Part shown: piece after piece, positions 1 through 44,111 of the stretch
How positions within the stretch are numbered: the first letter of the stretch is position 1
Layout: each line of letters begins with the position of its first letter
Assembly (NCBI GenBank): GCA_964631915.1
Contig: CAZWAS010000016.1
Coordinates: forward strand, 1 to 44,111
DNA: 44,111 nucleotides
Direction of reading: 5' to 3'
Origin: an uncultured Spirochaetales bacterium
GTDB lineage: Bacteria > Spirochaetota > Spirochaetia > CAZWAS01
Made by a program: the position numbers and the translations under genes
Notes under the pieces: generated by a model
What the model was told of the DNA's origin: nothing
Seen by the model: the letters and a program-made list of their open reading frames with translations, nothing else
The model's database searches: none

Positions 1-30
1 GAGCACACGTGACTGGAGTTCACGTGTGCT
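1..30. other. Adapter-derived foldback at the contig end (Illumina TruSeq-like); not genomic sequence
   Basis: nt 1-30 read GAGCACACGTGACTGGAGTTCACGTGTGCT. The reverse complement reads AGCACACGT-GAACTCCAGTCAC, which is the TruSeq core AGCACACGTCTGAACTCCAGTCAC minus CT. It is followed by GTGTGCTC, an inverted copy of its own start, so the 30-mer is a near-palindrome. Confidence 0.75.
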
Positions 31-31
31 A

Positions 32-898
32 GCAGTGGCAGCAGGTATGATCATGCGAAAAGATGACTGGCTTGTCCCCGCTTTCCGCGAGCTCGCTGCG
101 TGGCTCGCCAAAGGCGCGACCATGAAAGATGTATTCCTCTATTTCCGGGGGAACGAAGATGCATCCCGATTTCCAGGAGCGCAGAATATGCTTCCCATTT
201 CGGTGCCTATTGCGTCGCAGATTCCCCACGCTGTGGGCATTGGATTCGCAGTAGCGCACAGGAAGGAAGACAAAGTAGTGTTCACGTTCGTAGGGGAAGG
301 GGGAACCTCCCAGGGGGATTTTCACGAAGGGCTTAATTACGCAGGAGTATGGAAAGTGCCACTTGTGTGCATCATCCAGAACAACCAGTTCGCCATATCA
401 GTCCCTGTTGCCGGTCAATCCGCTTCGAAAAGCTTTGCGATCAAGGCTGTTGCATATGGCATTCGAGGTATACGGGTCGATGGGAACGATTTTTGGGCCA
501 TGTACGATGTGCTCGAAGAAGCTGCGCAGTATGCGCGAAGCGGCAACGGCCCTGTGCTCGTGGAAGCGATCACGTTCAGAAAAGGGGCGCATACCACGTC
601 CGACGATCCTTCGAAGTATCGAACAAAGGAAGAAGAGGAAGCGTGGGAGGTTCGAGATCCTGTAAAGCGGCTCAGGCTCTATCTCGAATCCAAAGGGCTG
701 TGGAACGAAGAACAGGAAAAAACGCTCATCGAAGAATTCGAGAAAGACATAGACAGGCAGTTTTTGGAAGCGGAATCATATGGTCCGTATAGGCTCGAAG
801 ATGTGTTCAAGCATATGTATGCGGACATGCCCCAGGATCTCGAGGAACAGAAGCTTGAATATGAGAAGTTTCTCCGCTGGAAAGAGGCCCGCACATGA
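32..898 (+). CDS. 2-oxoacid dehydrogenase E1 component, alpha subunit (PDH/BCKDH/acetoin-DH type), 5'-truncated at the contig edge
   Basis: Same frame as track ORF 26..898. It has the ThDP block VGEGGTSQGDFHEGLNYAGVWKVPLVCIIQNNQFAIS. The N-terminus is missing, and the track start at nt 26 lies inside adapter sequence. The stop overlaps the next start (ATGA). Confidence 0.85.
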   Translation, partial: AVAAGMIMRKDDWLVPAFRELAAWLAKGATMKDVFLYFRGNEDASRFPGAQNMLPISVPIASQIPHAVGIGFAVAHRKEDKVVFTFVGEGGTSQGDFHEGLNYAGVWKVPLVCIIQNNQFAISVPVAGQSASKSFAIKAVAYGIRGIRVDGNDFWAMYDVLEEAAQYARSGNGPVLVEAITFRKGAHTTSDDPSKYRTKEEEEAWEVRDPVKRLRLYLESKGLWNEEQEKTLIEEFEKDIDRQFLEAESYGPYRLEDVFKHMYADMPQDLEEQKLEYEKFLRWKEART

Positions 899-1872
899 CC
901 GTGATGACAATGGTGCAGGCGATCAATAATGCTCTCGAATTATCCCTCGAAGCCGATGAACGGGTAGTTGTGTTCGGAGAGGATGTGGGCAAGGAGGGAG
1001 GCGTGTTCCGCGTGACGGAAAATCTCCAGAAAAGGTTCGGAGAGGATAGGGTGTTCGATACTCCTCTCGCGGAATCGGCTATTGTGGGGACGGCTCTCGG
1101 CATGGGCGTCGCAGGGCTCAGACCCATTGTGGAGCTTCAGTTCTGCGGCTTTGTATATCCCGCATTCAATCAGATCATCTCGCACGTTGCGCGGTATAGG
1201 AATAGGACTAGGGGACGGTATTCGGTTCCCATGGTCATCCGCTTTCCCTACGGAGGCGGCATCAATGCGCTCGAACACCATTCTGAGAGCATGGAGGCGC
1301 TTTATGCCCACATTCCCGGCATCAAAGTCGTTATCCCCTCCACGCCGCACGATGCAAAAGGACTTCTCCTGAGCGCCGTGGCTTCGGATGATCCTGTGCT
1401 CTTCATGGAGCCGAAACGCATTTATCGGGCCATAAAACAGGAAGTGCCCGAAGAAGCGTTCACCATTCCGCTGGGAAAAGCGAAGGTGTTGCAGCAGGGA
1501 ACCGATGTAACAGTAATCGCCTACGGTGCAATGGTCAGGGAGGTGCAGAAGGCCTCCGCCATGGCGAAACAGGAAAACATATCTGTGGAAATCATCGACC
1601 TGCGCACCATATACCCTCTCGATAAGGAAACCATAGCGCAGTCGGTGAGAAAAACCGGAAGACTCCTCGTCGTGACCGAGGAACCGAAAAGCTTCGGCAC
1701 TGCAGCTGAGATCATAGCCGTTGCGAACGAAGAGGCGTTTCTTTCCCTGGAGGCACCGCCGAAGAGACTTGCAGGTTTCGACACCATCGTCCCTCTCCCA
1801 CAAGGGGAACATTTCTATATCCAGGATCCGCTTCGTATTTTTTTCGAGATCCGCAATCTCGTTTCGTATTAA
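895..1872 (+). CDS. 2-oxoacid dehydrogenase E1 component, beta subunit
   Basis: 325 aa with a transketolase-like pyrimidine-binding and C-terminal domain pattern (VFGEDVGKEGGVFRVT, DTPLAESAIVG, FMEPKRIYR). It is translationally coupled to E1 alpha. Confidence 0.9.
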   Translation: MTVMTMVQAINNALELSLEADERVVVFGEDVGKEGGVFRVTENLQKRFGEDRVFDTPLAESAIVGTALGMGVAGLRPIVELQFCGFVYPAFNQIISHVARYRNRTRGRYSVPMVIRFPYGGGINALEHHSESMEALYAHIPGIKVVIPSTPHDAKGLLLSAVASDDPVLFMEPKRIYRAIKQEVPEEAFTIPLGKAKVLQQGTDVTVIAYGAMVREVQKASAMAKQENISVEIIDLRTIYPLDKETIAQSVRKTGRLLVVTEEPKSFGTAAEIIAVANEEAFLSLEAPPKRLAGFDTIVPLPQGEHFYIQDPLRIFFEIRNLVSY

Positions 1873-1882
1873 AGGAGCCGAC

Positions 1883-3184
1883 ATGAGGTATGTGTTTGCA
1901 TTTCCGGATATCGGCGAAGGGATAAGCGAAGGGAAGCTGTTCGAATGGTATGTGCAGAAAGGCCATGCAGTGAAGACCGGCACGCCGCTCGTCCGTATCG
2001 AGACGGATAAAGTGGTGACCGATATTCCTTCTCCGAAAGAGGGGACGGTGGTGGCGGTGTTCGGAAAGCCGGGAGAAACGATTCGGGTCGGGGACCCTCT
2101 CGTGGAGCTCGACATCCATGACGTGAGCGGCAAGGACGCGCAGGACATTGCACATGAAAAACCGATCGTCAAGACCGAAGAACCCGTGGGAGAAAAGAGT
2201 TTCGGCGTTGTCGGAACCATCGAGGTCGCTGGAAATGCGGCGTACCTTCCTCCAAGCGAAGAAGGGCTTGCCCGGAGGAATCAAGAAGAGAAAAGCGCGA
2301 AAAAAAAGGCACTTGCTACTCCTGTTGCACGCGTTATGGCGAAAGAGCTCGGCGTAGACATCGACCTGGTCCAGGGGACAGGTCCTGCGGGCAGAGTTAC
2401 AAAGGCAGACATACAGGCTTTCCGCGAAAAGAGCAGGAACGCTCAGGCAGGAGCCGAGGTATCGCATATGCTCGAGGAACCGAGGCTCGTGTTCGAACCT
2501 CTGTCCACTGTGCGCAAGGCAATAGCCCGAAACATGACGGTTTCGAAGCAGAATGCCGTACACATGACCGTACATGACGAAGTGGAGATCTCTCCCCTTA
2601 TCGCTGTGCGCGAACGGTTCAAAGCCTCCTATGCGGAGCGAGGCATCAAACTCACCTACCTCGCTTTTATTGTCAAGGCTACGGCCCTGGCCCTCAAACA
2701 GCATCGGGCATTGAATGCCGAGATCGATATTCCGAACAGCCGCATGGTGTACAAGAACTATGTCAACATCGGCATTGCCGTGGATACGGAGGCGGGCCTT
2801 CTTGTTCCCGTTATCCGGGGCGCGGATTCCCTGTCCATCCGCAGCATAGCCGAAGCCATAGAGTCGCTGAGCGCGAAAGCGAAAGAACGGAAGCTTTCTC
2901 AGGACGACATGAAGGATGGGACTTTCACCATAACGAACTACGGAGCGGTCGGAGGAATATTTGCTGTTCCTGTTATCAATTTCCCGCAGGCGGCCATACT
3001 CGGTGTCGGAAGAATACAGAAAAAACCGGTGGTGGCAGGCGATTCGATAGCAGTGGGAAATGTCTTGCCCTTATCGCTCAGCGTGGATCACAGGATTGTG
3101 GATGGAGCTGAAGCCACTAGATTTTTGAACGAAGTGCAGGGGTATATCGCAGACCCTGTTTCCCTGTTCATGGAAATGGCATAG
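1883..3184 (+). CDS. Dihydrolipoamide acyltransferase (E2)
   Basis: Start taken at ATG 1883 (AAAGGAG upstream) rather than track start 1721, which overlaps E1 beta. It has a lipoyl domain with ETDK, a subunit-binding domain (ATPVARVMAKELGVD) and the catalytic motif DHRIVDG. Confidence 0.9.
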   Translation: MRYVFAFPDIGEGISEGKLFEWYVQKGHAVKTGTPLVRIETDKVVTDIPSPKEGTVVAVFGKPGETIRVGDPLVELDIHDVSGKDAQDIAHEKPIVKTEEPVGEKSFGVVGTIEVAGNAAYLPPSEEGLARRNQEEKSAKKKALATPVARVMAKELGVDIDLVQGTGPAGRVTKADIQAFREKSRNAQAGAEVSHMLEEPRLVFEPLSTVRKAIARNMTVSKQNAVHMTVHDEVEISPLIAVRERFKASYAERGIKLTYLAFIVKATALALKQHRALNAEIDIPNSRMVYKNYVNIGIAVDTEAGLLVPVIRGADSLSIRSIAEAIESLSAKAKERKLSQDDMKDGTFTITNYGAVGGIFAVPVINFPQAAILGVGRIQKKPVVAGDSIAVGNVLPLSLSVDHRIVDGAEATRFLNEVQGYIADPVSLFMEMA

Positions 3185-3194
3185 GGGGTGTAGT

Positions 3195-4556
3195 ATGTAT
3201 GATCTTCTCATCATAGGAGCAGGGCCAGCAGGGTATGTGGCAGGCATCCGCGCCGGCCAACTCGGTATGAAAACCGCTCTCATCGAAAAAGAGCACATAG
3301 GCGGCATGTGCGTGAATTGGGGCTGCGTTCCTCTCAAGGCGCTCATGCACAGCACCGACGTGCTCAGAACCGTCAGATCCGCAGCAGGAATCGGCATAGG
3401 GGGCATAGATGTTGATCGCCTCTGCTATGTGTGGAAGGATGCCGCACGCAGGGTGCAATCTGTTATCGCAGCAGTGACGTCGGGCATACATGAGCAACTG
3501 TTCAGGAACAGCGTGGAGCTCGTTCAAGGAGAGGCTCGAATTCTATCCGAGCATTCCGTGAGCGTTTCGAACAGAACGCTCGAGGCTTCATTCATGCTCA
3601 TCGCAACAGGTTCGATGCCCGGGAAGCTCCGGTTTCCGCTCCCCGAAGCGAAAACAGTTAGTCTGAATCGGCTGCTCTCACTCGAGACGCTCCCCGATCC
3701 TGCCGTTGTATACGGCAGTGGTCCGGTCGCAGTGGAACTGGCCCAATTCCTCGCAGGAACGGGGAATGAGGTGATCCTTCTGAGCGATGGAAAGCCCTTG
3801 TTGGCGAGTGCCGACGGGGCGATTTCCGCTTTCATGGAGAAGCGACTGAAGCAGGACGGCATACGCATACTGCAAGCGCAAGACAATATCGGGTTCAGGG
3901 ATGATCGGCTCATGGTGGCAGGAGAAGCGATCCTCTTCGACCGGCTGATACCGTGCGGCGCGAGGGAGGCTGTGCTGCCACCTTCGAATATCCCTTTCGA
4001 TACGGAAAACGGAGCTCTCGCTGTGAATGAATACCTGCAGACGAACTATGCGAATATCTATGCTGCAGGAGATGCAACAGGACGCAGTTTCCTCGCACAT
4101 GCCGCCTCGGCCCAGGGACTCTACACTGTGAATCGCATGAAGGGATTCAAGGAGCCCTATGTTTCGCAGAGCCAGCAACTCAATATGTACACGTATCCGG
4201 AGGTAGCCCAGATCGGGCTTACGGAGGAAAGTGTTGAGCAAGCCGGTTTTGAGTATGCGGTTGAAACGCTCCCCCTTGCCTCCAATGCGAAAGCGCTCAT
4301 AGAAGGGGACACCGAGGGATTCGTGCGTATCCTTTATGAGAAGCGCTTTGGAGAAGTGCTCGGCGTCCAGATCGTCGGCCTCCATGCCACGGATCTGATC
4401 GCAGAAGCGTCTGCAATTATGCAGGCCGAAGGAACTATTTACGATATAGCAAAGATAGTTCACGCCCATCCCACGGTTTCTGAAGTGTTCATGGGAGTCG
4501 GTTTCGGTGTAAAGGCGAAATCTCTGGATTTCTCGGAGAATCGAAAGGATTTCTAA
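3195..4556 (+). CDS. lpdA: Dihydrolipoyl dehydrogenase (E3)
   Basis: FAD motif IIGAGPAGY, redox disulfide CVNWGCVPLK and C-terminal HAHPTVSE. Confidence 0.9.
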   Translation: MYDLLIIGAGPAGYVAGIRAGQLGMKTALIEKEHIGGMCVNWGCVPLKALMHSTDVLRTVRSAAGIGIGGIDVDRLCYVWKDAARRVQSVIAAVTSGIHEQLFRNSVELVQGEARILSEHSVSVSNRTLEASFMLIATGSMPGKLRFPLPEAKTVSLNRLLSLETLPDPAVVYGSGPVAVELAQFLAGTGNEVILLSDGKPLLASADGAISAFMEKRLKQDGIRILQAQDNIGFRDDRLMVAGEAILFDRLIPCGAREAVLPPSNIPFDTENGALAVNEYLQTNYANIYAAGDATGRSFLAHAASAQGLYTVNRMKGFKEPYVSQSQQLNMYTYPEVAQIGLTEESVEQAGFEYAVETLPLASNAKALIEGDTEGFVRILYEKRFGEVLGVQIVGLHATDLIAEASAIMQAEGTIYDIAKIVHAHPTVSEVFMGVGFGVKAKSLDFSENRKDF

Positions 4557-4605
4557 AATAGTCCGCTGTTGGCGCCGATGTTTGTAAGGAGCAGAGGGAG
4601 GCGCT

Positions 4606-4824
4606 ATGATACAGTACAAAGTGAAGGAAGGGTCGGGAGTCGATACCTACCTAGAAATCGTCAAAGAATACGAAGACGGCTTCGATGTTCTCATAATCTC
4701 GGTGTGTGATAATTACAAGAAAGAAACGACGGAATACATGAGCCGCAAGCTCCTCGAAACCTGCCTGAGGACAGGATATCTCCAAAAGCTCGACGATCTG
4801 TCCGCAGCGCTCATCAGTGCATGA
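4606..4824 (+). CDS. Hypothetical small protein (72 aa)
   Basis: GAGGGAGG RBS 4 nt before the ATG. The residue composition looks protein-like. No motif recognised. Confidence 0.5.
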   Translation: MIQYKVKEGSGVDTYLEIVKEYEDGFDVLIISVCDNYKKETTEYMSRKLLETCLRTGYLQKLDDLSAALISA

Positions 4825-4829
4825 GAAGG

Positions 4830-4855
4830 CTCCTCCGAAAGTCTTCTCGGAGGAG
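4830..4855 (+). terminator. Hairpin after the dehydrogenase operon (weak terminator candidate)
   Basis: CTCCTCCGA-aagtcttc-TCGGAGGAG gives a 9-bp stem. T-runs appear only about 20 nt further on, so this is not a textbook intrinsic terminator. Confidence 0.3.
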
Positions 4856-5102
4856 AACCGCTTGCGCATTTTTTCGAGTTTTTTGTCGGGCATTTCCCCG
4901 GCAAACACGGCATGTGCACGGCTCTCTCGCCATGAATGAATTCGCCATCGCCTCTCTTCTCTGTGGGGAGGGCGATTCCCTATGGTATACTTCATATACT
5001 TTTTTGAATTCCCTGCGAACCTCTGTTTCGGCCACCTTGTGTTATTTCATGCATAGGAATCGATCGGTGATTCGGATCTGACAGAGGATGGCCTCTTTTG
5101 TG

Positions 5103-5131
5103 TTGACACAAGTCGAAAAAAGCATTATTAT
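5103..5131 (+). promoter_or_regulatory. Sigma70-type promoter of the marR cluster
   Basis: TTGACA (5103-5108), 17-nt spacer, TATTAT (5126-5131). Confidence 0.5.
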
Positions 5132-5160
5132 TGCTATTAACAAATATTGCTAATAGCAAT
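5131..5160 (+). promoter_or_regulatory. Inverted-repeat operator candidate (MarR box) between the -10 and the marR start
   Basis: TTGCTATTA (5131-5139) and TAATAGCAA (5151-5159) are reverse complements. The nested 7-1-7 palindrome ATTGCTA-A-TAGCAAT lies at 5146-5160. Confidence 0.4.
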
Positions 5161-5163
5161 TAA

Positions 5164-5586
5164 ATGCGGAGCACCATGCGCATAAGTCTTATAGAAAGCA
5201 TACTCACCCTGAAAAGCAAATGTACGTTCGAAGAGGATATTGCTTCCAGATACGATCTCACGCCGAGGGAAGCCGCTTGCATCCACGAGCTTGGGAGATA
5301 TCCGGGCCTCACACCGTGCGAACTCTCGAAACATATGGCCCTTTCTCCTTCCAGGGGAAGTCGGATCATCGGTACGCTGCTGGAAAAAGGGTACATCGTG
5401 AGCGAACCTGTACCGGGCGACAGGAGAAGCGTGGTGCTTTCGCTTTCGCTGAAAGGGGATGCGTGCTACAAAGCGCTGGAAAAGGAGCGAGCTCTGTGCG
5501 AAAAAAAACTCAGGGACAAACTGACGGAAGAGCAGGCTCATTCCATACAGACGAGCATAGACACGCTCATCTCTCTCATCGAATAA
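5164..5586 (+). CDS. MarR-family transcriptional regulator
   Basis: 140 aa with a winged-helix pattern (LTPREAACIHEL...LTPCELSKHMALSPSRGSRIIGTLLEKGYI...PGDRRSVVLSLSLKG). An alternative start is ATG 5176 (GGAG upstream). Confidence 0.8.
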   Translation: MRSTMRISLIESILTLKSKCTFEEDIASRYDLTPREAACIHELGRYPGLTPCELSKHMALSPSRGSRIIGTLLEKGYIVSEPVPGDRRSVVLSLSLKGDACYKALEKERALCEKKLRDKLTEEQAHSIQTSIDTLISLIE

Positions 5587-5605
5587 CGCCAGAAAGGAGC
5601 TTGGT

Positions 5606-6259
5606 ATGAAAGAAATCACTGAAGCGGTCAACGCACGGTATTCCACTTTATCCGAATCATCGTGCTGCCTTTCCTGCGGAGGAGCCTCTGCGCTGAGCGC
5701 TCCGAAGGAAGGAGAGATCTGCGTGGATCTTGGGAGCGGCAGGGGAACGGATGTGATCCGGCTCGCGGATAAAGTAGGGGAGACAGGGTTCGTGATCGGC
5801 ATAGACGTGACCGACAGTATGCTGGAAAAAGCTCGACAGACTGCGCTGAAAATGGGAGTAAAGAATGTCGAGTTCCGCAAAGGCGAACTGGAGCAGCTTC
5901 CTGTCGAAGATGGAGTTGCGGATCTGGTTGTTTCGAATTGCACGATAAACCATGCTGTCGATAAAAAGGCTGTGTGGAAAGAGATTTTCCGGATTCTGAA
6001 AAAAGGCGGCAGGTTCGTGGTAAGCGACATCTATTCTCTCGAAAAGGTGCCGGAAGCATATGCGAACGATCCTGCAGCGGTCGCCGAATGCTGGGCAGGA
6101 GCGGTGGAAAAGGATGAATACCTCGCTACAGTACAGGATGCTGGATTCATAGGAATCGCAATCCTCGAAGAAAGCGCTCCGTATGAAAAGGGCGCCATTC
6201 GGGTTGCGAGTTTCACGATAAGCGGGAAAAAGGCGGCGGTTTGCTGCTGTTCACATTGA
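5606..6259 (+). CDS. Class I SAM-dependent methyltransferase, compact ArsM (arsenite methyltransferase)-like
   Basis: SAM motif VDLGSGRGTD. The cysteine layout matches ArsM (SSCCLSCGG upstream of the SAM motif, SNCTINH, ECWAGAVEKDEYL) and there is a C-terminal CCC tail. RBS AAAGGAG. Confidence 0.6.
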   Translation: MKEITEAVNARYSTLSESSCCLSCGGASALSAPKEGEICVDLGSGRGTDVIRLADKVGETGFVIGIDVTDSMLEKARQTALKMGVKNVEFRKGELEQLPVEDGVADLVVSNCTINHAVDKKAVWKEIFRILKKGGRFVVSDIYSLEKVPEAYANDPAAVAECWAGAVEKDEYLATVQDAGFIGIAILEESAPYEKGAIRVASFTISGKKAAVCCCSH

Positions 6260-6276
6260 GCCTAAGGAGGCGATAC

Positions 6277-6372
6277 ATGAAATCCCTCATCAGGAAAAAG
6301 TCGGTCATGGCGCAGAACACGGCCCAGTGCTGTGCGAAAACCTCGATCATCGTTGCAGGGTGCCACGACTGA
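6277..6372 (+). CDS. Unannotated 31-aa Cys-containing peptide (candidate RiPP precursor): MKSLIRKKSVMAQNTAQCCAKTSIIVAGCHD
   Basis: Below the ORF-track size cut-off. A perfect AAGGAGG sits 6 nt before ATG 6277. It lies 17 nt after the methyltransferase stop and is followed by a hairpin and then the rSAM/SPASM gene. Confidence 0.6.
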   Translation: MKSLIRKKSVMAQNTAQCCAKTSIIVAGCHD

Positions 6373-6380
6373 ACCTTTTC

Positions 6381-6410
6381 GCGCTGCGGTTCGGCCGCAG
6401 CGCGTTTTTT
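6381..6410 (+). terminator. Intrinsic terminator / attenuator hairpin between the peptide gene and the rSAM gene
   Basis: GCGCTGCGG-ttcgg-CCGCAGCGC (9-bp GC-rich stem) followed by G + T6. The RBS and ATG of the next gene start 11 nt later, with no room for a promoter. Confidence 0.7.
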
Positions 6411-6421
6411 AAAGAGGAGCT

Positions 6422-7738
6422 ATGCGTTTTTCCAAACACAACATACTAGGCAGGATCAAAGATTCGGGGTCGTATTTCATAGTCAATTGCCTGTCCGGCA
6501 ATGCGGATATCCTCACAGCGGAGAAGTATGAGGAAATTCTGAGCGGGAAATTGACGGACCTGGAAGAGTATGAAACCAAAGGTTATCTTATGGATGAGAA
6601 GGAGGAGGAAAGGCTGTACAGAAAGGCCTATGTGGATTTTCTCGATGCGCGCGAGCGGGATGAAGTGCAGCTTTTTTTTGTTCCGACGTACGATTGCAAT
6701 TTTGCCTGTGCGTACTGCTACCAATCCGCGTACGGGAACAAGCGGTCGGAGTGGAGTACAGAAGTAGCGGATGCATTTTTCGCTTACATCGAAGACGCAT
6801 TCTACGGGCGCAAGAGTTACATAACGCTGTTCGGCGGAGAACCGTTGCTGCCGGGAGAAATAAATAAGAAATATATAGAATATTTTTTGTTCGAGGCTGA
6901 GAAAAGAAGGCAACGGGTCGCCATAGTGACCAATGGCTATACTCTTTCCGAATTCAGTGGGATTCTTGATCCTAAGACTGTTAAAGAAATCCAAGTCACG
7001 CTCGACGGAACAAACGATACGCATAACGCACGAAGATTCTTGAAAGGAGGAGGTCCTACGTTTGATAAAATCGTGCAGGGTATCGACGATATGCTCGAAA
7101 AAGGAATACCGGTCAATCTCAGGGTTGTGCTCGACAAATCGAATATCGACGGCCTTCCGGAGCTTGCAAGGTTCGCAATACGAAAAAAGTGGACGGAAAA
7201 TTCTCATTTTAAGACCCAGCTTGGAAGAAATTACGAGCTTCATTTTTGCCAGAAAAACCCGGATGCGCTGTACGGCAGATTGGAACTGTATAAGGATGTT
7301 TACCTCCTCGTTCTGAAACATCCCGAGATACTCGAATTCCACCGACCTGCTTATTCCGTTTCGAAATTCCTTTTCGATAACGGCAGGTTGCCTGATCCTC
7401 TCTTCGATTCGTGCCCAGGTTGCAAGACCGAATGGGCCTTCGATTATACGGGGGCTATTTACTCCTGTACCGCGACTGTGGGTAAAACCGAAGAGCGGCT
7501 CGGCACATTTTTTCCAGCCGTGGAGCTGAAGGAAGATGCCGTACGAGAATGGCAGAATAGAGATGTCCTATCTATCCGGGAATGCAAAGACTGCCGGCTC
7601 GCGCTCGCCTGCGGGGGAGGATGTGCCGCTGTCGCGAAAAACAAAACAGGCGCCTTGAATTCGCCTGACTGCAGACCGGTACAAGAATTGCTTGAAATGG
7701 GAATATCCCTGTATTACGGGAAAGGAGAATACGTATGA
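6422..7738 (+). CDS. Radical SAM / SPASM-domain peptide-modifying enzyme with an N-terminal (RRE-like) extension
   Basis: CxxxCxxC at C92/C96/C99 (YDCNFACAYC). C-terminal SPASM signature: CPGC...GAIYSC and CKDCRLALACGGGC (Cx2Cx5Cx3C). About 90 aa precede the rSAM motif. Confidence 0.85.
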   Translation: MRFSKHNILGRIKDSGSYFIVNCLSGNADILTAEKYEEILSGKLTDLEEYETKGYLMDEKEEERLYRKAYVDFLDARERDEVQLFFVPTYDCNFACAYCYQSAYGNKRSEWSTEVADAFFAYIEDAFYGRKSYITLFGGEPLLPGEINKKYIEYFLFEAEKRRQRVAIVTNGYTLSEFSGILDPKTVKEIQVTLDGTNDTHNARRFLKGGGPTFDKIVQGIDDMLEKGIPVNLRVVLDKSNIDGLPELARFAIRKKWTENSHFKTQLGRNYELHFCQKNPDALYGRLELYKDVYLLVLKHPEILEFHRPAYSVSKFLFDNGRLPDPLFDSCPGCKTEWAFDYTGAIYSCTATVGKTEERLGTFFPAVELKEDAVREWQNRDVLSIRECKDCRLALACGGGCAAVAKNKTGALNSPDCRPVQELLEMGISLYYGKGEYV

Positions 7739-9018
7739 GCGGAAAGATAAAGGAAATAGATGCTTCTCAGTTCGAGAGCGAAGTATTAAAGGCGGATCGT
7801 GCAGTGGTGGATTTCTACTCCACCGAATGTCCTCCGTGCGAGGCGCTCGCTTCCAAATACGAAGGGCTGAGCGAGCTGTATGGGGACGACATCAAGTTCA
7901 TAAAGATATTCAGACAGGGCAACAGAGAGCTCGCTGAACACCTCGGGGTGACCGGTTCTCCGACGGTTCTGTTTTACAGAGGGGGAAAACCGGTCGGAGA
8001 AAGGCTTACAGGAGGAGTGAAGCGGGCTTCGCTTATGAAAAACTTAGACGAACTTCTCTCTCCCGAACGGGCGAAAGAGCTGAGAAGCGGAATCCGGCAG
8101 AAACGGACAGACTGCGATGTCCTCATACTCGGAGGAGGTCCTGCTGGGCTCACTGCAGGCATCTATCTCGCGCAAGCCCGGCTCGATACCGTCATAGTGG
8201 ACACGGCGCTTCCCGGCGGATATGTGGCTACTACACACCAGGTTTCCAATTATCCCGGTTTCGTGGAGCCGATTGCCGGGTATATGCTTGCGCACACGAT
8301 GTCCGAACAGGCGAAAAAAGCGGGTGTAAAATTCCGTTCTGCAGTGGACGTATCGGATATAGATTTCGAGAAGAAAGAAATCCTTATCGACGGAGTCGAG
8401 CGCATCCGAGGAAAGAAAATCGTCATAGCCACAGGTTCGACGCCGCGGCCTCTCGGTCTGAAAGGCGAGAAGGAATACAGGGGGAACGGGATTTCTTATT
8501 GCTCGACGTGCGACGCCAAGTACTTTTCAGACAGGGATGTTGTGGTGATCGGAGGAGGCAATTCGGCGATAGAAGAATCCCTTTTCATCGCGAAGTTCGC
8601 GAAGACTATAACGGTCGTGCATCAATTCGCCGAGCTTCAGGCGAACAAGCTCGCCCAGGAGAAAGCCTTTGCAGAAAAGAAAATACGGTTTCTTTTCGAA
8701 CACGAACCGCGGGAATTCATCCGCCACGGTTCCATGGATATGGAAGTCGTGGTGGAGGAATTGAGAACGGGAAACAGAAAGAGCCTCAGAACGAACGGAG
8801 TGTTCATATTCGTAGGTTTCGTACCGAACATCGGGGAGTTCAAAGAGGCTTTTACGCTCGACAAATGGGGGTATATCGTGACCGACGACGAGATGAGAAC
8901 GAATATCAAGGATGTATATGCCGTCGGAGACGTGAGAACCAAATCCTACAGGCAGATTACGACTGCCATTGCAGATGGAACCATAGCTGCGATCAGCATA
9001 GCGAAAGAATTGGGTTGA
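7735..9018 (+). CDS. Thioredoxin (N-terminal, CPPC) fused to a thioredoxin-reductase-like flavoprotein
   Basis: The start overlaps the rSAM stop (ATGA). The Trx fold has FYSTECPPCE and the cis-Pro loop GSPTV. The TrxR part has LGGGPAGLTAG, a CSTC redox pair and IGGGNSAIEE. VHQFAELQANK replaces the canonical HRRxxFRAxK. Confidence 0.85.
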   Translation: MSGKIKEIDASQFESEVLKADRAVVDFYSTECPPCEALASKYEGLSELYGDDIKFIKIFRQGNRELAEHLGVTGSPTVLFYRGGKPVGERLTGGVKRASLMKNLDELLSPERAKELRSGIRQKRTDCDVLILGGGPAGLTAGIYLAQARLDTVIVDTALPGGYVATTHQVSNYPGFVEPIAGYMLAHTMSEQAKKAGVKFRSAVDVSDIDFEKKEILIDGVERIRGKKIVIATGSTPRPLGLKGEKEYRGNGISYCSTCDAKYFSDRDVVVIGGGNSAIEESLFIAKFAKTITVVHQFAELQANKLAQEKAFAEKKIRFLFEHEPREFIRHGSMDMEVVVEELRTGNRKSLRTNGVFIFVGFVPNIGEFKEAFTLDKWGYIVTDDEMRTNIKDVYAVGDVRTKSYRQITTAIADGTIAAISIAKELG

Positions 9019-9061
9019 TGCGGACAAAGTCCGATGGTACTGTAATGCAAGGAGGATGCGT

Positions 9062-9226
9062 ATGGCACAGAAAGAGATTACACTGGCGGAATTCGCGGAT
9101 GAATTGAAAGTCAGACTGAAAAAGGGTAAGACAGTAGACTGCTGCAAGGAAGAGCTTCTGAAACTTGCAGATATCGTGAAGGAAAAAATCGGGAAGGAAA
9201 AAATAACGGTAAATTGGAAGGATTGA
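9062..9226 (+). CDS. Unannotated 54-aa Lys/Glu-rich protein with a vicinal Cys pair
   Basis: Below the track cut-off. AAGGAGG lies 6 nt before ATG 9062. Translation: MAQKEITLAEFADELKVRLKKGKTVDCCKEELLKLADIVKEKIGKEKITVNWKD. Confidence 0.45.
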   Translation: MAQKEITLAEFADELKVRLKKGKTVDCCKEELLKLADIVKEKIGKEKITVNWKD

Positions 9227-9257
9227 ATCCCCGATATCCTAATAAATCGCTCAACTA

Positions 9258-9286
9258 TTGACGTTTCCCACGTTCCCCCCTATGAT
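9258..9286 (+). promoter_or_regulatory. Sigma70-type promoter of the DUF485/symporter operon
   Basis: TTGACG (9258-9263), 17-nt spacer, TATGAT (9281-9286). It lies inside the track's extended ORF start, which argues for the ATG 9309 start. Confidence 0.55.
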
Positions 9287-9308
9287 GTGTCCTCAAAAGG
9301 GGGAAGCC

Positions 9309-9599
9309 ATGTTGCATGAACCAGCACGGGAGGAAGGGAAGGACCACGCAGTTTCCTATAAGGCAAAACTCGGCGTCCGGATGTTCCTCCTGTATACCGT
9401 CGTCTACGCGGGTTTCGTTGCGCTCAACGTTATAAAACCCGTTGTAATGGAAGTCAGAGTCGTCTTCGGCCTCAATCTCGCCGTAGTATACGGATTCGGA
9501 CTTATCGTTTTTGCGGTCATACTCGCGCTTATTTACAACCGGATGTGCGGGAAAAAGGAAAAGACCCTGAACTCCGGTTCTCTGGGAGGCGGCAGATGA
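9309..9599 (+). CDS. DUF485-type small membrane protein (YjcH-like symporter partner)
   Basis: 96 aa with two hydrophobic helices (VRMFLLYTVVYAGFVALNV, NLAVVYGFGLIVFAVILALIY). Its stop overlaps the symporter start (ATGA), the usual yjcH-actP arrangement. Confidence 0.6.
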   Translation: MLHEPAREEGKDHAVSYKAKLGVRMFLLYTVVYAGFVALNVIKPVVMEVRVVFGLNLAVVYGFGLIVFAVILALIYNRMCGKKEKTLNSGSLGGGR

Positions 9600-11530
9600 A
9601 CGTACTCGCAGTCGTCGTATTTGCAGTGTTCGTTTTGATCGTTCTCGGACTTTCGTTTTTCTTCGCTCGGAGGGCTCGTTCATCCAGCGGTTATTATACT
9701 GCTGGTGGAAGCATCCACTGGTCGGTGAACGGCATTTCTTTTGCAGGGGACTATCTTTCCGCAGCTTCGTTTCTCGGCATATGCGGTATGATCGCAACAG
9801 TCGGATACGACGGCTTTCTCTACTCCATAGGATACCTTGCAGGGTGGATCGTTGCGCTCTTCGTAGTTGCCGAACCACTCAAACGCTTGGGGAAATTCAC
9901 TTTCAGCGACGCTCTGGACGCGAAATTCGGTTCGCGCGGAATACGCCTCATAGCCGCGCTCAGCACCCTCATAGTATCCGTGTTCTATCTCATACCCCAG
10001 ATGGTGGGAGCCGGCACTCTGGTGACGCCTCTGCTCGGACTTCCGCATTATGCGGGAGTCATCATGGTAGGGCTTATCGTAATAACCATCGTGGCTACCG
10101 CCGGCATGACCTCCACAACCTATGTGCAGTTCATCAAGGGAAGTCTCCTCATCGTGTTCTCTCTGGTGCTCGTCATAGCGGTCTGCGTACGCGGCCTTTC
10201 TACGAAACCGGATCAGGGAGGAAAGGTTCCCTTCCACGAGAATAAGACCTTATCCGGAACACAGGTGGGAGATTCTCTTTCGCTTAACGACGGTTCCTAC
10301 GCGGTGAAAGGCAGGTTTTCTGTAAAGCTGAGTTCCGCCAAATCCCTTGAATTCGCAAAACTGGAGAACGATACAGGTGCGGAAAGCTTCTGGCTCGTGG
10401 AGCACGGCAAAACGGAACCGGAAGTTCTGCTCCGGGAAACGCAGTGGTCGATCGTGAAAAAAGACGGCAGTGCCTTCGTGAACGGGGCACCCTCTTCGGC
10501 GGAAAATCAGATAAGGCTTGTGGGAAATCTCGAAAGCATAGAGGGGAAGATCGGAGATACCGCAAAAACGGGACCTATCAATCCTTTCAAATTTCTCGCC
10601 AAACTGAGCGACATGAACACCAAGATACAGCGCTGGGGAGAGGCAAAATTTTCCGACGGGTCCGACAAGGTGACGGTGTATTATCCGATAATCACATCCG
10701 GCAACACGATCATGAGGCCGGGGTTGAAATTCAAAGTCGAAGGGTCGATTGCCCAGAGGCTCGACTTCATATCCCTGATGCTCGCCCTGTTTCTCGGCAC
10801 TGCCGCCCTTCCGCACATCCTCATCCGTTACTACACGGTTCCGAGCGCTGCTGCCGCGCGAAAATCCACCATTGTGGCCATCATAGCCATAGGTACGTTC
10901 TACGTGTTGACCCTGTTCATGGGGTTGGGAGCCATGGTGAACGGAGTCGTGAATCCGCTCGACAACAATATGTCGGCTCCTCTGCTTGCACGTTCTTTCG
11001 GTACGCTTCTTTTCGCCGTCATCTCCGCAATCGCATTCGCGACCGTGCTCGGTACGGTGAGCGGTCTCATTGTGGCCGCCTCTGGTGCCGTTGCGCACGA
11101 CATCATGGATATGTTTGCAGGCATTAAACTGACGGACAAACAGAAAGTGAATGCGGGAAAAATTGCCGCGTTCGGAGTCGGCATCATAGCCATCGTGCTC
11201 GGCATTCTATTCAAAGGCATGAACGTATCGTTCCTCGTGGGCTGGGCGTTCGCTGTAGCCGCTTCGGCCAACCTGCCCGCCATTGTGATGATCCTCTTCT
11301 GGAAGAAAACGAATTCGAAAGGCGTTATGGTGTCAATTATCGTGGGCATTGTGGTTTCGATTTTCATCATCCTTCTTTCGCCGGATATGTATGCTTTGTA
11401 TAAACTCAATCCTCAGTCCGCTCCGATTCAGATAAATCAGCCAGCTATCATTTCCGTTCCTCTGAGTTTTATTGCTCTGATCGTCGTATCGCTGGCTACT
11501 GCGAAGAAAGGCGTAGAGGCGAAGGCATAA
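9596..11530 (+). CDS. Sodium:solute symporter family transporter (ActP-like cation/monocarboxylate symporter) with a large loop insertion
   Basis: Start taken at ATG 9596 (MNVLAVVVF). SSF pattern present (GGSIHWSVNGISFAGDYLSAASFLG, LPHILIRYYTV). About 190 hydrophilic residues are inserted at aa 201-388. Confidence 0.8.
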   Translation: MNVLAVVVFAVFVLIVLGLSFFFARRARSSSGYYTAGGSIHWSVNGISFAGDYLSAASFLGICGMIATVGYDGFLYSIGYLAGWIVALFVVAEPLKRLGKFTFSDALDAKFGSRGIRLIAALSTLIVSVFYLIPQMVGAGTLVTPLLGLPHYAGVIMVGLIVITIVATAGMTSTTYVQFIKGSLLIVFSLVLVIAVCVRGLSTKPDQGGKVPFHENKTLSGTQVGDSLSLNDGSYAVKGRFSVKLSSAKSLEFAKLENDTGAESFWLVEHGKTEPEVLLRETQWSIVKKDGSAFVNGAPSSAENQIRLVGNLESIEGKIGDTAKTGPINPFKFLAKLSDMNTKIQRWGEAKFSDGSDKVTVYYPIITSGNTIMRPGLKFKVEGSIAQRLDFISLMLALFLGTAALPHILIRYYTVPSAAAARKSTIVAIIAIGTFYVLTLFMGLGAMVNGVVNPLDNNMSAPLLARSFGTLLFAVISAIAFATVLGTVSGLIVAASGAVAHDIMDMFAGIKLTDKQKVNAGKIAAFGVGIIAIVLGILFKGMNVSFLVGWAFAVAASANLPAIVMILFWKKTNSKGVMVSIIVGIVVSIFIILLSPDMYALYKLNPQSAPIQINQPAIISVPLSFIALIVVSLATAKKGVEAKA

Positions 11531-11537
11531 ACGCACA

Positions 11538-11571
11538 GTACTAGCTCCTGGACAATTCCGGGAGCTAGTAC
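11538..11571. terminator. 14-bp hairpin between convergent genes
   Basis: GTACTAGCTCCTGG-acaatt-CCGGGAGCTAGTAC (one G-U pair). No U-tract on either side. It contains the stop codon of the minus-strand gene. Confidence 0.45.
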
Positions 11572-12161
11572 CTTTCCATGTCGGCGATACCGCCGAGCGT
11601 GGTCGGCACGGAAGGAAACAGTTTAAGCTCTCCGATGAGGTTCTGCGTTGCAGCGTCCAAGGGAGTCTGAGGGGAAAAGCCGTGCCGGATGAACGCTCTG
11701 GAAATTTCGATATAGCGTGCTGCTGTTTCATGCAAAAGCTCTGCAGTCGGTGGAGTCTTTTTTTTGTCGATGACGATGAGCAGCGTGAGCGTAGCATTCG
11801 TATCTATCGTGCCTACGGCGGTCAGAGGGTCGTCCGTGCCGAGTGAAATAGTGTAATGATAATTCCGCTGCCCTTCGGTGAGCGTTGGGATCATACCGAT
11901 GCGAAAGGCAGTGCCATCGCTCGACACTTTGAAGAGATACCCTCCCGCTGCCGACAGCACCCTCCGGTCGAGGCTTTGTGCAAAGAAACTGCGGAGTACA
12001 TCGGCGCTCACCTGTTTTTCGTTCAGGACGATCATATCGGTTTTGCCTTGCTCCATGGTGTTCAGTATACCCTCTTGCCGCGCACTTTCATACTCCACAG
12101 AGGGAGTCCCGCGTTGCGATTCCGTTTGACAGAACGAATCATTCCCCGTATAGTGATCCAC
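11565..12161 (-). CDS. Hypothetical protein (up to 198 aa; start unresolved)
   Basis: It is the only long ORF here and has protein-like composition. The track start is GTG with no SD, only 22 nt from the divergent gene. Internal ATGs at 12056 and 12035 are possible starts. Confidence 0.5.
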   Translation of the reverse strand: MDHYTGNDSFCQTESQRGTPSVEYESARQEGILNTMEQGKTDMIVLNEKQVSADVLRSFFAQSLDRRVLSAAGGYLFKVSSDGTAFRIGMIPTLTEGQRNYHYTISLGTDDPLTAVGTIDTNATLTLLIVIDKKKTPPTAELLHETAARYIEISRAFIRHGFSPQTPLDAATQNLIGELKLFPSVPTTLGGIADMERY

Positions 12162-12183
12162 CGGAGAGGGTAGTGCAACCGGG

Positions 12184-12729
12184 ATGAACAGGGCAAGGAC
12201 AAAATTTTATCTCGTCCGTCACGGAGAGCCAGATTGGGATCTCGCTTTCAACTACGATCTCCAAGGACCTTTGAGCGATTTCGTTCCCCTTACCGATACC
12301 GGAATCAAACAGTCGGAAGCAGCAGCTCTTGATGCCAGGTTGCGTTGCGGCGAACTCATCGTGTCTTCGCCGTACACCAGAGCCCTGCACACTGCAGCCA
12401 TTCTCTGCAGGGAGCTCAGGCTTCCACTCCAGGTTCACTACGACCTCAGAGAACGCGTCCCCTGTTTGAAGCCGGAATTCCTCTCCGTGAAGGAAGTCAT
12501 CGAATGCTGTAGGGATTACGAGCTCCATTCCGGGGAGTATCCTCCCGGAGAGACCCGCCTCTGGGAAACGAAGACGAGCATTAGGAAACGGGTGCTCAAG
12601 GCGCTTTCTTTCTATGCGTCATCGTATTCGTGCGTCATAGCGGTGTGCCACGAAAAAGTGATAGAGAGCATCCTCCCTGTGGAGCGGATACCCTATTGCG
12701 GCATATATGAGTATGAGCTGATACCGTGA
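12184..12729 (+). CDS. Histidine phosphatase family protein (phosphoglycerate-mutase-like)
   Basis: N-terminal FYLVRHGEPDW (RHG catalytic motif) and a later SSPYTRALHTA segment. Confidence 0.75.
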   Translation: MNRARTKFYLVRHGEPDWDLAFNYDLQGPLSDFVPLTDTGIKQSEAAALDARLRCGELIVSSPYTRALHTAAILCRELRLPLQVHYDLRERVPCLKPEFLSVKEVIECCRDYELHSGEYPPGETRLWETKTSIRKRVLKALSFYASSYSCVIAVCHEKVIESILPVERIPYCGIYEYELIP

Positions 12730-12757
12730 CCTGCCGAGTGCAGGAAAAGGAGTGGAC

Positions 12758-13537
12758 ATGGGTGTTTTGGACGGAAAGACGGCGCTTGTAGCGGGCGGCG
12801 GAACAGGCATAGGCAAAGCGATTGCAAGCCGCTTTTATGCAGAAGGGGCTACTGTTTTCTTGTGCGGAAGGAGAGAGGAAATGCTCCTCTCCGCGGCCCG
12901 TTCTTTTTCGCCCACTATGGAACGGGTGTTCTGCGTGAAAGCCGATATAACAGAGGAAGGTGATGTGGGTCGACTGATGCAAGTGCTGACGGAAAAACAC
13001 GGCCGCCTGGACATCCTCGTGAACAGCGCAGGTACCATGAAATTCGGCAGGCTCGAACAGATCGAACGGCAGGCGGTGTTGGAAATGCTGACCATCAATA
13101 CGGTAGGTCCATGGATGCTTATGAAAGCGGCTCTGCCGCTCATGCGAAAGGCAGGCAAGGGCTCCATAATCAATCTTTCTTCGCTCTCCGGCATACGGCC
13201 TTCGGTGGGAGGCGGGGCGTACTGTACGTCGAAGGCGGCGCTTATCATGCTTTCGCAGGTTTTCGCGCTTGAAATCGCTGAGGAGGGCATCAGAATAAAT
13301 CTGCTCTGTCCCGGGCTTGTGGAGGATACCGAACTAGGGAGTGAAACATTTTCTCCGGAACAGGTCCGTGCTTCCTATGAGAGGTTCAGGCATCTCCATC
13401 CTCTCGGGAGAAACGGAAAGCCGGAGGATGTGGCTGAAGCCGCACTGTTTTTCGCCTCCGATGCGAGTTCATGGATAACCGGAGCAGTGGTGCCTGTCGA
13501 CGGCGGCAGACATATGACGATAAACCGTCCGGCCTGA
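12758..13537 (+). CDS. SDR-family oxidoreductase
   Basis: Start at ATG 12758 (AAAGGAG 6 nt upstream). Has TALVAGGGTGIGKAIA, NSAG, and S...YCTSKAA (YxxxK). Confidence 0.85.
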   Translation: MGVLDGKTALVAGGGTGIGKAIASRFYAEGATVFLCGRREEMLLSAARSFSPTMERVFCVKADITEEGDVGRLMQVLTEKHGRLDILVNSAGTMKFGRLEQIERQAVLEMLTINTVGPWMLMKAALPLMRKAGKGSIINLSSLSGIRPSVGGGAYCTSKAALIMLSQVFALEIAEEGIRINLLCPGLVEDTELGSETFSPEQVRASYERFRHLHPLGRNGKPEDVAEAALFFASDASSWITGAVVPVDGGRHMTINRPA

Positions 13538-14106
13538 TGATGGGCCTCGACTGCGTTCTGCTCGCCGCAGGTCTCTCGTCCAGGATGAAAACCTGGAAAA
13601 TGCTTCTTCCATACAAGAGTTCGACTGTCGTGCAAGCGAGCGTTCGGAATGCGCTTTCAGTGTGTTCGCGGGTCATACTCGTGACCGGATTCAGAGGAAG
13701 CGAGCTGGCCGAGCTGTTCAGGCATGAACGTCGGGTACTTCCTGTATACAACGAAACGTATGCTTCGGGTATGTTTTCTTCGGTCAGATGCGGCGTAGCA
13801 TGCGTCGAATCGAGGGATTTTTTCTTCTCGCTGGGAGATATGCCCGCAATAGCTCCCGAAACGTACCGCGTGCTGTTCGGGCAAAAGTACTGCGATGCTG
13901 CGATTCCTTTGTACGGCGGTTCGAAAGGGCATCCGGTTTTTTTCCGCGGTCCTGCGAAGGATGCGATCCTCCGCGCGGATGAGCATACAACGTTACGGGA
14001 TGTGCTTTCGACCCTTTCGGTAACCACGGTTTCCGTCGATGATCCGGGCATCCTCTATGATATCGATACGGAAAATGACTATGAACAGGAACAGCGTCCC
14101 ACCTAA
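13537..14106 (+). CDS. mocA: MobA-like NTP transferase, MocA/YgfJ-type molybdenum cofactor cytidylyltransferase
   Basis: The start overlaps the SDR stop (TGATG). N-terminal VLLAAGLSSRM motif. 189 aa. Confidence 0.7.
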   Translation: MMGLDCVLLAAGLSSRMKTWKMLLPYKSSTVVQASVRNALSVCSRVILVTGFRGSELAELFRHERRVLPVYNETYASGMFSSVRCGVACVESRDFFFSLGDMPAIAPETYRVLFGQKYCDAAIPLYGGSKGHPVFFRGPAKDAILRADEHTTLRDVLSTLSVTTVSVDDPGILYDIDTENDYEQEQRPT

Positions 14107-14108
14107 CG

Positions 14109-15062
14109 TTATGGGATAAAATGGGTGCCTGTTTTCCCCTTCAGAGCTACTGCAGCTTTGTTCAGAGACGTTATGACTGCCTGTTTCCCTCCCCAGCGCA
14201 CGAACCTAAGACAGGCCTCGACTTTCGGCCCCATGGACCCTTTTAAAAAATGCCCTTCTTTCATATAAGCTTCCGCTTCTGGAATCGTCACCCGGTCGAG
14301 AAACCGCATATCCGGCTTGTTGAAGTCAAGCGCTACTTTTTCCACATCGGTGAGTATGAGGAAGATATCGGCGTTCACTGCCTGGGCGAGCTTGAACCCT
14401 GCCTTGTCCTTATCGATCACCGCATTGATGCCCGAAAGTTCGCCGTCTGCGCTCCTTGTGACCGGGATGCCGCCGCCTCCGGATGCGATGACTATGATGC
14501 CATTCGCAATGAGCGAATTGATGATAGTCTCCTCTACGATGCCCTCTGGTTCCGGAGACGGCACGACTCTCCGCCACCCTTTTTCTGCGCCCGGTTTCAC
14601 TTCCTTGACAGTATATCCTTTTGTGCTTTGAAGTCTGAGCGCCTCTTCGCGCGTATAGAAAGGCCCTACCGGTTTAGTGGGATCGAGGAAATCCGGATCA
14701 TCTTCGCGCACGAGCACTTGGGTAACTATGCTGCACACTGGAACGGACAATCCTTCTCTCGCAAGGCGGTAGCGAAGCCGGTTTTGTATCATCCATCCTA
14801 TCTGACCCTGCGTCATGGCACCGCAGATCGCGAGGCTTTGCGCTGGCACGAGTTTATCCGCTTCCTCCTGCTGGATGAGAAGGGCTCCCGCCTGCGGTCC
14901 GTTTCCGTGCGTGATGACGATGTTATACCCTTGTTTTGCAATGTTCGCTATTTGTGTGGCAGTATCATCTATGTTTTTGAATTGTTCTTCGGTCGTGCCC
15001 CGCTGATTGGGCTGGTTGATCGCATTGCCCCCGAGTGCAATGACGAGCGTCTCCTTCTGCAT
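14109..15062 (-). CDS. arcC: Carbamate kinase
   Basis: 317 aa with LVIALGGNA, ITHGNGPQ, ASGGGGIPV and KDKAGFKLA, a typical carbamate-kinase pattern. Confidence 0.9.
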   Translation of the reverse strand: MQKETLVIALGGNAINQPNQRGTTEEQFKNIDDTATQIANIAKQGYNIVITHGNGPQAGALLIQQEEADKLVPAQSLAICGAMTQGQIGWMIQNRLRYRLAREGLSVPVCSIVTQVLVREDDPDFLDPTKPVGPFYTREEALRLQSTKGYTVKEVKPGAEKGWRRVVPSPEPEGIVEETIINSLIANGIIVIASGGGGIPVTRSADGELSGINAVIDKDKAGFKLAQAVNADIFLILTDVEKVALDFNKPDMRFLDRVTIPEAEAYMKEGHFLKGSMGPKVEACLRFVRWGGKQAVITSLNKAAVALKGKTGTHFIP

Positions 15063-15095
15063 AGACGGCTCCTCGCAAGATGAATCTGGACTGTT

Positions 15096-15145
15096 GGCCT
15101 GACCAGTACGCAGTATAGGATAAGACGCTTTTTTTCCCCTGTCAA
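15096..15145 (-). promoter_or_regulatory. arcC promoter plus shared operator motif (site 1)
   Basis: The minus strand reads TTGACA (15145-15140), 17 nt, TATCCT (15122-15117), 11 nt, TGGTCAGGCC (15105-15096). An A-tract precedes the -35. Confidence 0.55.
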
Positions 15146-15158
15146 TCTTTTTTGTGGA

Positions 15159-16487
15159 TCAGTTTATGAGTTTGATACAATCCTCGAGGATCGCAAGCCC
15201 TGTATCGATCTCCGACCTGGTTATGATGAGCGGAGGAGCTATGCGGATCGACGATTCTCCTGCTCCAAGGAGGAGAAGCCCTTTTTTGAACGCCAGTTCG
15301 AGGAGCTTGTTCCGTTTGTCCTTTGCCGGAGTTTTTTTGGTGTCCTGTATGAATTCCACCCCTAGCATGAGCCCGAGGCCGCGCACATCCCCTATCACGG
15401 AGTATTTTCCCTTCAGCGAGAGCAGGGCCTGTTTCATGTATGTTCCTTCGGATGCCGCACGGCTTACTATGTTTTCCTCTTTCAGCACACGGAGCACCGC
15501 TTTCGCCGCTTCCATGATCACCGGATTGCCGTTCAGCGTACCTTCATGGGCCCCTTCGTCCCAGTTCATCACTTCCGCTTTCGCCACAGCTGCTCCAGCG
15601 GGGAAGCCGTTCGCCATAGCCTTGGATACCGTGATAATGTCCGGTTCCAGTCCGAAGTGTTCGCTTGCGAACATCTTTCCGGTTCTGCCGAATCCGGTCT
15701 GTACCTCGTCGATGATGAGGAGAATGCCGTATTTTCGTGCTGTGTCTTGCAGGTGTTTGAAATAGCCGTCAGGAGGAACGATGTAGCCGCCTGCACCTTG
15801 GATAGGCTCAGCGAGGATAAATGCGACCTCGTCCGGAGGCGTGATCTTTTTCAGCATGACATCCGTAAAATATTCCAAGCATGCATATCCGCACGAGGGG
15901 AATTCCCTGTTGAACAAGCACCGATAACAGTTTGGATATGGAATATATTGACCTATTGGATATAATGGAGCAAATCCTCTCCTTGCAGACACGTTTGTAG
16001 TCGTGAAACTCACTGCTCCGAGGGTTCTGCCGTGAAAACCGTTTATAAAGCCTATGCCGTAGTTTCGCCGGGTATGCCATTTTGCCATCTTTATTGCAGT
16101 ATCCACAGACTCGCTTCCTGAATTGCTAAAAAACACTTTTTTTGCAAAGTTCCCGGGAGTCACCTTCACAAGCTCTTCTGCATAGTCGATCTGCGGGGTC
16201 GTGTAATAGTCCAAGCTGTTGATGAACATGAGTTTATCCATCTGACGGCGCACAGCTTCTATGATTTCAGGATGCCTATGTCCCAAAGCGGTGACTGCTA
16301 TGCCCGATCCGAAATCGAGGAAAACATTCCCATCGACATCCTCCACATACACGCCTTCTTCTCTGTGCCCCACGAGCGCCGAAGACCGCGAGAGGGAAGG
16401 AGAGAGGATAGCTGTGTCTCGTTCGATGAATTTCCGAGCTTCCGGTCCCGGAAGTTCGGTAATGATTTTGGGACCAGTATACTTCAT
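15159..16487 (-). CDS. Class-III (GabT/ArgD-like) PLP-dependent aminotransferase
   Basis: Start at ATG 16487 (AGGTG 6 nt upstream). N-terminal LPGPEARKF, GSESVD, the aspartate motif IIDEVQTGFGRTG, and the PLV lysine region ITVSKA. Confidence 0.85.
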   Translation of the reverse strand: MKYTGPKIITELPGPEARKFIERDTAILSPSLSRSSALVGHREEGVYVEDVDGNVFLDFGSGIAVTALGHRHPEIIEAVRRQMDKLMFINSLDYYTTPQIDYAEELVKVTPGNFAKKVFFSNSGSESVDTAIKMAKWHTRRNYGIGFINGFHGRTLGAVSFTTTNVSARRGFAPLYPIGQYIPYPNCYRCLFNREFPSCGYACLEYFTDVMLKKITPPDEVAFILAEPIQGAGGYIVPPDGYFKHLQDTARKYGILLIIDEVQTGFGRTGKMFASEHFGLEPDIITVSKAMANGFPAGAAVAKAEVMNWDEGAHEGTLNGNPVIMEAAKAVLRVLKEENIVSRAASEGTYMKQALLSLKGKYSVIGDVRGLGLMLGVEFIQDTKKTPAKDKRNKLLELAFKKGLLLLGAGESSIRIAPPLIITRSEIDTGLAILEDCIKLIN

Positions 16488-16527
16488 GGTATGCACCTGC
16501 ACTGATGGTTTGTTGTCTCAGGCACTG

Positions 16528-16556
16528 AGCATATGTGGCTTTCGGAAAAGTGTCAA
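16528..16556 (-). promoter_or_regulatory. Sigma70-type promoter of the aminotransferase gene
   Basis: The minus strand reads TTGACA (16556-16551), 17 nt, TATGCT (16533-16528). Confidence 0.5.
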
Positions 16557-16733
16557 GAAATGCATAGCAGAGGCAGCGCTTCGCAGTTTGGCACGCAGAA
16601 CTATCCTAAGAGTCGCGGGAAATCACCTGTCTCACGTATACGGCCGATAGTCCGCGGTACAGGGAAGTGCACGTGCCGGGCAATGGTCGAAGGTCGGAGC
16701 CTATGCACTAGCCCTATTTTTTAGAAAAAAAAG

Positions 16734-16780
16734 TTGACAGATACTACGCATAGGTCTATCATTAGATGTGTGGTCAGGCC
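16734..16780 (+). promoter_or_regulatory. Promoter of the gntR-led operon plus shared operator motif (site 2)
   Basis: A8 tract, TTGACA (16734-16739), 17 nt, TATCAT (16757-16762), 8 nt, TGGTCAGGCC (16771-16780). Confidence 0.6.
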
Positions 16781-16839
16781 AGTATGCCAACGAACCTCTT
16801 GATAGATTTGCTGGTTAGTGCTGTTGATCGGGGAGCGAT

Positions 16840-17556
16840 ATGTTCGAACAAGTACAGCCTCAAAAATATTATATGCAGATCGCTCGGCAGATACGCAATC
16901 TGATACGAGACGGCAAACTCAAGGTGGGGGATCAACTGCCTCCGGAGCGCAGCCTCGCTATACAGTTCAACGCTTCCAGGGCCAGCATACGGGAAGCTTT
17001 AAGCGCGCTCGAGATGCTCGGCCTCATAGAGTGTAAGGGGGGGCAGGGGAATTTCATTAAGGCAGACGGTTCCGAAGGAACGATCGATGGGGAACTCCTT
17101 AAGACACTGCTCAGGGATCATGATCCATATGAGATATTCGAGGCTCGACTCGAAATGGAACCGAACCTCGCCGCTCTCGCTGCTGATCGAGCCACCGACC
17201 AAGAACGAAAAAAGCTCCAGTCCCATGTGCAGAAACTCAAAGACTTGGGAGTGAAACTGAAAAGCGATCCAGCATTCATCGATGAATACATGGAAGAGGA
17301 TCGGAAATATCATCTTGAGATAGGCAGATGTGCACATAATAGCGTGCTGTTCACGGTTTTTTCCGGGGTGAACCTGATGATGAAAGAAATGCATTGGAAG
17401 GTGATGAAAAGCAGAGGTCTTGCAACTCAGGAAAACGTGGAAGCGTATGAAAAAGAGCATGAAGCAATTTTGGACGCGATATTGGCGAAGAATCCGAAGC
17501 TTGCTCACGCGGAGATGAAGAAACACATTCTCATTTTGAAGAAGACTTTATTTTAA
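16840..17556 (+). CDS. GntR-family transcriptional regulator, FadR/FCD subfamily
   Basis: N-terminal winged HTH (LPPERSLAIQFNASRASIREALSALEMLGLI) and a helical C-terminal FCD-like domain (EARLEMEPNLAALAA...H). Confidence 0.85.
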   Translation: MFEQVQPQKYYMQIARQIRNLIRDGKLKVGDQLPPERSLAIQFNASRASIREALSALEMLGLIECKGGQGNFIKADGSEGTIDGELLKTLLRDHDPYEIFEARLEMEPNLAALAADRATDQERKKLQSHVQKLKDLGVKLKSDPAFIDEYMEEDRKYHLEIGRCAHNSVLFTVFSGVNLMMKEMHWKVMKSRGLATQENVEAYEKEHEAILDAILAKNPKLAHAEMKKHILILKKTLF

Positions 17557-17657
17557 CACACGCACGAGATACATACACGGAGAATATCGATAGGGCGGAA
17601 TGAGGCCTGAGTATATCACTATATTCGAACGGGTTTACAACGAGAAGGAGGAAGACC

Positions 17658-18551
17658 ATGTTGAAGGGAACCGATGTGAAAGGAGTTATTCCTGCGATAG
17701 TAACGCCTTTTACGAAGAATGATGAAGTGGATTTGAAAGGCATCGAAAAGATTACAAAATTCCTTGTTGATAACGGAGTGCATGCGCTCATGCCGGTGGG
17801 AGGTACGGGCGAATTCCCGAGTCTGCTTCGTGAAGAAAAACGGGATGTGGTGGCCGCGGTCGCGAAGATCGCGAAAGGTAAAATACCCATCATACCGGGA
17901 ACCGCTGCATGCAGCACGAGAGAAGTCATCCTGCTTTCCAATGAAGCTGCTGAAGCGGGAGCGGATGCTGTTATCGTCACTGCGCCGTACTATTTCAAGC
18001 TGCCGGACAGTTCTCTGCTGCAGCACTACAAAACGGTTGCAAAGAATATCGACTGCCCCCTCATTGTGTACAACAATCCACTGTATACGGGAAACCCCAT
18101 GAGTCCGCAGCTCATCGCAGAGCTGATGGGTGTTAAGAACATCATAGGCGTGAAGCAGAGCTGTACGGACATGGGGCAGCTCGTAGAGATGATCCGCCTT
18201 TCGCCGAAAGGCCAATCGCTGTGCACCGGCATCGACAGCCAGTTCTATCCTGCACTTTGCGTGGGAGCGGTCGGCGTATACTCTTCGGCGGCATGCGTCA
18301 TCCCCGCACAGATGGTGAAGTTATATAAACTCTTCACCGAAGGTAAGCACAAGGAAGCGCTCGAGCTCCACATGAAACTTCAGTCTCTGAACAAGTATCT
18401 CGAGTACGATCCCGGATACGTAGCGCCTGCAAAAGAGGCTCTCAACCTCATGGGGCTTCCTGGCGGATATCTCAGAGCACCTCTGCCTGAATTGACCCAG
18501 GAGGAGAAAACTGGTATCAAAGCTGCATTGAAGGAAATTAGTTCCCTCTGA
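17658..18551 (+). CDS. DapA/DHDPS-family class I aldolase/lyase (specific reaction unknown)
   Basis: GGTGEF, YNNPLYTG and the Schiff-base lysine in IIGVKQS. RBS GAAGGAGG. Confidence 0.8.
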   Translation: MLKGTDVKGVIPAIVTPFTKNDEVDLKGIEKITKFLVDNGVHALMPVGGTGEFPSLLREEKRDVVAAVAKIAKGKIPIIPGTAACSTREVILLSNEAAEAGADAVIVTAPYYFKLPDSSLLQHYKTVAKNIDCPLIVYNNPLYTGNPMSPQLIAELMGVKNIIGVKQSCTDMGQLVEMIRLSPKGQSLCTGIDSQFYPALCVGAVGVYSSAACVIPAQMVKLYKLFTEGKHKEALELHMKLQSLNKYLEYDPGYVAPAKEALNLMGLPGGYLRAPLPELTQEEKTGIKAALKEISSL

Positions 18552-18579
18552 CGAACTGGCGGATACACGGGAGGTGCGT

Positions 18580-20649
18580 ATGAAACTGCGAATGGGAGTA
18601 GATACCGGAGGAACGTTCACCGATTGTGTCGTTATAGACGAAAAGGGCACAATCCATACATTCAAAGAACTCTCGACTCCGAAAGATCCCTCCATCGGGC
18701 TTTACAATGTCATAAGGAAAGCCGCAGGGTATTTCAAAAAAGATCTGAGGAGCTTCCTGGGCGATCTAGATTTCTTCGCCCACGGTACTACCGTTGCGAC
18801 GAATACTCTTCTTACAGGAACCGGAGCCAAGACGGGATTGATCCTTACAAAGGGTTTCCGCGACACGCTTGAAATGCGGAGGGCTCATAAAGAGAACATA
18901 TGGGACCTGTATCTTCCTGTTCCTTCTCCCCTGGTTCCTCGCTATCTCAGGCTAGGAGTCACAGAGCGGATCGATTATAAAGGTGATATTATACAGCCTC
19001 TTGTAGAAGAGGATGTATACAGGATCTGCGAGTTTTTCAAAAAAGAGCAGGTGAAAGCCGTTGCAATCTGTACGCTGTTTTCCTTTCTCAACGATACGCA
19101 CGAAAAGCGGATACGGGACATCGTGGCCAAAGAAATGCCTGACGCGTTCATATCCATATCTTCCGAAGTTCTTCCACAGATACGCGAATATGAACGTATG
19201 TCGACTACCGTATCGAACGCGTATGTCGGTCCGAAACTCACCGTGTATCTTTCCACGCTCGAAAAAAAACTCAAGGATGACGGACTAAAGCGGGCATTTT
19301 ATATCACCGCTTCGAACGGCGGCGTTATGACCGCCGAAACCGCCATAAGGCACGCTTCAGCCACGCTGCTCTCTGGCCCTGCCGCCGGAGCAGTAGGAGG
19401 CATGTTCTTCGCCGACCTTCTTAAACGCGGGAATCTGATCATTATGGACATGGGCGGAACCTCTTTCGATGTCACATTAGTGAGCGGAGGCAAGGTCACC
19501 CTCAGTACAGAAGGGGAGATAGCCCGGTACAGAGTCGCGAAACCCATGATAGACATCAACACGATCGGAGCAGGCGGAGGTTCCATAGCGTGGATCGATT
19601 CAGGCGGTATGCTCAAGGTGGGACCCGCCTCTGCAGGATCGGATCCCGGGCCTGTGTGCTACGAATTGGGAGGTACGAAGCCTACGGTTACGGATTCCAA
19701 CCTCCTGCTCGGATACCTCGACAAGGATTATTTCCTCGGCGGCGAGATGAAGGTGAACGAGGAGAAGACACGAGAGGCCATGAGGCGGGAAATCGCGGAT
19801 CCGCTCGGTATTTCCGAAACGGAGGCTGCATCCGGCATTTTCAGGATCATCAATCAGAGCATGGCGGATGCGACAAAGGTCGTATCCGTACAGCGGGGGC
19901 ACGATCCGCGCGAATACGCATTGGTGAGCGCCGGAGGGGCCTGTTCCATACACGCATGCAAGATCGCCGAAGAGGTGGGATCTGAATGCGTCATAGTACC
20001 AAAGGCAGCGAGCGTGTTCTGCGCCTTGGGGATGCTCGAATCCGACATCAGGCTCGACAATGTGAAAACGTATAACGCGTTCATACCCGGAATAGATCTT
20101 GCGGATTTCAATGCGGTCATCGAAGCAGTGGAAAAGCAGGCGCTCAAGGAACTTCTGCAGGAAGGAGTCGAACGGGAACGGGCCCACCTGGTCCGGTATC
20201 TCGATATCCGCTATGTCGGACAACACCATGAGGTGACTGTCGAGATTCCTGCAGGATGCAGACTCGAGGACAAGCATCTTTCGATCATCGCCGACGCTTT
20301 CCACAAGGCGCATGAAAGGCTCTACACGTATTCTACGCCAGAGAATCCCCTCGAAGTGATGAATCTCAGGATCACTGCAGTGGGTTCTGTGGATAAGACC
20401 GGCCTCTTCGAGATTGCAGCGAGTTTGTCCGATCCTTCAGCCGCATACAAAGGAAAACGGAAGGTCTATTTCGAAGAGAAAAACGGATTCTTCGAAGTAC
20501 CCGTATACAATAGGGATCTGCTCAAGCCGGGTAATAGAATACCCGGCCCTGCGGTCATAGAAGAGCGCATCACCACCATCATCGTCCATCCGAAATGGGA
20601 TTCCTTTGTGGACAGCTATCAGAATATCATCATGGAGGTGAGGAAGTGA
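18580..20649 (+). CDS. hyuA: Hydantoinase/oxoprolinase family, A subunit (ATP-dependent)
   Basis: N-terminal GVDTGGTFTD, later DMGGTSFD. About 690 aa. Start at ATG 18580 after GGGAGG. Confidence 0.85.
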   Translation: MKLRMGVDTGGTFTDCVVIDEKGTIHTFKELSTPKDPSIGLYNVIRKAAGYFKKDLRSFLGDLDFFAHGTTVATNTLLTGTGAKTGLILTKGFRDTLEMRRAHKENIWDLYLPVPSPLVPRYLRLGVTERIDYKGDIIQPLVEEDVYRICEFFKKEQVKAVAICTLFSFLNDTHEKRIRDIVAKEMPDAFISISSEVLPQIREYERMSTTVSNAYVGPKLTVYLSTLEKKLKDDGLKRAFYITASNGGVMTAETAIRHASATLLSGPAAGAVGGMFFADLLKRGNLIIMDMGGTSFDVTLVSGGKVTLSTEGEIARYRVAKPMIDINTIGAGGGSIAWIDSGGMLKVGPASAGSDPGPVCYELGGTKPTVTDSNLLLGYLDKDYFLGGEMKVNEEKTREAMRREIADPLGISETEAASGIFRIINQSMADATKVVSVQRGHDPREYALVSAGGACSIHACKIAEEVGSECVIVPKAASVFCALGMLESDIRLDNVKTYNAFIPGIDLADFNAVIEAVEKQALKELLQEGVERERAHLVRYLDIRYVGQHHEVTVEIPAGCRLEDKHLSIIADAFHKAHERLYTYSTPENPLEVMNLRITAVGSVDKTGLFEIAASLSDPSAAYKGKRKVYFEEKNGFFEVPVYNRDLLKPGNRIPGPAVIEERITTIIVHPKWDSFVDSYQNIIMEVRK

Positions 20650-22403
20650 AATCCGAAAGAAAAAAAGAGTTTGAAGGCGCGAACGATCCCATAACCCTTT
20701 CAGTCATCTACAATCGGCTTCTCACCATCAACCAGGAAATGGGAATAACCATGATCAACACCTCCATTTCCCCCATTTTCGCGGAGGTACACGATTTTTC
20801 CTGCGCCATCTGCGATTGGGACAACAGGATAGTGGCTCAAATCGACGGCGTGCCGTCGCATACTGCTTCCGCTATGGAAGCAGTGAAGGCCATAAGCAGG
20901 GAATTCAAAGGCGACATACATCCAGGGGATGTGTTCGTGCTGAACGATCCGTATCTCGGAGGAACCCACTTGCCCGATGTCACGATCATGAAGCCGATAT
21001 TCTTTGACGGCGAACTCCAGTTCATAGCGATCAACAGAGCTCACCACGGGGATGTCGGAGGCATAGAGCCGGGCTCTTACGCGCCGAGCGCAAGGGAGCT
21101 TTTTCATGAAGGCATACGGATTCCGCCGCTCCGCATTTACAAGAATGAGAAACCCATCATGGATGTGGTAAACATGATCAGGATCAACACGCGGATGCCT
21201 GATGCATTATGGGTCGACATGAAGGCCCAAGTCGCATCGTGCAGGGTTGCGGAAAAGCGCATCATAGAGCTGATTTCCAAGTACGGCGTTGCGAAAACCC
21301 GCGCTACCGTGGAGGATATCCATCTGTATGCGGAACGCAGAATGCGCAAGGAAATCGAAAAGCTCAAAGACGGCGTATACGAAGGGGAAGTTTTCCTCGA
21401 TTCGGACGGTTTTTCCGATAATCCGATCAGGATCAAAGTCAGCATTACGGTGAAGGGCGACGAGGCGTTCGTCGATTTCTCAGGATCCGATCCTCAGGTA
21501 ACGGGCTTTGTCAATTCGCCCATGGCGAACACCGCCACCTGTGTGTACGTCGCATTCCTCACCACGGTGACGACGCCGGACATTCCGCATAACGAGGGAG
21601 TATATCGGCCAATCCATATAACGGCTCCGGAAGGTTCCGTCGTTAATCCGCGATTTCCCGCTCCCGTAGCTTCCTGTACGCTCGATACCGCATGTGCGAT
21701 TCTCGAAGCCTGTTGGATCGCATTGTCAAAGGTGCTTCCCGAACGGGTACCCGCCGGATGGAACCGATGGAACGGACCCACGATCACGGGTATAGATCCG
21801 CGGAATAACAATTTTTATGTCATGTTTGGATTCAACGGATTCGGCGGGGCCGGAGGCATGCCTGGCATGGACGGCAGGCATTATATAGGAGACGGCATAG
21901 ATTTGGGCGGCCTCATAGCGCCGAACATCGAAACGAACGAAAAGGATTATCCGCACATCACGGAGTTCAACGAGTTTACGATGGATTCCTGCGGCGCGGG
22001 AAAATTCCGAGGCGGATGCGGAGCGAAATACAGGCTGAAGGTCTACGACGAGTCTCCAACCCTTGTCATGTTCGGCGACGGGAAAAAGAATCCGCCGTAC
22101 GGGTTGTTCGGGGGACAACCGGGTTCGTGCAACAAAGCGTTTATCAACGAAGGTATGCCTTCCGAGCGGGAACTGAAAGCTAAAGAGTCGGTGGTTCTCG
22201 CAAAAGGCGATACCTATACTTCGTACCCGTCGGGCGGTGGCGGTTGGGGAAATCCGAAAGAACGCGATCCGGAGCTGGTGCGAATGGACGCCAGAAACGA
22301 AATCATTTCCCGCGAAAGCGCGGAGAAGCTCTACGGCGTCGCTCTCGAAGGCGATGATTACCGTATCAATCTGGAAAAAACTAAATTCTTGCGGAGCAAA
22401 TGA
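20646..22403 (+). CDS. hyuB: Hydantoinase/oxoprolinase family, B subunit
   Basis: The GTG start overlaps the hyuA stop (GTGA). N-terminal DPITLSVIYNRL, NDPYLGGTHLPD. Confidence 0.85.
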   Translation: MKSERKKEFEGANDPITLSVIYNRLLTINQEMGITMINTSISPIFAEVHDFSCAICDWDNRIVAQIDGVPSHTASAMEAVKAISREFKGDIHPGDVFVLNDPYLGGTHLPDVTIMKPIFFDGELQFIAINRAHHGDVGGIEPGSYAPSARELFHEGIRIPPLRIYKNEKPIMDVVNMIRINTRMPDALWVDMKAQVASCRVAEKRIIELISKYGVAKTRATVEDIHLYAERRMRKEIEKLKDGVYEGEVFLDSDGFSDNPIRIKVSITVKGDEAFVDFSGSDPQVTGFVNSPMANTATCVYVAFLTTVTTPDIPHNEGVYRPIHITAPEGSVVNPRFPAPVASCTLDTACAILEACWIALSKVLPERVPAGWNRWNGPTITGIDPRNNNFYVMFGFNGFGGAGGMPGMDGRHYIGDGIDLGGLIAPNIETNEKDYPHITEFNEFTMDSCGAGKFRGGCGAKYRLKVYDESPTLVMFGDGKKNPPYGLFGGQPGSCNKAFINEGMPSERELKAKESVVLAKGDTYTSYPSGGGGWGNPKERDPELVRMDARNEIISRESAEKLYGVALEGDDYRINLEKTKFLRSK

Positions 22404-22417
22404 TAAAGGGGGAATGT

Positions 22418-23554
22418 ATGGCTGACATAAAAAGGGTTGCTGTATTGGGAGCAGGAAGCGGGGGATTCATGTGCGCCGCGGATATGGGAAGTCTCGGCTA
22501 TGAAGTGGCCCTGTTTTCGCGCGATATGGCTAGAGTAAAGGGTGTGAAGGAAAAGGGAAGCATCGAAGTGCTCGACATAGACTCCAAGCCCACGGGAATG
22601 GCGGGGAAAATAGCCCTGGTGACCAGCGACATCAAAGAAGCTGTCAAAGGTGCTCAAGTCATCCTGAATCCGATCCCGTACTTCGCGTGTGAAGAATACG
22701 CCCGACTCGTGGCTCCCCATCTCGAAGAAGGACAGACGGTGATCTATCTCGGCAAAGGAGGAGCATGCCTCACCTGGGCAAAGGTCCTCAAAGAGCTTGG
22801 CATAAAGAAAAAGGTCTATCTCGCGGATACGAATACGCTTCCCTACGGTGCTTCCAGAAAAGGCGAATATCAGGTAAGGCTCGAAAACAGAACGCAGAAC
22901 CTGATACTCGGAACCTTCCCGGGCAAAGACGTCGACCGCGTGGCGGATACCGCATACAAGCTCTTCACTAAAGAGCACGGATACGAAATACGCAAAGGAC
23001 AGAACGCCATAGACTCGATCCTCGTGGATTACAATGCGATTACCCACACGCCGCCTATGATCTGCAATGCGGCGCGTATAGAGTCCGGCGAAAAGAATTT
23101 CTTCCTGTTCGGAAAAAAAGAAAACACTCCGGGAGTGGTTAGACTCATCGAGCGGATAGATAGGGAACGGATGGCGATCGGAAAAGCTCTCGGCATGAAA
23201 CAGTACACCCTTGAAGAAGAAATCATGATGGTGAAGTGGAATCCTCACGGCGAAACGTATGTTCTCCCACTTTACGAGGCGATCCACACCCCATTTCTCG
23301 AAGTATGCGAAGGGCCCTATACGCTGGACACTCGGCATCTGAAGGAAGACGTTCCTTACGGGCTCGTCACCTATTCCTCTCTGGGCAACATGCTTGGAGT
23401 GCCGACTCCTGTGACGGACGCCATAATAACGCTCGCTGAAGGGCTTTTAGACAGAGATTTCCGGAGCATGGGTAGAACCGTGGAAGCTATGGGCATAGAC
23501 CCGAAATGGTCGGTAGAGCAGCTCAAGAAATATCTCAAAGAAGGAGTCGTCTGA
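22418..23554 (+). CDS. NAD(P)-dependent opine (octopine/nopaline) dehydrogenase family protein
   Basis: Rossmann VAVLGAGSGG. C-terminal family pattern HTPPMICNAARIE...IDRERMAIGKALG...KEDVPYGLV...LGVPTPVTDAII. Start at ATG 22418 (AAGGGGGAA upstream). Confidence 0.7.
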   Translation: MADIKRVAVLGAGSGGFMCAADMGSLGYEVALFSRDMARVKGVKEKGSIEVLDIDSKPTGMAGKIALVTSDIKEAVKGAQVILNPIPYFACEEYARLVAPHLEEGQTVIYLGKGGACLTWAKVLKELGIKKKVYLADTNTLPYGASRKGEYQVRLENRTQNLILGTFPGKDVDRVADTAYKLFTKEHGYEIRKGQNAIDSILVDYNAITHTPPMICNAARIESGEKNFFLFGKKENTPGVVRLIERIDRERMAIGKALGMKQYTLEEEIMMVKWNPHGETYVLPLYEAIHTPFLEVCEGPYTLDTRHLKEDVPYGLVTYSSLGNMLGVPTPVTDAIITLAEGLLDRDFRSMGRTVEAMGIDPKWSVEQLKKYLKEGVV

Positions 23555-23560
23555 ACGGTC

Positions 23561-23593
23561 GAATACGGAACCAGTTCTGCCGATTCCGTATTC
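23561..23593 (+). terminator. Intra-island hairpin with a U-rich tail (partial terminator or processing site)
   Basis: GAATACGGAA-13 nt loop-TTCCGTATTC (10-bp perfect stem) followed by TGTGTTTTA. A perfect TATAAT lies at 23606-23611. Confidence 0.5.
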
Positions 23594-23646
23594 TGTGTTT
23601 TAGAGTATAATGAAGGATATTTGAAACCATATAAAGGGAGAAGAAC

Positions 23647-24648
23647 ATGAGCGATCTGAAAGGAAGAGATTTAAAAGGAATAGCCGATTTCTCGCGGGAT
23701 GAGATAGAGCTCACCCTCGAAGTGTCCAAGCTGCTGAAAATGGAACTGAAGATGGGCAAAGCCCACCGCCTCCTCGAAGGCAAGAGCCTCGCAGGCATAT
23801 TCGAGACTCCTTCTACGCGTACGAGCATTTCTTTCGAAACTGCTATGGTTCAGCTCGGCGGACATATGCACTATCTCGATCAGCACAGGCTCTGGGTCGG
23901 AGATGCCGGAGAAGAAGATTGGTACGACACGATTAAGACCATAGACCGCTATGTGGACGGAATAGCGTATAGGGCGGTTCGACGCGACCTTTTGGAACGC
24001 GCTGCTGAGCTGGCGAGCATACCGCTCATCAATGCATCCTGCCCTGTCGAGCATCCTTGTCAGGCCTTTGCCGATATCATGACCATGATCGAAAAAAAAG
24101 GTCCGGTGAGAAAATCCAAAATGGCTATGTGCTGGGGATACAGAAAAGCGAATCCTCCTGCAGGACTTACGAACTCGCTCATGTATATGGCGGGCAAACT
24201 CGGTTTCGAGTTCGTCATCGCCTGTCCCGAGGGATTCGATCCGGATATGAACATCAAAGCGGAAGCGGATAAGGAAGCGGAACTGAACGGCGGAAGCATA
24301 AAGATCGTGCGTTCCTACGAGGAAGCGGTGCGGGATGCGGACTTCATCAATGTGTACTCCTGGGTTTCTCCCGAAGTGTTCGCAAAGGGACCGGAAACGA
24401 ATTACACCGGAGGAGAGGAGTTCCAGGCGAAAAAAGCGAAACTCAAGAAAGAATGGTGCGTGACGAAGAAAATCGTGGATATGGCGAGCAAGGATTGTCA
24501 GGTTATGCACTGCATGCCCATATCAAGAAACAACGAAGTGACGGACGAAGTGCTGAACTCCGAAAAATCCATCATCTTCGATGAAGCGGAAAACAGGCTT
24601 CATACGGAAAAGGCGATCCTTGCCCTGCTCATGGGCGGATACAGATAA
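23647..24648 (+). CDS. OTC/ATC-superfamily carbamoyltransferase with non-canonical substrate motifs
   Basis: 333 aa. Has STRTS in place of STRTR, HPCQ and HCMP. The ornithine DxxxSMG loop is replaced by NVYSWVSPE. Confidence 0.8.
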   Translation: MSDLKGRDLKGIADFSRDEIELTLEVSKLLKMELKMGKAHRLLEGKSLAGIFETPSTRTSISFETAMVQLGGHMHYLDQHRLWVGDAGEEDWYDTIKTIDRYVDGIAYRAVRRDLLERAAELASIPLINASCPVEHPCQAFADIMTMIEKKGPVRKSKMAMCWGYRKANPPAGLTNSLMYMAGKLGFEFVIACPEGFDPDMNIKAEADKEAELNGGSIKIVRSYEEAVRDADFINVYSWVSPEVFAKGPETNYTGGEEFQAKKAKLKKEWCVTKKIVDMASKDCQVMHCMPISRNNEVTDEVLNSEKSIIFDEAENRLHTEKAILALLMGGYR

Positions 24649-24660
24649 GGAGCAGATTAT

Positions 24661-26685
24661 ATGGGGCTCGTGAACCTTGAAACAGGAGAAGAACAGCACT
24701 ACTCACTTCGGGAACTCGAAGAGTTCGCGAAAAGGATGCGGGCCCTCGATCTTGTGAGTATCCACGCTGCCGGTTCGGGACATCCGGGCGGGACTCTTTC
24801 TGTCATGGATATCGCCGCTGTCCTGTATCTCGACGAAGTGCGGTACAACCCACAGAATCCGAAATGGGACGGCAGGGATAGAGTATTCTTTTCCGCAGGG
24901 CACAAGGCTCCTGCTATGTACGCAGCGTTGGTGGAAGCAGGGTATTTCAGCGCGGAAGAAGTTGTGACGCTTAGAAAGATTGGAAGTCCCTTCCAAGGAC
25001 ATCCTCATGCTCCGGCTTTGCGGGGTATCGAAGTCTCGAGCGGATCCCTCGGTCAGGGTCTGGGTATCGCGGTCGGCTGCGCTCTTTCCGCGAAGATGAG
25101 CGGAAAAAGTTTCAGGGTGTACTGCGTTATGGGGGACGGCGAGCAGCAGGAAGGAAGCATCTGGGAGGCTGTCATGGCTGCGGCCCATTACGGGCTCGGC
25201 AATCTTTGCGCCATCATAGATAAGAATAAGCTCCAAATCGACGGATCGGTCAAGGATGTGATGAACCTCGACCCCATTGCCGAAAAGTATAGGGCATTCG
25301 GCTGGAATGTGGTGGAGACGGACGGTCACAGCATAGCCGCGATCAAGGAAGCTTTCGCCGAAGCGCGAAAGGCTGTAGGAAAACCGACCGTGATAATCGC
25401 CGAGACCATAAAAGGGAAGGGTGTATCCTTCATGGAGAACCAAGCGGGGTGGCACGGTGTCGCAACCAATTCGAGAGAACAGCTCGCTTCAGCGTTGAAG
25501 GATGTCGGATGCGCCGACTTTTCCCCTGAACGTGTCGACTATCTACTCGCCAAGGCCGCGGTGCATCAGAAACAGCAAGAAGAAAGCCTGAAGAAGGCGC
25601 TTCCTGTATTTTCGAAGGATTATTGGTGGAACGCCGGCCAGGATATGAAAGTGGATATGGTGCCGAATAGATTCGGATTCGGTGCCTGCCTTGCAAAGAT
25701 AGGCGACGATCCGAGGATCGTGACTATCCATGCCGATATCTCTCAGTCCATCAAGATTTCGGATTTTGAAAAGGATCATCCGGAACGAAAGACACGGGTG
25801 GTCAGTGTGGGTATAGCGGAACAGAACATGATGAGCGTCGCCGCCGGTCTTGCGCTCGAAGGGAAAATTCCGATAACAGGGACATACGGCGTATTCGCTG
25901 CAGGGAGACCCTGGGATCAGATTCGCACGACGATTTGCTACGACAAGCTGAACGTAAAAATCGCGGGAGCTCACGGAGGCATATCGGTAGGACCTGACGG
26001 AGCCACGCATCAGGCTCTTGAAGAACTAAACCTCATGACCGTGCTTCCCAATATGACATTCGTAGCCCCTTGCGATTCGCTGGAGGCGGAGCGACTTACC
26101 CGCATTTCGATTCTGGAAAAGGAAGGCCCTGTGTACATCAGGCTCGCCCGCGAGGCGACCCCTGTGGTTACGGACGAAAAAACCCCTCTCGTTCTGGGCA
26201 AAGCCAATATTGTACGCTACCGGCGTCGTTCCAACAGGTTCAAAGATGCGTTCGATGTTCTGCTCGCTTCCGATTACCGCAACGAACACGAAGATATAAC
26301 GATCATTTCCTGCGGCCCTCTGCTTTGCGAAGCAATGCGGGCCGCGTACATACTATCGGATGAGTTTGGCATAGAGGCGCGGGTGATCAACATGCATACG
26401 ATTAAACCGCTCGACGAAGAGGCGGTGGTGCGCGCATGTTCCGAAACTCGGGCGATACTCACCTGTGAGGAACATCAGAAAGGGGGGCTCGGCAATTTGG
26501 TGGCGGGAGTCGTGTGCAGAAACAAGGCGATCGATGCGCCGTTTGTTCTGGACATGATAGGCATCGAAGACAGGTTTGGAGAATCCGGAGGTCCCTGGGA
26601 GCTGATGATTAAGTTCGGTCTTACGGCCGAACATATTGTTGTAAAGGCCAAGGAATTGGTACAAAGGAAGAATGGGAGGCATTGA
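24661..26685 (+). CDS. Transketolase-family ThDP enzyme, single-chain fusion of the split N- and C-terminal type
   Basis: GSGHPGG and GDGEQQEG...IDKN (ThDP motif). A linker of about 60 aa joins these to the Pyr/C-terminal half (GIAEQNM, GPDGATHQ). Confidence 0.8.
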   Translation: MGLVNLETGEEQHYSLRELEEFAKRMRALDLVSIHAAGSGHPGGTLSVMDIAAVLYLDEVRYNPQNPKWDGRDRVFFSAGHKAPAMYAALVEAGYFSAEEVVTLRKIGSPFQGHPHAPALRGIEVSSGSLGQGLGIAVGCALSAKMSGKSFRVYCVMGDGEQQEGSIWEAVMAAAHYGLGNLCAIIDKNKLQIDGSVKDVMNLDPIAEKYRAFGWNVVETDGHSIAAIKEAFAEARKAVGKPTVIIAETIKGKGVSFMENQAGWHGVATNSREQLASALKDVGCADFSPERVDYLLAKAAVHQKQQEESLKKALPVFSKDYWWNAGQDMKVDMVPNRFGFGACLAKIGDDPRIVTIHADISQSIKISDFEKDHPERKTRVVSVGIAEQNMMSVAAGLALEGKIPITGTYGVFAAGRPWDQIRTTICYDKLNVKIAGAHGGISVGPDGATHQALEELNLMTVLPNMTFVAPCDSLEAERLTRISILEKEGPVYIRLAREATPVVTDEKTPLVLGKANIVRYRRRSNRFKDAFDVLLASDYRNEHEDITIISCGPLLCEAMRAAYILSDEFGIEARVINMHTIKPLDEEAVVRACSETRAILTCEEHQKGGLGNLVAGVVCRNKAIDAPFVLDMIGIEDRFGESGGPWELMIKFGLTAEHIVVKAKELVQRKNGRH

Positions 26686-28004
26686 TGGGAAAAGTAAGAA
26701 TTGTCCATTACATAAACCAGTTCTTCGCAGGTATCGGAGGAGAAGAGAAAGGCGGCTCTCCTTTGGAATTCTGCGAAGGGCCGAAAGGTCCCGGCATCGG
26801 ACTTACCCAGCTCATGGGTGCTGATGCCGAGATCGTACGTACGATCTGGTGCGGGGACAACCTCATAAATCAGGAACAGGAAAGAATCCTCAAAGACATC
26901 GAGAAACTTATCTTAGAAGCAAAACCCGATGTCGTGGTAGCTGGTCCCGCCTTCAACGCGGGTCGATACGGGCTTGCGTGCGGCATGGTGAGCAAATTGT
27001 GCACCGAAACGCTCAAAATACCCGCATTGACGGGGCTTTACCCTGAAAATCCTGCTGTGGAAATATACCGAAAGGATGCGTATATCTATCCCTGTTCAGA
27101 GACCGCCGCAGGCATGAGAAAGGATCTTCCCGGTCTCGCTAAGCTCGCAGTGAAGCTCGGCAAAGAGGGGAAGCTTGGACCTGCGAACATCGACGGATAC
27201 ATACCGCGCGGATACAGGTACAACGAATTCCTGGAAAAAAGCGCAGCGGAACGCTCGATCGCCATGCTCATGTCGAGGCTTCAGAACGGAAATCCGATAA
27301 CCGAAATACCGCTTCGGGGTTTCGAGCAGGTTTCTCCTGCTCCTCCGCTGAGGAATTTGAAGGAAGCGACTATTGCCATCGTCACCGGCGGAGGCATGGT
27401 TCCGAAGGGAAATCCGGATAAACTGAAACAGGCGTTTGCCGATTCCTTCGGTATCTACTCGATAGAGGGAATGACAGAGCTTCCCTCTGGCGATTTCAAA
27501 GGAATCCACGGCGGGTTCGATTCCACGTGGGTCGATCAGGATCCCGATCGGGTGGTGCCTGTGGATGTTCTCAGGGCAATGGAGAAGGAAGGCAAGTTCA
27601 AAAAACTGTTGAACGAATACTTCGCGTTGTGCGGCATCGGAACGAATGTTGCGATGAGCAAGAAGCTTGGTGCCGAGATAGCGGAGGAGCTTAAAAGAAG
27701 GGAGGTTTCAGCAGCTATTTATACCTCCACCTGAGGAACCTGTACTCGTTGCGTGTCAACGATGCAGAAAGAAGCCGAAAGAGTCGGCATCCCTTCGGCC
27801 CTTATAACGGCAATCCCTTCGGTCGCGAAATCTGTAGGAGTGAGCAGAATAATCACGGGCGGAGGAATTCCCTATCCGGTCGGAAACCCTTCCATGCCGC
27901 CCGACCGCGAACTGGAGTTCAGAAGACGTCTTGTAGAAAAAGCGTTGGAAGCGATTTCTTCGGAAATCAAGGAACCTACCGTTTTCAACGTGACCGTAGC
28001 CTGA
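26685..28004 (+). CDS. GrdB/GrdF/GrdH-family selenoprotein B (substrate-specific reductase subunit), with Sec encoded by in-frame UGA 27732-27734
   Basis: Track ORFs 26682..27734 and 27753..28004 are in one frame. The join reads IYTST-U-GTCTRCVSTMQKE, the family's U-x2-C-x2-C motif. N-terminus KVRIVHYINQFFAGIGGEEK. The start overlaps the transketolase stop (TGATG). Confidence 0.85.
27732..27734 (+). other. In-frame UGA selenocysteine codon (GrdB-like)
   Basis: Its position corresponds to the conserved Sec of selenoprotein B. The reading frame continues for 90 more codons of conserved sequence. Confidence 0.8.
27746..27762 (+). promoter_or_regulatory. Candidate bacterial SECIS hairpin
   Basis: UCGUUG-cgugu-CAACGA (6-bp stem) begins 12 nt after the UGA. 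The apical loop contains G and U, and the loop starts about 20 nt from the UGA. Confidence 0.45.
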
Positions 28005-28022
28005 GGATAAGAGGGGAATGCA

Positions 28023-29333
28023 ATGAAACTGGAACGCGGATATTTTACCATAAAGGACCTCCGTTTCGGGAATGGAACACATCTCGAAAACGGAATTCTT
28101 ACAATTAACAAAACGGAATTGAAAAACCATCTTCTGAAGGAAGATGTGAACAAAAACATACGGTCTCTCGAACTGGAAATCGTGAAACCGGGCGAAGACG
28201 CGAGAATCGTGCATGTGCTCGACACAGTGCAGGTCGGCGTGAAAGTGGAAGGCGAAGGAGAGTTCATGCCCGGCCACCTCTGCGATCCGACCATAGTAGG
28301 CAGCGGCAAGACGCATCTCATCACCAACCTTGCGGTCATGGAATGCGCGGAGCTTCCATGGGCCGGCAAATCGAGTCTCCTCTACGCAAGAGACGCCATA
28401 GTAGATATGGTCGGCCCTGCAGCCGGTTACTCTCCTTTTTCGCAGACGTTCAATCTCGTTCTGAGAATGGAGATGAAGGATGGCGCGAGCGATGTGGAAT
28501 ACGATGAGTCCGTCCGACAAGCTGGAATACAATGTTCCCGCTTTCTCGCGGAATTGATAAAGAATAAGACGCCGGATACATCGGAACTATTCGACTTTTC
28601 CCAAGAAGTCGATCCGTCATTGCCGAAAATCGCATATGTAACCCAGTGCCAGAACCAAGGAACCTATTCCAATACGTTCTTGTACGGAAAGGAAGTGAGC
28701 AACATTGTTCCTTACAACCTCAGTCCTACCGAAGTGATGGACGGCTGCATCGTGAGCGGCAATTATGTGTGGCCTTGTTTCAAAATTCCTTCCTTCATTC
28801 AGGCCAATCTGCCTGTGGTTATGGAACTTTCAAGGCAGCACGGCAAAACCGTCAATTTCGTGGGCGTCATCTTCGACCGAGGACATAACCACTCCCATTT
28901 CGAAAAGATGCGGGTTGCGAACATGGCGGCTGCTCAGGCGAGGAGGTTAGGGGCTCAGGGGGTGGTAATCTCGTGGGAAGGCGGCGGGAACGCCGCTACG
29001 GATGCCATGCTTACTATCCAAAGGTGCGAACGATGGGGTATAAAGGCAGTAGCATTCACCTTCGAGTTCGGCGGACCGGACGGTACGGAAGGGGTGCTTC
29101 TCGTGGATGATGTCCCTGAAGCGAAGTATCTCGTTTCTTCGGGATCTATTGAAAAACCTACCACGATCCCGAAAGTGAAACGGGTGGCAGGCGGAGACGT
29201 GCTTAGACTGCGCAAAGAGACAGGCGGTGCTCCGGAACCTGCAGATGTGGAACGCACGCTCGATAACATAACGCCGTTTTACTGTGGCGCAAACCAGAGC
29301 GGAATAGGAAGACTTGCGGGAGTGGGATACTAG
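28023..29333 (+). CDS. GrdE/GrdG/GrdI-family reductase subunit (proprotein-type partner of selenoprotein B)
   Basis: 436 aa. N-terminal pattern FTIKDLRFGNGTHLENGILTINK, mid-protein PTEVMDGCIVSGNY, C-terminal ...GVGY. RBS AGAGGGG. Confidence 0.75.
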   Translation: MKLERGYFTIKDLRFGNGTHLENGILTINKTELKNHLLKEDVNKNIRSLELEIVKPGEDARIVHVLDTVQVGVKVEGEGEFMPGHLCDPTIVGSGKTHLITNLAVMECAELPWAGKSSLLYARDAIVDMVGPAAGYSPFSQTFNLVLRMEMKDGASDVEYDESVRQAGIQCSRFLAELIKNKTPDTSELFDFSQEVDPSLPKIAYVTQCQNQGTYSNTFLYGKEVSNIVPYNLSPTEVMDGCIVSGNYVWPCFKIPSFIQANLPVVMELSRQHGKTVNFVGVIFDRGHNHSHFEKMRVANMAAAQARRLGAQGVVISWEGGGNAATDAMLTIQRCERWGIKAVAFTFEFGGPDGTEGVLLVDDVPEAKYLVSSGSIEKPTTIPKVKRVAGGDVLRLRKETGGAPEPADVERTLDNITPFYCGANQSGIGRLAGVGY

Positions 29334-29338
29334 GAGCA

Positions 29339-30520
29339 ATGCTCATGGAAGGAAAAGTCTTCGATATTATCATTGTTGGTGCGGGAACAGCGGGGTTTTC
29401 CGCAGGCATATACGGCGCCAGGGCCAAGCGGTCCACGCTCATACTCGACAAAAAGCGGCCGGGAGGCCAGGCTTCCACCACCGAAGTCATGGAGAATTAT
29501 CCTGGCTTCCCCGGCAGCATAGGCGGCAGGGAGCTCATGGATCGCTTCAGAGAACATGCGACGGAAATGGGCGCGGGCATCGAAAAGGCCGAAGTCACGG
29601 GATTTTCCGAAGAAAATGGCGTATACCTCGTGCACACAAAAGAGACGACGGTATACAGAGCCAAAAGTCTCATACTCGCCCCCGGCTGCGAACCGCGCAG
29701 GCTTGGTATTCCGGGGGAAAAGGAATTCTCCGGAAGTGGGGTGTCCTATTGTGCGACCTGCGATGCAGAGCTCTATGAAGGAGCGAAGGTTGTGGTCGTA
29801 GGAAGCGGAGACACCGCTGTGGAGGAGGCAAATTTCATAAGCAGGTTCGCCGAAGAAGTGATCATGATCGTGGTCCACGACGAGGGCGTGCTCGACTGCA
29901 ACAAGACCATGGCGGAAACCGCTTTGTCGAATCCGAAGCTCACATGGAAATGGAACAGGTCCATACTCTCTATCGAGGGAAAGGACGCCGTGGAAGGAGT
30001 GAAACTTAAGAACCTGAGGACAGGAACCGAAGAACAGGTCAGCTGTGACGGAGTGTTCATCTTCGTGGGTACCATCCCGCAGACCGGATTCATTGGCGAT
30101 TTTGTGGCCATGAGGAACGGTTTCATCGTTACGGACGACAAAATGGAAACCAACCGGCCCCTCGTCTATGCAGCCGGGGATGCGAGAGTGAAGGCGCTGC
30201 GTCAGGTGGTGACCGCCGCATCCGACGGAGCCATAGCCGCTTTTTTCGCGGACAAATCTTTAACCGAAATGGAAGAATTCGCGAAATCGGTCAAGAGGGC
30301 AGGGAAAGAATATCTACTATATTTTTATTCCCCGCCGGTGCAGATAAGCCTGGAGCTTTTCCCGGATGTCGAACGGAAAGCGGAAAAACTTGGTATTTCG
30401 CTTATAAAGTTGGATACGTTCAGATACAGAACCATAGCCGATAAATACGGTGTCAGTTCGGTTCCGCACCTCGTGCGTATAGAGGACGGTATCCTGAAAG
30501 AAGTTATACAGATAAACTAA
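29339..30520 (+). CDS. Thioredoxin-reductase-like flavoprotein with a C-terminal redox-dead thioredoxin-fold domain
   Basis: [17 protein letters not shown] redox pair, [22 protein letters not shown] replaces HRRxxFRAxK. The C-terminal ~85 aa are Trx-like ([10 protein letters not shown] where CxxC is expected; SSVPHLV cis-Pro loop). Alternative start ATG 29345. Confidence 0.8.
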
Positions 30521-30539
30521 GACAGAGGAGGTGATGCGA

Positions 30540-31001
30540 ATGCTCGAAGGCAAGAAGATAATCATCCTGGGCGACCGAGACGGTATACCCGGCGGTGCGA
30601 TCGAAGCGTGCCTCGCGGGAAAGAATGTCGAAATTGTGTTTTCCGCGACCGAGTGCTTTGTCTGAACGTCGGCCGGAGCAATGGACCTGGAAAACCAAAA
30701 GCGGGTGAAAGCCCTTGCAGAGCAGCACGGAAAGGAAAACATCGTAGTTCTCCTAGGCGGTGCCGATGCGGAGGCGAGCGGACTGATTGCGGAAACCGTG
30801 ATCGCAGGCGACCCGGCTTATGCAGGTACATTGACAGGGGTCCAGTTGGGACTCCCCACATTTCACATGCTCGAACCGGAAATAAAACAGGAAATAGACT
30901 CAGGCGTATATGAGGCCAACATCGGAATGATGGAGATGGTGCTCAACGTCGATGAAATCGTGAAGGAAGTGTCTTCCATCAGGAAAAAATTTCTTTCATG
31001 A
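30540..31001 (+). CDS. grdA: Glycine/sarcosine/betaine reductase complex selenoprotein A, with Sec encoded by in-frame UGA 30663-30665
   Basis: [18 protein letters not shown]...[23 protein letters not shown]. This is the GrdA CxxU motif. Track ORF 30681..31001 is the same frame downstream of the UGA. RBS GAGGAGG. Alternative start 30534. Confidence 0.9.
30663..30665 (+). other. In-frame UGA selenocysteine codon (GrdA)
   Basis: [17 protein letters not shown]. Conserved sequence runs on both sides in one frame. Confidence 0.85.
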
Positions 31002-31017
31002 AACGGAGAGATTTGTA

Positions 31018-31338
31018 ATGATAGAACTCGATAAGGATAATTTTGATCAGAAAGTGCTCGCTCATGCGGGCATTTTCTTGGTCGATTTCTGGAGCGATTC
31101 CTGCGAAACCTGCCTTGAAATGATGCCACAGATCGAGAAGCTCGAAAAGGATTTGGCCGGCAAGGTCGAATTCGGGAAAGTAAACATCCAGGGCAACAGG
31201 CGGCTTGCAATACGGGAAAAGGTGCTTGGTCTTCCTACAGTAGCCATCTATTCGAATGGTCAGAAGATTGCATCCTTTTCCAAGGAATTCACGGCGGAAG
31301 AAGTCAAAACAAAAGTCGAGGAGCTGATTCGTGGTTGA
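31018..31338 (+). CDS. trxA: Thioredoxin with a CETC active site
   Basis: 106 aa. FLVDFWSDSCETCLEMMP, cis-Pro loop GLPTVAIY. Confidence 0.8.
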   Translation: MIELDKDNFDQKVLAHAGIFLVDFWSDSCETCLEMMPQIEKLEKDLAGKVEFGKVNIQGNRRLAIREKVLGLPTVAIYSNGQKIASFSKEFTAEEVKTKVEELIRG

Positions 31339-33913
31339 CAATTTCCCCGTTATACAGGCTTGTTCGTACAACCTTTTTCATTGTCCCTACTTCACCGTAG
31401 AACACGGAACCACCCCCGCATCGGAGCGGGAGGCGAATCCGGATTCGGATTTTCTGAAATCCCTCCCGAAGTCGCTCCGCAGCTTCGAGCAGGTAGTGGG
31501 GTATGCGCCGAACCAGGCCTTCATAGGGAACCTGAGTCCGAAATCTCTGCCTGAACGGCCCTGGCATTCCTTGCCAGGCGCCGGTTCTCAGAGGGGCGCC
31601 TTCGGCGACATAGTCGAAGAGAAAAAGCTCTATGCTCTGATGAAATTTTCTGACGTGTTTAATCTCGTTGCGCTGGAGAAAGGGTTTTCTCAGGAGGCGC
31701 TGCAGCTCCTGGCTCAGGACGATGCGTTCAAAGGAGCGGACTTTTCTAAATTCAAGGAAGGTTTCGAATCTTCGGCTCTCGAACAGGAGCTTTCCTCCGG
31801 GGCTCTGCCGCTCAAAGCAGGGGAAATACTCGTGGGATGCGTTCGGAGCGCACATCCGTCCGATATCAACCTGAGCGCTCATACCATGGTCGAGAACCTG
31901 AGTTCCAAGGCTACCGCTGTCTTTGCGCTCAGGAAACTTCTTTTGATCCATGGCATCGATCCAAAGGGAATCGATTATATAATAGAAACATCCGAAGAAG
32001 CTTGTGGAGACATGAACCAGCGTGGAGGCGGGAATTTCGCCAAAGCCATAGGTGAACTTTGCGGTCTCGTCAATGCTACGGGGAGCGATGTCAGATCTTT
32101 TTGCGCAGGACCTGTTCACGGGCTCATCCAGGCAGCCTCTCTCATCCAGGCGGGAACCTTCAGACGCGTGGTCGTCGTTGCAGGAGGAACAACAGCGAAG
32201 CTCGCCATGAATGCGAAGAAGCACATGGAAAAAGGGGTTCCGGTCTTGGAGGACTGCATGGGTTCCTTCGCCGTTCTTGTAGAAGCCGGAGGGACTTCGG
32301 GCATCAGGCTCAGGACCGATGCGGTGGGCTACCACAAGATAGGATCCGGCTCTTCTCCTCAGGCTGTCATACAGGATCTTGTAGCTCTGCCGTTGGATAA
32401 GGCGGGGCTCAAATTCACAGATATAGACTGCTATGCTCCGGAACTCCAGAACCCTGAAATCACCGAATCCGCAGGAGCGGGCAATGTGACGCTCGCGAAT
32501 CTCAAGATGATAGCTGCTATGGCGGTGATGAGAAAGGAAATCGAAAAGGACGGCCTGAATGCATTCATCGAGCGGCACGGGTTCTCGGGTTGGGCCCCTA
32601 CCCAGGGGCACATTCCGTCAGGCATGCCTGCGCTGGGGTGGTTTGTCCGATGGGCAAACGAAGGTGCCTTGAAGCGGGCCCTGATCATCGGAAAAGGGAG
32701 TCTTTTTCTCGGCAGGATGACGAACCTCTTCGACGGCGTATCCATGCTCGTGGAAGCCGTCGGTTCTTCGGCGAAGCCTCATGGGGTAACCGCTCCTCTG
32801 AAAGAAACGATTGCGATTCAGCAGGAAGCTTTGCGGTCCGCGCAGAAATCAGGAACAGAAGGAATAGTCAGAATCGGCTTGACTATTCCCGGTTCCGAAA
32901 GCGGAGAAGAGGAACTCTTGAAAGGGGCACGCGAAGCCAGAACGATCGACAGCGGGCTCGAAGTGGTTCTGTTCGGAGAAAAACACAGTGACCCGAAACG
33001 CTCCCATGCCGAAATGGAAGAGGCCCTCGCTACGGGCGGCATACACGGTGCGGTTACGTTCCATTATCCGTTTCCTCTCGGCATAGCCACGGTCGGCCAT
33101 ACCAAGGCTCCGGGGAAGGGAAAAGATCTGTTCATAGCTACTACTACCGGTGCTGCATCCCCTTCCCGGGTGGAAGCCCTGGTGAGGAACACGGTTTCAG
33201 GCATCGCCGTTGCGAAAACATACGGGATTCCGAATCCCACAGTCGGTTTTCTGAATAGCGACGGAGCAGCGACCGCTTTGAAAACAATACGTTCGTTAGC
33301 GGAAAACGGGTACGAAGCGAATCTTCTGTCTTCGACCCGGGGAGACGCCTTGCTCAGGGGCAACGATATCCTCGCAGGCACTGTTGATGTGCTCGTGTGC
33401 GATTCCTTGACTGGAAACGCCATTGTGAAGCTTCTCGCCGCATTTTCCACAGGAGGGAGTGTGGAAGTCACAGGTTCCGGGTATGGTCCCGGAGTCGGCG
33501 GATCGGCCCCTGCCGTCGGAATCATTTCACGCGCCACTGCTGCTCCGGTAGTCGCTAACGCGATTCTGTTCATGGCACGCATGGTTCGTGGCTGCTTGTC
33601 CGAGGTGTACGGAAAAGAGCTCGAGAAGGCGGAAAAGGCGGGTCTGTCTTCCCTGCTTCAGGACATGAGGATGAAATCCGCAGAAAGCACCGGAACTCCG
33701 ACTGCCGGTTCGGGCGGAGGGCCTGCGAAGAAAGCGGTCAATCGCGAAATCGAGGGTATCGATGTGCTAGAAGTGGAGCAAGCGGTTAGGCTTCTGAAGG
33801 AAGGGAATATTTATTGCGAGGCGGGCATGGGTTGTACCGGCCCGGTGATCCTCGTTTCGGAAGAAGATAAAACGAAAGCAGTGGAGCGACTGAAAGAGGG
33901 GAAATACCTATAA
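31331..33913 (+). CDS. Fused GrdC-GrdD (glycine reductase protein C, beta and alpha subunits in one polypeptide)
   Basis: The GTG start overlaps the trx stop by 8 nt. aa 1-478 are GrdC-like (FPVIQ...HGTT...NPDSDFLKSLPKSLRSFE...YAPNQAFIGN; EEACGDMNQRGGGNFAKAIGE; GKGSLFLGRMTNLFDGVS). aa ~511-860 are GrdD/PlsX-like (FLNSDGAA, CDSLTGNAIVKLL). There is no stop between the two parts. Confidence 0.8.
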   Translation: MVDNFPVIQACSYNLFHCPYFTVEHGTTPASEREANPDSDFLKSLPKSLRSFEQVVGYAPNQAFIGNLSPKSLPERPWHSLPGAGSQRGAFGDIVEEKKLYALMKFSDVFNLVALEKGFSQEALQLLAQDDAFKGADFSKFKEGFESSALEQELSSGALPLKAGEILVGCVRSAHPSDINLSAHTMVENLSSKATAVFALRKLLLIHGIDPKGIDYIIETSEEACGDMNQRGGGNFAKAIGELCGLVNATGSDVRSFCAGPVHGLIQAASLIQAGTFRRVVVVAGGTTAKLAMNAKKHMEKGVPVLEDCMGSFAVLVEAGGTSGIRLRTDAVGYHKIGSGSSPQAVIQDLVALPLDKAGLKFTDIDCYAPELQNPEITESAGAGNVTLANLKMIAAMAVMRKEIEKDGLNAFIERHGFSGWAPTQGHIPSGMPALGWFVRWANEGALKRALIIGKGSLFLGRMTNLFDGVSMLVEAVGSSAKPHGVTAPLKETIAIQQEALRSAQKSGTEGIVRIGLTIPGSESGEEELLKGAREARTIDSGLEVVLFGEKHSDPKRSHAEMEEALATGGIHGAVTFHYPFPLGIATVGHTKAPGKGKDLFIATTTGAASPSRVEALVRNTVSGIAVAKTYGIPNPTVGFLNSDGAATALKTIRSLAENGYEANLLSSTRGDALLRGNDILAGTVDVLVCDSLTGNAIVKLLAAFSTGGSVEVTGSGYGPGVGGSAPAVGIISRATAAPVVANAILFMARMVRGCLSEVYGKELEKAEKAGLSSLLQDMRMKSAESTGTPTAGSGGGPAKKAVNREIEGIDVLEVEQAVRLLKEGNIYCEAGMGCTGPVILVSEEDKTKAVERLKEGKYL

Positions 33914-33925
33914 AAGGGGGAACAG

Positions 33926-34327
33926 ATGGGTACCGGTTTTACCTTCGATTACGAAAAATGTACCGAATGTGAACGATGCATGGCAACGTGTTCGATAGTC
34001 AAGAAGGGATTCGTCCAGCTTCAGCAGTCGATGATCGTCATCGGCAAGAACTGGCCCGAACTCCCGGAAATCCGCGTGTGCAGATTCGACGACTGCAAAG
34101 GGCATCCCTGCATAGCATCATGTCCGGTGGAAGCCATATCTGATAAGGACGGCATAATACTCATAGATGAAAATACCTGTACCGGTTGTGGGGCATGCGT
34201 AGAAGAGTGCCCGTACCGGGCCATATATATGATCGACGGTATTGCGAGAAAATGCGACTTCTGCGGTGGCGATCCCGAATGCGTCAAAGCGTGCGTGACC
34301 GTGGCCATCGCGAAGAAAGGAGGATGA
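33926..34327 (+). CDS. Poly-[4Fe-4S] ferredoxin-domain protein
   Basis: CTECERCMATC, CIASCP, CTGCGACVEECP and CDFCGGDPECVKAC cluster motifs. Confidence 0.85.
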   Translation: MGTGFTFDYEKCTECERCMATCSIVKKGFVQLQQSMIVIGKNWPELPEIRVCRFDDCKGHPCIASCPVEAISDKDGIILIDENTCTGCGACVEECPYRAIYMIDGIARKCDFCGGDPECVKACVTVAIAKKGG

Positions 34328-34329
34328 GT

Positions 34330-36159
34330 ATGGCGAGCAGCATGTACGATACCCTGCTCCGCATCGATTGTGGAAAAAAAAGTTCAGTACCGGTGCAGGT
34401 CGGAGGAGAGCTGAAGTCATACATCGGAGGCATGGGATATGGGACAAAGATCCTCATCGATGAAGTCGATCCGAAAGCCGATCCTCTGTCCGCTCAGAAC
34501 AAGATCGTGTTGACAGTAGGACCACTCACCGGCACTACGGCACCGATGTTTCCGCAGGCTTGTATAGTCACCAAGTCGCCACTCACAAAAAGCATTTTGA
34601 ACTGCTATGCAGGTGGTTTTCTCGGTGCCGAAGTGAAATTCTGTGGACTCGACGGAATAATCCTCGAGGGGAAAGCCGACCAGTGGAGCCTCATACTCGT
34701 GGAGGACCGCAAGGTGAGTTTCCACGATGCTGGGCCGGTCATGGGCAAGAGCACGCACGAAACCGAAGCGTACATGAAGAAGAAATTCGGAAGCGATGTG
34801 AAGACCCTTTCCATAGGCGTGGCTGGAGAGAAGGTGGTTGCCATGTCCTCGATCTTCTCCGAAACGAGGACCTTCGGCAGAGGCGGCGCCGGAGCAATCC
34901 TCGGCTCGAAGCGCATAAAAGGCATGGCGTTCCGGGGTACGCGGGGAGTCGATGTGTTCGATCGAAAGCGGTTCGCGGAACTTGTGAACGAAAACGTCGA
35001 AGGTATAAAGGCCGCATGCAAAGAAGAGCATAACCTCGTGGGCATGTTCTCCCGCGTCGGTACCGGTGCAGGAATGGGGCTCATAAACCGCAAAGGAGCT
35101 CTCGCTACGAAAAATCATCAGTATGGAAGTTTTCCCGAAGGTTCAGCGATAGACGGATACGCGTATGCGAAAAATTTCTACACGCGCGCCATTTCCTGCT
35201 ATGGATGCCCTGTGCACTGCGGCATGCTGCATAAATACCGGAGACCGGACAATTCGGATGCGTGGCTACGCGGACCTGAATACGAAACCATGTTTTCCCT
35301 CGGATCCGACCTTCTGAATGACGATCCTGTAACGCTTGCCGACGCAAACCAGCTCTGCGAGGATTACGGTATGGATACGCTCACCGTAGGAGTCACCATA
35401 GCGTGGGCGTTCGAAATGGCAGAGAAGGTGATCCTCAAAGATCCTGATCTGCCGCTCAAGTTTGGAGACAGGCCTTCTATTCTAGGACTCATTCGGAAAA
35501 TAGGAGAGCGCGAGGGAATCGGCAACCTGCTGGCGGAAGGTCCTAAGATAGCTGCAGAGAAAACGGGGAAAGAAACCGTAGGGGCTGCCATGCAGATCAA
35601 GAATTCCGGATTTGCTGCATGGATGCCGCGGCGCATGAAGGGAGTCGCTCTCTCGTTTGCGACTTCCAACCGCGGAGCTTGCCATAAGCGGGCGCCTATC
35701 GGCGCCGAAATAATGGGTGCCATAGACATGGATTCGTATGACGGAAAAGCTCAAATAGTGAAAGATATTCAGGATACGGTGAATGCCGTTTTCACGTTGG
35801 TGGCATGCAGATTCCACGAATTCATAAGCCCGAAGGAATTATATCCGCAGTTGGTGGAGGCTGCGACAGGCGTTCATATGAGCCTTGACGAATTCATAAA
35901 AGTGGGGGAGCGCATCTGGAACTTAGAACGGATTTTTAATATCGGCGCCGGATTCACGAGAAACGACGACAATCTTCCGGAACGCTGTTTCGAACCTATA
36001 AAAGGCGAAGCTTCCCAGGGAGCTGTATTGGATAAAAAGAAATTCGCGGCCATGCTGGACGAATACTATACGTTGCGCGGATGGGATCTCGAAGGCAAGC
36101 CAACTCCTGCAACGCTTAAGCGACTAGGAATCGAGGAATACGCGAGGTTTATAACATGA
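34330..36159 (+). CDS. Aldehyde:ferredoxin oxidoreductase family (tungsten/molybdopterin AOR)
   Basis: About 609 aa. AOR N-terminal domain pattern (LLRIDCG...GGMGYGTKIL). [4Fe-4S] ligands CYGCPVHC. The track start 34186 overlaps the ferredoxin gene, so ATG 34330 was chosen. Confidence 0.8.
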   Translation: MASSMYDTLLRIDCGKKSSVPVQVGGELKSYIGGMGYGTKILIDEVDPKADPLSAQNKIVLTVGPLTGTTAPMFPQACIVTKSPLTKSILNCYAGGFLGAEVKFCGLDGIILEGKADQWSLILVEDRKVSFHDAGPVMGKSTHETEAYMKKKFGSDVKTLSIGVAGEKVVAMSSIFSETRTFGRGGAGAILGSKRIKGMAFRGTRGVDVFDRKRFAELVNENVEGIKAACKEEHNLVGMFSRVGTGAGMGLINRKGALATKNHQYGSFPEGSAIDGYAYAKNFYTRAISCYGCPVHCGMLHKYRRPDNSDAWLRGPEYETMFSLGSDLLNDDPVTLADANQLCEDYGMDTLTVGVTIAWAFEMAEKVILKDPDLPLKFGDRPSILGLIRKIGEREGIGNLLAEGPKIAAEKTGKETVGAAMQIKNSGFAAWMPRRMKGVALSFATSNRGACHKRAPIGAEIMGAIDMDSYDGKAQIVKDIQDTVNAVFTLVACRFHEFISPKELYPQLVEAATGVHMSLDEFIKVGERIWNLERIFNIGAGFTRNDDNLPERCFEPIKGEASQGAVLDKKKFAAMLDEYYTLRGWDLEGKPTPATLKRLGIEEYARFIT

Positions 36160-37001
36160 AGTATATCATACCTGAAAGCCTCGAAGCTGCATGCAGGGCG
36201 CTGGCTTCCGCGGATTCGTTCCGTGCACTTGCAGGTGGGACCGATCTTGCAGTGGTCATAGCGGATACGCTTAACATGCCCGAAGCCTTGGTCGATATTT
36301 CGGCTCTCCGAGAACTCAACGGCATGGATTTCTCCCAAGAGGGACTCGTCATCCGAGCGTGTACACGCATTGCGGATATTGCAGCTGCAGAGAAGCTTCC
36401 GCTCTGCCTCGTGCAGGGAGCCTCGTCCATAGGCTCCCCCCAGATACGCAATCTCGGCACCATCGGCGGCAATGTGTGCAACGCATCTCCTTGCGGAGAC
36501 ACGCTTGCGCCGCTCGTATGCCTCGATGCGAAATTCGTGCTCGTCTCCATTTCGGGAAAACGCGAGGTCCCTGCGGAGGAGTTTTTCCTCGGACCGAAGA
36601 AGACGGTGCTGAAGGGCGGAGAGCTGCTCGCAGAAATCAAGATAGACAAACGGCACTTGTCCGGTACTTCCTCTTTCAGGATGATAGGAAAGCGCAACGG
36701 TCAGGTTATTTCCCAGGTGAACGCATCCGTATGGCTTTCGCTCACAGGAAGTACGATCGAGGATATCAGGGCAGCTGTGGGGTCGGTAGCGCCTGTCCCG
36801 CTCAGGCTTACAGCGACCGAAGCATATTTGAAAGGCAGAAAACGGGGGAATATCGATTTCACGGAAGTCGGAAGAATCATCAATACGGAAATTAAACCCA
36901 TTTCGGATGTGAGAGCTTCCGAGGAATACCGTAGGCTTGTGACGGTATCACTTTTCCGGGAAGTCTTGGAAGAAGCGCTCAGCAGCGGAAAGGGGGAGTG
37001 A
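36156..37001 (+). CDS. Molybdenum hydroxylase FAD-binding subunit (XdhB/CoxM/YgfM-like)
   Basis: LAGGTDLAV motif. 281 aa. The start overlaps the AOR stop (ATGA). Confidence 0.8.
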   Translation: MKYIIPESLEAACRALASADSFRALAGGTDLAVVIADTLNMPEALVDISALRELNGMDFSQEGLVIRACTRIADIAAAEKLPLCLVQGASSIGSPQIRNLGTIGGNVCNASPCGDTLAPLVCLDAKFVLVSISGKREVPAEEFFLGPKKTVLKGGELLAEIKIDKRHLSGTSSFRMIGKRNGQVISQVNASVWLSLTGSTIEDIRAAVGSVAPVPLRLTATEAYLKGRKRGNIDFTEVGRIINTEIKPISDVRASEEYRRLVTVSLFREVLEEALSSGKGE

Positions 37002-37004
37002 GGT

Positions 37005-37484
37005 ATGCAGATCACGTTCATATGCAACGGCGAACAGGTGAGTGTCGAAGCAGCTCCGGACATGAGGGCGCTCGACCTCCTCCGCGATACACTCGGACTC
37101 ACCGGTACCAAGGAAGGTTGCGGACGCGGGGAATGCGGCGCCTGTACGATTCTGCTCGACGGTGCTCCTGTGAATGCATGCCTAGTGTATGCCGCGAAAC
37201 TCAATGGAAGAACAGTTGAGACCATCGAAGGCCTATCCTCTAACGATGGAAAACTTCATCCGATACAGGAGGCCTTTCTCGATGAAGGGGCTGTGCAATG
37301 CGGTTACTGCACTCCTGGCATGGTGATGAGCACAAAGGCGCTTCTCGACAAAAATCCGAAACCCACTGTTGCGGACATCGAAGAGGCGTTGAGCGGAAAT
37401 TTCTGCCGCTGTACAGGATACGCGAAGATCGTGAAAGCCGTGCAGAAGGCTGCAGGTACGAAGACCGGAGGTGCACATGAATAA
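37005..37484 (+). CDS. Molybdenum hydroxylase [2Fe-2S] subunit
   Basis: GCGRGECGACTILLDG, CGYCTPGM, CRCTGY. Confidence 0.9.
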   Translation: MQITFICNGEQVSVEAAPDMRALDLLRDTLGLTGTKEGCGRGECGACTILLDGAPVNACLVYAAKLNGRTVETIEGLSSNDGKLHPIQEAFLDEGAVQCGYCTPGMVMSTKALLDKNPKPTVADIEEALSGNFCRCTGYAKIVKAVQKAAGTKTGGAHE

Positions 37485-39762
37485 CGAACCACTCCGCGTT
37501 GTGGGAAAGCGCGTTAGGAAGATCGATGCGTACGAGCTTGTAACCGGCAAGGCGAAATTCACGGGCGATATGCGGTTTCCGGGAATGCTGTACGGGTATG
37601 CGGCCAGGTCTTCTGTTTCTGCGGGAACCATCAGGCGCATCGACGTATCGAAGGCAGCTGAAAGCGACGATGTGGTGTTCGTCATGACGGGAAAAGACAT
37701 ACCCGGCCCGAACATCATAGGCATTCTTCCTCCTCTGGATCAGCCTGTGCTGGCCACCGAGGTTATTCGCTACGCAGGCGAATCCGTAGCCTTAGTGGTC
37801 GCAAAGACTCAGCTCGCTGCAAAACGGGCGGCTCGGAAGGTTTCGCTTGAAGTCGACGAACTCGTACCGATCTTCACGATCGACGAAGCCCTCAAGGAAG
37901 GGGCGCGGAAGATACATGCATCCGGGAATATAACCTTTTCCAAGAAACTGATCAAAGGCGATGTGCAGAAAGGCTTTAAAGAAGCAGATGTGATCCTTGA
38001 AGACACATTTGAAACATCGAATCAAGAGCATGCATACCTCGAACCAGAAGTGGTGTGCGCAGTTCCGTCAGGAGACGGCCGTATCACCGTATATGCTTCC
38101 TGCCAGTCGCCGTTTCATATCCGTGGACATATAGCGTCCAACCTGAACGTGCCGGTCTCGCAGGTGAAGGTGATACAAGCGTACACAGGCGGTTCGTTCG
38201 GCGGTAAGGACGATGTTGCTACGGAAATCGGAGCGCTCGCCGCAATTGCTGCATGCAAGCTCGGGAAACCGATCATGATAGCCCATGAGCGGGACGAGTC
38301 TATCATAGGGAGCAATCTGCGCCATGCATCGCGGATCACAGTGAAAACCGGTGCCAAAAGAGATGGCACTATAGTCGCTCGGGAAATACGAGTGCTCCTC
38401 GATGGGGGAGCGTATGCATCCGAGAGCCCCTTCGTCACGATGAAGGCGCTCATCCATGCTGCAGGACCGTATAAGATCGATAACGTATTCGTGGAATCCA
38501 CCGCCGTGTACACGAACAAAACCTACTGTGGAGCGTTCAGGGGATTCGGAGTGCCTCAGGTTACCTTTGCATCGGAATCCCAAATGGACGAACTGGCTAA
38601 GCGGCTTTCCATGGATCCTGTGGAACTGAGGATGAAGAACGCACTGAAACCCGGGGATACCACGGCTACGGGCCAATCCTATAAGCAATCGGTCGGCCTC
38701 ATTGAGACCATCAAACGCATTCAGGAGAAACGCATCGCTCATCAGCTTCCGAAGAACGACGGCCGCTGGTTGTACGGACGGGGCGTTTCGTGCATGCTTC
38801 AGGGCATTTCGAACGGTGCAGAAGGCATCGACGTCGTAGGAGCCCATGTCCAGGTGTGCCAGGACGGCAGTGCCATCGTAGGAGTCGGCCTGACGGAGCT
38901 CGGTCAGGGGGCGCGGACAGTGTACGCCCAAATCGCGGCAGAGGTGCTTGGTATTTCCCTCGAAAAAGTGACCGTGAAGCAGGTGGATACGGACTCGGTG
39001 CACGATTCGGGACCTACGGTGGCTTCCAGAAGCACTACGGTAGGCGGTATGGCGGTGAAACTCGCTGCGGAGGAAGTGAAGAAGTCTCTCGTTTCCATGG
39101 CAGCCCTCATGTTTAAAGTCGAAGAAAAGCTTATAATATTGAAAGAAAATTTTGCGGTACTCGCGGTAGACGACAAGGCGCGGATACCGCTGAAAGATGT
39201 GGCGGTTGCCGCATATTGGACGGGTTTTCCGCTCATGAACCTCGCGTTTTCCAAAGCTCCGCCTTCGAACTACGATCACGATACGCATCAGGGCGACATA
39301 TACATCGCCTATAACTTCGGAACCCATCTCATGGACATTAGGATAGACAGGTTCACCGGCAGCGTCGAAGTCCTGCGCCACTATGCCGCCCACGATGTGG
39401 GAAAGGTCGTAAACCCCATGGGACTCGAAGGACAGGTCGAAGGGGCTTCCCTCATAGGGTTCGGTCTCGCACACATGGAGGATATCATCTACCGGGAAGG
39501 AAAGATCATCAATGCGAATTTCGCGGATTATGCGATTCCTTCTATTAAAGACCGCCTTCCTACGGAAACGATCCCTGTGGAAGATCCCAATCCTCACGGC
39601 CCTTTCGGTGCAAAAGGAGTGGGAGAACCGCCTGTTGCGGGTGCGGCATCCGTATTCGCGAATGCGGTGGCTGCGGCCACAGGCATACGATTTAAGAAGT
39701 TGCCCATCACGCGGCAGGATATTTTGAAGGCGCTTGAGGAGTTGGGCAATTCCGGACGATAA
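37477..39762 (+). CDS. Molybdenum hydroxylase large (molybdopterin-binding) subunit, xanthine-dehydrogenase family
   Basis: 761 aa. YTGGSFGGKDD Moco motif. Aldehyde-oxidase/XDH a/b-hammerhead N-terminus (VVGKRVRKIDAYELVTGKAKFTGD). ATG 37477 overlaps the upstream gene by 8 nt. Confidence 0.85.
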   Translation: MNNEPLRVVGKRVRKIDAYELVTGKAKFTGDMRFPGMLYGYAARSSVSAGTIRRIDVSKAAESDDVVFVMTGKDIPGPNIIGILPPLDQPVLATEVIRYAGESVALVVAKTQLAAKRAARKVSLEVDELVPIFTIDEALKEGARKIHASGNITFSKKLIKGDVQKGFKEADVILEDTFETSNQEHAYLEPEVVCAVPSGDGRITVYASCQSPFHIRGHIASNLNVPVSQVKVIQAYTGGSFGGKDDVATEIGALAAIAACKLGKPIMIAHERDESIIGSNLRHASRITVKTGAKRDGTIVAREIRVLLDGGAYASESPFVTMKALIHAAGPYKIDNVFVESTAVYTNKTYCGAFRGFGVPQVTFASESQMDELAKRLSMDPVELRMKNALKPGDTTATGQSYKQSVGLIETIKRIQEKRIAHQLPKNDGRWLYGRGVSCMLQGISNGAEGIDVVGAHVQVCQDGSAIVGVGLTELGQGARTVYAQIAAEVLGISLEKVTVKQVDTDSVHDSGPTVASRSTTVGGMAVKLAAEEVKKSLVSMAALMFKVEEKLIILKENFAVLAVDDKARIPLKDVAVAAYWTGFPLMNLAFSKAPPSNYDHDTHQGDIYIAYNFGTHLMDIRIDRFTGSVEVLRHYAAHDVGKVVNPMGLEGQVEGASLIGFGLAHMEDIIYREGKIINANFADYAIPSIKDRLPTETIPVEDPNPHGPFGAKGVGEPPVAGAASVFANAVAAATGIRFKKLPITRQDILKALEELGNSGR

Positions 39763-39805
39763 AACGCTTGTCCGGATCGACACGCGGATTGAAGGGGAGG
39801 TAGGT

Positions 39806-41185
39806 ATGGCTCTGCTCATAAAGAACGGTCTTGTGGTCACGTTCGACAAGGATGCTCTGAACGGCAGGATTATCGAAAACGGTGCGGTGGCAATCGAAGG
39901 GGACAGGATTCTCGAACTCGGCGATACGGCATCGTTGGAGAAAAAGTATGCAAGCGCTTCCAGAATCATAGACGCGACCGGCAAGATCGTGATGCCTGGT
40001 TTCATCATCACCCACACTCATATGCCCTATGTTCTTGGTCACAATCAGCCTGTGGATGTCACCCAGCTTCGGAGCTTCTGGGACATGCTGCAGAAGATGG
40101 GATGGGAATGGCTCGAGGATCTGACGACTCAGGAAGGTATTTATGCAGCCACCAGATATGCCGCCATGAAAATGCTGAAGAGCGGAACCACGACGGTCTG
40201 CGATCTAGTAGAAGGCCCGAACGCGATTCCCGGCGCGCTTTCAGCGAGCGTGAAGGCCATAGAGGAAACAGGCATACGAGCTCAGCTCGGTTACGAAGTT
40301 ACGGAGAGGATCCCCGGCATTTCCATTCTGGAAAAGCTCGACAGAAAAATGGCCGAGCGCGGATTCGACGAGAACTTGAAACTCCTGGACCAGTTCCCAC
40401 CGAAGGCCGGCAAGCGGATACAGGCCCGTCTCGGAGTGCATACTGCATACACCAACTCGTTTGAAACGCTGAAAAAGGCGCGGCAGATCGCCGATTCCTA
40501 CGGGTGCGGAATCCAGATCCATATAGCGGAGATCCCCCGTACCTTTCTCATTGAGAAATACGGCAAATCGGCTCCCATGGTGCTCGAAGAACAAGGGCTT
40601 CTCGGGCCGGATGTGGTGGCGGCGCACTGCATAGACATCACGGACGAAGACCTTGCGATACTGAAGCGGAACAAGGTTAATGTGGCGCACACGCCCATGA
40701 CCAATTCGCTCGGCGGAAACGGCGTGGCGAGAGTTCCGGATATGGTGAATGCGGGCATGAACGTGACCATAGGACACGATTGTTTTTTCACCCTGGACAC
40801 TTCGGAATACTTCAGATATGCATATCTCGTGCATAAGGCGCATAACGCGAATCCGATGCTGCTCCCTCCGTTTCAAGTACTGGATATGGTGCTCGGGAAT
40901 GCGGCGAGGGCTTTAGGCCTGGCGGACAAAATCGGAAGTCTATCTCCGGGCAAAAAGGCGGATATCCTCATCGTCGCTCCGGACAGTCCTGTGCCGGTGA
41001 ATGCGTCTTCAGTCATTTCCTACTACACCATGACCTTTCTCGGAAAGGATGTCGAAACCGTGCTCGTGGACGGAAACGTTGTGGTGGATAAGGGCAGGAT
41101 GACGACTGTGGACGAAGAAGAAGTCAAGCGGTCCTGTGTCGAAGAAGCGCGGAAGCTGTGGCGGAAAAATGGAATACGGGTCTGA
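39806..41185 (+). CDS. Amidohydrolase-superfamily enzyme (SsnA / MtaD / chlorohydrolase-deaminase type)
   Basis: LLIKNGLVVT...AVAIEGDRI...IDATGKIVMPGFIITHTHMPY (HxH metal motif), with later HIAE and GHD. Start at ATG 39806 after GAAGGGGAGG. Confidence 0.75.
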   Translation: MALLIKNGLVVTFDKDALNGRIIENGAVAIEGDRILELGDTASLEKKYASASRIIDATGKIVMPGFIITHTHMPYVLGHNQPVDVTQLRSFWDMLQKMGWEWLEDLTTQEGIYAATRYAAMKMLKSGTTTVCDLVEGPNAIPGALSASVKAIEETGIRAQLGYEVTERIPGISILEKLDRKMAERGFDENLKLLDQFPPKAGKRIQARLGVHTAYTNSFETLKKARQIADSYGCGIQIHIAEIPRTFLIEKYGKSAPMVLEEQGLLGPDVVAAHCIDITDEDLAILKRNKVNVAHTPMTNSLGGNGVARVPDMVNAGMNVTIGHDCFFTLDTSEYFRYAYLVHKAHNANPMLLPPFQVLDMVLGNAARALGLADKIGSLSPGKKADILIVAPDSPVPVNASSVISYYTMTFLGKDVETVLVDGNVVVDKGRMTTVDEEEVKRSCVEEARKLWRKNGIRV

Positions 41186-41209
41186 ACATATAGCAGTAAG
41201 GAGCAATAC

Positions 41210-42394
41210 ATGGCAGTGAATCTTAAAACCGAATTCTGCGGTCTATCGTTCAAGAATCCTATCATCGTCCCTGCAGGAGTGCACGGAAGGGACGGGAAGA
41301 CTATCAAAACGGTGAGCGAATCCGGAGTTGCAGGCATCTGCACCAAGACGATCGTGTCCCAGCCTGCGCCCGACGTTTTGCCTTGTTTTCAGGCAGTGAA
41401 ATCCGGGATGATCAATTCGGTATTCGGCTCGGACAAACCTTCTCAATATTGGTTCGAGGAAGGCATAAAACAGGCAAAGGAAGGCGATGCACTGGTCATC
41501 GCGAACCTTGCGGGGTTTTTCCCTGAAGAAGCAGCGGAGCTTGCGCTGAAGGCTGCCAATGCCGGAGCGGATATGATCGAGGTTCCCACCCATTGCCCGC
41601 ATATGGGAGAAATTCTCATGGCTATGTTCCCCGGCCTCTCTATGCCGGAACCGAAACTGACAGATCTTGAACCCATGAAGCGTTCCGTGAAGCTCATTAA
41701 ACAGGCAGTGAAGATTCCCGTCGTCATAAAACTTTCAGGAACTTTCTCGCATATTGTCAGGGAATGGGCGATCGGAGTGAAGGAATCGGGTGCAGACGGC
41801 ATAGCGTGCTCGGATGCTTTGGGGCCTGCTCTTTCCATCGATATCCGCACCGGAGAGCCGAAGCTCGGAGGCCCCAGAGGCGTCGGAGGCCTTACCGGCC
41901 CTGCAATCATGCCCATAACGCTTAGGATGGTGCTAGACATAGCTCTGGCAATCGATCTGCCCATCGTAGGCGTAGGGGGAGTAAGCACTGCAGCGGATGT
42001 AGTCGAATACCTCATGGCCGGCGCCACGCTTGTCGGTGTGTGCACAGCAGGCCATATGAAGGGCATCGAACAGTACGGTAAGATCATCCGCGATCTCGAG
42101 AAACTCCTCGGAGAATTGGGAGCTTCGAGCCCGGCCGATGTCCGGGGGCTTGCGCTGAAACGGATCCGTGGACGGAAGGAGCGGGGTTTAGTTGCCGTCA
42201 CGAAACCTATAGTCCCTGACATCGACAGGGATCTCTGCACCTCATGCGGCCGATGTCAAGAAGTATGCGCGTACGATGCAGCTCGAGTGGATGGAAAAAA
42301 TAAAGCATATATTATAGCTGAAAACTGCATCGGATGCGGCCTTTGCGTAAGCGTTTGTCCTACCAGAGCCATGACACAGGAATACTATCGTTGA
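41210..42394 (+). CDS. Dihydroorotate/dihydropyrimidine dehydrogenase-family flavoprotein (PreA-like) with a C-terminal 2x[4Fe-4S] domain
   Basis: LSFKNPIIVPAG, the active-site-loop analogue THCPHMGE, GVGGVSTAADV, and C-terminal CTSCGRCQEVC and CIGCGLCVSVCP. Confidence 0.8.
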   Translation: MAVNLKTEFCGLSFKNPIIVPAGVHGRDGKTIKTVSESGVAGICTKTIVSQPAPDVLPCFQAVKSGMINSVFGSDKPSQYWFEEGIKQAKEGDALVIANLAGFFPEEAAELALKAANAGADMIEVPTHCPHMGEILMAMFPGLSMPEPKLTDLEPMKRSVKLIKQAVKIPVVIKLSGTFSHIVREWAIGVKESGADGIACSDALGPALSIDIRTGEPKLGGPRGVGGLTGPAIMPITLRMVLDIALAIDLPIVGVGGVSTAADVVEYLMAGATLVGVCTAGHMKGIEQYGKIIRDLEKLLGELGASSPADVRGLALKRIRGRKERGLVAVTKPIVPDIDRDLCTSCGRCQEVCAYDAARVDGKNKAYIIAENCIGCGLCVSVCPTRAMTQEYYR

Positions 42395-42606
42395 TTTTTC
42401 GCATGCGGTTGTCATTGATGTCCGATCTTTGACATAACGGTTCTTGAAAGCATCGCTTTGTATTATTAATAAGTTTGTCTATATCAACTTATGATGTATC
42501 GGAATCGGGTGGTACGGCGGCATATCGAGAGAAAAGCGGCGGTACTTCCCCGGCACGCATACCGGTTCTTTTCCGTATTTATTCTGCAATCGCTAAAAGG
42601 GGTTAT

Positions 42607-42939
42607 ATGAAAAATTTTGCAAGTACTCGTACTGAGAAAGCGGTCGAAAAACCTGATGGCATATTCAGGACTACGCTCACCTATGAAGAAAGTGTCATGA
42701 TGTGTCATTTTTCCATGAAGCGGGATTCGGTGATCCCCCTTCACAATCATCCTGCAGTGCAGATCGGGTTTGTCGTGAAAGGCAGGATCGAATTCAAACG
42801 CGGCGATGATTCGCATGTGTTCGTCGCAGAGCAAGGGGACAGCTATCTTTTCGGTCCGAACGAATATCACGGCGCGCGCGCCCTCATCGACTCCGAAGCT
42901 GTCGAGTGTTTCGCTCCGATGCGTAAGGAGTATGTGTGA
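42607..42939 (+). CDS. Cupin-domain protein (110 aa)
   Basis: IPLHNHPAVQIGFVVKG and GPNEYHG cupin motifs. Start at ATG 42607 (AAAAGGGG upstream) rather than track start 42475. Confidence 0.65.
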   Translation: MKNFASTRTEKAVEKPDGIFRTTLTYEESVMMCHFSMKRDSVIPLHNHPAVQIGFVVKGRIEFKRGDDSHVFVAEQGDSYLFGPNEYHGARALIDSEAVECFAPMRKEYV

Positions 42940-42973
42940 ATCACAATTCGTACACAATGGCTTGAAGAAAAAA

Positions 42974-43020
42974 TTGACAAAAAAAAGAATCGGGGGTTAT
43001 ACTGGTATAGTGGTCAGGCC
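42974..43020 (+). promoter_or_regulatory. Promoter of the Ldh2-family gene plus shared operator motif (site 3)
   Basis: A-tract, TTGACA (42974-42979), 18 nt, TATACT (42998-43003), 7 nt, TGGTCAGGCC (43011-43020). Confidence 0.6.
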
Positions 43021-43090
43021 GGTTCAGGCGTAACGCGATATCCGCTTTACGGAAACATGCGGGGCAGCGGTGCTGCCGTGAGGAGGTACA

Positions 43091-44111
43091 ATGGAAACCA
43101 CAGCAAAAATGGTTCGTCCCGAAAAGCTCATTGATTTCTGTTCTCAAATACTTGTGAAGCTGGGACTTTCAAAGGCGGATGCGGATATCACTGCTTCGCT
43201 GATAGTTTCTGCGGACATACGCGGAATCGATTCGCACGGGGTCGCTCATTTTTCGCAATTCTATGTTGCGAGGATTCAGAAAGGCCTCATCAATCTGAGA
43301 CCCGATCTGAAGGTCCACAGCAGAGTGATGACGAGCGCCGTCATCGACGGGGATAACGGCATCGGTTTCGTCATCGGACACAGAGCCATGCAGGATGCGA
43401 TCGACAGAGCCAGGAAGACGGGTGTCGGACTCGTGGCGGTGAGGAACAGTACGCACTTCGGAGCCTGCGCTGCATACTCGTTGATGGCTGTTCCCGAAGG
43501 GATGATAGGAATCGCCATGTCTTCGACCGGTCCTATCGTGGTTCCTCCGGGAAGCAAGGCGCGCGGAATCGGAACAAATCCCTTAAGCATAGCGGTACCG
43601 ACCGGCAAGGAATATCCGTTCGTGCTGGACATGGCCACATCGGCTGTAGCAGGTGGAAAAATTTCGGAAGCGATGCGGAGAGGGATGCAGCTGCCCGAAG
43701 GATGGGCCGTTGACAAAGAAGGCAAACCGACCACCGATCCTCTTGCGGTGTTCAAGGGTGGAGGCGGATTGTTGCCCTTGGGCAGTTTCCCCCATCTCGG
43801 CAGTTTCAAAGGGTTCGGACTCGGCATAGCCGTGGAAATATTCTGCAACATACTCTCAGGCGCTATGGCAGCACTTCTCTTGCCGGTCAAGCCCGGAGCC
43901 GAAGGCAACCGCTGCGATCATTTTTTCGGGGCAGTCAGCATAGACGGGTTCATGGATTTTGCGGAGTTCAAACAGAAAATGAACGAACTCATAGACGCGT
44001 ATCACAATCTGCCCGCTTCGGAGGGAAGTTCCGGAGTAAAACTCGCCGGCGAGGTGGAATGGGAGGTCGAGAAAAAACGCAGGACTGAAGGCATTCCGCT
44101 TCATGGAAAAG
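43091..44111 (+). CDS. Ldh2-family (malate/L-lactate dehydrogenase type 2; AllD/ComC/DpkA-like) oxidoreductase, 3'-truncated at the contig end
   Basis: Not in the ORF track because no stop is reached. AGGAGG lies 4 nt before ATG 43091. Translation: METTAKMVRPEKL...ADIRGIDSHGV...VRNSTHFGA...GTNPLSIAVP...GGGLLPLG..KGFGLG, a typical Ldh2-family pattern. Confidence 0.75.
   Translation, partial: METTAKMVRPEKLIDFCSQILVKLGLSKADADITASLIVSADIRGIDSHGVAHFSQFYVARIQKGLINLRPDLKVHSRVMTSAVIDGDNGIGFVIGHRAMQDAIDRARKTGVGLVAVRNSTHFGACAAYSLMAVPEGMIGIAMSSTGPIVVPPGSKARGIGTNPLSIAVPTGKEYPFVLDMATSAVAGGKISEAMRRGMQLPEGWAVDKEGKPTTDPLAVFKGGGGLLPLGSFPHLGSFKGFGLGIAVEIFCNILSGAMAALLLPVKPGAEGNRCDHFFGAVSIDGFMDFAEFKQKMNELIDAYHNLPASEGSSGVKLAGEVEWEVEKKRRTEGIPLHGK

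Follow-up and report, generated by a model that had tools for sequence, protein, structure and literature searches.

Organization and conservation of the gene cluster

The stretch of DNA considered here (the window) comprises the 44,111 nucleotides of contig CAZWAS010000016.1 from an uncultured Spirochaetales bacterium (assembly GCA_964631915.1). Its positions 5103-9226 carry six genes on the + strand, separated by 19, 17, 49, -4 and 43 nt and coding for a MarR-family regulator, a compact ArsM-type methyltransferase, a 31-aa peptide with three cysteines, a radical SAM/SPASM enzyme, a thioredoxin-thioredoxin reductase (Trx-TrxR) fusion and a 54-aa protein. An earlier note, made from the sequence alone, had described them as a RiPP-like cluster with an unusual accessory set, standing behind a promoter and a palindrome; genes, gaps, promoter and palindrome were all found where it had placed them, and the accessory set, that is the ArsM-like methyltransferase and Trx-TrxR, proved to be integral to the module across phyla.

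That interpretation was borne out wherever it could be tested, with the correction that not all six genes are core. Judging from the other genomes, the core consists of four genes (methyltransferase, three-Cys peptide, radical SAM/SPASM enzyme, Trx-TrxR), which occur together in 55 of the 61 fully flanked loci, arguing for an arrangement beyond chance; in 51 of these 61, the only loci with enough flank for gene order to be counted, this order is identical and on one strand. The methyltransferase and peptide genes each lie upstream of the radical SAM gene in 68/70 loci, and Trx-TrxR adjoins it in 65/69; the loci come from Spirochaetota, Bacteroidota, Ignavibacteria, Myxococcota and further groups, with an identity of about 55-68% for all four proteins across these groups. 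The regulator (about 10 of 80 genome-scan loci, plus L083) and the 54-aa protein (about 5 of 80, plus L083) are, by the same comparison, lineage-specific additions outside the core. A description of the module was not found in family libraries or in the literature, and the cassette is undescribed so far.

Promoter, operator and regulator

The operon is preceded by a sigma-70-type promoter (5103..5131, + strand; TTGACA-17-TATTAT, 11/12 consensus matches). Since promoter-like sites are no more frequent in the region overall than in shuffled sequence, the case for this site rests on its position and on its conservation elsewhere; most other MarR-bearing loci, including L001, L007, L009, L014, L017, L031, L039 and L083, have a TTGAC(A/T) hexamer ahead of their operator boxes. 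The operator (5131..5159, no strand assigned), identified from inverted repeats, consists of two 13-bp palindromic boxes, TTGCTATTAACAA (5131-5143) and TTGCTAATAGCAA (5147-5159), 16 bp apart; a 14-nt inverted repeat (5130-5160) encloses a perfect one of 7-1-7 geometry (5146-5160). In 10/10 other MarR-bearing loci, a Myxococcales MAG included, the space between promoter and marR contains TTGYnnnnnRCAA boxes as well, usually as tandem pairs with the same 16-bp spacing. The regulator itself (140 aa, 5164..5586, + strand; Pfam MarR_2, E 1.4e-12) has its gene immediately ahead of that of the methyltransferase in Spirochaetota loci and one Myxococcales locus, and its residues C20 and C111 are invariant among 10 homologues. 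Two conserved cysteines resemble those of 2-Cys OhrR-type sensors, a pattern that, as far as sequence can tell, would suit a sensor of oxidants or electrophiles no less than one of metalloids.

The peptide and its putative maturase

The 31-aa ORF (6277..6372, + strand; MKSLIRKKSVMAQNTAQCCAKTSIIVAGCHD), preceded by an AAGGAGG Shine-Dalgarno sequence 6 nt before its ATG, is composed of an MKSLIRKK leader, a variable linker and an invariant core, AQCCAKxSxxxxGCHD, which runs up to the stop codon. This core, in the form AQCC[A/S/T]Kx[S/T]xxxxGCHD-stop, recurs in 74 loci of several phyla, encoded by 73 distinct DNA sequences in which all synonymous codons are in use at the invariant residues; because an unchanging core is encoded with free choice among synonymous codons, the ORF must be translated and constrained and, on this comparative evidence, is a real gene. 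The strongly led, three-Cys ORF noted earlier immediately upstream of the radical SAM gene is therefore no accident of this contig, being conserved in the 68/70 loci mentioned above. A database of 5.8 billion proteins contains 1506 clusters of such peptides, the best 120 of which are 31-48 aa long and bear no functional name; the peptide matches no Pfam or NCBIfam model, neither a Gly-Gly nor another conserved cleavage motif was found in it, and there is one precursor copy per locus. Directly 3' of its stop codon and before the Shine-Dalgarno sequence of the next gene, a terminator scan detected a hairpin of 11 bp (9 of them G-C) followed by T6 (6380..6410, + strand; -25.7 kcal/mol, z = -2.9). 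In about 32 of 69 other loci, too, the peptide gene is followed by a comparable hairpin and T-run, and the element is best described as an attenuator-like partial terminator; a partial terminator behind the precursor gene is classic for RiPP clusters.

The radical SAM enzyme (438 aa, 6422..7738, + strand) was characterized by Pfam, its cysteines, an AF2 model and PDB matches. Pfam Radical_SAM covers residues 87-252; the Pfam SPASM model gives no score at E<=0.01, so that the SPASM assignment relies on the cysteine motif and the fold. Both signatures reported earlier, C92-x3-C96-x2-C99 and C388-x2-C391-x5-C397-x3-C401, are present and 98-100% conserved in 61 homologues. The conserved auxiliary-cluster cysteines are 276, 331, (334), 349, 388, 391, 397, 401 and 417; C334 is only 69% conserved, a variability that, by analogy with CteB, would be compatible with an open iron site. 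The AF2 model (pLDDT 92) shows three strands and three helices at the N terminus, within the stretch of about 90 aa ahead of the first motif in which room for a recognition domain had been seen, and residues ~1-80 are predicted to form an RRE-like domain. Among PDB structures, CteB is matched best (E 7e-18), with anSME, ChlB and SuiB next; the best NCBIfam neighbours, which in the HMM check proved to be RiPP maturase families, are CefB, TIGR04463, Clo7bot, PapB and the SCIFF maturases, all matched far under their curated cutoffs. Predicted fold, CteB match and nearest curated families together support the assignment as a peptide maturase. A sulfatase or cofactor maturase whose homologues lack an adjacent small ORF would have refuted the earlier note; the enzyme is placed among peptide maturases instead by the RiPP-maturase neighbours, the CteB match and the RRE-like domain, and the co-occurrence of small ORF and maturase in related genomes, proposed as a check, holds in 68/70 loci.

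The enzyme shares with CteB/SCIFF, PapB, QhpD and the sactisynthases the N-terminal RRE-like domain, the CX3CX2C core and the SPASM cysteines for two auxiliary clusters, and with CteB-type systems the small Cys-containing peptide encoded directly upstream; however, CteB, its best structural match (TMq 0.63-0.67), is only about 18% identical, and the scores against the SCIFF and PapB models are 89 (cutoff 425) and 106 (cutoff 340). Unlike CteB-type systems, the substrate here has another, invariant core, the enzyme is always accompanied by an ArsM-type methyltransferase and a Trx-TrxR fusion, and the product chemistry is unknown; thioether formation is inferred solely from the nearest characterised relatives, 15-18% identical in structural alignments. 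CefB (NF038107, a Cys-every-fifth maturase) and TIGR04463 are the closest curated sequence families, and the CefB match (E 2.7e-47) is full-length, aligning residues 1-432 with model positions 1-431 of 444; yet with 161.6 bits against 600, and 140 against 525, the enzyme belongs to neither, and its peptide lacks the Cys-every-fifth pattern. PQQ (PqqA/PqqE) and mycofactocin (MftA/MftB/MftC) biosynthesis are comparable in that an RRE-bearing radical SAM-SPASM enzyme acts on C-terminal residues of a tiny conserved peptide, without exporter and with an intracellular function, but the present cassette has no peptidase or downstream tailoring set and a cysteine-based core; with the mycofactocin model only 57 bits are reached (cutoff 265), and PqqE ranks only 50 in the fold search.

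The ArsM-type methyltransferase and its putative redox partners

The methyltransferase (217 aa, 5606..6259, + strand) is ArsM-type by profile, alignment and structural matches, its activity being untested. It carries a CCLSCGG motif, C39, SNC112, EC162W and a C-terminal poly-Cys tail; the arsenite methyltransferase model NF008823 is matched with E 4.6e-61 (206.7 bits, under the 263-bit cutoff) and CmArsM with E 3e-25 (phmmer), its residues Cys72, Cys174 and Cys224 aligning with C24, C112 and C162. All 13 of the 13 best PDB structural matches are As(III) methyltransferases (29-35% identity; best rmsd 2.3 A, TMq 0.75), and across 120 homologues conservation of the cysteines is 99-100%, reaching 100% for the equivalents of Cys72, Cys174 and Cys224 and for the upstream, Cys44-like CC. 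ArsM enzymes are defined by four conserved cysteines, prefer a tri-thiol As(III) conjugate as substrate and have their catalytic disulfides reduced by thioredoxin (PMC6138428), needs that match a three-Cys peptide and a dedicated Trx-TrxR. Since these metalloid-binding and redox cysteines are kept, the enzyme is probably not an ordinary peptide-tailoring methyltransferase of the kind that the earlier note had called common in such systems.

The fold of SAM-binding and As-binding domains is also common to ArsM/AS3MT, as are the four cysteine positions, and the thioredoxin requirement of ArsM (PMC6138428) is met here by the fused Trx-TrxR; ArsM/AS3MT are, however, ~280-400 aa long, whereas the present protein has no counterpart of their C-terminal domain, is shorter by about 25 residues between its first and second cysteine motifs, and is not in an ars operon, not under ArsR and always beside the Cys-peptide and maturase genes. 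Genetic pairing of radical SAM enzymes and ArsM-family methyltransferases is also seen in ArsL/ArsM (arsinothricin) and ArsS/ArsM (arsenosugar), but the methyltransferase scores only 113 against 500 and 75 against 400 bits with the respective models (NF040538, NF038099), and ArsL and ArsS, encoded in clusters within ars operons, are no SPASM/RRE peptide maturases and use no peptide.

The fusion (427 aa, 7735..9018, + strand) joins a thioredoxin with a CPPC motif (Pfam Thioredoxin, 5-105) to a thioredoxin reductase with a CxTC motif (Pyr_redox_2, 128-415), both motifs being invariant in 60 homologues. Like NTRC and AhpF-like fusions, it unites a CxxC-bearing domain of Trx fold and a low-Mr TrxR, which has a CxxC itself, in one polypeptide, but differs in the N-terminal position and the CPPC motif of its Trx domain, and stays under the equivalog cutoffs (TIGR01292, 307 against 343 bits; AhpF, 214 against 503). 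Its start codon overlaps the stop codon of the maturase gene (ATGA, a -4 nt gap), as expected from the translational coupling proposed earlier, and from this coupling and the conserved adjacency we conclude that it is dedicated to the module. Since the glycine reductase cluster of the organism encodes a further, separate TrxR, general housekeeping is not the task of the fusion; that second reductase is neutral between a metalloid and a thiol-stress function.

The 54-aa protein (9062..9226, + strand) was defined by its homologues beside the module (L006, L014, L031, L061, L083), all with the CC motif; position 9062 is the likelier start because the ATG at 9056 abuts the Shine-Dalgarno sequence. 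It has a conserved (D/N)CCK(E/D/Q)E motif and C-terminal WKD, and no Pfam or NCBIfam match; vicinal CC motifs recur in the peptide, at both ends of the methyltransferase and in this protein. Among 135 flanking ORFs, thioredoxin (15), DUF1847 (11), DUF302 (8) and rhodanese (4) families are enriched, while the 25 commonest Pfam families include no protease or ABC exporter, in line with the absence of both from the cluster as first described and fitting an intracellular product; ArsR, Acr3/ArsB, ArsC, ArsA and ArsD are likewise absent from these 25 families, and no ars genes were found among the window ORFs scanned against Pfam and NCBIfam. An intracellular redox or metalloid function of the product remains an inference and has not been demonstrated.

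Possible functions of the cassette

Our preferred reading, held tentatively and at somewhat less than even confidence, is that the cassette is a self-contained peptide-maturation module in which a cytoplasmic, radical SAM-matured tri-thiol peptide acts, together with the ArsM-type enzyme and the reductase, on a soft metalloid or in thiol chemistry. By the sequence evidence, one promoter drives the operon, in this lineage under a two-Cys MarR-type repressor that binds the tandem TTGYn5RCAA boxes; methyltransferase and peptide, encoded before the attenuator-like hairpin, would be more abundant than maturase and Trx-TrxR, encoded after it. The RRE-like domain would bind the conserved MKSL(I/V)KK leader and the maturase modify the core, most probably by a Cys-to-carbon thioether as in CteB, PapB and QhpD, leaving at least two free thiols. 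The peptide, neither cleaved nor exported, may then act as a dedicated multi-thiol carrier, as As(GS)3 does for canonical ArsM, passing a soft trivalent metalloid (As(III) being the best candidate, with Sb, Se or Te possible) to the methyltransferase, which has all four catalytic cysteines and a CC(C) tail of its own; Trx-TrxR, using NAD(P)H, would re-reduce the disulfides of both in every cycle, and the 54-aa protein may, like the additional thioredoxins and the DUF1847, DUF302 and rhodanese proteins, be an optional relay or redox helper. Modification chemistry and methyl acceptor are inferred and untested. Against a metalloid stand the absence of ars genes from the commonest flanking families and the window ORFs, the MarR-type rather than ArsR-type regulator, the score of the methyltransferase under the curated ArsM cutoff together with its missing C-terminal domain, and the consideration that a mere metalloid carrier would not obviously need radical SAM modification.

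The same lack of ars genes within the flanking families surveyed speaks for a module of thiol-redox or oxidative/electrophile stress, unlikely on present evidence but to be taken seriously, in which the matured peptide is a redox cofactor or small protein thiol kept reduced by Trx-TrxR, like the thiols served by glutathione or mycothione reductases, while the methyltransferase either acts on the cofactor as a tailoring enzyme or serves to detoxify a reactive sulfur or selenium species, and the two-Cys MarR, with its likeness to 2-Cys OhrR-type proteins, senses oxidants. Trx-TrxR is a core gene, thioredoxins, OsmC, CoA-disulfide reductase-rhodanese fusions and SQR-like proteins are frequent among the neighbours (AhpC/TSA-family neighbours largely overlap the thioredoxin-fold ORFs), and the cross-phylum invariance of the core is closer to the cofactor precursors PqqA and MftA than to bacteriocins; but the 100% retention of four ArsM cysteines, which have no SAM-binding role, is left unexplained, and no peptidase is present for excising a small cofactor. 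That retention likewise speaks against a conventional RiPP natural product, also unlikely, with thioether cross-links of ranthipeptide or sactipeptide type, a methyltransferase acting on peptide S, N or O, Trx-TrxR merely keeping cysteines reduced, and unlinked proteases or transporters releasing a product that acts on other cells. The maturase, RRE and Cys-peptide architecture, the CteB-like fold, the partial terminator behind the precursor gene and the frequency of methyltransferases as tailoring enzymes would all suit it; protease, ABC transporter and immunity genes, however, are not enriched in the 135 flanking ORFs, a conserved cleavage motif and additional precursor copies are lacking, and the core does not change between Bacteroidota, Spirochaetota and Myxococcota, unlike fast-evolving antimicrobial peptides.

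Synthesis of an arseno-peptide, in which the three peptide cysteines hold As(III), the radical SAM enzyme raises a carbon radical on a neighbouring residue, which attacks the arsenic to form a C-As bond, and the ArsM-type enzyme methylates the peptidyl arsenical, is improbable and pure inference. Radical SAM and ArsM-family pairs do make C-As compounds, ArsL and then ArsM acting for arsinothricin (arsQML, PMC8552651; ArsL, bioRxiv 10.1101/2024.02.01.577332), the arsenosugar model NF038099 is weakly matched, As(III) prefers three thiol ligands (PMC6138428), the number that is invariant in the peptide, and the ArsM cysteines are retained; yet the maturase is a canonical SPASM/RRE enzyme, like ArsL and ArsS only at the superfamily level, ars context and arsN/arsQ-type efflux or self-resistance genes were not found among the commonest flanking families, and peptide C-As bonds are without precedent. 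As to a chance arrangement, with a spurious ORF among functionally unrelated enzymes, ORF lists do contain many spurious short ORFs and the peptide has no Pfam or NCBIfam family; it is nonetheless refuted, and can practically be dismissed, by the core conserved in 74 loci (73 distinct DNA sequences, free synonymous variation), the 1506 clusters in the public protein database and a four-gene order kept in 51/61 loci across phyla.

The four-gene cassette is spread over hundreds of anaerobic bacterial species, in which it may serve to handle arsenic-like elements or thiol stress within the cell by means of a peptide.

Operon organization and putative regulation

The earlier note had read, from the sequence alone, six same-strand genes behind one promoter and a palindromic operator; an ORF list and inspection of the sequence itself bear out the co-directional order from MarR through the 54-aa protein, as well as the intergenic gaps of 19, 17, 49, -4 and 43 nt. 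The gene for MarR (5164-5586) is followed by those for a 217-aa methyltransferase (5606-6259), a 31-aa ORF (MKSLIRKKSVMAQNTAQCCAKTSIIVAGCHD; 6277-6372), a 438-aa radical SAM (rSAM) protein (6422-7738), a 427-aa thioredoxin-thioredoxin reductase (Trx-TrxR) fusion whose ATG overlaps the rSAM stop (7735-9018) and the 54-aa protein (9062-9226). The consensus promoter was recovered at 5103-5131 (TTGACA-17-TATTAT, 11/12 consensus positions), together with the palindrome at the front of the operon and the strong Shine-Dalgarno sequence of the 31-aa ORF (AAGGAGG, 6 nt upstream). A second promoter-like site, just 3' of the 54-aa gene and before a DUF485/ActP pair (9258-9286; TTGACG-17-TATGAT, 10/12), marks the 3' boundary of the transcription unit.

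The MarR protein, whose winged-helix domain is matched by Pfam MarR_2, is found only in Spirochaetota-type loci and in one Myxococcales locus. Its predicted operator consists of tandem TTGYnnnnnRCAA boxes (TTGCTATTAACAA and TTGCTAATAGCAA, 16 bp apart; 5131-5159), and every one of the 11 loci with a marR gene has, between that gene and the promoter region, from one to three such boxes, mostly in tandem and with the same 16-bp spacing; they fall about 20-80 nt 5' of marR in L001, L006, L007, L009, L014, L017, L020, L031, L039 and L083 (L-numbers denote module loci in other genomes), L014 carrying three copies, while the exact box of the window was found in two loci. The arrangement is that of a MarR with its own palindromic operator overlapping the promoter, its binding by MarR being inferred. 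Two cysteines are kept without exception among the MarR homologues (C20 and C111 of the window protein), which suggests, from sequence alone, a thiol-based sensor.

Absent from the first account is an 11-bp hairpin (9 GC) followed by T6 at 6380-6410, between the peptide stop and the ribosome-binding site of the rSAM gene, so that methyltransferase and peptide lie before an attenuator-like element and rSAM and reductase after it. Such a layout recurs, since about 32 of 69 other loci, from different phyla, have a strong GC hairpin with a T-run directly 3' of their peptide gene (among them L001, L002, L005, L006, L011, L019, L035, L041, L045, L046, L058 and L061); the element would be expected to keep the transcript of methyltransferase and peptide more abundant than that of rSAM and reductase.

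Distribution of the module

Relatives of the rSAM protein number thousands, the closest 120 being 57-62% identical and coming from very different phyla. In a scan of one genome per species at least 477 loci were recovered, 80 of which were kept for analysis; these belong to Bacteroidota, Spirochaetota, Ignavibacteria, Myxococcota and other "delta" lineages, Brevinema, Marinamargulisbacteria and others; of the carriers, Spirochaeta isovalerica at least is a cultured species. When the neighbours were counted by tblastn with the window proteins, the methyltransferase was found upstream of rSAM in 68 of 70 loci and Trx-TrxR within 4 kb of it, usually downstream, in 65 of 69; all four genes lie within 4 kb in 55/61 loci, and the exact order methyltransferase-peptide-rSAM-reductase on one strand is kept in 51/61. 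The peptide, too, precedes rSAM in 68/70 loci, its core being invariant, in keeping with the small ORF that had been noticed immediately upstream of the rSAM gene. In two complete contexts the four genes form an island among unrelated genes. As to mobility, the only matches of the rSAM protein in a plasmid collection were 28.6%-identical Bacillus rSAMs, and plasmid carriage is thus unsupported there. The module is rearranged in L071 and L072, which belong to an rSAM branch 39% identical: rSAM lies on the strand opposite to the remaining genes, namely those for methyltransferase and peptide and two individual ones for Trx (128-186 aa) and TrxR (323 aa), so that the reductase fusion is split in that branch.

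The peptide

The peptide is built from a conserved MKSL(I/V)KK start, a variable Lys-rich linker, in which a further CC or CxC is sometimes present, and a core, AQCC[A/S/T]Kx[S/T]xxxxGCHD, which always ends at the stop codon. Across 74 loci the core is encoded by 73 different DNA sequences, the invariant residues use all of their synonymous codons and all three stop codons occur; this diversity at the DNA level is strong, albeit sequence-based, evidence that the 31-aa peptide is a translated gene under purifying selection. A profile search headed by a 47-aa homologue returned 1506 peptide clusters, the best 120 of which are 31-48 aa long and bear no functional name; no match to the peptide exists in Pfam (2025) or NCBIfam (June 2026), the family libraries used throughout, and no selenocysteine variants of it were found. 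The one locus without a tblastn peptide match, L078, has a frameshifted copy at 5700-6010, its MKSLIRKK... and ...VAQCCAKISKMRPGCHD-stop portions lying in different frames; the split reflects an assembly error or else a pseudogene.

The probable radical SAM maturase

The domain make-up of the rSAM protein is that of a peptide maturase dependent on an RRE. Both cysteine motifs noticed at the outset hold up: the CX3CX2C residues C92, C96 and C99 do not vary among 61 homologues (Pfam Radical_SAM, E 2.2e-20), and the exact SPASM motif, C388x2C391x5C397x3C401, is present and conserved in the same set, where C388, C391, C397, C401 and C417, together with C276, C331 and C349, are kept in at least 95% of sequences. 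The protein hence has a SPASM domain with the cysteines for two auxiliary clusters, and its fold superposes on CteB and anSME; the Pfam SPASM HMM gave no score at E<=0.01. As for the N-terminal extension, in which room for peptide recognition had been supposed, residues 1-80 of the AlphaFold2 model (pLDDT 92 overall, at least 93 over this stretch) adopt the RRE architecture, with strands at 7-11, 18-22 and 27-31 and helices at 33-41, 47-53 and 59-79; the assignment is backed by the full-length structural match to the RRE-containing CteB, peptide binding itself being inferred. CteB, a thioether-forming SCIFF maturase, is the best match among solved structures (E 7e-18), followed by anSME, ChlB, SuiB and SkfB. 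In the HMM search that the earlier note had proposed, the nearest curated NCBIfam families are all RiPP maturases (CefB, TIGR04463, Clo7bot, PapB, geopeptide, nif11-type and SCIFF); none of them claims the protein as a member, the best score being 161.6 vs 600 bits and 25/25 listed matches falling below their cutoffs. The module works like a RiPP system whose rSAM resembles CteB but lies outside every curated maturase family.

The enzyme would bind the MKSL(I/V)KK leader and modify the invariant core, most likely by forming a thioether, as do its nearest characterised relatives, although a cross-link on this peptide is only inferred. An anSME-like conversion of Cys to formylglycine is unlikely (anSME model, 62.7 vs 349 bits), and is disfavoured also by the absence of a sulfatase motif and of a sulfatase gene, and because anSME has no RRE.

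The methyltransferase, the reductase and the 54-aa protein

The methyltransferase is a compact ArsM. The likeness to ArsM noted earlier is upheld by the arsenite methyltransferase model NF008823 (E 4.6e-61), the cutoff of which is not met (206.7 vs 263 bits, with positions 58-233 of the 272 in the model aligned). In the comparison with CmArsM (phmmer E 3e-25), C24, C112 and C162 fall on Cys72, Cys174 and Cys224, and C20/C21 lie upstream in a Cys44-like position, an equivalence inferred rather than aligned; the four catalytic cysteines of CmArsM (Cys44, 72, 174 and 224) are in this way accounted for, and the residues assigned to them here show 100% conservation in 120 homologues. In the 120 closest homologues the CCLSCGG motif, C39, C112 and C162 are 99-100% conserved. 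A class I SAM-binding fold and the ArsM As-binding domain are both present in the AlphaFold2 model (pLDDT 88), and every one of its 13 top-ranking PDB matches is an ArsM or AS3MT, the first with rmsd 2.3 A and TMq 0.75. The enzyme therefore behaves as an ArsM in all sequence and structure tests run, except for the curated cutoff and the operon context, ars families being absent from the 25 commonest of the flanking ORFs and from the window ORFs scanned; methylation of As(III) is inferred. All 120 homologues (proteins P0242-P0360), like the window protein (5606-6259), end in a Lys-rich poly-Cys tail of the KKPSxCCC type (e.g., KKPSGCCC), which resembles the Lys-rich linker and CC motif of the peptide. 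Many 215-aa homologues are named "arsenite methyltransferase" by JGI and "methyltransferase domain-containing protein" by NCBI.

In the Trx-TrxR fusion the CPPC of the N-terminal Trx domain (residues 32 and 35) and the CxTC of TrxR (256 and 259) are both invariant; matches to Pfam Thioredoxin and Pyr_redox_2 complete the expected redox CxxC and FAD/NAD(P)H fold, while the equivalog cutoff of TIGR01292 is not reached (307.2 vs 343.45). The 54-aa protein, without any match in Pfam or NCBIfam, occurs in about six loci and keeps (D/N)CCK(E/D/Q)E and a C-terminal WKD in all of them.

Genomic neighbourhood

A Pfam census of the module's surroundings (135 ORFs, out to about 3.8 kb) counted members of the families Thioredoxin (15), DUF1847 (11), MarR (10), DUF302 (8), IS1595-type zinc ribbon (8), Rhodanese (4) and DUF5714 (3). 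Neither a protease nor an ABC exporter, whose absence from the window cluster had been remarked upon, is among the 25 commonest families of these ORFs, and ars families are likewise missing from the 25 commonest and from the window ORFs scanned. A dedicated peptidase with tailoring enzymes to set free a small molecule, as in the PQQ and mycofactocin systems, is not indicated, peptidase families being unenriched in the flanks, and the mycofactocin rSAM model gives the rSAM protein 57 vs 265 bits.

Optional partners of unknown function occur within or beside the module: DUF1847 (L004, L006, L011, L014, L017, L019, L032, L034, L052, L066), DUF302 (L005, L010, L018, L023, L026, L027, L054, L066, L078), a DUF6132-like small membrane protein with a GCxSGxC motif (L002, L005, L021, L045, L057, L067), extra thioredoxins, rhodanese and CoA-disulfide-reductase-rhodanese fusions; DUF5714, related to the "metal-binding double selenoprotein MbdU" model, accompanies the most divergent branch (L073, L075, L077).

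A MerA-like flavoprotein encoded upstream in the window (3195-4556) was weighed as a possible member and excluded, being the E3 component of the neighbouring 2-oxoacid dehydrogenase operon (E1alpha/E1beta/E2/E3) and lacking conservation beside the module in other loci. A 72-aa ORF (4606-4824) without Pfam or NCBIfam matches lies between that gene and the promoter of the module; the downstream genes are DUF485 and ActP. Farther away, at 18574-22403, a hydantoinase/caprolactamase-like alpha/beta pair (CapA- and CapB-type matches below cutoff), unrelated to the module, adjoins a GntR regulator and a DHDPS-family gene. A glycine/sarcosine/betaine reductase cluster (26682-33913) contains two in-frame TGA codons fitting selenocysteine, in GrdB (27732-27734; ...YTST-TGA-GTC..., UxxC) and in GrdA (about 30663-30665; ...CFV-TGA-TSAG..., CxxU), from which it follows that the organism decodes UGA as Sec. 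An exact-sequence search with the rSAM protein of the window gave no record, and the organism is inferred to be an anaerobe that uses selenoproteins, probably one of the Spirochaetota. The same cluster has a stand-alone TrxR (29339-30520), so that the module-borne Trx-TrxR is a second, dedicated reductase.

Possible functions

The analysis demonstrates a real module, with a constrained peptide gene, a methyltransferase having the fold and the cysteines of ArsM and a reductase having both redox motifs; chance association of the genes can be practically dismissed, being excluded by the codon evidence for the peptide and by the conserved co-occurrence of the four genes. What the module does is a matter of inference. 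ArsM enzymes are defined by four cysteines, prefer As(III) bound to three thiols as substrate, and at each turnover are left with a disulfide that is reduced by thioredoxin (PMC6138428); a three-Cys peptide, remaining in the cytoplasm after maturation, and a dedicated Trx-TrxR would correspond to the needs of such an enzyme in glutathione-free organisms. Moreover, the peptide, the methyltransferase (at either end) and the 54-aa protein all carry vicinal CC motifs, in what looks like a soft-metal(loid) relay. On account of these substrate and disulfide requirements and of the recurring CC motifs, peptide-assisted handling or methylation of a metalloid is the reading we favour, if only tentatively: ars context is lacking, the regulator is of the MarR rather than the ArsR type, and if the peptide were only a carrier there would be no obvious reason for radical chemistry.

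A cofactor of thiol-redox metabolism or stress defence, kept reduced by the fusion reductase, is an alternative that we regard as rather doubtful though still a serious contender; the neighbourhoods rich in thioredoxin, OsmC and rhodanese and the two-Cys MarR agree with it, but it leaves the ArsM cysteines unexplained. Somewhat less probable still is a conventional exported RiPP with the methyltransferase as tailoring enzyme, since the gene architecture would fit and yet the core is invariant across phyla and protease, exporter and immunity genes are not enriched among the 135 flanking ORFs; such invariance points to a housekeeping or cofactor-like, intracellular role of the peptide rather than to warfare. 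By analogy with the pairs ArsL/ArsM and ArsS/ArsM it has also to be considered, as a long shot, that the module makes a ribosomal organoarsenical (or another organometalloid): the three invariant cysteines would hold As(III), the SPASM rSAM would forge a C-As bond on the peptide, and the ArsM-type enzyme would methylate it to a peptide-borne, arsinothricin-like group. If true, C-As chemistry would have a third route that pairs an rSAM with an ArsM, the first to be built on a RiPP scaffold.

Significance

Neither the gene combination nor the peptide motif is described in Pfam, NCBIfam or the searched literature. The module is large and phylogenetically broad (no fewer than 477 species-level genomes and about 1500 peptide clusters), and widespread in bacteria of anoxic environments. 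RiPP biology thereby gains a precursor family with a core that is invariant across phyla, in a system of four small genes which, having at least one cultured carrier species, is experimentally approachable. Given the JGI label, surveys of anoxic soils and sediments probably include the methyltransferases of the module in their arsM counts; should these enzymes function only with the matured peptide and the dedicated reductase, or act on a substrate other than arsenic, those surveys would have to be read again, and the module could bear on the frequent failure of arsM-carrying anaerobes to methylate arsenic in culture.

Follow-up and report, generated by a model that had tools for sequence, protein, structure and literature searches.

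The window analysed here, 44,111 nucleotides from an uncultured Spirochaetales bacterium, carries a gene cluster running from gntR to a PreA/UacX-like gene (16840-42394), with 20 of 20 genes on the plus strand (Table 1). Such a single-strand island had been claimed in the original prediction, and its gene families were all matched by Pfam and NCBIfam. With start codons picked from the ribosome-binding site and the length of homologues, only two gaps exceed 50 nt, as claimed: 101 nt between the GntR and DapA genes (17557-17657), and 92 nt between the opine-type dehydrogenase (ODH) and carbamoyltransferase genes (23555-23646). Nine junctions overlap or are spaced by 5 nt or less (HyuA/HyuB, HyuB/ODH, TK/GrdB', GrdE'/TrxR, Trx/GrdCD, Fd/AOR, AOR/XdhFAD, XdhFAD/FeS and FeS/Mo), where the original prediction had counted at least seven. 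In-frame UGA codons occur in two genes, grdB' (with a SECIS match) and grdA.

The cluster is composed of three blocks. The front block (HyuAB, the opine-type dehydrogenase and a non-ornithine carbamoyltransferase) is constant, and so is the back block (ferredoxin, AOR, a three-subunit Mo hydroxylase, an amidohydrolase and a PydA/UacX-like reductase), behind which a Bmp/PnrA-type ABC importer often lies. The middle block is a complete Grd system and is separable from the other two. Each of DapA, transketolase, TrxR and Fd-AOR is missing from some relatives and hence optional.

Table 1. Features of the cluster and its flank, with positions counted from the first nucleotide of the window.
Feature	Position	Strand	Basis or remark
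MocA-like molybdenum cofactor cytidylyltransferase	13534..14106	+	Pfam NTP_transf_3; TIGR03310 154 < 186 cut-off
Carbamate kinase	14109..15062	-	TIGR00746 396.6 > 358 cut-off; own promoter
Operator-like palindromic motif, TGGCCTGACCA core	15092..15108	.	just 3' of carbamate-kinase -10
Promoter-like site for carbamate kinase	15145-15117		
Class-III (omega-amine) aminotransferase	15159..16502	-	Pfam Aminotran_3; NF004426 559 > 552 cut-off
Promoter-like site TTGACA-17-TATCAT	16734-16762	+	16734 = start of -35
Operator-like motif TGGTCAGGCCAGTA	16771-16784	+	just 3' of gntR promoter -10
GntR/FCD-family transcription regulator	16840..17556	+	Pfam GntR + FCD
DapA/DHDPS-family lyase	17658..18551	+	PF00701; TIGR00674 227 > 206 cut-off
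HyuA, alpha subunit, ATP-dependent hydantoinase/oxoprolinase/lactamase	18574..20649	+	Pfam Hydant_A_N, Hydantoinase_A, Hydant_A_C
HyuB, beta subunit	20646..22403	+	PF02538
Opine-type (CENDH-like) NAD(P) dehydrogenase	22400..23554	+	PF02317
10-bp hairpin then UGUGUUUU, T-tract	23561..23602	+	ODH-carbamoyltransferase gap
OTC-like carbamoyltransferase, non-ornithine	23647..24648	+	TIGR00658 270.9 < 280.85 cut-off
Full-length transketolase-family ThDP enzyme	24661..26685	+	NF004559 626 > 488 cut-off
GrdB' selenoprotein B	26685..28004	+	PF07355; UGA 27732-27734
GrdE' substrate-binding subunit	28023..29333	+	PF09338
Thioredoxin reductase, C-terminal thioredoxin-like domain	29339..30520	+	TIGR01292 326.5 < 343 cut-off
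GrdA selenoprotein A	30531..31001	+	PF04723; NF040748 247.6 > 130 cut-off; UGA 30663-30665
Thioredoxin, CETC active site	31018..31338	+	PF00085; clostridial TrxA model 127 < 140 cut-off
Fused GrdC-GrdD (protein C)	31331..33913	+	NF040746 657 > 450; NF040747 408 > 350
Polyferredoxin-like 4Fe-4S protein	33926..34327	+	37% identity over 70 residues to E. coli YgfT
Tungsten/molybdenum aldehyde:ferredoxin oxidoreductase (AOR)	34324..36159	+	PF02730 + PF01314
Mo-hydroxylase FAD subunit	36156..37001	+	PF00941 + PF03450; XdhB models below cut-off
Mo-hydroxylase 2x[2Fe-2S] subunit	37005..37484	+	PF01799 + PF00111
Mo-hydroxylase molybdopterin subunit, XDH-like	37471..39762	+	PF01315, PF02738, PF20256
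Amidohydrolase, SsnA/TRZ-ATZ/MtaD group	39806..41185	+	TIGR03314 258 < 455 cut-off
PreA/PydA/UacX-like FMN reductase	41210..42394	+	PF01180 + Fer4; PreA 185 < 335 cut-off

The GntR regulator is kept at the head of the cluster in relatives (51-77% identity). Divergent from it lies the class-III aminotransferase gene, found at the same position with 67-71% identity in L004, L020, L023-L025 and L027 and adjoining HyuA in L032 and L034. The aminotransferase and carbamate kinase genes both stand outside the 16734-42394 span. The kinase shares 45% identity with E. coli YqeA, and it had been placed under the same operator motif as the gntR operon. A copy of the motif was indeed found there, although an imperfect one with 2-3 mismatches against TGGTCAGGCCAGTA, and the kinase is adjacent again in L035, where the whole arrangement divergent from gntR recurs. 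Judged by this common motif, the kinase is probably co-regulated with the gntR operon. The MocA-like protein, 36% identical to E. coli MocA, would supply MCD cofactor to the Mo hydroxylase.

Two enzymes encoded on either side of the front block vary between loci: the DapA lyase is present in L001, L012 and L029, the transketolase in L001, L012 and L026, and L004-type loci have neither. HyuA and HyuB belong to the Pfam N-methylhydantoinase family and are 73-81% and 79-87% identical to their relatives; HyuA reaches 735 with the CapA-like model (cut-off 1000), and HyuB begins at a GTG overlapping the HyuA stop. The ODH start overlaps the HyuB stop in turn. The best solved relative of this dehydrogenase is 1bg6, N-(1-D-carboxyethyl)-L-norvaline dehydrogenase (E 1e-40), and its gene always adjoins HyuB and the carbamoyltransferase in the relatives' loci compared. 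The hairpin in the following gap (-13.2 kcal/mol, z -1.5) may be a terminator or attenuator; with its T-tract, a single transcript is thus not assured. In relatives this gap is shorter or missing. Because the carbamoyltransferase scores below the TIGR00658 cut-off and an insertion replaces the DxxxSMG ornithine loop of P. furiosus OTC, its earlier assignment as a non-ornithine enzyme holds. Relative to the same OTC, STRTR reads STRTS and HCLP reads HCMP, and other models score lower still (PTCase 234 < 500; YgeW 85 < 500). The enzyme has more than 120 close clusters in metagenomes.

The Grd-type reductase, predicted to be complete, is indeed so: A, B', E', fused C-D, Trx and TrxR are all present. 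Two details were corrected. A single gene encodes GrdC fused to GrdD, as has also been reported for Clostridium sp. FS41 (PMC4417704), and TrxR, which is missing from L004-type loci, carries an added C-terminal thioredoxin-like domain without CxxC (weak Pfam Thioredoxin match, residues 310-385). GrdB' keeps the U-x-x-C-x-x-C motif, and directly 3' of its in-frame TGA lies a match to Rfam SECIS_4 with a predicted hairpin (27735-27772, 33.2 bits, E 3e-4; gathering score 38). The grdA UGA stands in the context ECFV-U-TAAG, and the gene calls of relatives are split at the same point. GrdC-GrdD would form the acyl phosphate. GrdB' scores 485 with TIGR01918, 481 with GrdF (cut-off 800), 453 with GrdB (602) and 422 with GrdH (775), and GrdE' scores 280 with GrdG (780), a model on which SGNC-motif representatives score much higher, and 150 with FarE (675). 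As both proteins fall under all substrate-specific cut-offs, these models assign no specificity to this Grd. In alignments, Tyr248 of GrdE' occupies the site of the pyruvoyl-forming Cys of canonical proproteins, and the entire clade has Tyr there. The processing cysteines of such proproteins have been described, and by the same account the subunits that escape processing, GrdI and FarE, handle substrates for which a Schiff base is not required (PMC10838667). Reductive cleavage of a glycine derivative had been proposed, but the missing Cys argues against a reaction on glycine or sarcosine as such. The sister clade of GrdB'E' is found in Bacillota (51-56% identity), where it adjoins Fe-alcohol dehydrogenases and betaine-aldehyde-dehydrogenase-like ALDHs rather than ring-opening enzymes.

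In the back block, AOR is missing from L001 and L012 and present in most other loci. The molybdopterin subunit falls below the cut-off of every equivalog model; its best solved relative is nicotinate dehydrogenase (3hrd), the others being 4-HBCR and XOR, and it keeps the FRGFGVPQ (XDH-type Arg) and GVGEPP motifs and the catalytic Glu. The amidohydrolase, of the COG0402 type, has AtzA, MTA/SAH deaminase and 8-oxoguanine deaminase as best solved relatives, and its reaction could be either deamination or hydrolytic ring opening. The last reductase carries a pair of 4Fe-4S clusters at its C-terminus and lacks an FAD/NAD partner, an architecture that matches the UacX/PydAc type (PMC12507026). Bmp transporter genes lie directly 3' of its counterpart in L033 and the P0445 locus, after GrdCD in L028, and beside HyuA in L032 and L034.

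The order of the genes, whose conservation had been proposed as a test, is kept in at least ten species-level Spirochaetota MAGs from fens and sediments (L012, L014, L020, L022-L027, L029) and on metagenome contigs L001-L006 and L035, with proteins 45-88% identical. Thus the cluster is real and conserved in many uncultured spirochaetes, and since its order is held across so many genomes, the arrangement is not chance. Unrelated operons juxtaposed in one genome with no functional link would fit the hairpin with its T-tract and the dispensability of DapA, TK, TrxR and Fd-AOR. However, the recurrence of order and tight spacing in these MAGs and in a second phylum, together with the nine close junctions, contradicts this explanation and makes it extremely improbable.

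Conservation is nevertheless modular. Front and back blocks stay together in L031, L032 and L034, one of them from Bipolaricaulota, where a corrinoid protein, non-Pyl MtmB/MttB-like methyltransferases and an SbnB-like dehydrogenase stand in place of Grd; AOR is retained in such variants as well. Conversely, spirochaete loci L015, L016 and L028 carry the Grd block without the ring-opening and Mo blocks, accompanied by tRNA-Sec, selA, selB, SDR, GntR and a Bmp ABC transporter. The occurrence of Grd in these three loci with this transporter but without the other blocks implies that it does not depend on them. The original prediction of one whole-island pathway therefore survives as a conserved cluster, though not as an indivisible one: four parts are optional, and sub-blocks do in part occur independently, which had been named beforehand among the outcomes that would speak against it.

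A Stickland-like pairing would account for this separability. The front and back blocks would oxidise and hydrolyse a heterocycle, Grd would serve independently as an electron sink and source of ATP with a separate, external betaine-type compound as its substrate, and a common operon would serve only to co-express the production and consumption of reductant, with the corrinoid methyltransferase module filling the same slot in acetogenic lineages. Besides the standalone Grd' and Grd-less loci, this agrees with the neighbours of the Bacillota sisters and with an Opp-type transporter inserted immediately 5' of grdB' in L026. But both modules occupy exactly one slot, between the carbamoyltransferase and ferredoxin genes and with short or overlapping junctions, as would be expected of a module whose substrate is what the carbamoyltransferase releases, and no betaine-type transporter lies beside the Grd genes in the window. 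We regard such a pairing as unlikely.

The exchange of Grd for corrinoid methyltransferases, enzymes acting on N-methyl amines, points to an N-methylated intermediate, which ordinary purines and pyrimidines would not give. For glycine betaine, two anaerobic fates are known, cleavage by Grd and demethylation by a corrinoid system. A substrate of the creatinine/N-methylhydantoin or methylated-purine type would be deaminated by the amidohydrolase and opened by HyuAB, working as an N-methylhydantoinase or creatinine lactamase that depends on ATP. With the carbamoyltransferase in place of N-carbamoylsarcosine amidase, energy would be saved as carbamoyl phosphate, and the N-methylglycine derivative, either sarcosine or creatine (tertiary cationic nitrogen), would be cleaved reductively by Grd', or demethylated through corrinoid in the methyltransferase variants. 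The family of HyuAB fits, the missing pyruvoyl Cys suits a tertiary or quaternary nitrogen (creatine, betaine), and within NCBIfam GrdB' and GrdE' match the sarcosine models GrdF and GrdG best, although these scores are far under the cut-offs and barely above the scores for GrdB/GrdH. An anaerobic route of this kind is known, from creatinine via N-methylhydantoin and N-carbamoylsarcosine to sarcosine and sarcosine reductase (PMC4417704, PMC5364220). Sarcosine itself, however, should require the pyruvoyl group (PMC10838667). Furthermore, the amidohydrolase is closer to SsnA/TRZ-ATZ/MtaD than to CodA-type creatinine deaminases, creatinine gives no role to the Mo hydroxylase, UacX-like reductase, AOR, opine dehydrogenase, aminotransferase or Bmp transporter, and creatinine and methylated purines are minor in the fens and sediments from which the MAGs come. 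An N-methylated substrate is thus a doubtful alternative.

The best reading, to which we give about even chances, is a single conserved catabolic cluster in which an undescribed form of reductive purine/ureide catabolism is joined to a Grd reductase of a new kind. The importer and back block, helped by MocA and XdhC, would take up a nucleobase-type ring with a urea unit (purine- or pyrimidine-like) and dearomatise and open its first ring by a 'hydroxylate, reduce, hydrolyse' logic. HyuAB would spend ATP to open the cyclic amide that is left, of the hydantoin or dihydropyrimidine type. Phosphorolysis of the exposed ureido group would fall to the OTC-like enzyme, and carbamate kinase would make ATP from the carbamoyl phosphate. 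The leftover amine might then be reshaped by the opine-type dehydrogenase, class-III aminotransferase and AOR. Grd', its substrate subunit unable to make a pyruvoyl group, would reductively cleave an N-substituted glycine-type acid (X-CH2-COO-) to acetyl phosphate and so give a second ATP, X being a nitrogen that, like that of betaine, can leave with no activation by a Schiff base. Electrons for Grd may come from the Mo hydroxylase and AOR by way of ferredoxin/NAD(P)H, TrxR and Trx. Substrate, step order and electron route are inferred, and the ATP balance of two gains against one spent is pure inference. The original interpretation is partly supported. In favour of the ureide reading are the conserved gene order, the persistence of front and back blocks together, the enzyme classes common to uricolytic clusters, the XDH-type Arg and catalytic Glu of the Mo subunit, the Bmp/PnrA-type transporters and the operator-like motif shared by carbamate kinase; for its Grd part, GrdA and GrdC-D scores above their cut-offs with GrdB' and GrdE' below theirs, and Tyr at the site of the processing Cys. 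Against it stand the opine dehydrogenase, DapA and transketolase, whose roles it leaves unexplained, specific NCBIfam models that are all below cut-off, the nicotinate dehydrogenase kinship of the Mo subunit, the three loci with Grd alone, the exchange of Grd for corrinoid methyltransferases and the hairpin with T-tract. If correct, the ureide reading would mean anaerobic breakdown of a nucleobase-like ring with ATP from carbamoyl phosphate and a new selenium enzyme of the glycine reductase type.

The gene set had been judged to be absent as a whole from known pathways, and no paper describing it was found in a literature search. The proposed ring-opening logic is that of the recently described reductive urate (2,8-dioxopurine) pathway. 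Unlike the spirochaete cluster, the known urate pathway has YgeY and YgeX, and none of its steps gives an N-substituted glycine; both differences weigh against the ureide reading, as does the low identity to the E. coli urate enzymes (SsnA 26%, XdhA 32%, XdhD 29%, YgeW 25%). The E. coli ygeW-ssnA-xdhD island, whose similarity had been suggested, therefore resembles the cluster in its enzyme classes and not by orthology. In enzyme classes, the uricolytic clusters of E. coli and C. difficile share with this locus a Mo hydroxylase with its FAD subunit, a UacX-type PF01180 reductase devoid of the FAD domain, an SsnA-group amidohydrolase, a hydantoin-opening enzyme, a carbamoyltransferase with carbamate kinase, MocA, an XdhC-family chaperone and a YgfT-like ferredoxin.

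According to the ORF listing and the Pfam and NCBIfam scans, the island comprises 20 genes on the plus strand, and each gene family originally named for it from the sequence was confirmed by these scans. With start codons picked by ribosome-binding site and homologue length, nine junctions overlap or lie no more than 5 nt apart, and the only gaps longer than 50 nt are the two already predicted. Of the sigma-70-type promoter matches in this region, the strongest are located upstream of gntR (plus strand) and upstream of the divergent class-III aminotransferase (AT3) and carbamate kinase genes (minus strand). As predicted, gntR and the carbamate kinase gene share an operator motif, since a TGGTCAGGCCAGTA-type motif follows both promoters. 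A third copy of this operator-like motif, AACCGGCCTGACCA, with two mismatches, lies past the island end, downstream of a cupin gene. A perfect 10-bp hairpin followed by UGUGUUUU is found inside the 92-nt gap between the opine-type dehydrogenase (ODH) and carbamoyltransferase genes. It may act as a terminator or attenuator and so break the island into two transcription units; in the relatives this gap is far shorter or absent. Rfam searches over the window and 11 related loci gave no hits beyond SECIS_4, a tRNA and tRNA-Sec. Thus no riboswitch was found, and RNA offered no clue to a ligand. Positions of the features are listed in the table.

Positions of features in the window and in the related loci (L numbers)
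Feature	Locus	Position	Strand	Remark
2-Oxoacid dehydrogenase complex operon	window	26-4556		four genes: E1 alpha (cut by window start), E1 beta, lipoyl E2, E3
Three-gene group	window	5606-9018		first gene a SAM methyltransferase with Cys-rich termini (end CCCSH)
Radical SAM/SPASM peptide-maturase-like gene	window	6422-7738		second gene of the group
Thioredoxin-thioredoxin reductase fusion	window	7735-9018		third gene of the group
Sodium:solute symporter	window	9545-11530		661 aa, ActP/MctC monocarboxylate type
MocA-like and carbamate kinase genes	window			just upstream of the island
Island	window	16840-42394	+	
Island, start	window		+	GntR/FCD regulator, DapA-family lyase, HyuA, HyuB, ODH, OTC-like carbamoyltransferase, full-length transketolase
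Island, middle	window		+	GrdB', GrdE', TrxR, GrdA, Trx, fused GrdC-GrdD
Island, end	window		+	polyferredoxin, AOR, Mo hydroxylase (FAD, 2Fe-2S, Mo), amidohydrolase (SsnA/TRZ-ATZ/MtaD group), PreA/PydA-like FMN reductase with two 4Fe-4S clusters
Hairpin and UGUGUUUU	window	23561-23602		
In-frame TGA of grdB'	window	27732-27734	+	
SECIS_4 match	window	27735-27772		directly after the grdB' TGA
TrxR gene	window	29339-30520	+	
In-frame TGA of grdA	window	30663-30665	+	
Cupin gene	window	42475-42939		
Third operator-like copy	window	43011-43024		
Bacillota sister-clade locus	L007	5295-11323		
Bacillota sister-clade locus	L009	7511-15502		
Bacillota sister-clade locus	L011	3089-13566		
tRNA-Sec, selA, selB	L015	2795-6584		immediately upstream of the SDR-GntR-GrdB'E' cluster
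tRNA-Sec, selA, selB	L028	30-3642		immediately upstream of the SDR-GntR-GrdB'E' cluster
Opp/Dpp-type ABC transporter	L026	2935-8501		between transketolase and grdB'
Frameshift-like breaks	L029	1000-19582		GntR, HyuA, TrxR, GrdCD, XdhFAD, XdhMo
Corrinoid methyltransferase module	L031	10001-15950		
Corrinoid methyltransferase module	L032	11033-15533		
Corrinoid methyltransferase module	L034	11039-15554		

Several other features of the window were recorded. The 2-oxoacid dehydrogenase complex is unusual beside a strictly anaerobic selenoprotein metabolism. Near the radical SAM/SPASM gene, positions 6200-6440 showed no clear precursor peptide. The models match the symporter in two separate stretches, a sign of a large insertion, and its cargo might be acetate or another pathway-related acid, moved in or out of the cell.

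All window proteins were compared by tblastn with the related loci fetched from MAGs and metagenome contigs. The nearest relatives of GrdE', the substrate subunit of the Grd system (74-83% identity), were all Spirochaetota MAGs from fens and sediments. Whether the gene order recurs in other genomes had been left open by the original prediction; it was found in ten species-level MAGs (L012, L014, L020, L022-L027, L029) and on several metagenome contigs (L001-L006, L035). The conserved order runs from AT3 (minus strand) through GntR, HyuA, HyuB, ODH and carbamoyltransferase to GrdB', GrdE', GrdA, Trx, GrdCD, Mo hydroxylase, amidohydrolase and reductase, while DapA, transketolase, TrxR and Fd-AOR each occur in only part of the loci. 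Chance juxtaposition of the genes is essentially excluded. The cluster is widespread among fen and sediment spirochaetes, and the carbamoyltransferase has more than 120 close clusters in metagenomes. No published account of the gene set was found by literature search. Names of cluster members were generic, adding no substrate label and no further taxonomy.

Individual loci gave further detail. L035 again contains the divergent carbamate kinase/aminotransferase pair, plus an XdhC-family chaperone. A Bmp/PnrA-type ABC transporter lies directly 3' of the UacX-like reductase gene in L033 and in the locus of homologue P0445, where SDR, Zn-ADH, FGGY-kinase and DeoC genes follow. Nucleoside- or base-like compounds are the ligand class of this transporter family, and by this analogy the transporters would support a nucleoside- or base-like substrate. 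One spirochaete MAG, L026, has an Opp/Dpp-type ABC transporter (SBP_bac_5, permeases, ATPases) within the cluster. The TrxR of the island carries a C-terminal thioredoxin-fold extension (about residues 310-390) without CxxC, and the same fusion occurs in relatives that keep TrxR. The breaks in L029 are probably long-read assembly error rather than biology, and because this locus is full of them its divergent GrdE value (46% identity) was set aside.

Other loci revealed that the cluster is modular. L015, L016 and L028 carry tRNA-Sec, selA, selB, SDR, GntR, GrdB'E', TrxR, GrdA, Trx and GrdCD, and in none of the three are the ring-opening or Mo blocks adjacent to Grd; in L028, the only one long enough, a Bmp ABC transporter comes next. 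Conversely, L031, L032 and L034, which were reached via the carbamoyltransferase, retain HyuAB-ODH-carbamoyltransferase and Fd-AOR-Mo hydroxylase at 59-79% identity to the window proteins, save the FAD subunit (49-50%). Exactly at the position of Grd they have a corrinoid protein gene together with MtmB-like (non-Pyl) and MttB-like genes, both uninterrupted, followed by an ornithine-cyclodeaminase-family dehydrogenase whose best model is SbnB (2,3-diaminopropionate biosynthesis). L031 comes from a Candidatus Bipolaricaulota genome of 1.7 Mb; there HyuB is truncated and HyuA has been lost. The best 120 matches of the UacX-like reductase were all of spirochaete type, and none was on a methyltransferase-variant contig. 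Taken together, the Grd-only and Grd-less loci indicate that the front and back blocks travel together and that the middle one can be replaced: modules for reductive cleavage and for corrinoid-dependent demethylation are swapped in nature. Hence, of the single island pathway originally proposed, a real, conserved and undescribed cluster stands, while a fixed 20-gene pathway does not.

The Grd system was then considered from its components. The TGA of grdA lies in ECFV-U-TAAG, a CxxU context, and the protein scores 247.6 on NF040748 (cut-off 130). No hairpin downstream of this UGA was energetically outstanding, and Sec decoding of grdA is supported by the conserved context and by split gene calls in relatives. 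In grdB', the in-frame TGA is followed by the SECIS_4 match (E 3e-4, slightly below the gathering score) and a hairpin; the motif STUGTCTRC keeps U-x-x-C-x-x-C, and the TIGR01918 score is 485. Both halves of the fused GrdC-GrdD (860 aa) exceed their cut-offs (657 over 450, 408 over 350). The substrate-specific models fell below theirs, for GrdB' with GrdF (sarcosine, 481 against 800), GrdB (glycine, 453 against 602) and GrdH (betaine, 422 against 775), and for GrdE' with GrdG (280 against 780) and FarE (150 against 675). From these matches we conclude that the Grd system is complete and its specificity uncharacterised.

Canonical GrdE has two conserved cysteines, forms the pyruvoyl group autocatalytically and activates glycine or sarcosine as a Schiff base, while GrdI (betaine) and FarE (fluoroacetate) are without those two cysteines (PMC10838667). 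In the alignment, GrdE' lacks the cysteine that becomes the pyruvoyl group, which glycine and sarcosine reductases require: where canonical members read SGN-C-VSAC, it has Tyr248 in SGN-Y-VWP, and Tyr is found throughout its clade. The GrdE sequences of E. acidaminophilum and C. sticklandii presumably agree with the published account of the cysteines. The whole PF09338 family was sampled by an exhaustive HMMER search and an alignment of 130 representatives (P0121-P0270). Tyr occupies the processing-Cys position in 61 of them, including GrdE' and a Bacillota sister clade, and the SGN-C-VSAC-DK motif appears in only a few 50%-identity clusters, which score 412-631 bits on the GrdG model. As SGN-C is confined to so few clusters, most of the PF09338 sequence diversity appears non-pyruvoyl and uncharacterised, and the substrate range of Grd-type reductases is probably much wider than the few compounds now known. 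The GrdB'/GrdE' clade shares 74-100% identity within spirochaetes and 51-56% with the Bacillota clade; we know of no characterised member, and no solved structure was found for GrdE'. Judged by the alignment, the leaving group of the Grd' substrate is most likely one that departs without imine chemistry.

The Bacillota relatives adjoin Fe-alcohol dehydrogenases, AOR and ALDHs (best model betaine-aldehyde dehydrogenase), and no ring-opening enzymes were found beside their GrdB'E'. This neighbourhood fits a supply route X-CH2-CH2OH -> X-CH2-CHO -> X-CH2-COOH, in which X is a substituted nitrogen, and the clade looks like another uncharacterised Grd substrate class. Its assignment as ordinary betaine reductase was not established, as the GrdB partners are below the GrdH cut-off and the ALDHs are only betaine-aldehyde-dehydrogenase-like. 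The Tepidimicrobium locus of this clade also has a sigma-54/PTS-Man system with aldolases and a SIS protein.

For the carbamoyltransferase, ODH, Mo subunit and amidohydrolase, the solved structures are family-level relatives only. The carbamoyltransferase can be aligned over its full length with P. furiosus OTC, but it reads STRTS for STRTR and HCMP for HCLP, carries an insertion at DGNNV, and has the DxxxSMG ornithine loop replaced. Its scores lie below the OTC (270.9 against 280.85), putrescine and YgeW (85 against 500) cut-offs. The ODH is related over its whole length to N-(1-D-carboxyethyl)-L-norvaline dehydrogenase. The best solved relatives of the Mo subunit are nicotinate dehydrogenase (3hrd, the best), 4-hydroxybenzoyl-CoA reductase and xanthine oxidoreductases; it keeps FRGFGVPQ and GVGEPP, which, going by bovine XOR, we take to hold the XDH-type Arg and the catalytic Glu, respectively. 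The amidohydrolase is equidistant from SsnA, chlorohydrolases and nucleoside/base deaminases. The cluster thus gives a concrete handle on three enzymes without known specificity, namely a Grd B component, an OTC-fold transferase and an opine-type dehydrogenase.

We give about an even chance to the cluster serving a variant form of the reductive catabolism of ureides or nucleobases. The back block would dearomatise and open a first ring, HyuAB would open the second at the expense of ATP, and carbamoyltransferase with carbamate kinase would recover ATP. Aminotransferase, AOR and ODH might then turn the leftover amine into an N-substituted glycine-type acid, which Grd' would cleave to acetyl phosphate with electrons from the Mo hydroxylase and AOR. 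One chain that makes chemical sense would lead from 3-amino-2-ureidopropionate, via aminotransferase, AOR and decarboxylation, to N-carbamoylglycine, whose amide nitrogen would be unable to form a Schiff base, but this chain does not explain the methyltransferase swap. That swap and the missing pyruvoyl cysteine together point to an N-methylated or cationic glycine derivative (betaine, dimethylglycine, sarcosine, creatine), and both speak for two other explanations. An N-methylated starting substrate, such as creatinine/N-methylhydantoin or a methylated purine, is unlikely in our view; a creatinine route would leave the Mo hydroxylase, reductase, AOR and ODH without a role. We likewise consider it improbable that Grd' is paired with the other blocks in a Stickland-like manner, reducing a betaine-type compound that is imported and unrelated to them. 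For want of evidence, allantoin/glyoxylate, riboflavin/lumichrome, trigonelline/nicotinate, ct6A, nicotianamine, mannityl/Amadori opines, N-carboxymethyl-lysine and formiminoglycine (the classical clostridial route) were not adopted as substrates.

Returning to ureide or nucleobase catabolism, we hold tentatively, at somewhat short of an even chance, that the cluster encodes an energy-conserving fermentation, so far undescribed, whose substrate would be a cyclic ureide of nucleobase type (possibly N-methylated) and which would join three novelties. A new carbamoyltransferase would take the place of hydrolytic decarbamoylation, with ATP formed via carbamate kinase. A new non-pyruvoyl class of Grd selenoenzymes, a class that covers about half of the PF09338 sequence diversity, would convert a ring-derived N-substituted glycine to acetyl phosphate. 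Finally, in acetogen-like lineages a corrinoid methyltransferase module would stand in for the Grd module. If true, ring degradation would be tied to two substrate-level phosphorylations. Anaerobic purine, pyrimidine and ureide degradation outside the gut, and its energy yield, are poorly known; the classical clostridial xanthine-to-glycine genes were still unidentified in the 2012 C. acidurici genome study (PMC3519856).

Like the known Grd and FarBE complexes, the island has selenoproteins A and B (U-x-x-C-x-x-C), a PF09338 subunit, Trx and TrxR; protein C is fused as in Clostridium sp. FS41, and the substrate subunit is without the processing cysteine as in GrdI and FarE. However, HyuAB, carbamoyltransferase and Mo hydroxylase are unprecedented partners for Grd. 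Anaerobic creatinine/N-methylhydantoin fermentation by Clostridium sp. FS41 and Tissierella creatinophila (PMC4417704, PMC5364220) similarly proceeds by a deaminase-type amidohydrolase, hydantoin opening, N-carbamoyl removal and a Grd-type reductase that forms acetyl phosphate. In those organisms, however, ring opening is ATP-independent or due to a D-hydantoinase-like enzyme, decarbamoylation is hydrolytic (N-carbamoylsarcosine amidase) and the sarcosine reductase is canonical, whereas the amidase is absent from the island and its GrdF and GrdG models are below cut-off. Neither Mo hydroxylase, PydA-like reductase, ODH nor AOR takes part there, and the island has all four. The arginine deiminase, agmatine deiminase and oxalurate modules (OTC, PTC, OXTCase) resemble it in substrate-level phosphorylation by a phosphorolytic OTC-fold transferase and carbamate kinase, but the second-substrate site of the island enzyme differs (no SMG loop, 160s insertion, STRTS). 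Nicotinate fermentation in Eubacterium barkeri uses a Mo/Se nicotinate dehydrogenase, 6-hydroxynicotinate reductase and enamidase. It shares the hydroxylate-reduce-hydrolyse strategy on an N-heteroaromatic ring, yet its substrate has no urea unit, leaving no role for carbamoyltransferase and carbamate kinase, and it has no Grd.

It was only in 2025 that two studies (PMC12507026; bioRxiv 10.1101/2025.04.24.650524) described the reductive urate pathway, from the E. coli cluster ygeW-ygeX-ygeY-hyuA-yqeA-mocA-ygfK-ssnA-ygfM-xdhD and the UacX/UacY variant of C. difficile. There, urate is first reduced to 2,8-dioxopurine by XdhD-YgfM. SsnA together with YgfK or the PydA-like UacX then dearomatises the pyrimidine ring and opens it, which leaves ureidomethylhydantoin. 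Its hydantoin ring is opened by HyuA, YgeW uses phosphate to form carbamoyl phosphate, from which YqeA makes ATP, and YgeY and YgeX complete the route to pyruvate (both studies). The island likewise has a Mo hydroxylase with FAD subunit, a PydA/UacX-type FMN/Fe-S reductase, an SsnA-group amidohydrolase, predicted enzymes for hydantoin-ring opening and for ureido phosphorolysis with ATP by carbamate kinase, and MocA and XdhC helpers, and would follow the same logic. Identities to the E. coli K-12 island are low: SsnA 26%, XdhA 32%, XdhD 29%, YgeW 25%, MocA 36% and carbamate kinase (YqeA) 45%, the last above its model cut-off. On the SsnA-family model TIGR03314 (IPR017700) the amidohydrolase scores 258 against 455, about equal to its scores on chlorohydrolase/deaminase models. 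The reductase directly after it (PF01180 and two 4Fe-4S, without FAD domain) matches UacX by architecture only. The Mo enzyme is nearer XdhA than XdhD and retains an Arg that is Gln in XdhD. YgeY (PF01546) and YgeX (PF00291) were found neither in the window nor in the related loci. Judged from these matches, the island and its regulon appear to hold a counterpart of every other enzyme class of the urate pathway, at low identity and with non-orthologous replacements. Thus ATP-dependent HyuAB stands in place of the D-hydantoinase HyuA, an OTC-like enzyme in place of the knotted YgeW, and a three-subunit XdhABC-like Mo enzyme in place of the fused XdhD, while ODH, AOR, aminotransferase and a whole Grd system (or the corrinoid methyltransferase module) are added.

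Follow-up and report, generated by a model that had tools for sequence, protein, structure and literature searches.

Which compound, besides carbamoyl phosphate, is the substrate of the 333-residue carbamoyltransferase encoded at 23647-24648 on the + strand of this 44,111-nucleotide stretch of DNA (the window)? Both Pfam domains of the superfamily, PF02729 and PF00185, are present in the ORF (OTCace_N, E = 9.7e-38; OTCace, E = 8.2e-40), together with SxRT, HPxQ, HxLP, the β4 arginine (R109) and the C-terminal arginine (R317). The HPxQ and HCxP motifs reported in the first-pass annotation are borne out as HPCQ at residues 136-139 and HCMP at residues 288-291. The latter is HxLP with Leu changed to Met, and its third residue is M or L across the clade to which the protein belongs. 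Comparison with the ligand numbering in Table 1 of PMC4581275 shows that all carbamoyl-phosphate ligands are kept: S56, T57, R58, T59, R109, H136, Q139, C289-M290 and R317. An AlphaFold model (pLDDT 92.8) has the OTC fold and matches PDB 1a1s with TM scores of 0.89/0.94. The closest folds to the model are OTC and PTC, both unknotted.

The second-substrate site is remodeled. Alignment with E. coli ArgI confirms the earlier reading of NVYSWVSPE at the DxxxSMG positions (Y237 ... S241 P242 E243), and a 12-residue insertion follows it. A Pro-rich 5-residue insertion, WGYRKANPPAGLTNS, lies at the position of OTC GDxRNN, where N167 becomes G173. Thr54 sits at the OTC Lys53 position, and the 80s loop carries Trp83 where OTC, PTC and YgeW have Gln. 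The ornithine-binding side chains K53, N167, D231 and M236 are all substituted (T54, G173, Y237 and P242), and the predicted pocket appears to have a more aromatic and hydrophobic character than a very polar diureido acid would lead one to expect. Across 28 family members (69-85% identity) and two further relatives with 62% and 50% identity the motif features show little or no variation, which argues that they are not sequencing noise. These results identify the protein as a transcarbamylase superfamily member with an intact carbamoyl-phosphate site that has lost the ornithine site.

The carbamoyl-phosphate motif reads P-S-T-R-T-S (FETPSTRT in wider context), and the AGC codon of Ser60, the fifth residue of STRTS, is located at 23824-23826 (+). 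The replacement of the final Arg by Ser noted in the first-pass annotation is therefore real, but taken alone it is weak evidence. The transcarbamylase motif is defined as SxRT (review PMC4581275), and K, A, L, H, M and W also occur at the fifth position among DxxxSMG-bearing OTC representatives. Because this position varies in genuine OTCs, STRTS was rejected as a diagnostic feature. The Pro-loop insertion, Trp83 and Thr54, which the first-pass annotation did not mention, are stronger differences.

The carbamoyltransferase missed all curated NCBIfam cutoffs. It scored 270.9 bits against the 280.85-bit cutoff of the OTC model TIGR00658, about 10 bits short, and lay far under the cutoffs of the remaining OTC models. 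The scores were 234.4 bits for TIGR04384 (PTC; cutoff 500), 85.4 bits for TIGR03316 (YgeW; cutoff 500), 129.3 bits for TIGR00670 (ATC; cutoff 236.95) and 175 bits for NF003384 (the AOTCase/SOTCase comparison; cutoff 288). The ATC 240s-loop motif RxQxER is absent from the protein. A phylogeny, proposed in the first-pass annotation and carried out here, placed the protein in a clade of its own (support 100/98) outside OTC and PTC. This STRTS clade lies within a 99/96 group of non-SMG proteins that also takes in YgeW of E. coli. The group excludes ArgI, PtcA, the OTC of the genome itself and every DxxxSMG protein. In this tree, rooted with a single long-branch outgroup, the clade and the YgeW-containing clade share a 96/90 group as separate sister lineages. 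Among the sequences that the tree covered (ArgI, PtcA, YgeW, the genome's own OTC and further DxxxSMG and non-SMG proteins), no functionally defined clade with the same motif variants enclosed the protein. A separate canonical OTC, encoded on contig C1 of the genome, shares 34% identity with the carbamoyltransferase, and a PF00185 search of this genome returned three matches only, with no YgeW-type gene found. The relatives carry the label OTC in their source annotations. The clade is a distinct, uncharacterized transcarbamylase branch mislabeled as OTC.

The genes around the carbamoyltransferase were compared with family models. Upstream on the same strand are hyuA (18574-20649, +), assigned by Pfam and by an invariant four-gene block as the hydantoinase/oxoprolinase A subunit for ATP-dependent ring opening, and hyuB (20595-22403, +), assigned as the hydantoinase B subunit by family match and synteny. 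The best NCBIfam match of HyuA is caprolactamase alpha, below cutoff, and the true start of hyuB is probably slightly downstream of 20595. A CENDH-type opine dehydrogenase homologue follows (22400-23554, +; Pfam Octopine_DH), with a full-length match to PDB 1bg6 (E = 1.4e-40). A GntR/FCD regulator that is conserved in other loci heads the operon (16840-17556, +). A scan for promoters and terminators between 23400 and 24800 was negative, giving no indication that the region is transcribed separately. On the opposite strand lie a class III aminotransferase (15159-16502, -), a frequent cluster neighbor in other genomes, and the carbamate kinase arcC (14109-15062, -), which scores above the TIGR00746 cutoff (396.6 vs 358.25 bits). 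Further along are a tungsten-type aldehyde:ferredoxin oxidoreductase (34186-36159, +), also a frequent neighbor, and an XDH-like molybdenum hydroxylase with FAD, 2Fe-2S and Mo subunits (36156-39762, +), which is conserved near the block. An SsnA/ATZ-TRZ-like amidohydrolase (39734-41185, +) has PDB matches and scores below the TIGR03314 cutoff (257.7 vs 455.5 bits). Next to it is a PF01180 flavoenzyme with two 4Fe-4S motifs, a PreA/PydAc/UacX-like reductase (41210-42394, +); both genes are kept in other loci. An Ldh_2-family dehydrogenase gene begins at 43091. Apart from carbamate kinase, the neighbors in the window are all enzymes of catabolism or redox chemistry. The window has no gene for arginine or agmatine deiminase, and NRPS or biosynthetic genes are absent from the vicinity of the carbamoyltransferase.

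An operator-like 10-mer, TGGTCAGGCC, connects the operon to arcC. The exact sequence occurs three times in the window, compared with about 0.08 copies expected by chance from simple arithmetic: in the arcC promoter (15096-15105, -), in the gntR/operon promoter (16771-16780, +) and upstream of the Ldh_2-family dehydrogenase gene (43011-43020, +). Each copy is just downstream of a promoter-like TTGACA/-10 pair and upstream of its gene, the arcC copy in the transcribed orientation. The pairing by regulon with carbamate kinase suggested in the first-pass annotation is plausible on these grounds, the 10-mer being common to the arcC and operon promoters. In other genomes the carbamate kinase gene itself lies within the cluster or next to it, and it adjoins the cluster in loci L003, L004, L012 and L023. 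Co-location or co-regulation is indicated by arcC in the window, the shared 10-mer and adjacency elsewhere, and the arcC product is the proposed consumer of carbamoyl phosphate.

The HyuA-HyuB-opine dehydrogenase-carbamoyltransferase block is present in all of the approximately 15 related loci examined, which come from four lineages (Spirochaetota, Bipolaricaulota, Tepidanaerobacteraceae and unassigned metagenome contigs). The opine dehydrogenase gene is always located between hyuB and the carbamoyltransferase gene or directly 3' of hyuB. Usual neighbors are the three-subunit XDH-like enzyme, the SsnA-like amidohydrolase and the PydA/UacX-like reductase, along with carbamate kinase, the class III aminotransferase and the aldehyde oxidoreductase. 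The XDH-like, UacX-like and SsnA-like genes, found in or beside most clusters, have XdhD, UacX and SsnA as their analogues in the published pathway. A 2,3-diaminopropionate ammonia-lyase above its equivalog cutoff directly follows carbamate kinase in L003 (Tepidanaerobacteraceae), and in G120 the gene directly after the carbamoyltransferase encodes an M20 deacylase (ArgE/DapE) that partly resembles YgeY. The window's genome, which is 96% complete, gave no match to the ammonia-lyase family, making absence likely; the best YgeY-family match there scored 113 bits, below the 321.5-bit cutoff. Spirochaete clusters run directly into a Grd B/E/A/CD system whose subunits have sarcosine reductase subunits as their best NCBIfam matches, below cutoff. 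GrdC and GrdD are fused here, as they are in the N-methylhydantoin degrader Clostridium sp. FS41 (PMC4417704). The Bipolaricaulota clusters contain a corrinoid methyltransferase module, and MtmB-like methyltransferase genes adjoin the enzyme there and in one 50%-identical relative. These genes have no in-frame TAG and hence no pyrrolysine, and the Bipolaricaulota MtmB-like protein has no match in the window's genome. A DHDPS-like aldolase with a transketolase was considered as pathway-defining and rejected because the two are absent from other loci: the pair occurs in the window and L004 only, and the aldolase alone also in L023. The gene cluster is not described in the 2025 pathway preprints (bioRxiv 10.1101/2025.05.19.654654 and 10.1101/2025.04.24.650524). 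The tree and these loci establish the position of the clade and its gene linkage; the direction of the reaction, its substrate and its pathway are inferred.

The most economical reading of the sequence data is that the enzyme would phosphorolyze the ring-opened product of HyuAB in a catabolic reaction that conserves ATP. This general logic of the first-pass annotation is supported, because the protein is not an OTC or ATC, HyuAB is next door in every locus and carbamate kinase is linked. Its suggested substrates, N-carbamoylsarcosine, N-carbamoylglycine and oxalurate, are candidates only, and N-carbamoylsarcosine is still a live rival. The context points more toward a purine-type ureido acid, based on the XDH-like, UacX-like and SsnA-like genes in most clusters, the grouping with YgeW, the diaminopropionate ammonia-lyase in one lineage and the YgeY-like M20 deacylase in another. 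We give about even odds (0.5) to the carbamoyltransferase standing in for YgeW in a version of the reductive purine pathway (2,8-dioxopurine type) that has not been described before. There it would phosphorolyze the ureido acid that HyuAB produces, and carbamate kinase would form ATP. The XDH-like molybdenum enzyme, the PydA/UacX-like reductase and the SsnA-like amidohydrolase would convert a purine-type heterocycle to a hydantoin-type ring, which ATP-dependent HyuAB would open; the N-carbamoyl (ureido) acid so formed would most likely resemble 2,3-diureidopropionate. The carbamoyltransferase, probably a trimer like its relatives, would move the carbamoyl group to phosphate, and carbamate kinase would use carbamoyl phosphate and ADP to make ATP, repaying the ATP spent by HyuAB. 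N-carbamoylsarcosine amidohydrolase, HyuC, YgeY and UacY would catalyze the same step, directly after the hydantoinase. These hydrolytic amidases have unrelated folds and do not conserve the ureido energy, whereas the carbamoyltransferase would keep it as carbamoyl phosphate.

YgeW (E. coli b2870), a knotted catabolic transcarbamylase that belongs to the reductive uric acid (2,8-dioxopurine) pathway of E. coli and Clostridium, is proposed to convert a ureido acid to carbamoyl phosphate for ATP (bioRxiv 10.1101/2025.05.19.654654 and 10.1101/2025.04.24.650524). The two proteins belong to the same superfamily and the same larger tree clade (99/96), and both have a W-x-Y motif followed by a Pro-rich loop, with CWGYRKANPPAGL aligning with YgeW TWAYSPSYGKPL. 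Both begin the 240s loop with 'SW', and both are linked to carbamate kinase, XDH-like, reductase and SsnA-like genes. Identity between them is approximately 25%, however, and YgeW has 396 residues compared with 333 here, with an extended 120s loop and extra N- and C-terminal helices that are missing from the carbamoyltransferase. YgeW Q160, K270 and D124 correspond to S131, Y237 and V111, S200/K203 are not kept either, and the OTC-like DEAENRLH helix is retained in the carbamoyltransferase. The hallmarks of its clade are STRTS, the 80s-loop Trp, the Pro-rich WGYRxANPPAGL loop and a Tyr at the position of OTC Asp231 and YgeW Lys270. The partners differ as well: ATP-dependent HyuAB and opine dehydrogenase here, metal-dependent HyuA, YgeY and YgeX for YgeW.

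Several observations run against the purine scheme. The amidohydrolase is far under the SsnA cutoff, which suggests that the heterocycle may differ from 2,8-dioxopurine. None of the proposed second-substrate residues of YgeW is kept, the pocket looks aromatic and hydrophobic, and diaminopropionate ammonia-lyase was not found in 5 of the 6 genomes with the cluster. The scheme gives no clear role to the universal opine dehydrogenase, to the frequent aminotransferase and aldehyde oxidoreductase, to the Grd-type reductase of spirochaetes or to the corrinoid methyltransferase module of Bipolaricaulota.

The main rival, which is unlikely and still deserves weight, is an N-carbamoylsarcosine:phosphate carbamoyltransferase in anaerobic creatinine or N-methylhydantoin catabolism. 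The amidohydrolase would deaminate creatinine, HyuAB would open 1-methylhydantoin and the carbamoyltransferase would release sarcosine and carbamoyl phosphate; the opine dehydrogenase would then take sarcosine to methylamine and glyoxylate, or a Grd-type reductase would take it to acetyl phosphate and methylamine. HyuAB is of the ATP-dependent type, the archetypal N-methylhydantoinase type, and the dehydrogenase belongs genuinely to the CENDH-type opine dehydrogenases, a class that uses secondary-amine acids, which is what an N-alkylated ureido acid becomes on loss of the carbamoyl group. The resemblance of the spirochaete Grd system to sarcosine reductase (below cutoff), its GrdC-GrdD fusion, the MtmB-like genes beside the enzyme and the predicted aromatic, hydrophobic pocket are all in keeping with sarcosine, and the aminotransferase, the aldehyde oxidoreductase and the window's DHDPS-family aldolase could handle glyoxylate. 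To weigh against this, we know of no transcarbamylase that uses a secondary amine, and 5-substituted hydantoins are also opened by HyuAB-type enzymes. Sarcosine leaves the XDH-like and UacX-like enzymes, present with most clusters, without a role and does not explain the L003 ammonia-lyase and the G120 deacylase. The MtmB-like proteins lack pyrrolysine, and the one studied non-pyrrolysine homologue is reported to act on quaternary amines, not methylamine (PMC13044021). It is rather improbable that the clade is the first transcarbamylase for an N-alkylated (secondary-amine) acceptor, a sarcosine carbamoyltransferase in a new ATP-neutral anaerobic creatinine/N-methylhydantoin-type route; if it is, HyuAB, opine dehydrogenase and carbamate kinase would yield methylamine, a C2 acid and carbamoyl phosphate, and in spirochaetes the route would feed a new Grd-type reductase. 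Another small ureido acid as substrate is quite doubtful: N-carbamoylglycine (hydantoate), N-carbamoyl-β-alanine of the reductive pyrimidine route, or oxalurate. In its favor, a PreA/PydA-like reductase and a PydB-related amidohydrolase are present, and the class III aminotransferase followed by the aldehyde oxidoreductase would be suited to omega-amines, β-alanine for example. The operator motif is also shared by the Ldh_2 dehydrogenase, and ureidoglycolate dehydrogenase is of that family. However, a monocyclic pyrimidine needs no HyuAB plus a second ring-opening amidohydrolase, the L003 lyase suggests a C3 diamine skeleton, and E. coli oxamate transcarbamylase is reported as the unrelated AllFGH (PMC11326118).

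An anabolic role, in which the enzyme would use carbamoyl phosphate to make a ureido compound as the diaminopropionate- or diaminobutyrate-type enzymes of secondary metabolism do, is very improbable. Transcarbamylase reactions are reversible, and DPTCase and DBTCase fall in the OTC branch (PMC4581275), but their motifs HDLP and (T/S)RWQ(T/S)(T/M)G are missing here, replaced by HCMP and YSWVSPE, and the catabolic and redox neighborhood with carbamate kinase is not a biosynthetic one. AOTCase and SOTCase share with the protein an 80s-loop Trp (W77 and W75 vs W83 here; PMC4581275) and a Pro-rich loop at the corresponding position. They differ in the Lys that begins the 240s loop (Y237 here), the Glu before HPxQ (C132 here) and an extended 120s loop that is missing here, and they are anabolic enzymes of arginine operons. 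It is hardly credible that the protein is an ordinary OTC or PTC whose loops happen to be unusual. P. furiosus OTC (PDB 1pvv/1a1s) is the top match in sequence (E = 2.6e-68, ~40% identity) and in fold, with identical carbamoyl-phosphate ligands and similar length, and the OTC model TIGR00658 is narrowly missed by a protein whose relatives are labeled OTC. Relative to the P. furiosus and E. coli enzymes, however, DxxxSMG gives way to YSWVSPE and its insertion, N167 is lost within the Pro-rich insertion, K53 becomes T54, and Q82 of the neighboring subunit becomes W83. E. faecalis PtcA (PDB 4a8h/3txx) is ~33% identical, is a good fold match and is catabolic, pairing with carbamate kinase to make ATP. 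In contrast to PtcA, the carbamoyltransferase has no counterparts of Q164, D227 and Y233 (G173, Y237 and E243 here), has FETPSTRT in place of the Gln-containing FxQxSxRT and is missing the C-terminal extension of ~20 residues; the PTC 230s-loop pattern (Y/W)(G/W)(V/L/I)x with D227 and Y233 was not found in it. PtcA groups with the OTCs in the tree, apart from the clade, and the canonical OTC elsewhere in the genome and the lack of deiminase genes in the window argue against both ordinary activities.

To our knowledge, second substrates are known for fewer than 10 transcarbamylases, and each new specificity that we are aware of has exposed a new pathway. YgeW was an orphan for more than 10 years until the 2,8-dioxopurine pathway was found. 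The identity of the substrate would define a new nitrogen-heterocycle fermentation route in sediments, fens and the subsurface and explain the energetic neutrality of an ATP-consuming ring opening. It would give meaning to the opine dehydrogenase, Grd-type selenoenzyme and non-pyrrolysine methyltransferase modules, and correct an OTC mislabeling that inflates apparent arginine metabolism in metagenomes. A profile search located the family in 2 of 401 Spirochaetota species genomes, including that of the window, which indicates a patchy distribution. When metagenome contigs were scanned with the family alignment, the generic pattern DEAENRLH drove the matches; nearly all were ordinary OTC-like genes, with one true member (L023) among them. 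The clade comprises more than 120 clusters at 90% identity and is widespread in uncultured anaerobes.

The carbamoyltransferase (CTase) encoded at 23647..24648 on the plus strand is a 333-residue protein with both transcarbamylase domains, and it is not an ornithine transcarbamylase (OTC). Among NCBIfam models it scores highest with OTC (TIGR00658), where its 270.9 bits fall short of the 280.85 cutoff, and the other curated models are missed widely (bits/cutoff: PTC, 234/500; AOTC, 175/288; ATC, 129/237; YgeW, 85/500). The nearest solved structure is P. furiosus OTC (E = 2.6e-68), onto which the AlphaFold model (pLDDT 92.8) superimposes with TM scores of 0.89/0.94; only the 80s and 240s loops are modeled with low confidence. 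Residues were mapped by aligning CTase with the OTC of the same genome, E. faecalis PtcA and three E. coli proteins (ArgI, PyrB and YgeW), and the residue numbers agree with Table 1 of a transcarbamylase review (PMC4581275). The carbamoyl-phosphate ligands are all kept in this alignment (S56, T57, R58, T59, R109, H136, Q139, C289, M290 and R317), and the ornithine ligands are changed: K53 to T54, N167 to G173 (inside a Pro-rich insertion of five residues), D231 to Y237 and M236 to P242. The absence of the ornithine (SMG) loop reported in the first-pass annotation is borne out by the last two substitutions and by the 12-residue insertion that follows the region, though OTC S235 is retained as S241. 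The 80s-loop residue contributed by the neighboring subunit is Trp83, whereas OTC, PTC and YgeW have Gln; AOTCase and SOTCase also carry a Trp in this loop. A canonical 317-residue OTC with all ornithine motifs (STRTR, HPTQ, GDGRNN, DVWASMG and HCLP; 34% identity to CTase) is encoded elsewhere in the same genome (L009:1024-1977, contig C1 of G000), where it adjoins a Lon-like protease fragment distant from the window.

A search of 5.8 billion proteins returned more than 120 related clusters at 71-85% identity from Spirochaetes and Bipolaricaulota MAGs and metagenomes. Nearly all are exactly 333 residues long, their names are absent or OTC, and the signature loops are all kept. The next relatives at the 50%-identity cluster level, P0121 (62%) and P0122 (50%), have STRTS and the same loops. 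The representative search places a large cloud of uncharacterized OTC-like proteins further out at ~40% identity (e.g., P0125-P0138). DxxxSMG is missing from these proteins, Lys occupies the place of OTC D231, a W...P.G..NS loop is present and, in several, so is the extended 120s loop that is a trait of knotted transcarbamylases. Some exceed the NCBIfam OTC cutoffs yet lack DxxxSMG, so they are probably misannotated. The Ser60 codon (AGC, 23824-23826) confirms the STRTS reading that had been singled out earlier, and the motif is invariant across the clade, but by itself it carries little diagnostic weight: the fifth residue is K, A, L, H, M or W in DxxxSMG proteins among the 150 nearest cluster representatives, and the carbamoyl-phosphate motif is given as SxRT (PMC4581275). 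The phylogeny proposed with that annotation was computed with IQ-TREE from 67 proteins, with ArgI, YgeW, two PtcA sequences, the genome's own OTC and PyrB (a single long-branch outgroup) as references and AOTC, SOTC, UGTCase and DPTCase left out. Within this scope, the STRTS clade is separate (support 100/98) and lies inside a 99/96 group of exclusively non-SMG proteins that includes YgeW; the group excludes every DxxxSMG protein, as well as ArgI, PtcA and the genome's own OTC. The topology of a 144-row quick tree is identical, with weaker support.

The genomic setting was compared in ~15 loci from Spirochaetota (the window, L001, L004, L109 of genome G120 and the P0103 contig), Bipolaricaulota, Tepidanaerobacteraceae and unassigned metagenome contigs, including the 62% and 50% relatives. 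CTase is accompanied in all of them by the hydantoinase subunits HyuA and HyuB and an opine dehydrogenase (ODH) homologue, in almost every case in the order HyuA-HyuB-ODH-CTase. The ODH is a genuine full-length relative of N-(1-D-carboxyethyl)-L-norvaline dehydrogenase (1bg6, E = 1.4e-40). Genes that recur nearby encode a GntR/FCD regulator, carbamate kinase, a divergent class III aminotransferase, a three-subunit XDH-like enzyme and a tungsten-type aldehyde oxidoreductase with a ferredoxin, along with a PF01180 flavoprotein that has two 4Fe-4S motifs and an amidohydrolase that matches the SsnA family best but scores under its cutoff. CTase is separated by 92 nt from the upstream ODH gene and by 12 nt from the downstream transketolase gene. 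No promoter-like or terminator-like site was found around the ORF in a simple scan of 23400-24800; therefore, CTase is internal to a long same-strand operon headed by the GntR/FCD regulator. A DHDPS-family aldolase upstream of the core block (17658-18551; shared by the window, L004 and L023) and the single-chain transketolase after CTase (24661-26685; shared by the window and L004) are lineage-specific extras outside the conserved core.

The carbamate kinase gene arcC (14109-15062, minus strand) scores above its equivalog cutoff. The exact 10-mer TGGTCAGGCC occurs three times in the window, at the promoters of arcC (15096-15105), gntR (16771-16780) and an Ldh_2-family dehydrogenase gene (43011-43020), compared with a chance expectation of ~0.08 exact copies by our arithmetic. 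Each copy stands a few bases past a TTGACA/-10 promoter-like pair, and TGGTCAGGCC is a near-palindrome of the type bound by GntR-type regulators. The copies at arcC and gntR, together with the physical adjacency of carbamate kinase to the CTase cluster in other loci, make the earlier pairing of CTase and carbamate kinase by regulon plausible. The regulon would then have a third member in the Ldh_2-family dehydrogenase, whose gene runs from 43091 to the end of the window.

The clusters differ at their ends. Spirochaete clusters run on into a glycine-reductase-type (Grd) selenoprotein system (B, E, A, fused CD, TrxR and Trx). The G120 cluster, from a second spirochaete family, has no Grd genes and instead, right after CTase, has an M20 ArgE/DapE-type deacylase that partly resembles YgeY (L109:7606-8940 on contig C80, minus strand). 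The Tepidanaerobacteraceae cluster (L003) ends in carbamate kinase followed directly by a 2,3-diaminopropionate ammonia-lyase (YgeX equivalog; L003:19826-20992, G403:C9:86536-87708) that is over the equivalog cutoff at 534 and 555 bits; the lyase is absent from the other five of six cluster-bearing genomes checked. The Bipolaricaulota insertion has four genes encoding a corrinoid protein, MtmB-like and MttB-like proteins, and an OCD-family protein whose best family is SbnB, a diaminopropionate-forming dehydrogenase.

We assign a probability of about 0.8 to CTase acting catabolically, by phosphorolysis of a ureido compound that its cluster produces. The route would start with ATP-dependent ring opening by HyuAB, CTase would act next on the product, and carbamate kinase would then pay back the ATP used. 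This general logic of the first-pass annotation holds up well; one of the candidate substrates it named, N-carbamoylsarcosine, does not fare as well. The reductive uric acid pathway, published in 2025, begins with an XDH-like enzyme, a PF01180 reductase (UacX) and SsnA, proceeds through HyuA and YgeW, which forms carbamoyl phosphate from 2,3-diureidopropionate and phosphate, and is finished by YgeY, YgeX and the carbamate kinase YqeA (bioRxiv 10.1101/2025.05.19.654654, 10.1101/2025.04.24.650524). Most of the CTase clusters have the XDH/UacX/SsnA-like trio in common with it. The trio, the SbnB-like gene, the diaminopropionate lyase and M20 deacylase (each in a single lineage), and the position of the STRTS clade on the YgeW side of the tree point to a purine-type pathway. 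However, the SsnA score is under threshold, every substrate residue proposed for YgeW is lost, the predicted pocket is aromatic (W83, Y165, Y237, W239 and F245), and the ODH, aminotransferase, aldehyde oxidoreductase, Grd and methyltransferase modules are left without account. Glycine reductase, opine dehydrogenases and hydantoinases of the oxoprolinase type are absent from the text of both preprints (bioRxiv 10.1101/2025.05.19.654654, 10.1101/2025.04.24.650524). We consider the odds of a purine-type pathway to be even, and a diureidopropionate-type substrate specifically is a tentative assignment that falls somewhat below that. Known chemistry starting from N-carbamoylsarcosine covers the same five modules, but the XDH/UacX genes and the diaminopropionate lyase have no place in it, and this substrate is unlikely. 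A hybrid may also apply, for example, an N-methylated purine that gives rise to an N-alkylated ureido acid.

Several other features accompany the clusters. The MtmB-like genes at L006:11692-13056 and L017:8218-9603 (minus strand) encode proteins with 45% identity to each other and have no in-frame TAG, so they are without pyrrolysine. This family adjoins the CTase cluster in Bipolaricaulota and in one distant relative's cluster, and had no match in the genome of the window; the cluster of the 50% relative includes genes for an MtmB-like protein and an acetate kinase on the opposite strand. Upstream genes in L003 encode a 2-oxoacid:ferredoxin oxidoreductase and an ADP-forming acyl-CoA synthetase, and the G120 cluster holds two PF01180/Fe-S reductase paralogues. 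The aldehyde oxidoreductase is accompanied by a poly-ferredoxin and a small ~98-residue protein at L017:17385-20993 and L012:18286-20793, a set that presumably resembles the AorABC-type bacterial tungsten enzymes. The small protein in L017 belongs to the ThiS/MoaD family, and a Pyr_redox_2 flavoprotein gene follows.

What the first reader, a model, noticed from the sequence alone, without database searches (positions are those of the whole stretch)
26685..29333. Substrate-specific Grd component in reversed B-then-E order, translationally coupled to a transketolase; substrate unknown
Seen: the GrdB-family selenoprotein (U-x2-C-x2-C motif intact) starts on the stop codon of the transketolase gene (TGATG). 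It precedes the GrdE-family gene rather than following it.

Established (from memory): the characterised operons run grdE-grdA-grdB (glycine), grdG-grdF (sarcosine) and grdI-grdH (betaine). The B/E-type pair determines substrate, while GrdA/C/D are shared. GrdE and GrdG are self-cleaving proproteins that form a pyruvoyl group at a Cys (reported as Cys242 in GrdE), whereas GrdI is not processed.

In this protein a Cys lies at position 242 (TEVMDG-C-IVSGNY) and another at 252 (VWP-C-F). I cannot tell without an alignment whether the canonical processing site is conserved. Because GrdA and GrdCD are present, the substrate should deliver a carboxymethyl group, meaning glycine or an N-substituted glycine. 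The flanking opine dehydrogenase, Ldh2-family (imine/N-alkyl amino acid) dehydrogenase and carbamoyltransferase make a non-canonical N-substituted glycine worth considering.
Basis: partly seen in the sequence, partly recalled or inferred. Interest (0 to 1): 0.75.

Follow-up and report, generated by a model that had tools for sequence, protein, structure and literature searches.

The report
Unprocessed glycine-reductase-like selenoenzyme, substrate unknown
A spirochaete operon for breaking down a nitrogen-containing ring compound carries a complete glycine-reductase-type selenoenzyme system. Its substrate-binding pair belongs to an uncharacterised branch that lacks the cofactor-forming cysteine, so it probably reduces an N-substituted glycine rather than glycine.

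Summary
A GrdB-family selenoprotein (26685-28005, UGA at 27732, U-x2-C-x2-C, SECIS hit) starts on the transketolase stop codon and precedes a GrdE-family gene (28023-29333).

Neither protein is canonical. Both fail every curated GrdB/F/H, GrdG and FarE cut-off. They share 34-45% identity with validated glycine and sarcosine references and 29-40% with betaine references. They sit in a separate clade (bootstrap 99) made of Spirochaetota and some Bacillota, and this clade always runs B-then-E. Canonical loci never do (0 of 82).

The true processing Cys (SGN-C242 in GrdE and GrdG) aligns with an invariant Tyr248 here, as Phe does in betaine GrdI. The subunit is therefore probably unprocessed and has no pyruvoyl group.

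The transketolase is lineage-specific. The conserved setting is a HyuAB, opine dehydrogenase and atypical carbamoyltransferase cassette, followed by xanthine-dehydrogenase-like, amidohydrolase and PreA-like genes. The Grd module is one of three alternatives at the same site. The others are a corrinoid methyltransferase module, or nothing.

My best reading is a reductive, ATP-yielding branch acting on an N-alkylglycine of the sarcosine type. The substrate is not proven.

The parts
26685..28005 (+). GrdB-family selenoprotein (439 aa). Sec codon TGA at 27732-27734, motif U-GT-C-TR-C.
   Evidence: Translation. PF07355 441 bits. TIGR01918 485 bits passes; GrdF 481/800, GrdB 453/602 and GrdH 422/775 all fail.
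27735..27772 (+). SECIS-like hairpin directly 3' of the UGA
   Evidence: Rfam SECIS_4, 33.2 bits, E 8.6e-5, below the gathering score of 38. Fold z-score -2.7.
28023..29333 (+). GrdE-family subunit (436 aa) with Tyr248 at the canonical pro-pyruvoyl Cys position; predicted to be unprocessed
   Evidence: PF09338 399 bits. GrdG 280/780 and FarE 150/675. Alignment with validated GrdE, GrdG and GrdI-like references. Tyr invariant in 120/120.
24661..26685 (+). Transketolase (fused, 674 aa). Its stop overlaps the GrdB-like start. Accessory, present in one sub-lineage only.
   Evidence: NF004559 626 bits, above the cut-off of 488. Present in the window, L001-3 and L105-6. Absent from L004-6, L098 and two JGI contexts.
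29339..30520 (+). Thioredoxin reductase with a weak C-terminal Trx-like extension
   Evidence: Pyr_redox_2 158 bits; TIGR01292 326.5 bits against a cut-off of 343.
30534..31001 (+). GrdA selenoprotein A (CFV-U, TGA at 30663-30665)
   Evidence: PF04723 155 bits. Translation. 60-67% identical to GrdA of canonical loci.
31018..31338 (+). Thioredoxin
   Evidence: PF00085 72.5 bits.
31331..33913 (+). Fused GrdC-GrdD (protein C, the acetyl-phosphate-forming component)
   Evidence: NF040746 657 bits (cut-off 450) and NF040747 408 bits (cut-off 350).
33926..36159 (+). 4Fe-4S ferredoxin (33926-34327) and aldehyde:ferredoxin oxidoreductase. They travel with the inserted module.
   Evidence: Present in variants (a) and (b), absent from (c) and from L001/L105.
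18574..22403 (+). HyuA/HyuB ATP-dependent hydantoinase/lactamase pair
   Evidence: Pfam. PDB hits: 6yra (deposited as 5-oxoprolinase/hydantoinase) 549/339 bits and N-methylhydantoinase 7hk5 450/239 bits.
22400..23554 (+). Opine dehydrogenase homologue
   Evidence: PF02317 115 bits. Full-length match to N-(1-D-carboxyethyl)-L-norvaline dehydrogenase 1bg6, E 1.4e-40.
23647..24648 (+). OTC-like carbamoyltransferase with a non-ornithine second-substrate site
   Evidence: TIGR00658 270.9 bits, below the cut-off of 280.85. STRTS, HCMP and no DxxxSMG loop.
14109..15062 (-). Carbamate kinase
   Evidence: TIGR00746 397 bits, above the cut-off of 358. 45% identical to E. coli YqeA.
15159..16502 (-). Class-III aminotransferase, divergently placed next to the operon in several relatives
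   Evidence: NF004426 559 bits, above the cut-off of 552. Contexts.
16840..17556 (+). GntR/FCD regulator at the head of the operon
   Evidence: Conserved position.
17658..18551 (+). DHDPS-family aldolase; accessory and co-varies with the transketolase
   Evidence: PF00701 244 bits. Present in the window, L001, L104 and L105 only.
36156..42394 (+). Xanthine-dehydrogenase-like FAD, 2Fe-2S and Mo subunits, an SsnA/Atz-type amidohydrolase, and a PreA/UacX-like DHODH-family flavoprotein with two 4Fe-4S clusters. This is the core N-heterocycle catabolic part.
   Evidence: Conserved in all three variants.

Best explanation
The two genes encode the substrate-specific 'protein B' of a complete glycine-reductase-type system. 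GrdA (Sec), thioredoxin, thioredoxin reductase and fused GrdCD are encoded directly downstream.

The pair belongs to an uncharacterised clade in which the GrdE-like subunit has Tyr instead of the pro-pyruvoyl Cys. It is therefore most likely not self-cleaved and carries no pyruvoyl group, as in betaine-type GrdI.

Proposed mechanism (inferred): Sec350 of the B subunit attacks the alpha-carbon of an N-substituted glycine, R-NH-CH2-COO-. The amine leaves and the carboxymethyl group passes to GrdA. GrdCD releases it as acetyl phosphate, which can yield ATP, with electrons supplied by Trx/TrxR.

The module is an optional insert in a conserved spirochaete operon for N-heterocycle catabolism. In that operon HyuAB (ATP-dependent ring opening), an atypical carbamoyltransferase and carbamate kinase would turn an N-substituted hydantoin-type ring into an N-alkyl amino acid.

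The opine dehydrogenase would then be the oxidative branch (amine plus glyoxylate or another 2-oxoacid). The Grd module would be the reductive, ATP-yielding branch.

The simplest candidate substrate is sarcosine or a close N-alkylglycine.

Shown: family membership, Sec recoding signals, absence of the processing Cys, clade separation, gene order and the module swap. Inferred: the substrate, the lack of processing, and the roles of the neighbouring genes.
For: - Complete Grd parts: GrdA with CFV-U; GrdC and GrdD pass curated cut-offs; SECIS_4 hit after the UGA.
- Non-canonical B/E pair: all subfamily cut-offs failed. Identity is 34-38% (E) and 42-45% (B) to validated GrdE/G and GrdB/F, and 29%/40% to GrdI/H. 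NJ bootstrap is 99 for the query clade, 94 for GrdE/G and 100 for GrdI.
- Processing site: GrdE and GrdG have SGN-C242, the GrdI-like protein has SGS-F, and the query clade has SGN-Y in 120/120 members.
- Conserved context in eight Grd-type contexts.
- Same cassette and same downstream genes, but with the Grd module replaced by a corrinoid protein, MtmB-like, MttB-like and SbnB-like genes (L096, L097, L099), or by nothing (L100-L103).
- The two N-methyl-amine methyltransferase homologues at the same site point to an N-methylated intermediate or product.
- The opine dehydrogenase is a full-length CENDH homologue. The carbamoyltransferase lacks the ornithine loop. Carbamate kinase is present.
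- Aldehyde-handling accessories partly replace each other: Fd-AOR, or transketolase plus a DHDPS-type aldolase.
- Bacillota members of the clade sit beside BADH-like aldehyde dehydrogenases, Fe-ADH or AOR. This fits substrates made by oxidising an aminoacetaldehyde-type compound to an N-substituted glycine.
Against: - There is no biochemical evidence for any member of this clade.
- The characterised sarcosine reductase (P. acidaminophilum GrdG) keeps the processing Cys. A sarcosine-type secondary amine would therefore be expected to need a carbonyl cofactor that this protein seems to lack.
- The xanthine-dehydrogenase-like, PreA-like and amidohydrolase genes are always present. They have no role in a simple creatinine / N-methylhydantoin route. 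They resemble the upper part of the reductive uric-acid pathway (10.1101/2025.05.19.654654), which yields 2,3-diaminopropionate rather than an N-alkylglycine.
- A clade-specific Cys242 (116/120) six residues upstream could be an alternative processing site.
- No transporter in the operon points to a substrate.
Confidence: 0.4

Rival explanations
1. It is an ordinary glycine reductase in function. Purines are degraded by the adjacent XDH, amidohydrolase, hydantoinase and carbamoyltransferase genes to glycine, for example through N-carbamoylglycine, or through 2,3-diaminopropionate, aminoacetaldehyde and AOR. This divergent B/E pair then reduces glycine to acetyl phosphate.
For: - XDH-like, SsnA-like, PreA/UacX-like, MocA, carbamate kinase, carbamoyltransferase and hydantoinase functions parallel the E. 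coli / C. difficile uricolytic cluster (10.1101/2025.05.19.654654).
- The class-III aminotransferase and AOR could make glycine from diaminopropionate (inference).
- Classical purine fermenters are known to feed glycine to glycine reductase (established knowledge).
Against: - The processing Cys needed for the pyruvoyl Schiff-base chemistry of glycine is replaced by Tyr in all 120 clade members.
- TIGR01917 scores 453, below the cut-off of 602.
- This reading does not explain why a methylamine-type methyltransferase module replaces the Grd module in sister operons.
Confidence: 0.13
2. It is a betaine-type reductase acting on a quaternary or tertiary ammonium acetate, such as glycine betaine, dimethylglycine or an analogue. 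It would serve as an electron sink for the heterocycle fermentation and would not be fed by the HyuAB/carbamoyltransferase cassette.
For: - The E subunit has no Cys at the processing site, as in the GrdI-like partner of E. gilvus GrdH.
- The alternative module at the same locus contains an MttB-superfamily methyltransferase and its corrinoid protein (445 bits on the trimethylamine methyltransferase model). From established knowledge, reduction by GrdHI and demethylation by an MttB-family enzyme are the two known anaerobic fates of glycine betaine.
- Bacillota relatives lie next to BADH-like aldehyde dehydrogenases and Fe-ADH.
Against: - GrdH model 422 bits, below the cut-off of 775. Only 40% (B) and 29% (E) identity to the betaine pair.
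- No BCCT/OpuD transporter, unlike E. gilvus.
- The tight operon linkage to HyuAB, the opine dehydrogenase and the carbamoyltransferase would be left unexplained.
Confidence: 0.15
3. It reduces a different ring-derived compound. Candidates are an N-carbamoyl or guanidino-substituted glycine (hydantoate, N-carbamoylsarcosine, guanidinoacetate, creatine or carboxymethyl-arginine type), or the C3 amino acids of the reductive urate pathway (2,3-diaminopropionate, albizziin). The second option would use GrdA/GrdCD on a non-acetyl acyl group.
For: - The lack of a pyruvoyl site fits substrates whose nitrogen cannot form a Schiff base.
- The gene directly upstream in most relatives is the carbamoyltransferase.
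- The variant (b) module includes an SbnB-family (diaminopropionate-related) dehydrogenase.
Against: - Ureido groups are poor leaving groups.
- GrdA and GrdCD are canonical and are known only with carboxymethyl/acetyl groups.
- No precedent exists.
Confidence: 0.17
4. The GrdE-like protein is still a self-processing proprotein, but the site has moved. The clade-specific Gly241-Cys242 would be cleaved to give a pyruvoyl group, so the enzyme would use canonical Schiff-base chemistry on glycine or sarcosine.
For: - Cys242 replaces a family-wide Ala (121 of 138 representatives). It is kept in 116 of 120 clade members, six residues before the canonical site.
- Gly-Ser and Gly-Cys type junctions are used by other pyruvoyl enzymes (established knowledge).
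Against: - Four clade members have Ala242. One is P0066, which sits in an identical operon and was seen on at least 14 contigs.
- P0073 has neither Cys242 nor Cys252, yet it sits in a full grd operon.
Confidence: 0.1

Closest known systems
Glycine reductase protein B (GrdB + GrdE proprotein)
   Same: Same two Pfam families (PF07355, PF09338). Sec in a U-x2-C-x2-C motif. Works beside GrdA, GrdC/D and Trx/TrxR encoded in the same operon.
   Different: 36-38% (E) and 42-45% (B) identity. TIGR01917 cut-off failed. Processing Cys242 replaced by Tyr. Gene order B-E instead of E-(A)-B. Embedded in a heterocycle-catabolic operon.
Betaine reductase protein B (GrdH + GrdI)
   Same: The E-type subunit lacks the pro-pyruvoyl Cys (Phe in the E. 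gilvus GrdI-like protein, Tyr here). A pyruvoyl-independent mechanism is therefore likely in both.
   Different: 40% (B) and 29% (E) identity. NF040795 422 bits against a cut-off of 775. Separate clade (bootstrap 100 against 99). Order is grdI-like then grdH in E. gilvus. No BCCT transporter here.
Sarcosine reductase protein B (GrdF + GrdG, Peptoclostridium acidaminophilum)
   Same: GrdF is the best-scoring specific NCBIfam model for the B subunit. The context (HyuAB of the N-methylhydantoinase family, carbamoyl removal, methylamine-type methyltransferases in sister operons) would fit sarcosine.
   Different: 481 bits against 800 and 280 against 780. GrdG keeps Cys242. The order is grdX-grdG-grdF.
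Fluoroacetate reductase FarB/FarE (Cloacibacillus, PMC10838667)
   Same: A precedent that divergent GrdB/GrdE-type pairs feed new X-CH2-COO- substrates into the shared GrdA/GrdCD machinery.
   Different: FarE model 150 bits against a cut-off of 675. Order is farE-farB. Different phylum and context.
Reductive uric-acid (2,8-dioxopurine) gene cluster of E. coli and C. difficile
   Same: The surrounding operon has analogous functions: Mo hydroxylase with an FAD subunit, SsnA-type amidohydrolase, UacX-type flavoprotein, hydantoin ring opening, carbamoyltransferase, carbamate kinase, and MocA. YqeC is present in relatives.
   Different: Only 26-46% identity, and closer to XdhABC than to XdhD. The ATP-dependent HyuAB replaces HyuA. 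An OTC-like enzyme replaces YgeW. There is no YgeX or YgeY. An opine dehydrogenase and the Grd or methyltransferase modules are present instead.

Membership tests
GrdB/PrdB selenoprotein B superfamily (PF07355, TIGR01918) | Full-length match above the curated cut-off; in-frame UGA in the U-x2-C-x2-C motif | tested here: met
   PF07355 441 bits against 22. TIGR01918 485 bits against 65. TST-U-GT-C-TR-C. SECIS_4 hit.
Glycine reductase selenoprotein B, GrdB (TIGR01917 equivalog) | Score at or above 602.2 bits | tested here: not met
   452.8 bits. Control GrdB proteins from canonical operons score 726-781.
Glycine reductase GrdE proprotein | Processing Cys (Cys242, SGN-C) that becomes the pyruvoyl group | tested here: not met
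   The aligned residue is Tyr248. GrdE partners of validated GrdB proteins have Cys242. Tyr in 120/120 clade members. The identification of Cys242 as the processing residue rests on my memory of Bednarski et al. 2001; actual cleavage was not tested.
Glycine reductase operon | Gene order grdE-(grdA)-grdB | tested here: not met
   The window runs B-E. Canonical loci: 76 E-B, 5 E-A-B, 0 B-E.
Sarcosine reductase GrdF/GrdG (NF040794, NF040793) | Scores at or above 800 and 780 bits; GrdG processing Cys | tested here: not met
   481 and 279.6 bits. P. acidaminophilum GrdG has SGN-C; the query has SGN-Y.
Betaine reductase GrdH/GrdI (NF040795) | GrdH score at or above 775 bits | tested here: not met
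   422 bits. 40% identity to E. gilvus GrdH.
Betaine reductase GrdH/GrdI | E-type subunit without the processing Cys (unprocessed) | tested here: met
   Phe in the E. gilvus GrdI-like protein and Tyr in the query at the same column. Only the absence of the Cys was tested, not the absence of cleavage.
Fluoroacetate reductase FarE (NF053623) | Score at or above 675 bits | tested here: not met
   150.5 bits.
D-proline reductase PrdA/PrdB (TIGR04480, TIGR04483) | Scores at or above 700 and 300 bits | tested here: not met
   48.8 and 96.3 bits.
Complete glycine/sarcosine/betaine reductase complex | GrdA selenoprotein, GrdC and GrdD, and the thioredoxin system encoded with protein B | tested here: met
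   GrdA PF04723 with CFV-U. GrdC 657 bits against 450 and GrdD 408 against 350. Trx and TrxB.
Complete glycine/sarcosine/betaine reductase complex | Substrate-dependent formation of acetyl phosphate | not testable with these tools
   Requires an enzyme assay.

The most novel reading that the evidence does not exclude
This clade would be a new, pyruvoyl-independent class of Grd 'protein B'. It would act as the reductive half of a Stickland-like dismutation of an N-alkylglycine released from an N-substituted hydantoin. The opine dehydrogenase would be the oxidative half. Together they would define a previously undescribed anaerobic route in Spirochaetota for creatinine, N-methylhydantoin or methylated-purine type compounds. 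Related organisms would exchange this module for a corrinoid methyltransferase module.
Probability: 0.3. Interest if true: 0.8.

Novelty: new variant of a known kind. Interest (0 to 1): 0.66.

Why it matters
From my own knowledge, only glycine, sarcosine, betaine, D-proline and, recently, fluoroacetate have been assigned to this selenoenzyme family. Yet the GrdE-type family has at least 955 clusters at 50% identity. Only 6 of 138 near-full-length representatives carry the pro-pyruvoyl Cys.

This clade is a tractable example of that unexplored majority. It has a complete electron-transfer and phosphorylation apparatus, a conserved catabolic context, and a natural module swap that narrows the range of substrates.

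Identifying the substrate would add a new energy-conserving reductive branch to anaerobic nitrogen-heterocycle degradation, which bears on urine- and manure-derived compounds and on purine turnover. It would also test whether Tyr can replace the pyruvoyl cofactor in C-N bond reduction.

Tried and rejected
- PDB sequence searches with both proteins found no solved relatives. Structure-based comparison was therefore not pursued.
- The listing of cluster members returned only generic names and did not label clades.
- Literature searches found no description of this clade or of a Grd module in uricolytic or creatinine clusters.
- The metagenome scan with the carbamoyltransferase returned only six loci, though these revealed variant (c).
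- 'Ordinary catabolic OTC' was rejected for the carbamoyltransferase: there is no DxxxSMG loop, STRTS replaces STRTR and HCMP replaces HCLP.
- 'YgeW orthologue' was rejected: 85-88 bits against cut-offs of 453-500, and 25% identity.
- 'XdhD orthologue' is not supported: the Mo subunit is 32% identical to XdhA and 29% to XdhD.
- The idea that the transketolase is integral to the reductase was rejected, because four contexts of the same clade lack it.
- I could not obtain a characterised GrdI or FarE sequence. The GrdI reference is the unnamed partner of a PGAP-named GrdH in E. gilvus.

Full report
**1. What is in the sequence**

The transketolase ORF (24661-26685) ends in TGA at 26683-26685. 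The next gene starts with ATG at 26685, so the two share one base (TGATG).

That gene reads through a TGA at 27732-27734 and gives a 439-aa protein with the motif TST-U-GT-C-TR-C. It matches Pfam GRDB over its full length (441 bits).

Directly after the UGA there is a match to Rfam SECIS_4 at 27735-27772 (33.2 bits, E 8.6e-5). This is just below the gathering score of 38. A hairpin more stable than shuffled controls is predicted at the same place (z -2.7).

Seventeen bases downstream lies a 436-aa member of Pfam Gly_reductase, the GrdE/GrdG/GrdI family (399 bits).

Downstream of that come, in order:
- a thioredoxin reductase;
- GrdA with CFV-U;
- thioredoxin;
- a fused GrdC-GrdD, which passes both curated NCBIfam cut-offs.

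**2. Not a canonical B/E pair**

Only the family-level NCBIfam model accepts the B subunit:

| Model | Score (bits) | Cut-off |
|---|---|---|
| B subunit, GrdF | 481 | 800 |
| B subunit, GrdB | 453 | 602 |
| B subunit, GrdH | 422 | 775 |
| E subunit, GrdG | 280 | 780 |
| E subunit, FarE | 150 | 675 |

I assembled validated references from three sources.

- **Glycine.** A scan of species-representative genomes gave 80 loci. They have the classical orders trxB-trx-grdE-grdA-grdB-grdCD or grdE-grdB-trxB-trx-grdA-grdCD. Their GrdB proteins score 726-781 bits on TIGR01917.
- **Sarcosine.** The Peptoclostridium acidaminophilum megaplasmid carries grdX-grdG-grdF.
- **Betaine.** An Enterococcus gilvus megaplasmid carries trxB-trx-grdA-grdC-grdD, an unnamed GrdE-family gene, then grdH and a BCCT transporter.

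Identities of the window proteins to these references:

| Reference | E subunit | B subunit |
|---|---|---|
| Glycine and sarcosine pairs | 34-38% | 42-45% |
| Betaine pair | 29% | 40% |

I built a neighbour-joining tree from 138 near-full-length representatives and hits plus 7 references. The clade containing the window has 99% bootstrap support, the GrdE/GrdG clade 94% and the GrdI clade 100%. The window is in neither reference clade.

**3. Who else has it**

About 70 proteins at 73-83% identity come from Spirochaetota metagenome-assembled genomes. The next relatives (51-57%) are from Bacillota.

In every context I could read for this extended clade, the order is B then E:
- eight Spirochaetota contexts (and the window);
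- four Bacillota contexts.

Among 82 canonical GrdE genes the counts were 76 E-B, 5 E-A-B and 0 B-E. The reversed order is therefore a clade character and not a rearrangement peculiar to this window.

**4. The processing cysteine**

GrdE partners of validated GrdB proteins are 426-428 aa long. They carry Cys242 in the motif SGN-C-VSAC. From my memory of Bednarski et al. 2001, this is the residue that becomes the pyruvoyl group. P. acidaminophilum GrdG has the same SGN-C.

The E. gilvus GrdI-like protein has SGS-F at this position. The window protein has SGN-Y.

That column is Ala in 121 of 138 representatives.
- Cys252 aligns with GrdE Cys246, which varies even inside the canonical clade.
- Within the 120 closest relatives, Tyr248 is invariant, Cys242 is present in 116 and Cys252 in 52.
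- One member (P0073) has neither Cys, yet it sits in a full grd operon.

I conclude that canonical autoprocessing is unlikely and that the subunit resembles GrdI in this respect.

A shifted Gly241-Cys242 site cannot be excluded. I give it about 10%.

Family-wide, only 6 of 138 representatives have Cys at the processing column, while 69 have Tyr and 16 have Phe. The characterised pyruvoyl type is therefore the minority.

**5. Context**

The transketolase is present, with the same one-base overlap, only in the window and its two nearest relatives (L001-3, L105-6). It always comes together with a DHDPS-family aldolase.

Four other contexts of the same clade lack both genes and place the carbamoyltransferase directly before grdB.

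The conserved neighbourhood is as follows.
- **Divergent, upstream:** carbamate kinase (passes TIGR00746) and a class-III aminotransferase.
- **Head of the operon:** a GntR regulator.
- **Cassette:** HyuA and HyuB, whose nearest solved relatives are 6yra (deposited as 5-oxoprolinase/hydantoinase) and an N-methylhydantoinase. Next is an opine dehydrogenase that matches Arthrobacter CENDH over its full length. Last is an OTC-like carbamoyltransferase that lacks the ornithine-binding DxxxSMG loop.
- **Grd module.**
- **Usually:** a ferredoxin plus an aldehyde:ferredoxin oxidoreductase.
- **Downstream core:** a three-subunit xanthine-dehydrogenase-like enzyme, an SsnA/Atz-type amidohydrolase and a PreA/UacX-like flavoprotein.

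Together with a MocA-like gene, and YqeC in a relative, this parallels the recently described reductive uric-acid cluster (10.1101/2025.05.19.654654; 10.1101/2025.04.24.650524). However, identities are low (26-46%). YgeX and YgeY are missing, and neither paper mentions Grd genes.

**6. The module swap**

Homologues of the carbamoyltransferase (66-85% identical) show three versions of the operon.

| Variant | Between the carbamoyltransferase and the XDH-like genes | Loci |
|---|---|---|
| (a) | Grd module | window, L001-6, L098, L105-6, two JGI contexts |
| (b) | Corrinoid protein, MtmB-like and MttB-like methyltransferases, SbnB/OCD-family dehydrogenase | L096, L097, L099 |
| (c) | Nothing | L100-L103 |

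One variant (c) locus continues with an ADP-forming acyl-CoA synthetase and a 2-oxoacid:ferredoxin oxidoreductase.

The Grd module is thus an optional insert that processes a product of a conserved core pathway. Its alternative is a module built from homologues of methylamine methyltransferases.

**7. Interpretation**

The following model accounts for most genes. All of it is inference.

- HyuAB and the carbamoyltransferase, with carbamate kinase recovering the ATP, convert an N-substituted hydantoin-type ring into an N-alkyl amino acid.
- The opine dehydrogenase cleaves that amino acid oxidatively into an amine and a 2-oxoacid. For an N-alkylglycine the 2-oxoacid is glyoxylate.
- The partly interchangeable aldehyde-handling accessories (Fd-AOR, or transketolase plus a DHDPS/HOG-aldolase-type enzyme) and the 2-oxoacid oxidoreductase of variant (c) deal with that product.
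- The Grd module reduces the same N-alkylglycine to acetyl phosphate and so balances the redox budget.
- The methyltransferase module uses the N-methyl group instead.

Sarcosine is the simplest candidate.

Weak points of the model:
- True sarcosine reductases keep the processing Cys.
- The XDH-like, PreA-like and amidohydrolase genes are unexplained by a plain creatinine route.

Rival readings remain open: glycine from purines; a betaine-type substrate; N-carbamoyl or guanidino glycines, or diaminopropionate-type compounds; and a shifted processing site.

Bacillota members of the clade lie next to BADH-like aldehyde dehydrogenases, Fe-ADH or AOR. This fits substrates formed by oxidising aminoacetaldehyde-type compounds and supports the class 'N-substituted glycine' in general.

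**8. Verdict**

- The pair is truly non-canonical, and an N-substituted glycine is the best guess.
- The Cys242 match is a coincidence of numbering.
- The transketolase coupling is lineage-specific.

This is a new variant of a known kind of enzyme system. It sits in an informative genomic setting and has no experimental characterisation.

Noticed in passing
L096 11063-15950; L097 11033-15533; L099 941-2961: In sister operons with the same HyuAB, opine dehydrogenase and carbamoyltransferase cassette, the Grd module is replaced. In its place are a corrinoid protein, uninterrupted (apparently non-Pyl) MtmB-like and MttB-like methyltransferases, and an SbnB/OCD-family dehydrogenase. One such locus is in a Bipolaricaulota genome, with 73-77% identity to the spirochaete cassette, which suggests lateral transfer.
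   Followed up: partly
L100-L103 (e.g. L101 4118-20794): A minimal variant of the operon has no inserted module and no Fd-AOR. L101 continues with an ADP-forming acyl-CoA synthetase and an IorA-like 2-oxoacid:ferredoxin oxidoreductase, and has YqeC and MocA-like genes upstream.
   Followed up: partly
window 23647-24648: The OTC-like carbamoyltransferase has STRTS instead of STRTR and HCMP instead of HCLP. It has NVYSWVS where OTCs have the ornithine-binding DxxxSMG loop. Its second substrate is probably not ornithine.
   Followed up: partly
PF09338 family (representatives P0121-P0270): The GrdE-type family is far more diverse than the characterised members. There are 955 clusters at 50% identity with E<=1e-3. 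The near-full-length top hits fall into about 52 groups at roughly 40% identity. Only 6 of 138 carry Cys at the pro-pyruvoyl column; Tyr (69) and Phe (16) dominate.
   Followed up: partly
window 33926-36159 versus 17658-18551 and 24661-26685: Fd-AOR and the transketolase/DHDPS-aldolase pair partly replace each other across relatives. L001 and L105 have TK and DHDPS but no AOR. L004, L098 and others have AOR but no TK or DHDPS. The window has all of them. This hints at a shared aldehyde intermediate.
   Followed up: partly
L007 5295-11323; L009 7511-15502; L091 3089-11296: Bacillota members of the same B-then-E clade are flanked by BADH-like aldehyde dehydrogenases (476-500 bits, cut-off 669), Fe-ADH, AOR, an APC-family permease or PTS-Man/SIS/aldolase genes. 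L007 and L009 show no grdA or grdCD within 10 kb.
   Followed up: partly
window 31331-33913: GrdC and GrdD are fused into one 860-aa protein. The same fusion is seen in all spirochaete relatives and in L092. [quoted passage not shown] FS41 (PMC4417704).
   Followed up: no
window 26-4556: A 2-oxoacid dehydrogenase complex (E1 alpha, cut by the window start; E1 beta; lipoyl E2; E3) lies at the left end of the window. Its relation to the operon is unknown.
   Followed up: no
window 6422-9018: A radical SAM protein (438 aa) is followed by a thioredoxin-thioredoxin reductase fusion (427 aa), and the two ORFs overlap. Its function is unknown. A radical SAM maturase was proposed for the far operon, but this gene is 18 kb from the grd genes.
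   Followed up: no
window 29339-30520: The thioredoxin reductase of the module is 393 aa long and has a weak thioredoxin-like C-terminal extension (PF00085, 21.6 bits, residues 310-385). It scores just under the TIGR01292 cut-off.
   Followed up: no
window 13471-15062: A MocA-like molybdenum cofactor cytidylyltransferase (36% identical to E. coli MocA) and a carbamate kinase (45% to YqeA) lie upstream of the operon. This mirrors the E. coli ygeW-ssnA-xdhD locus.
   Followed up: yes
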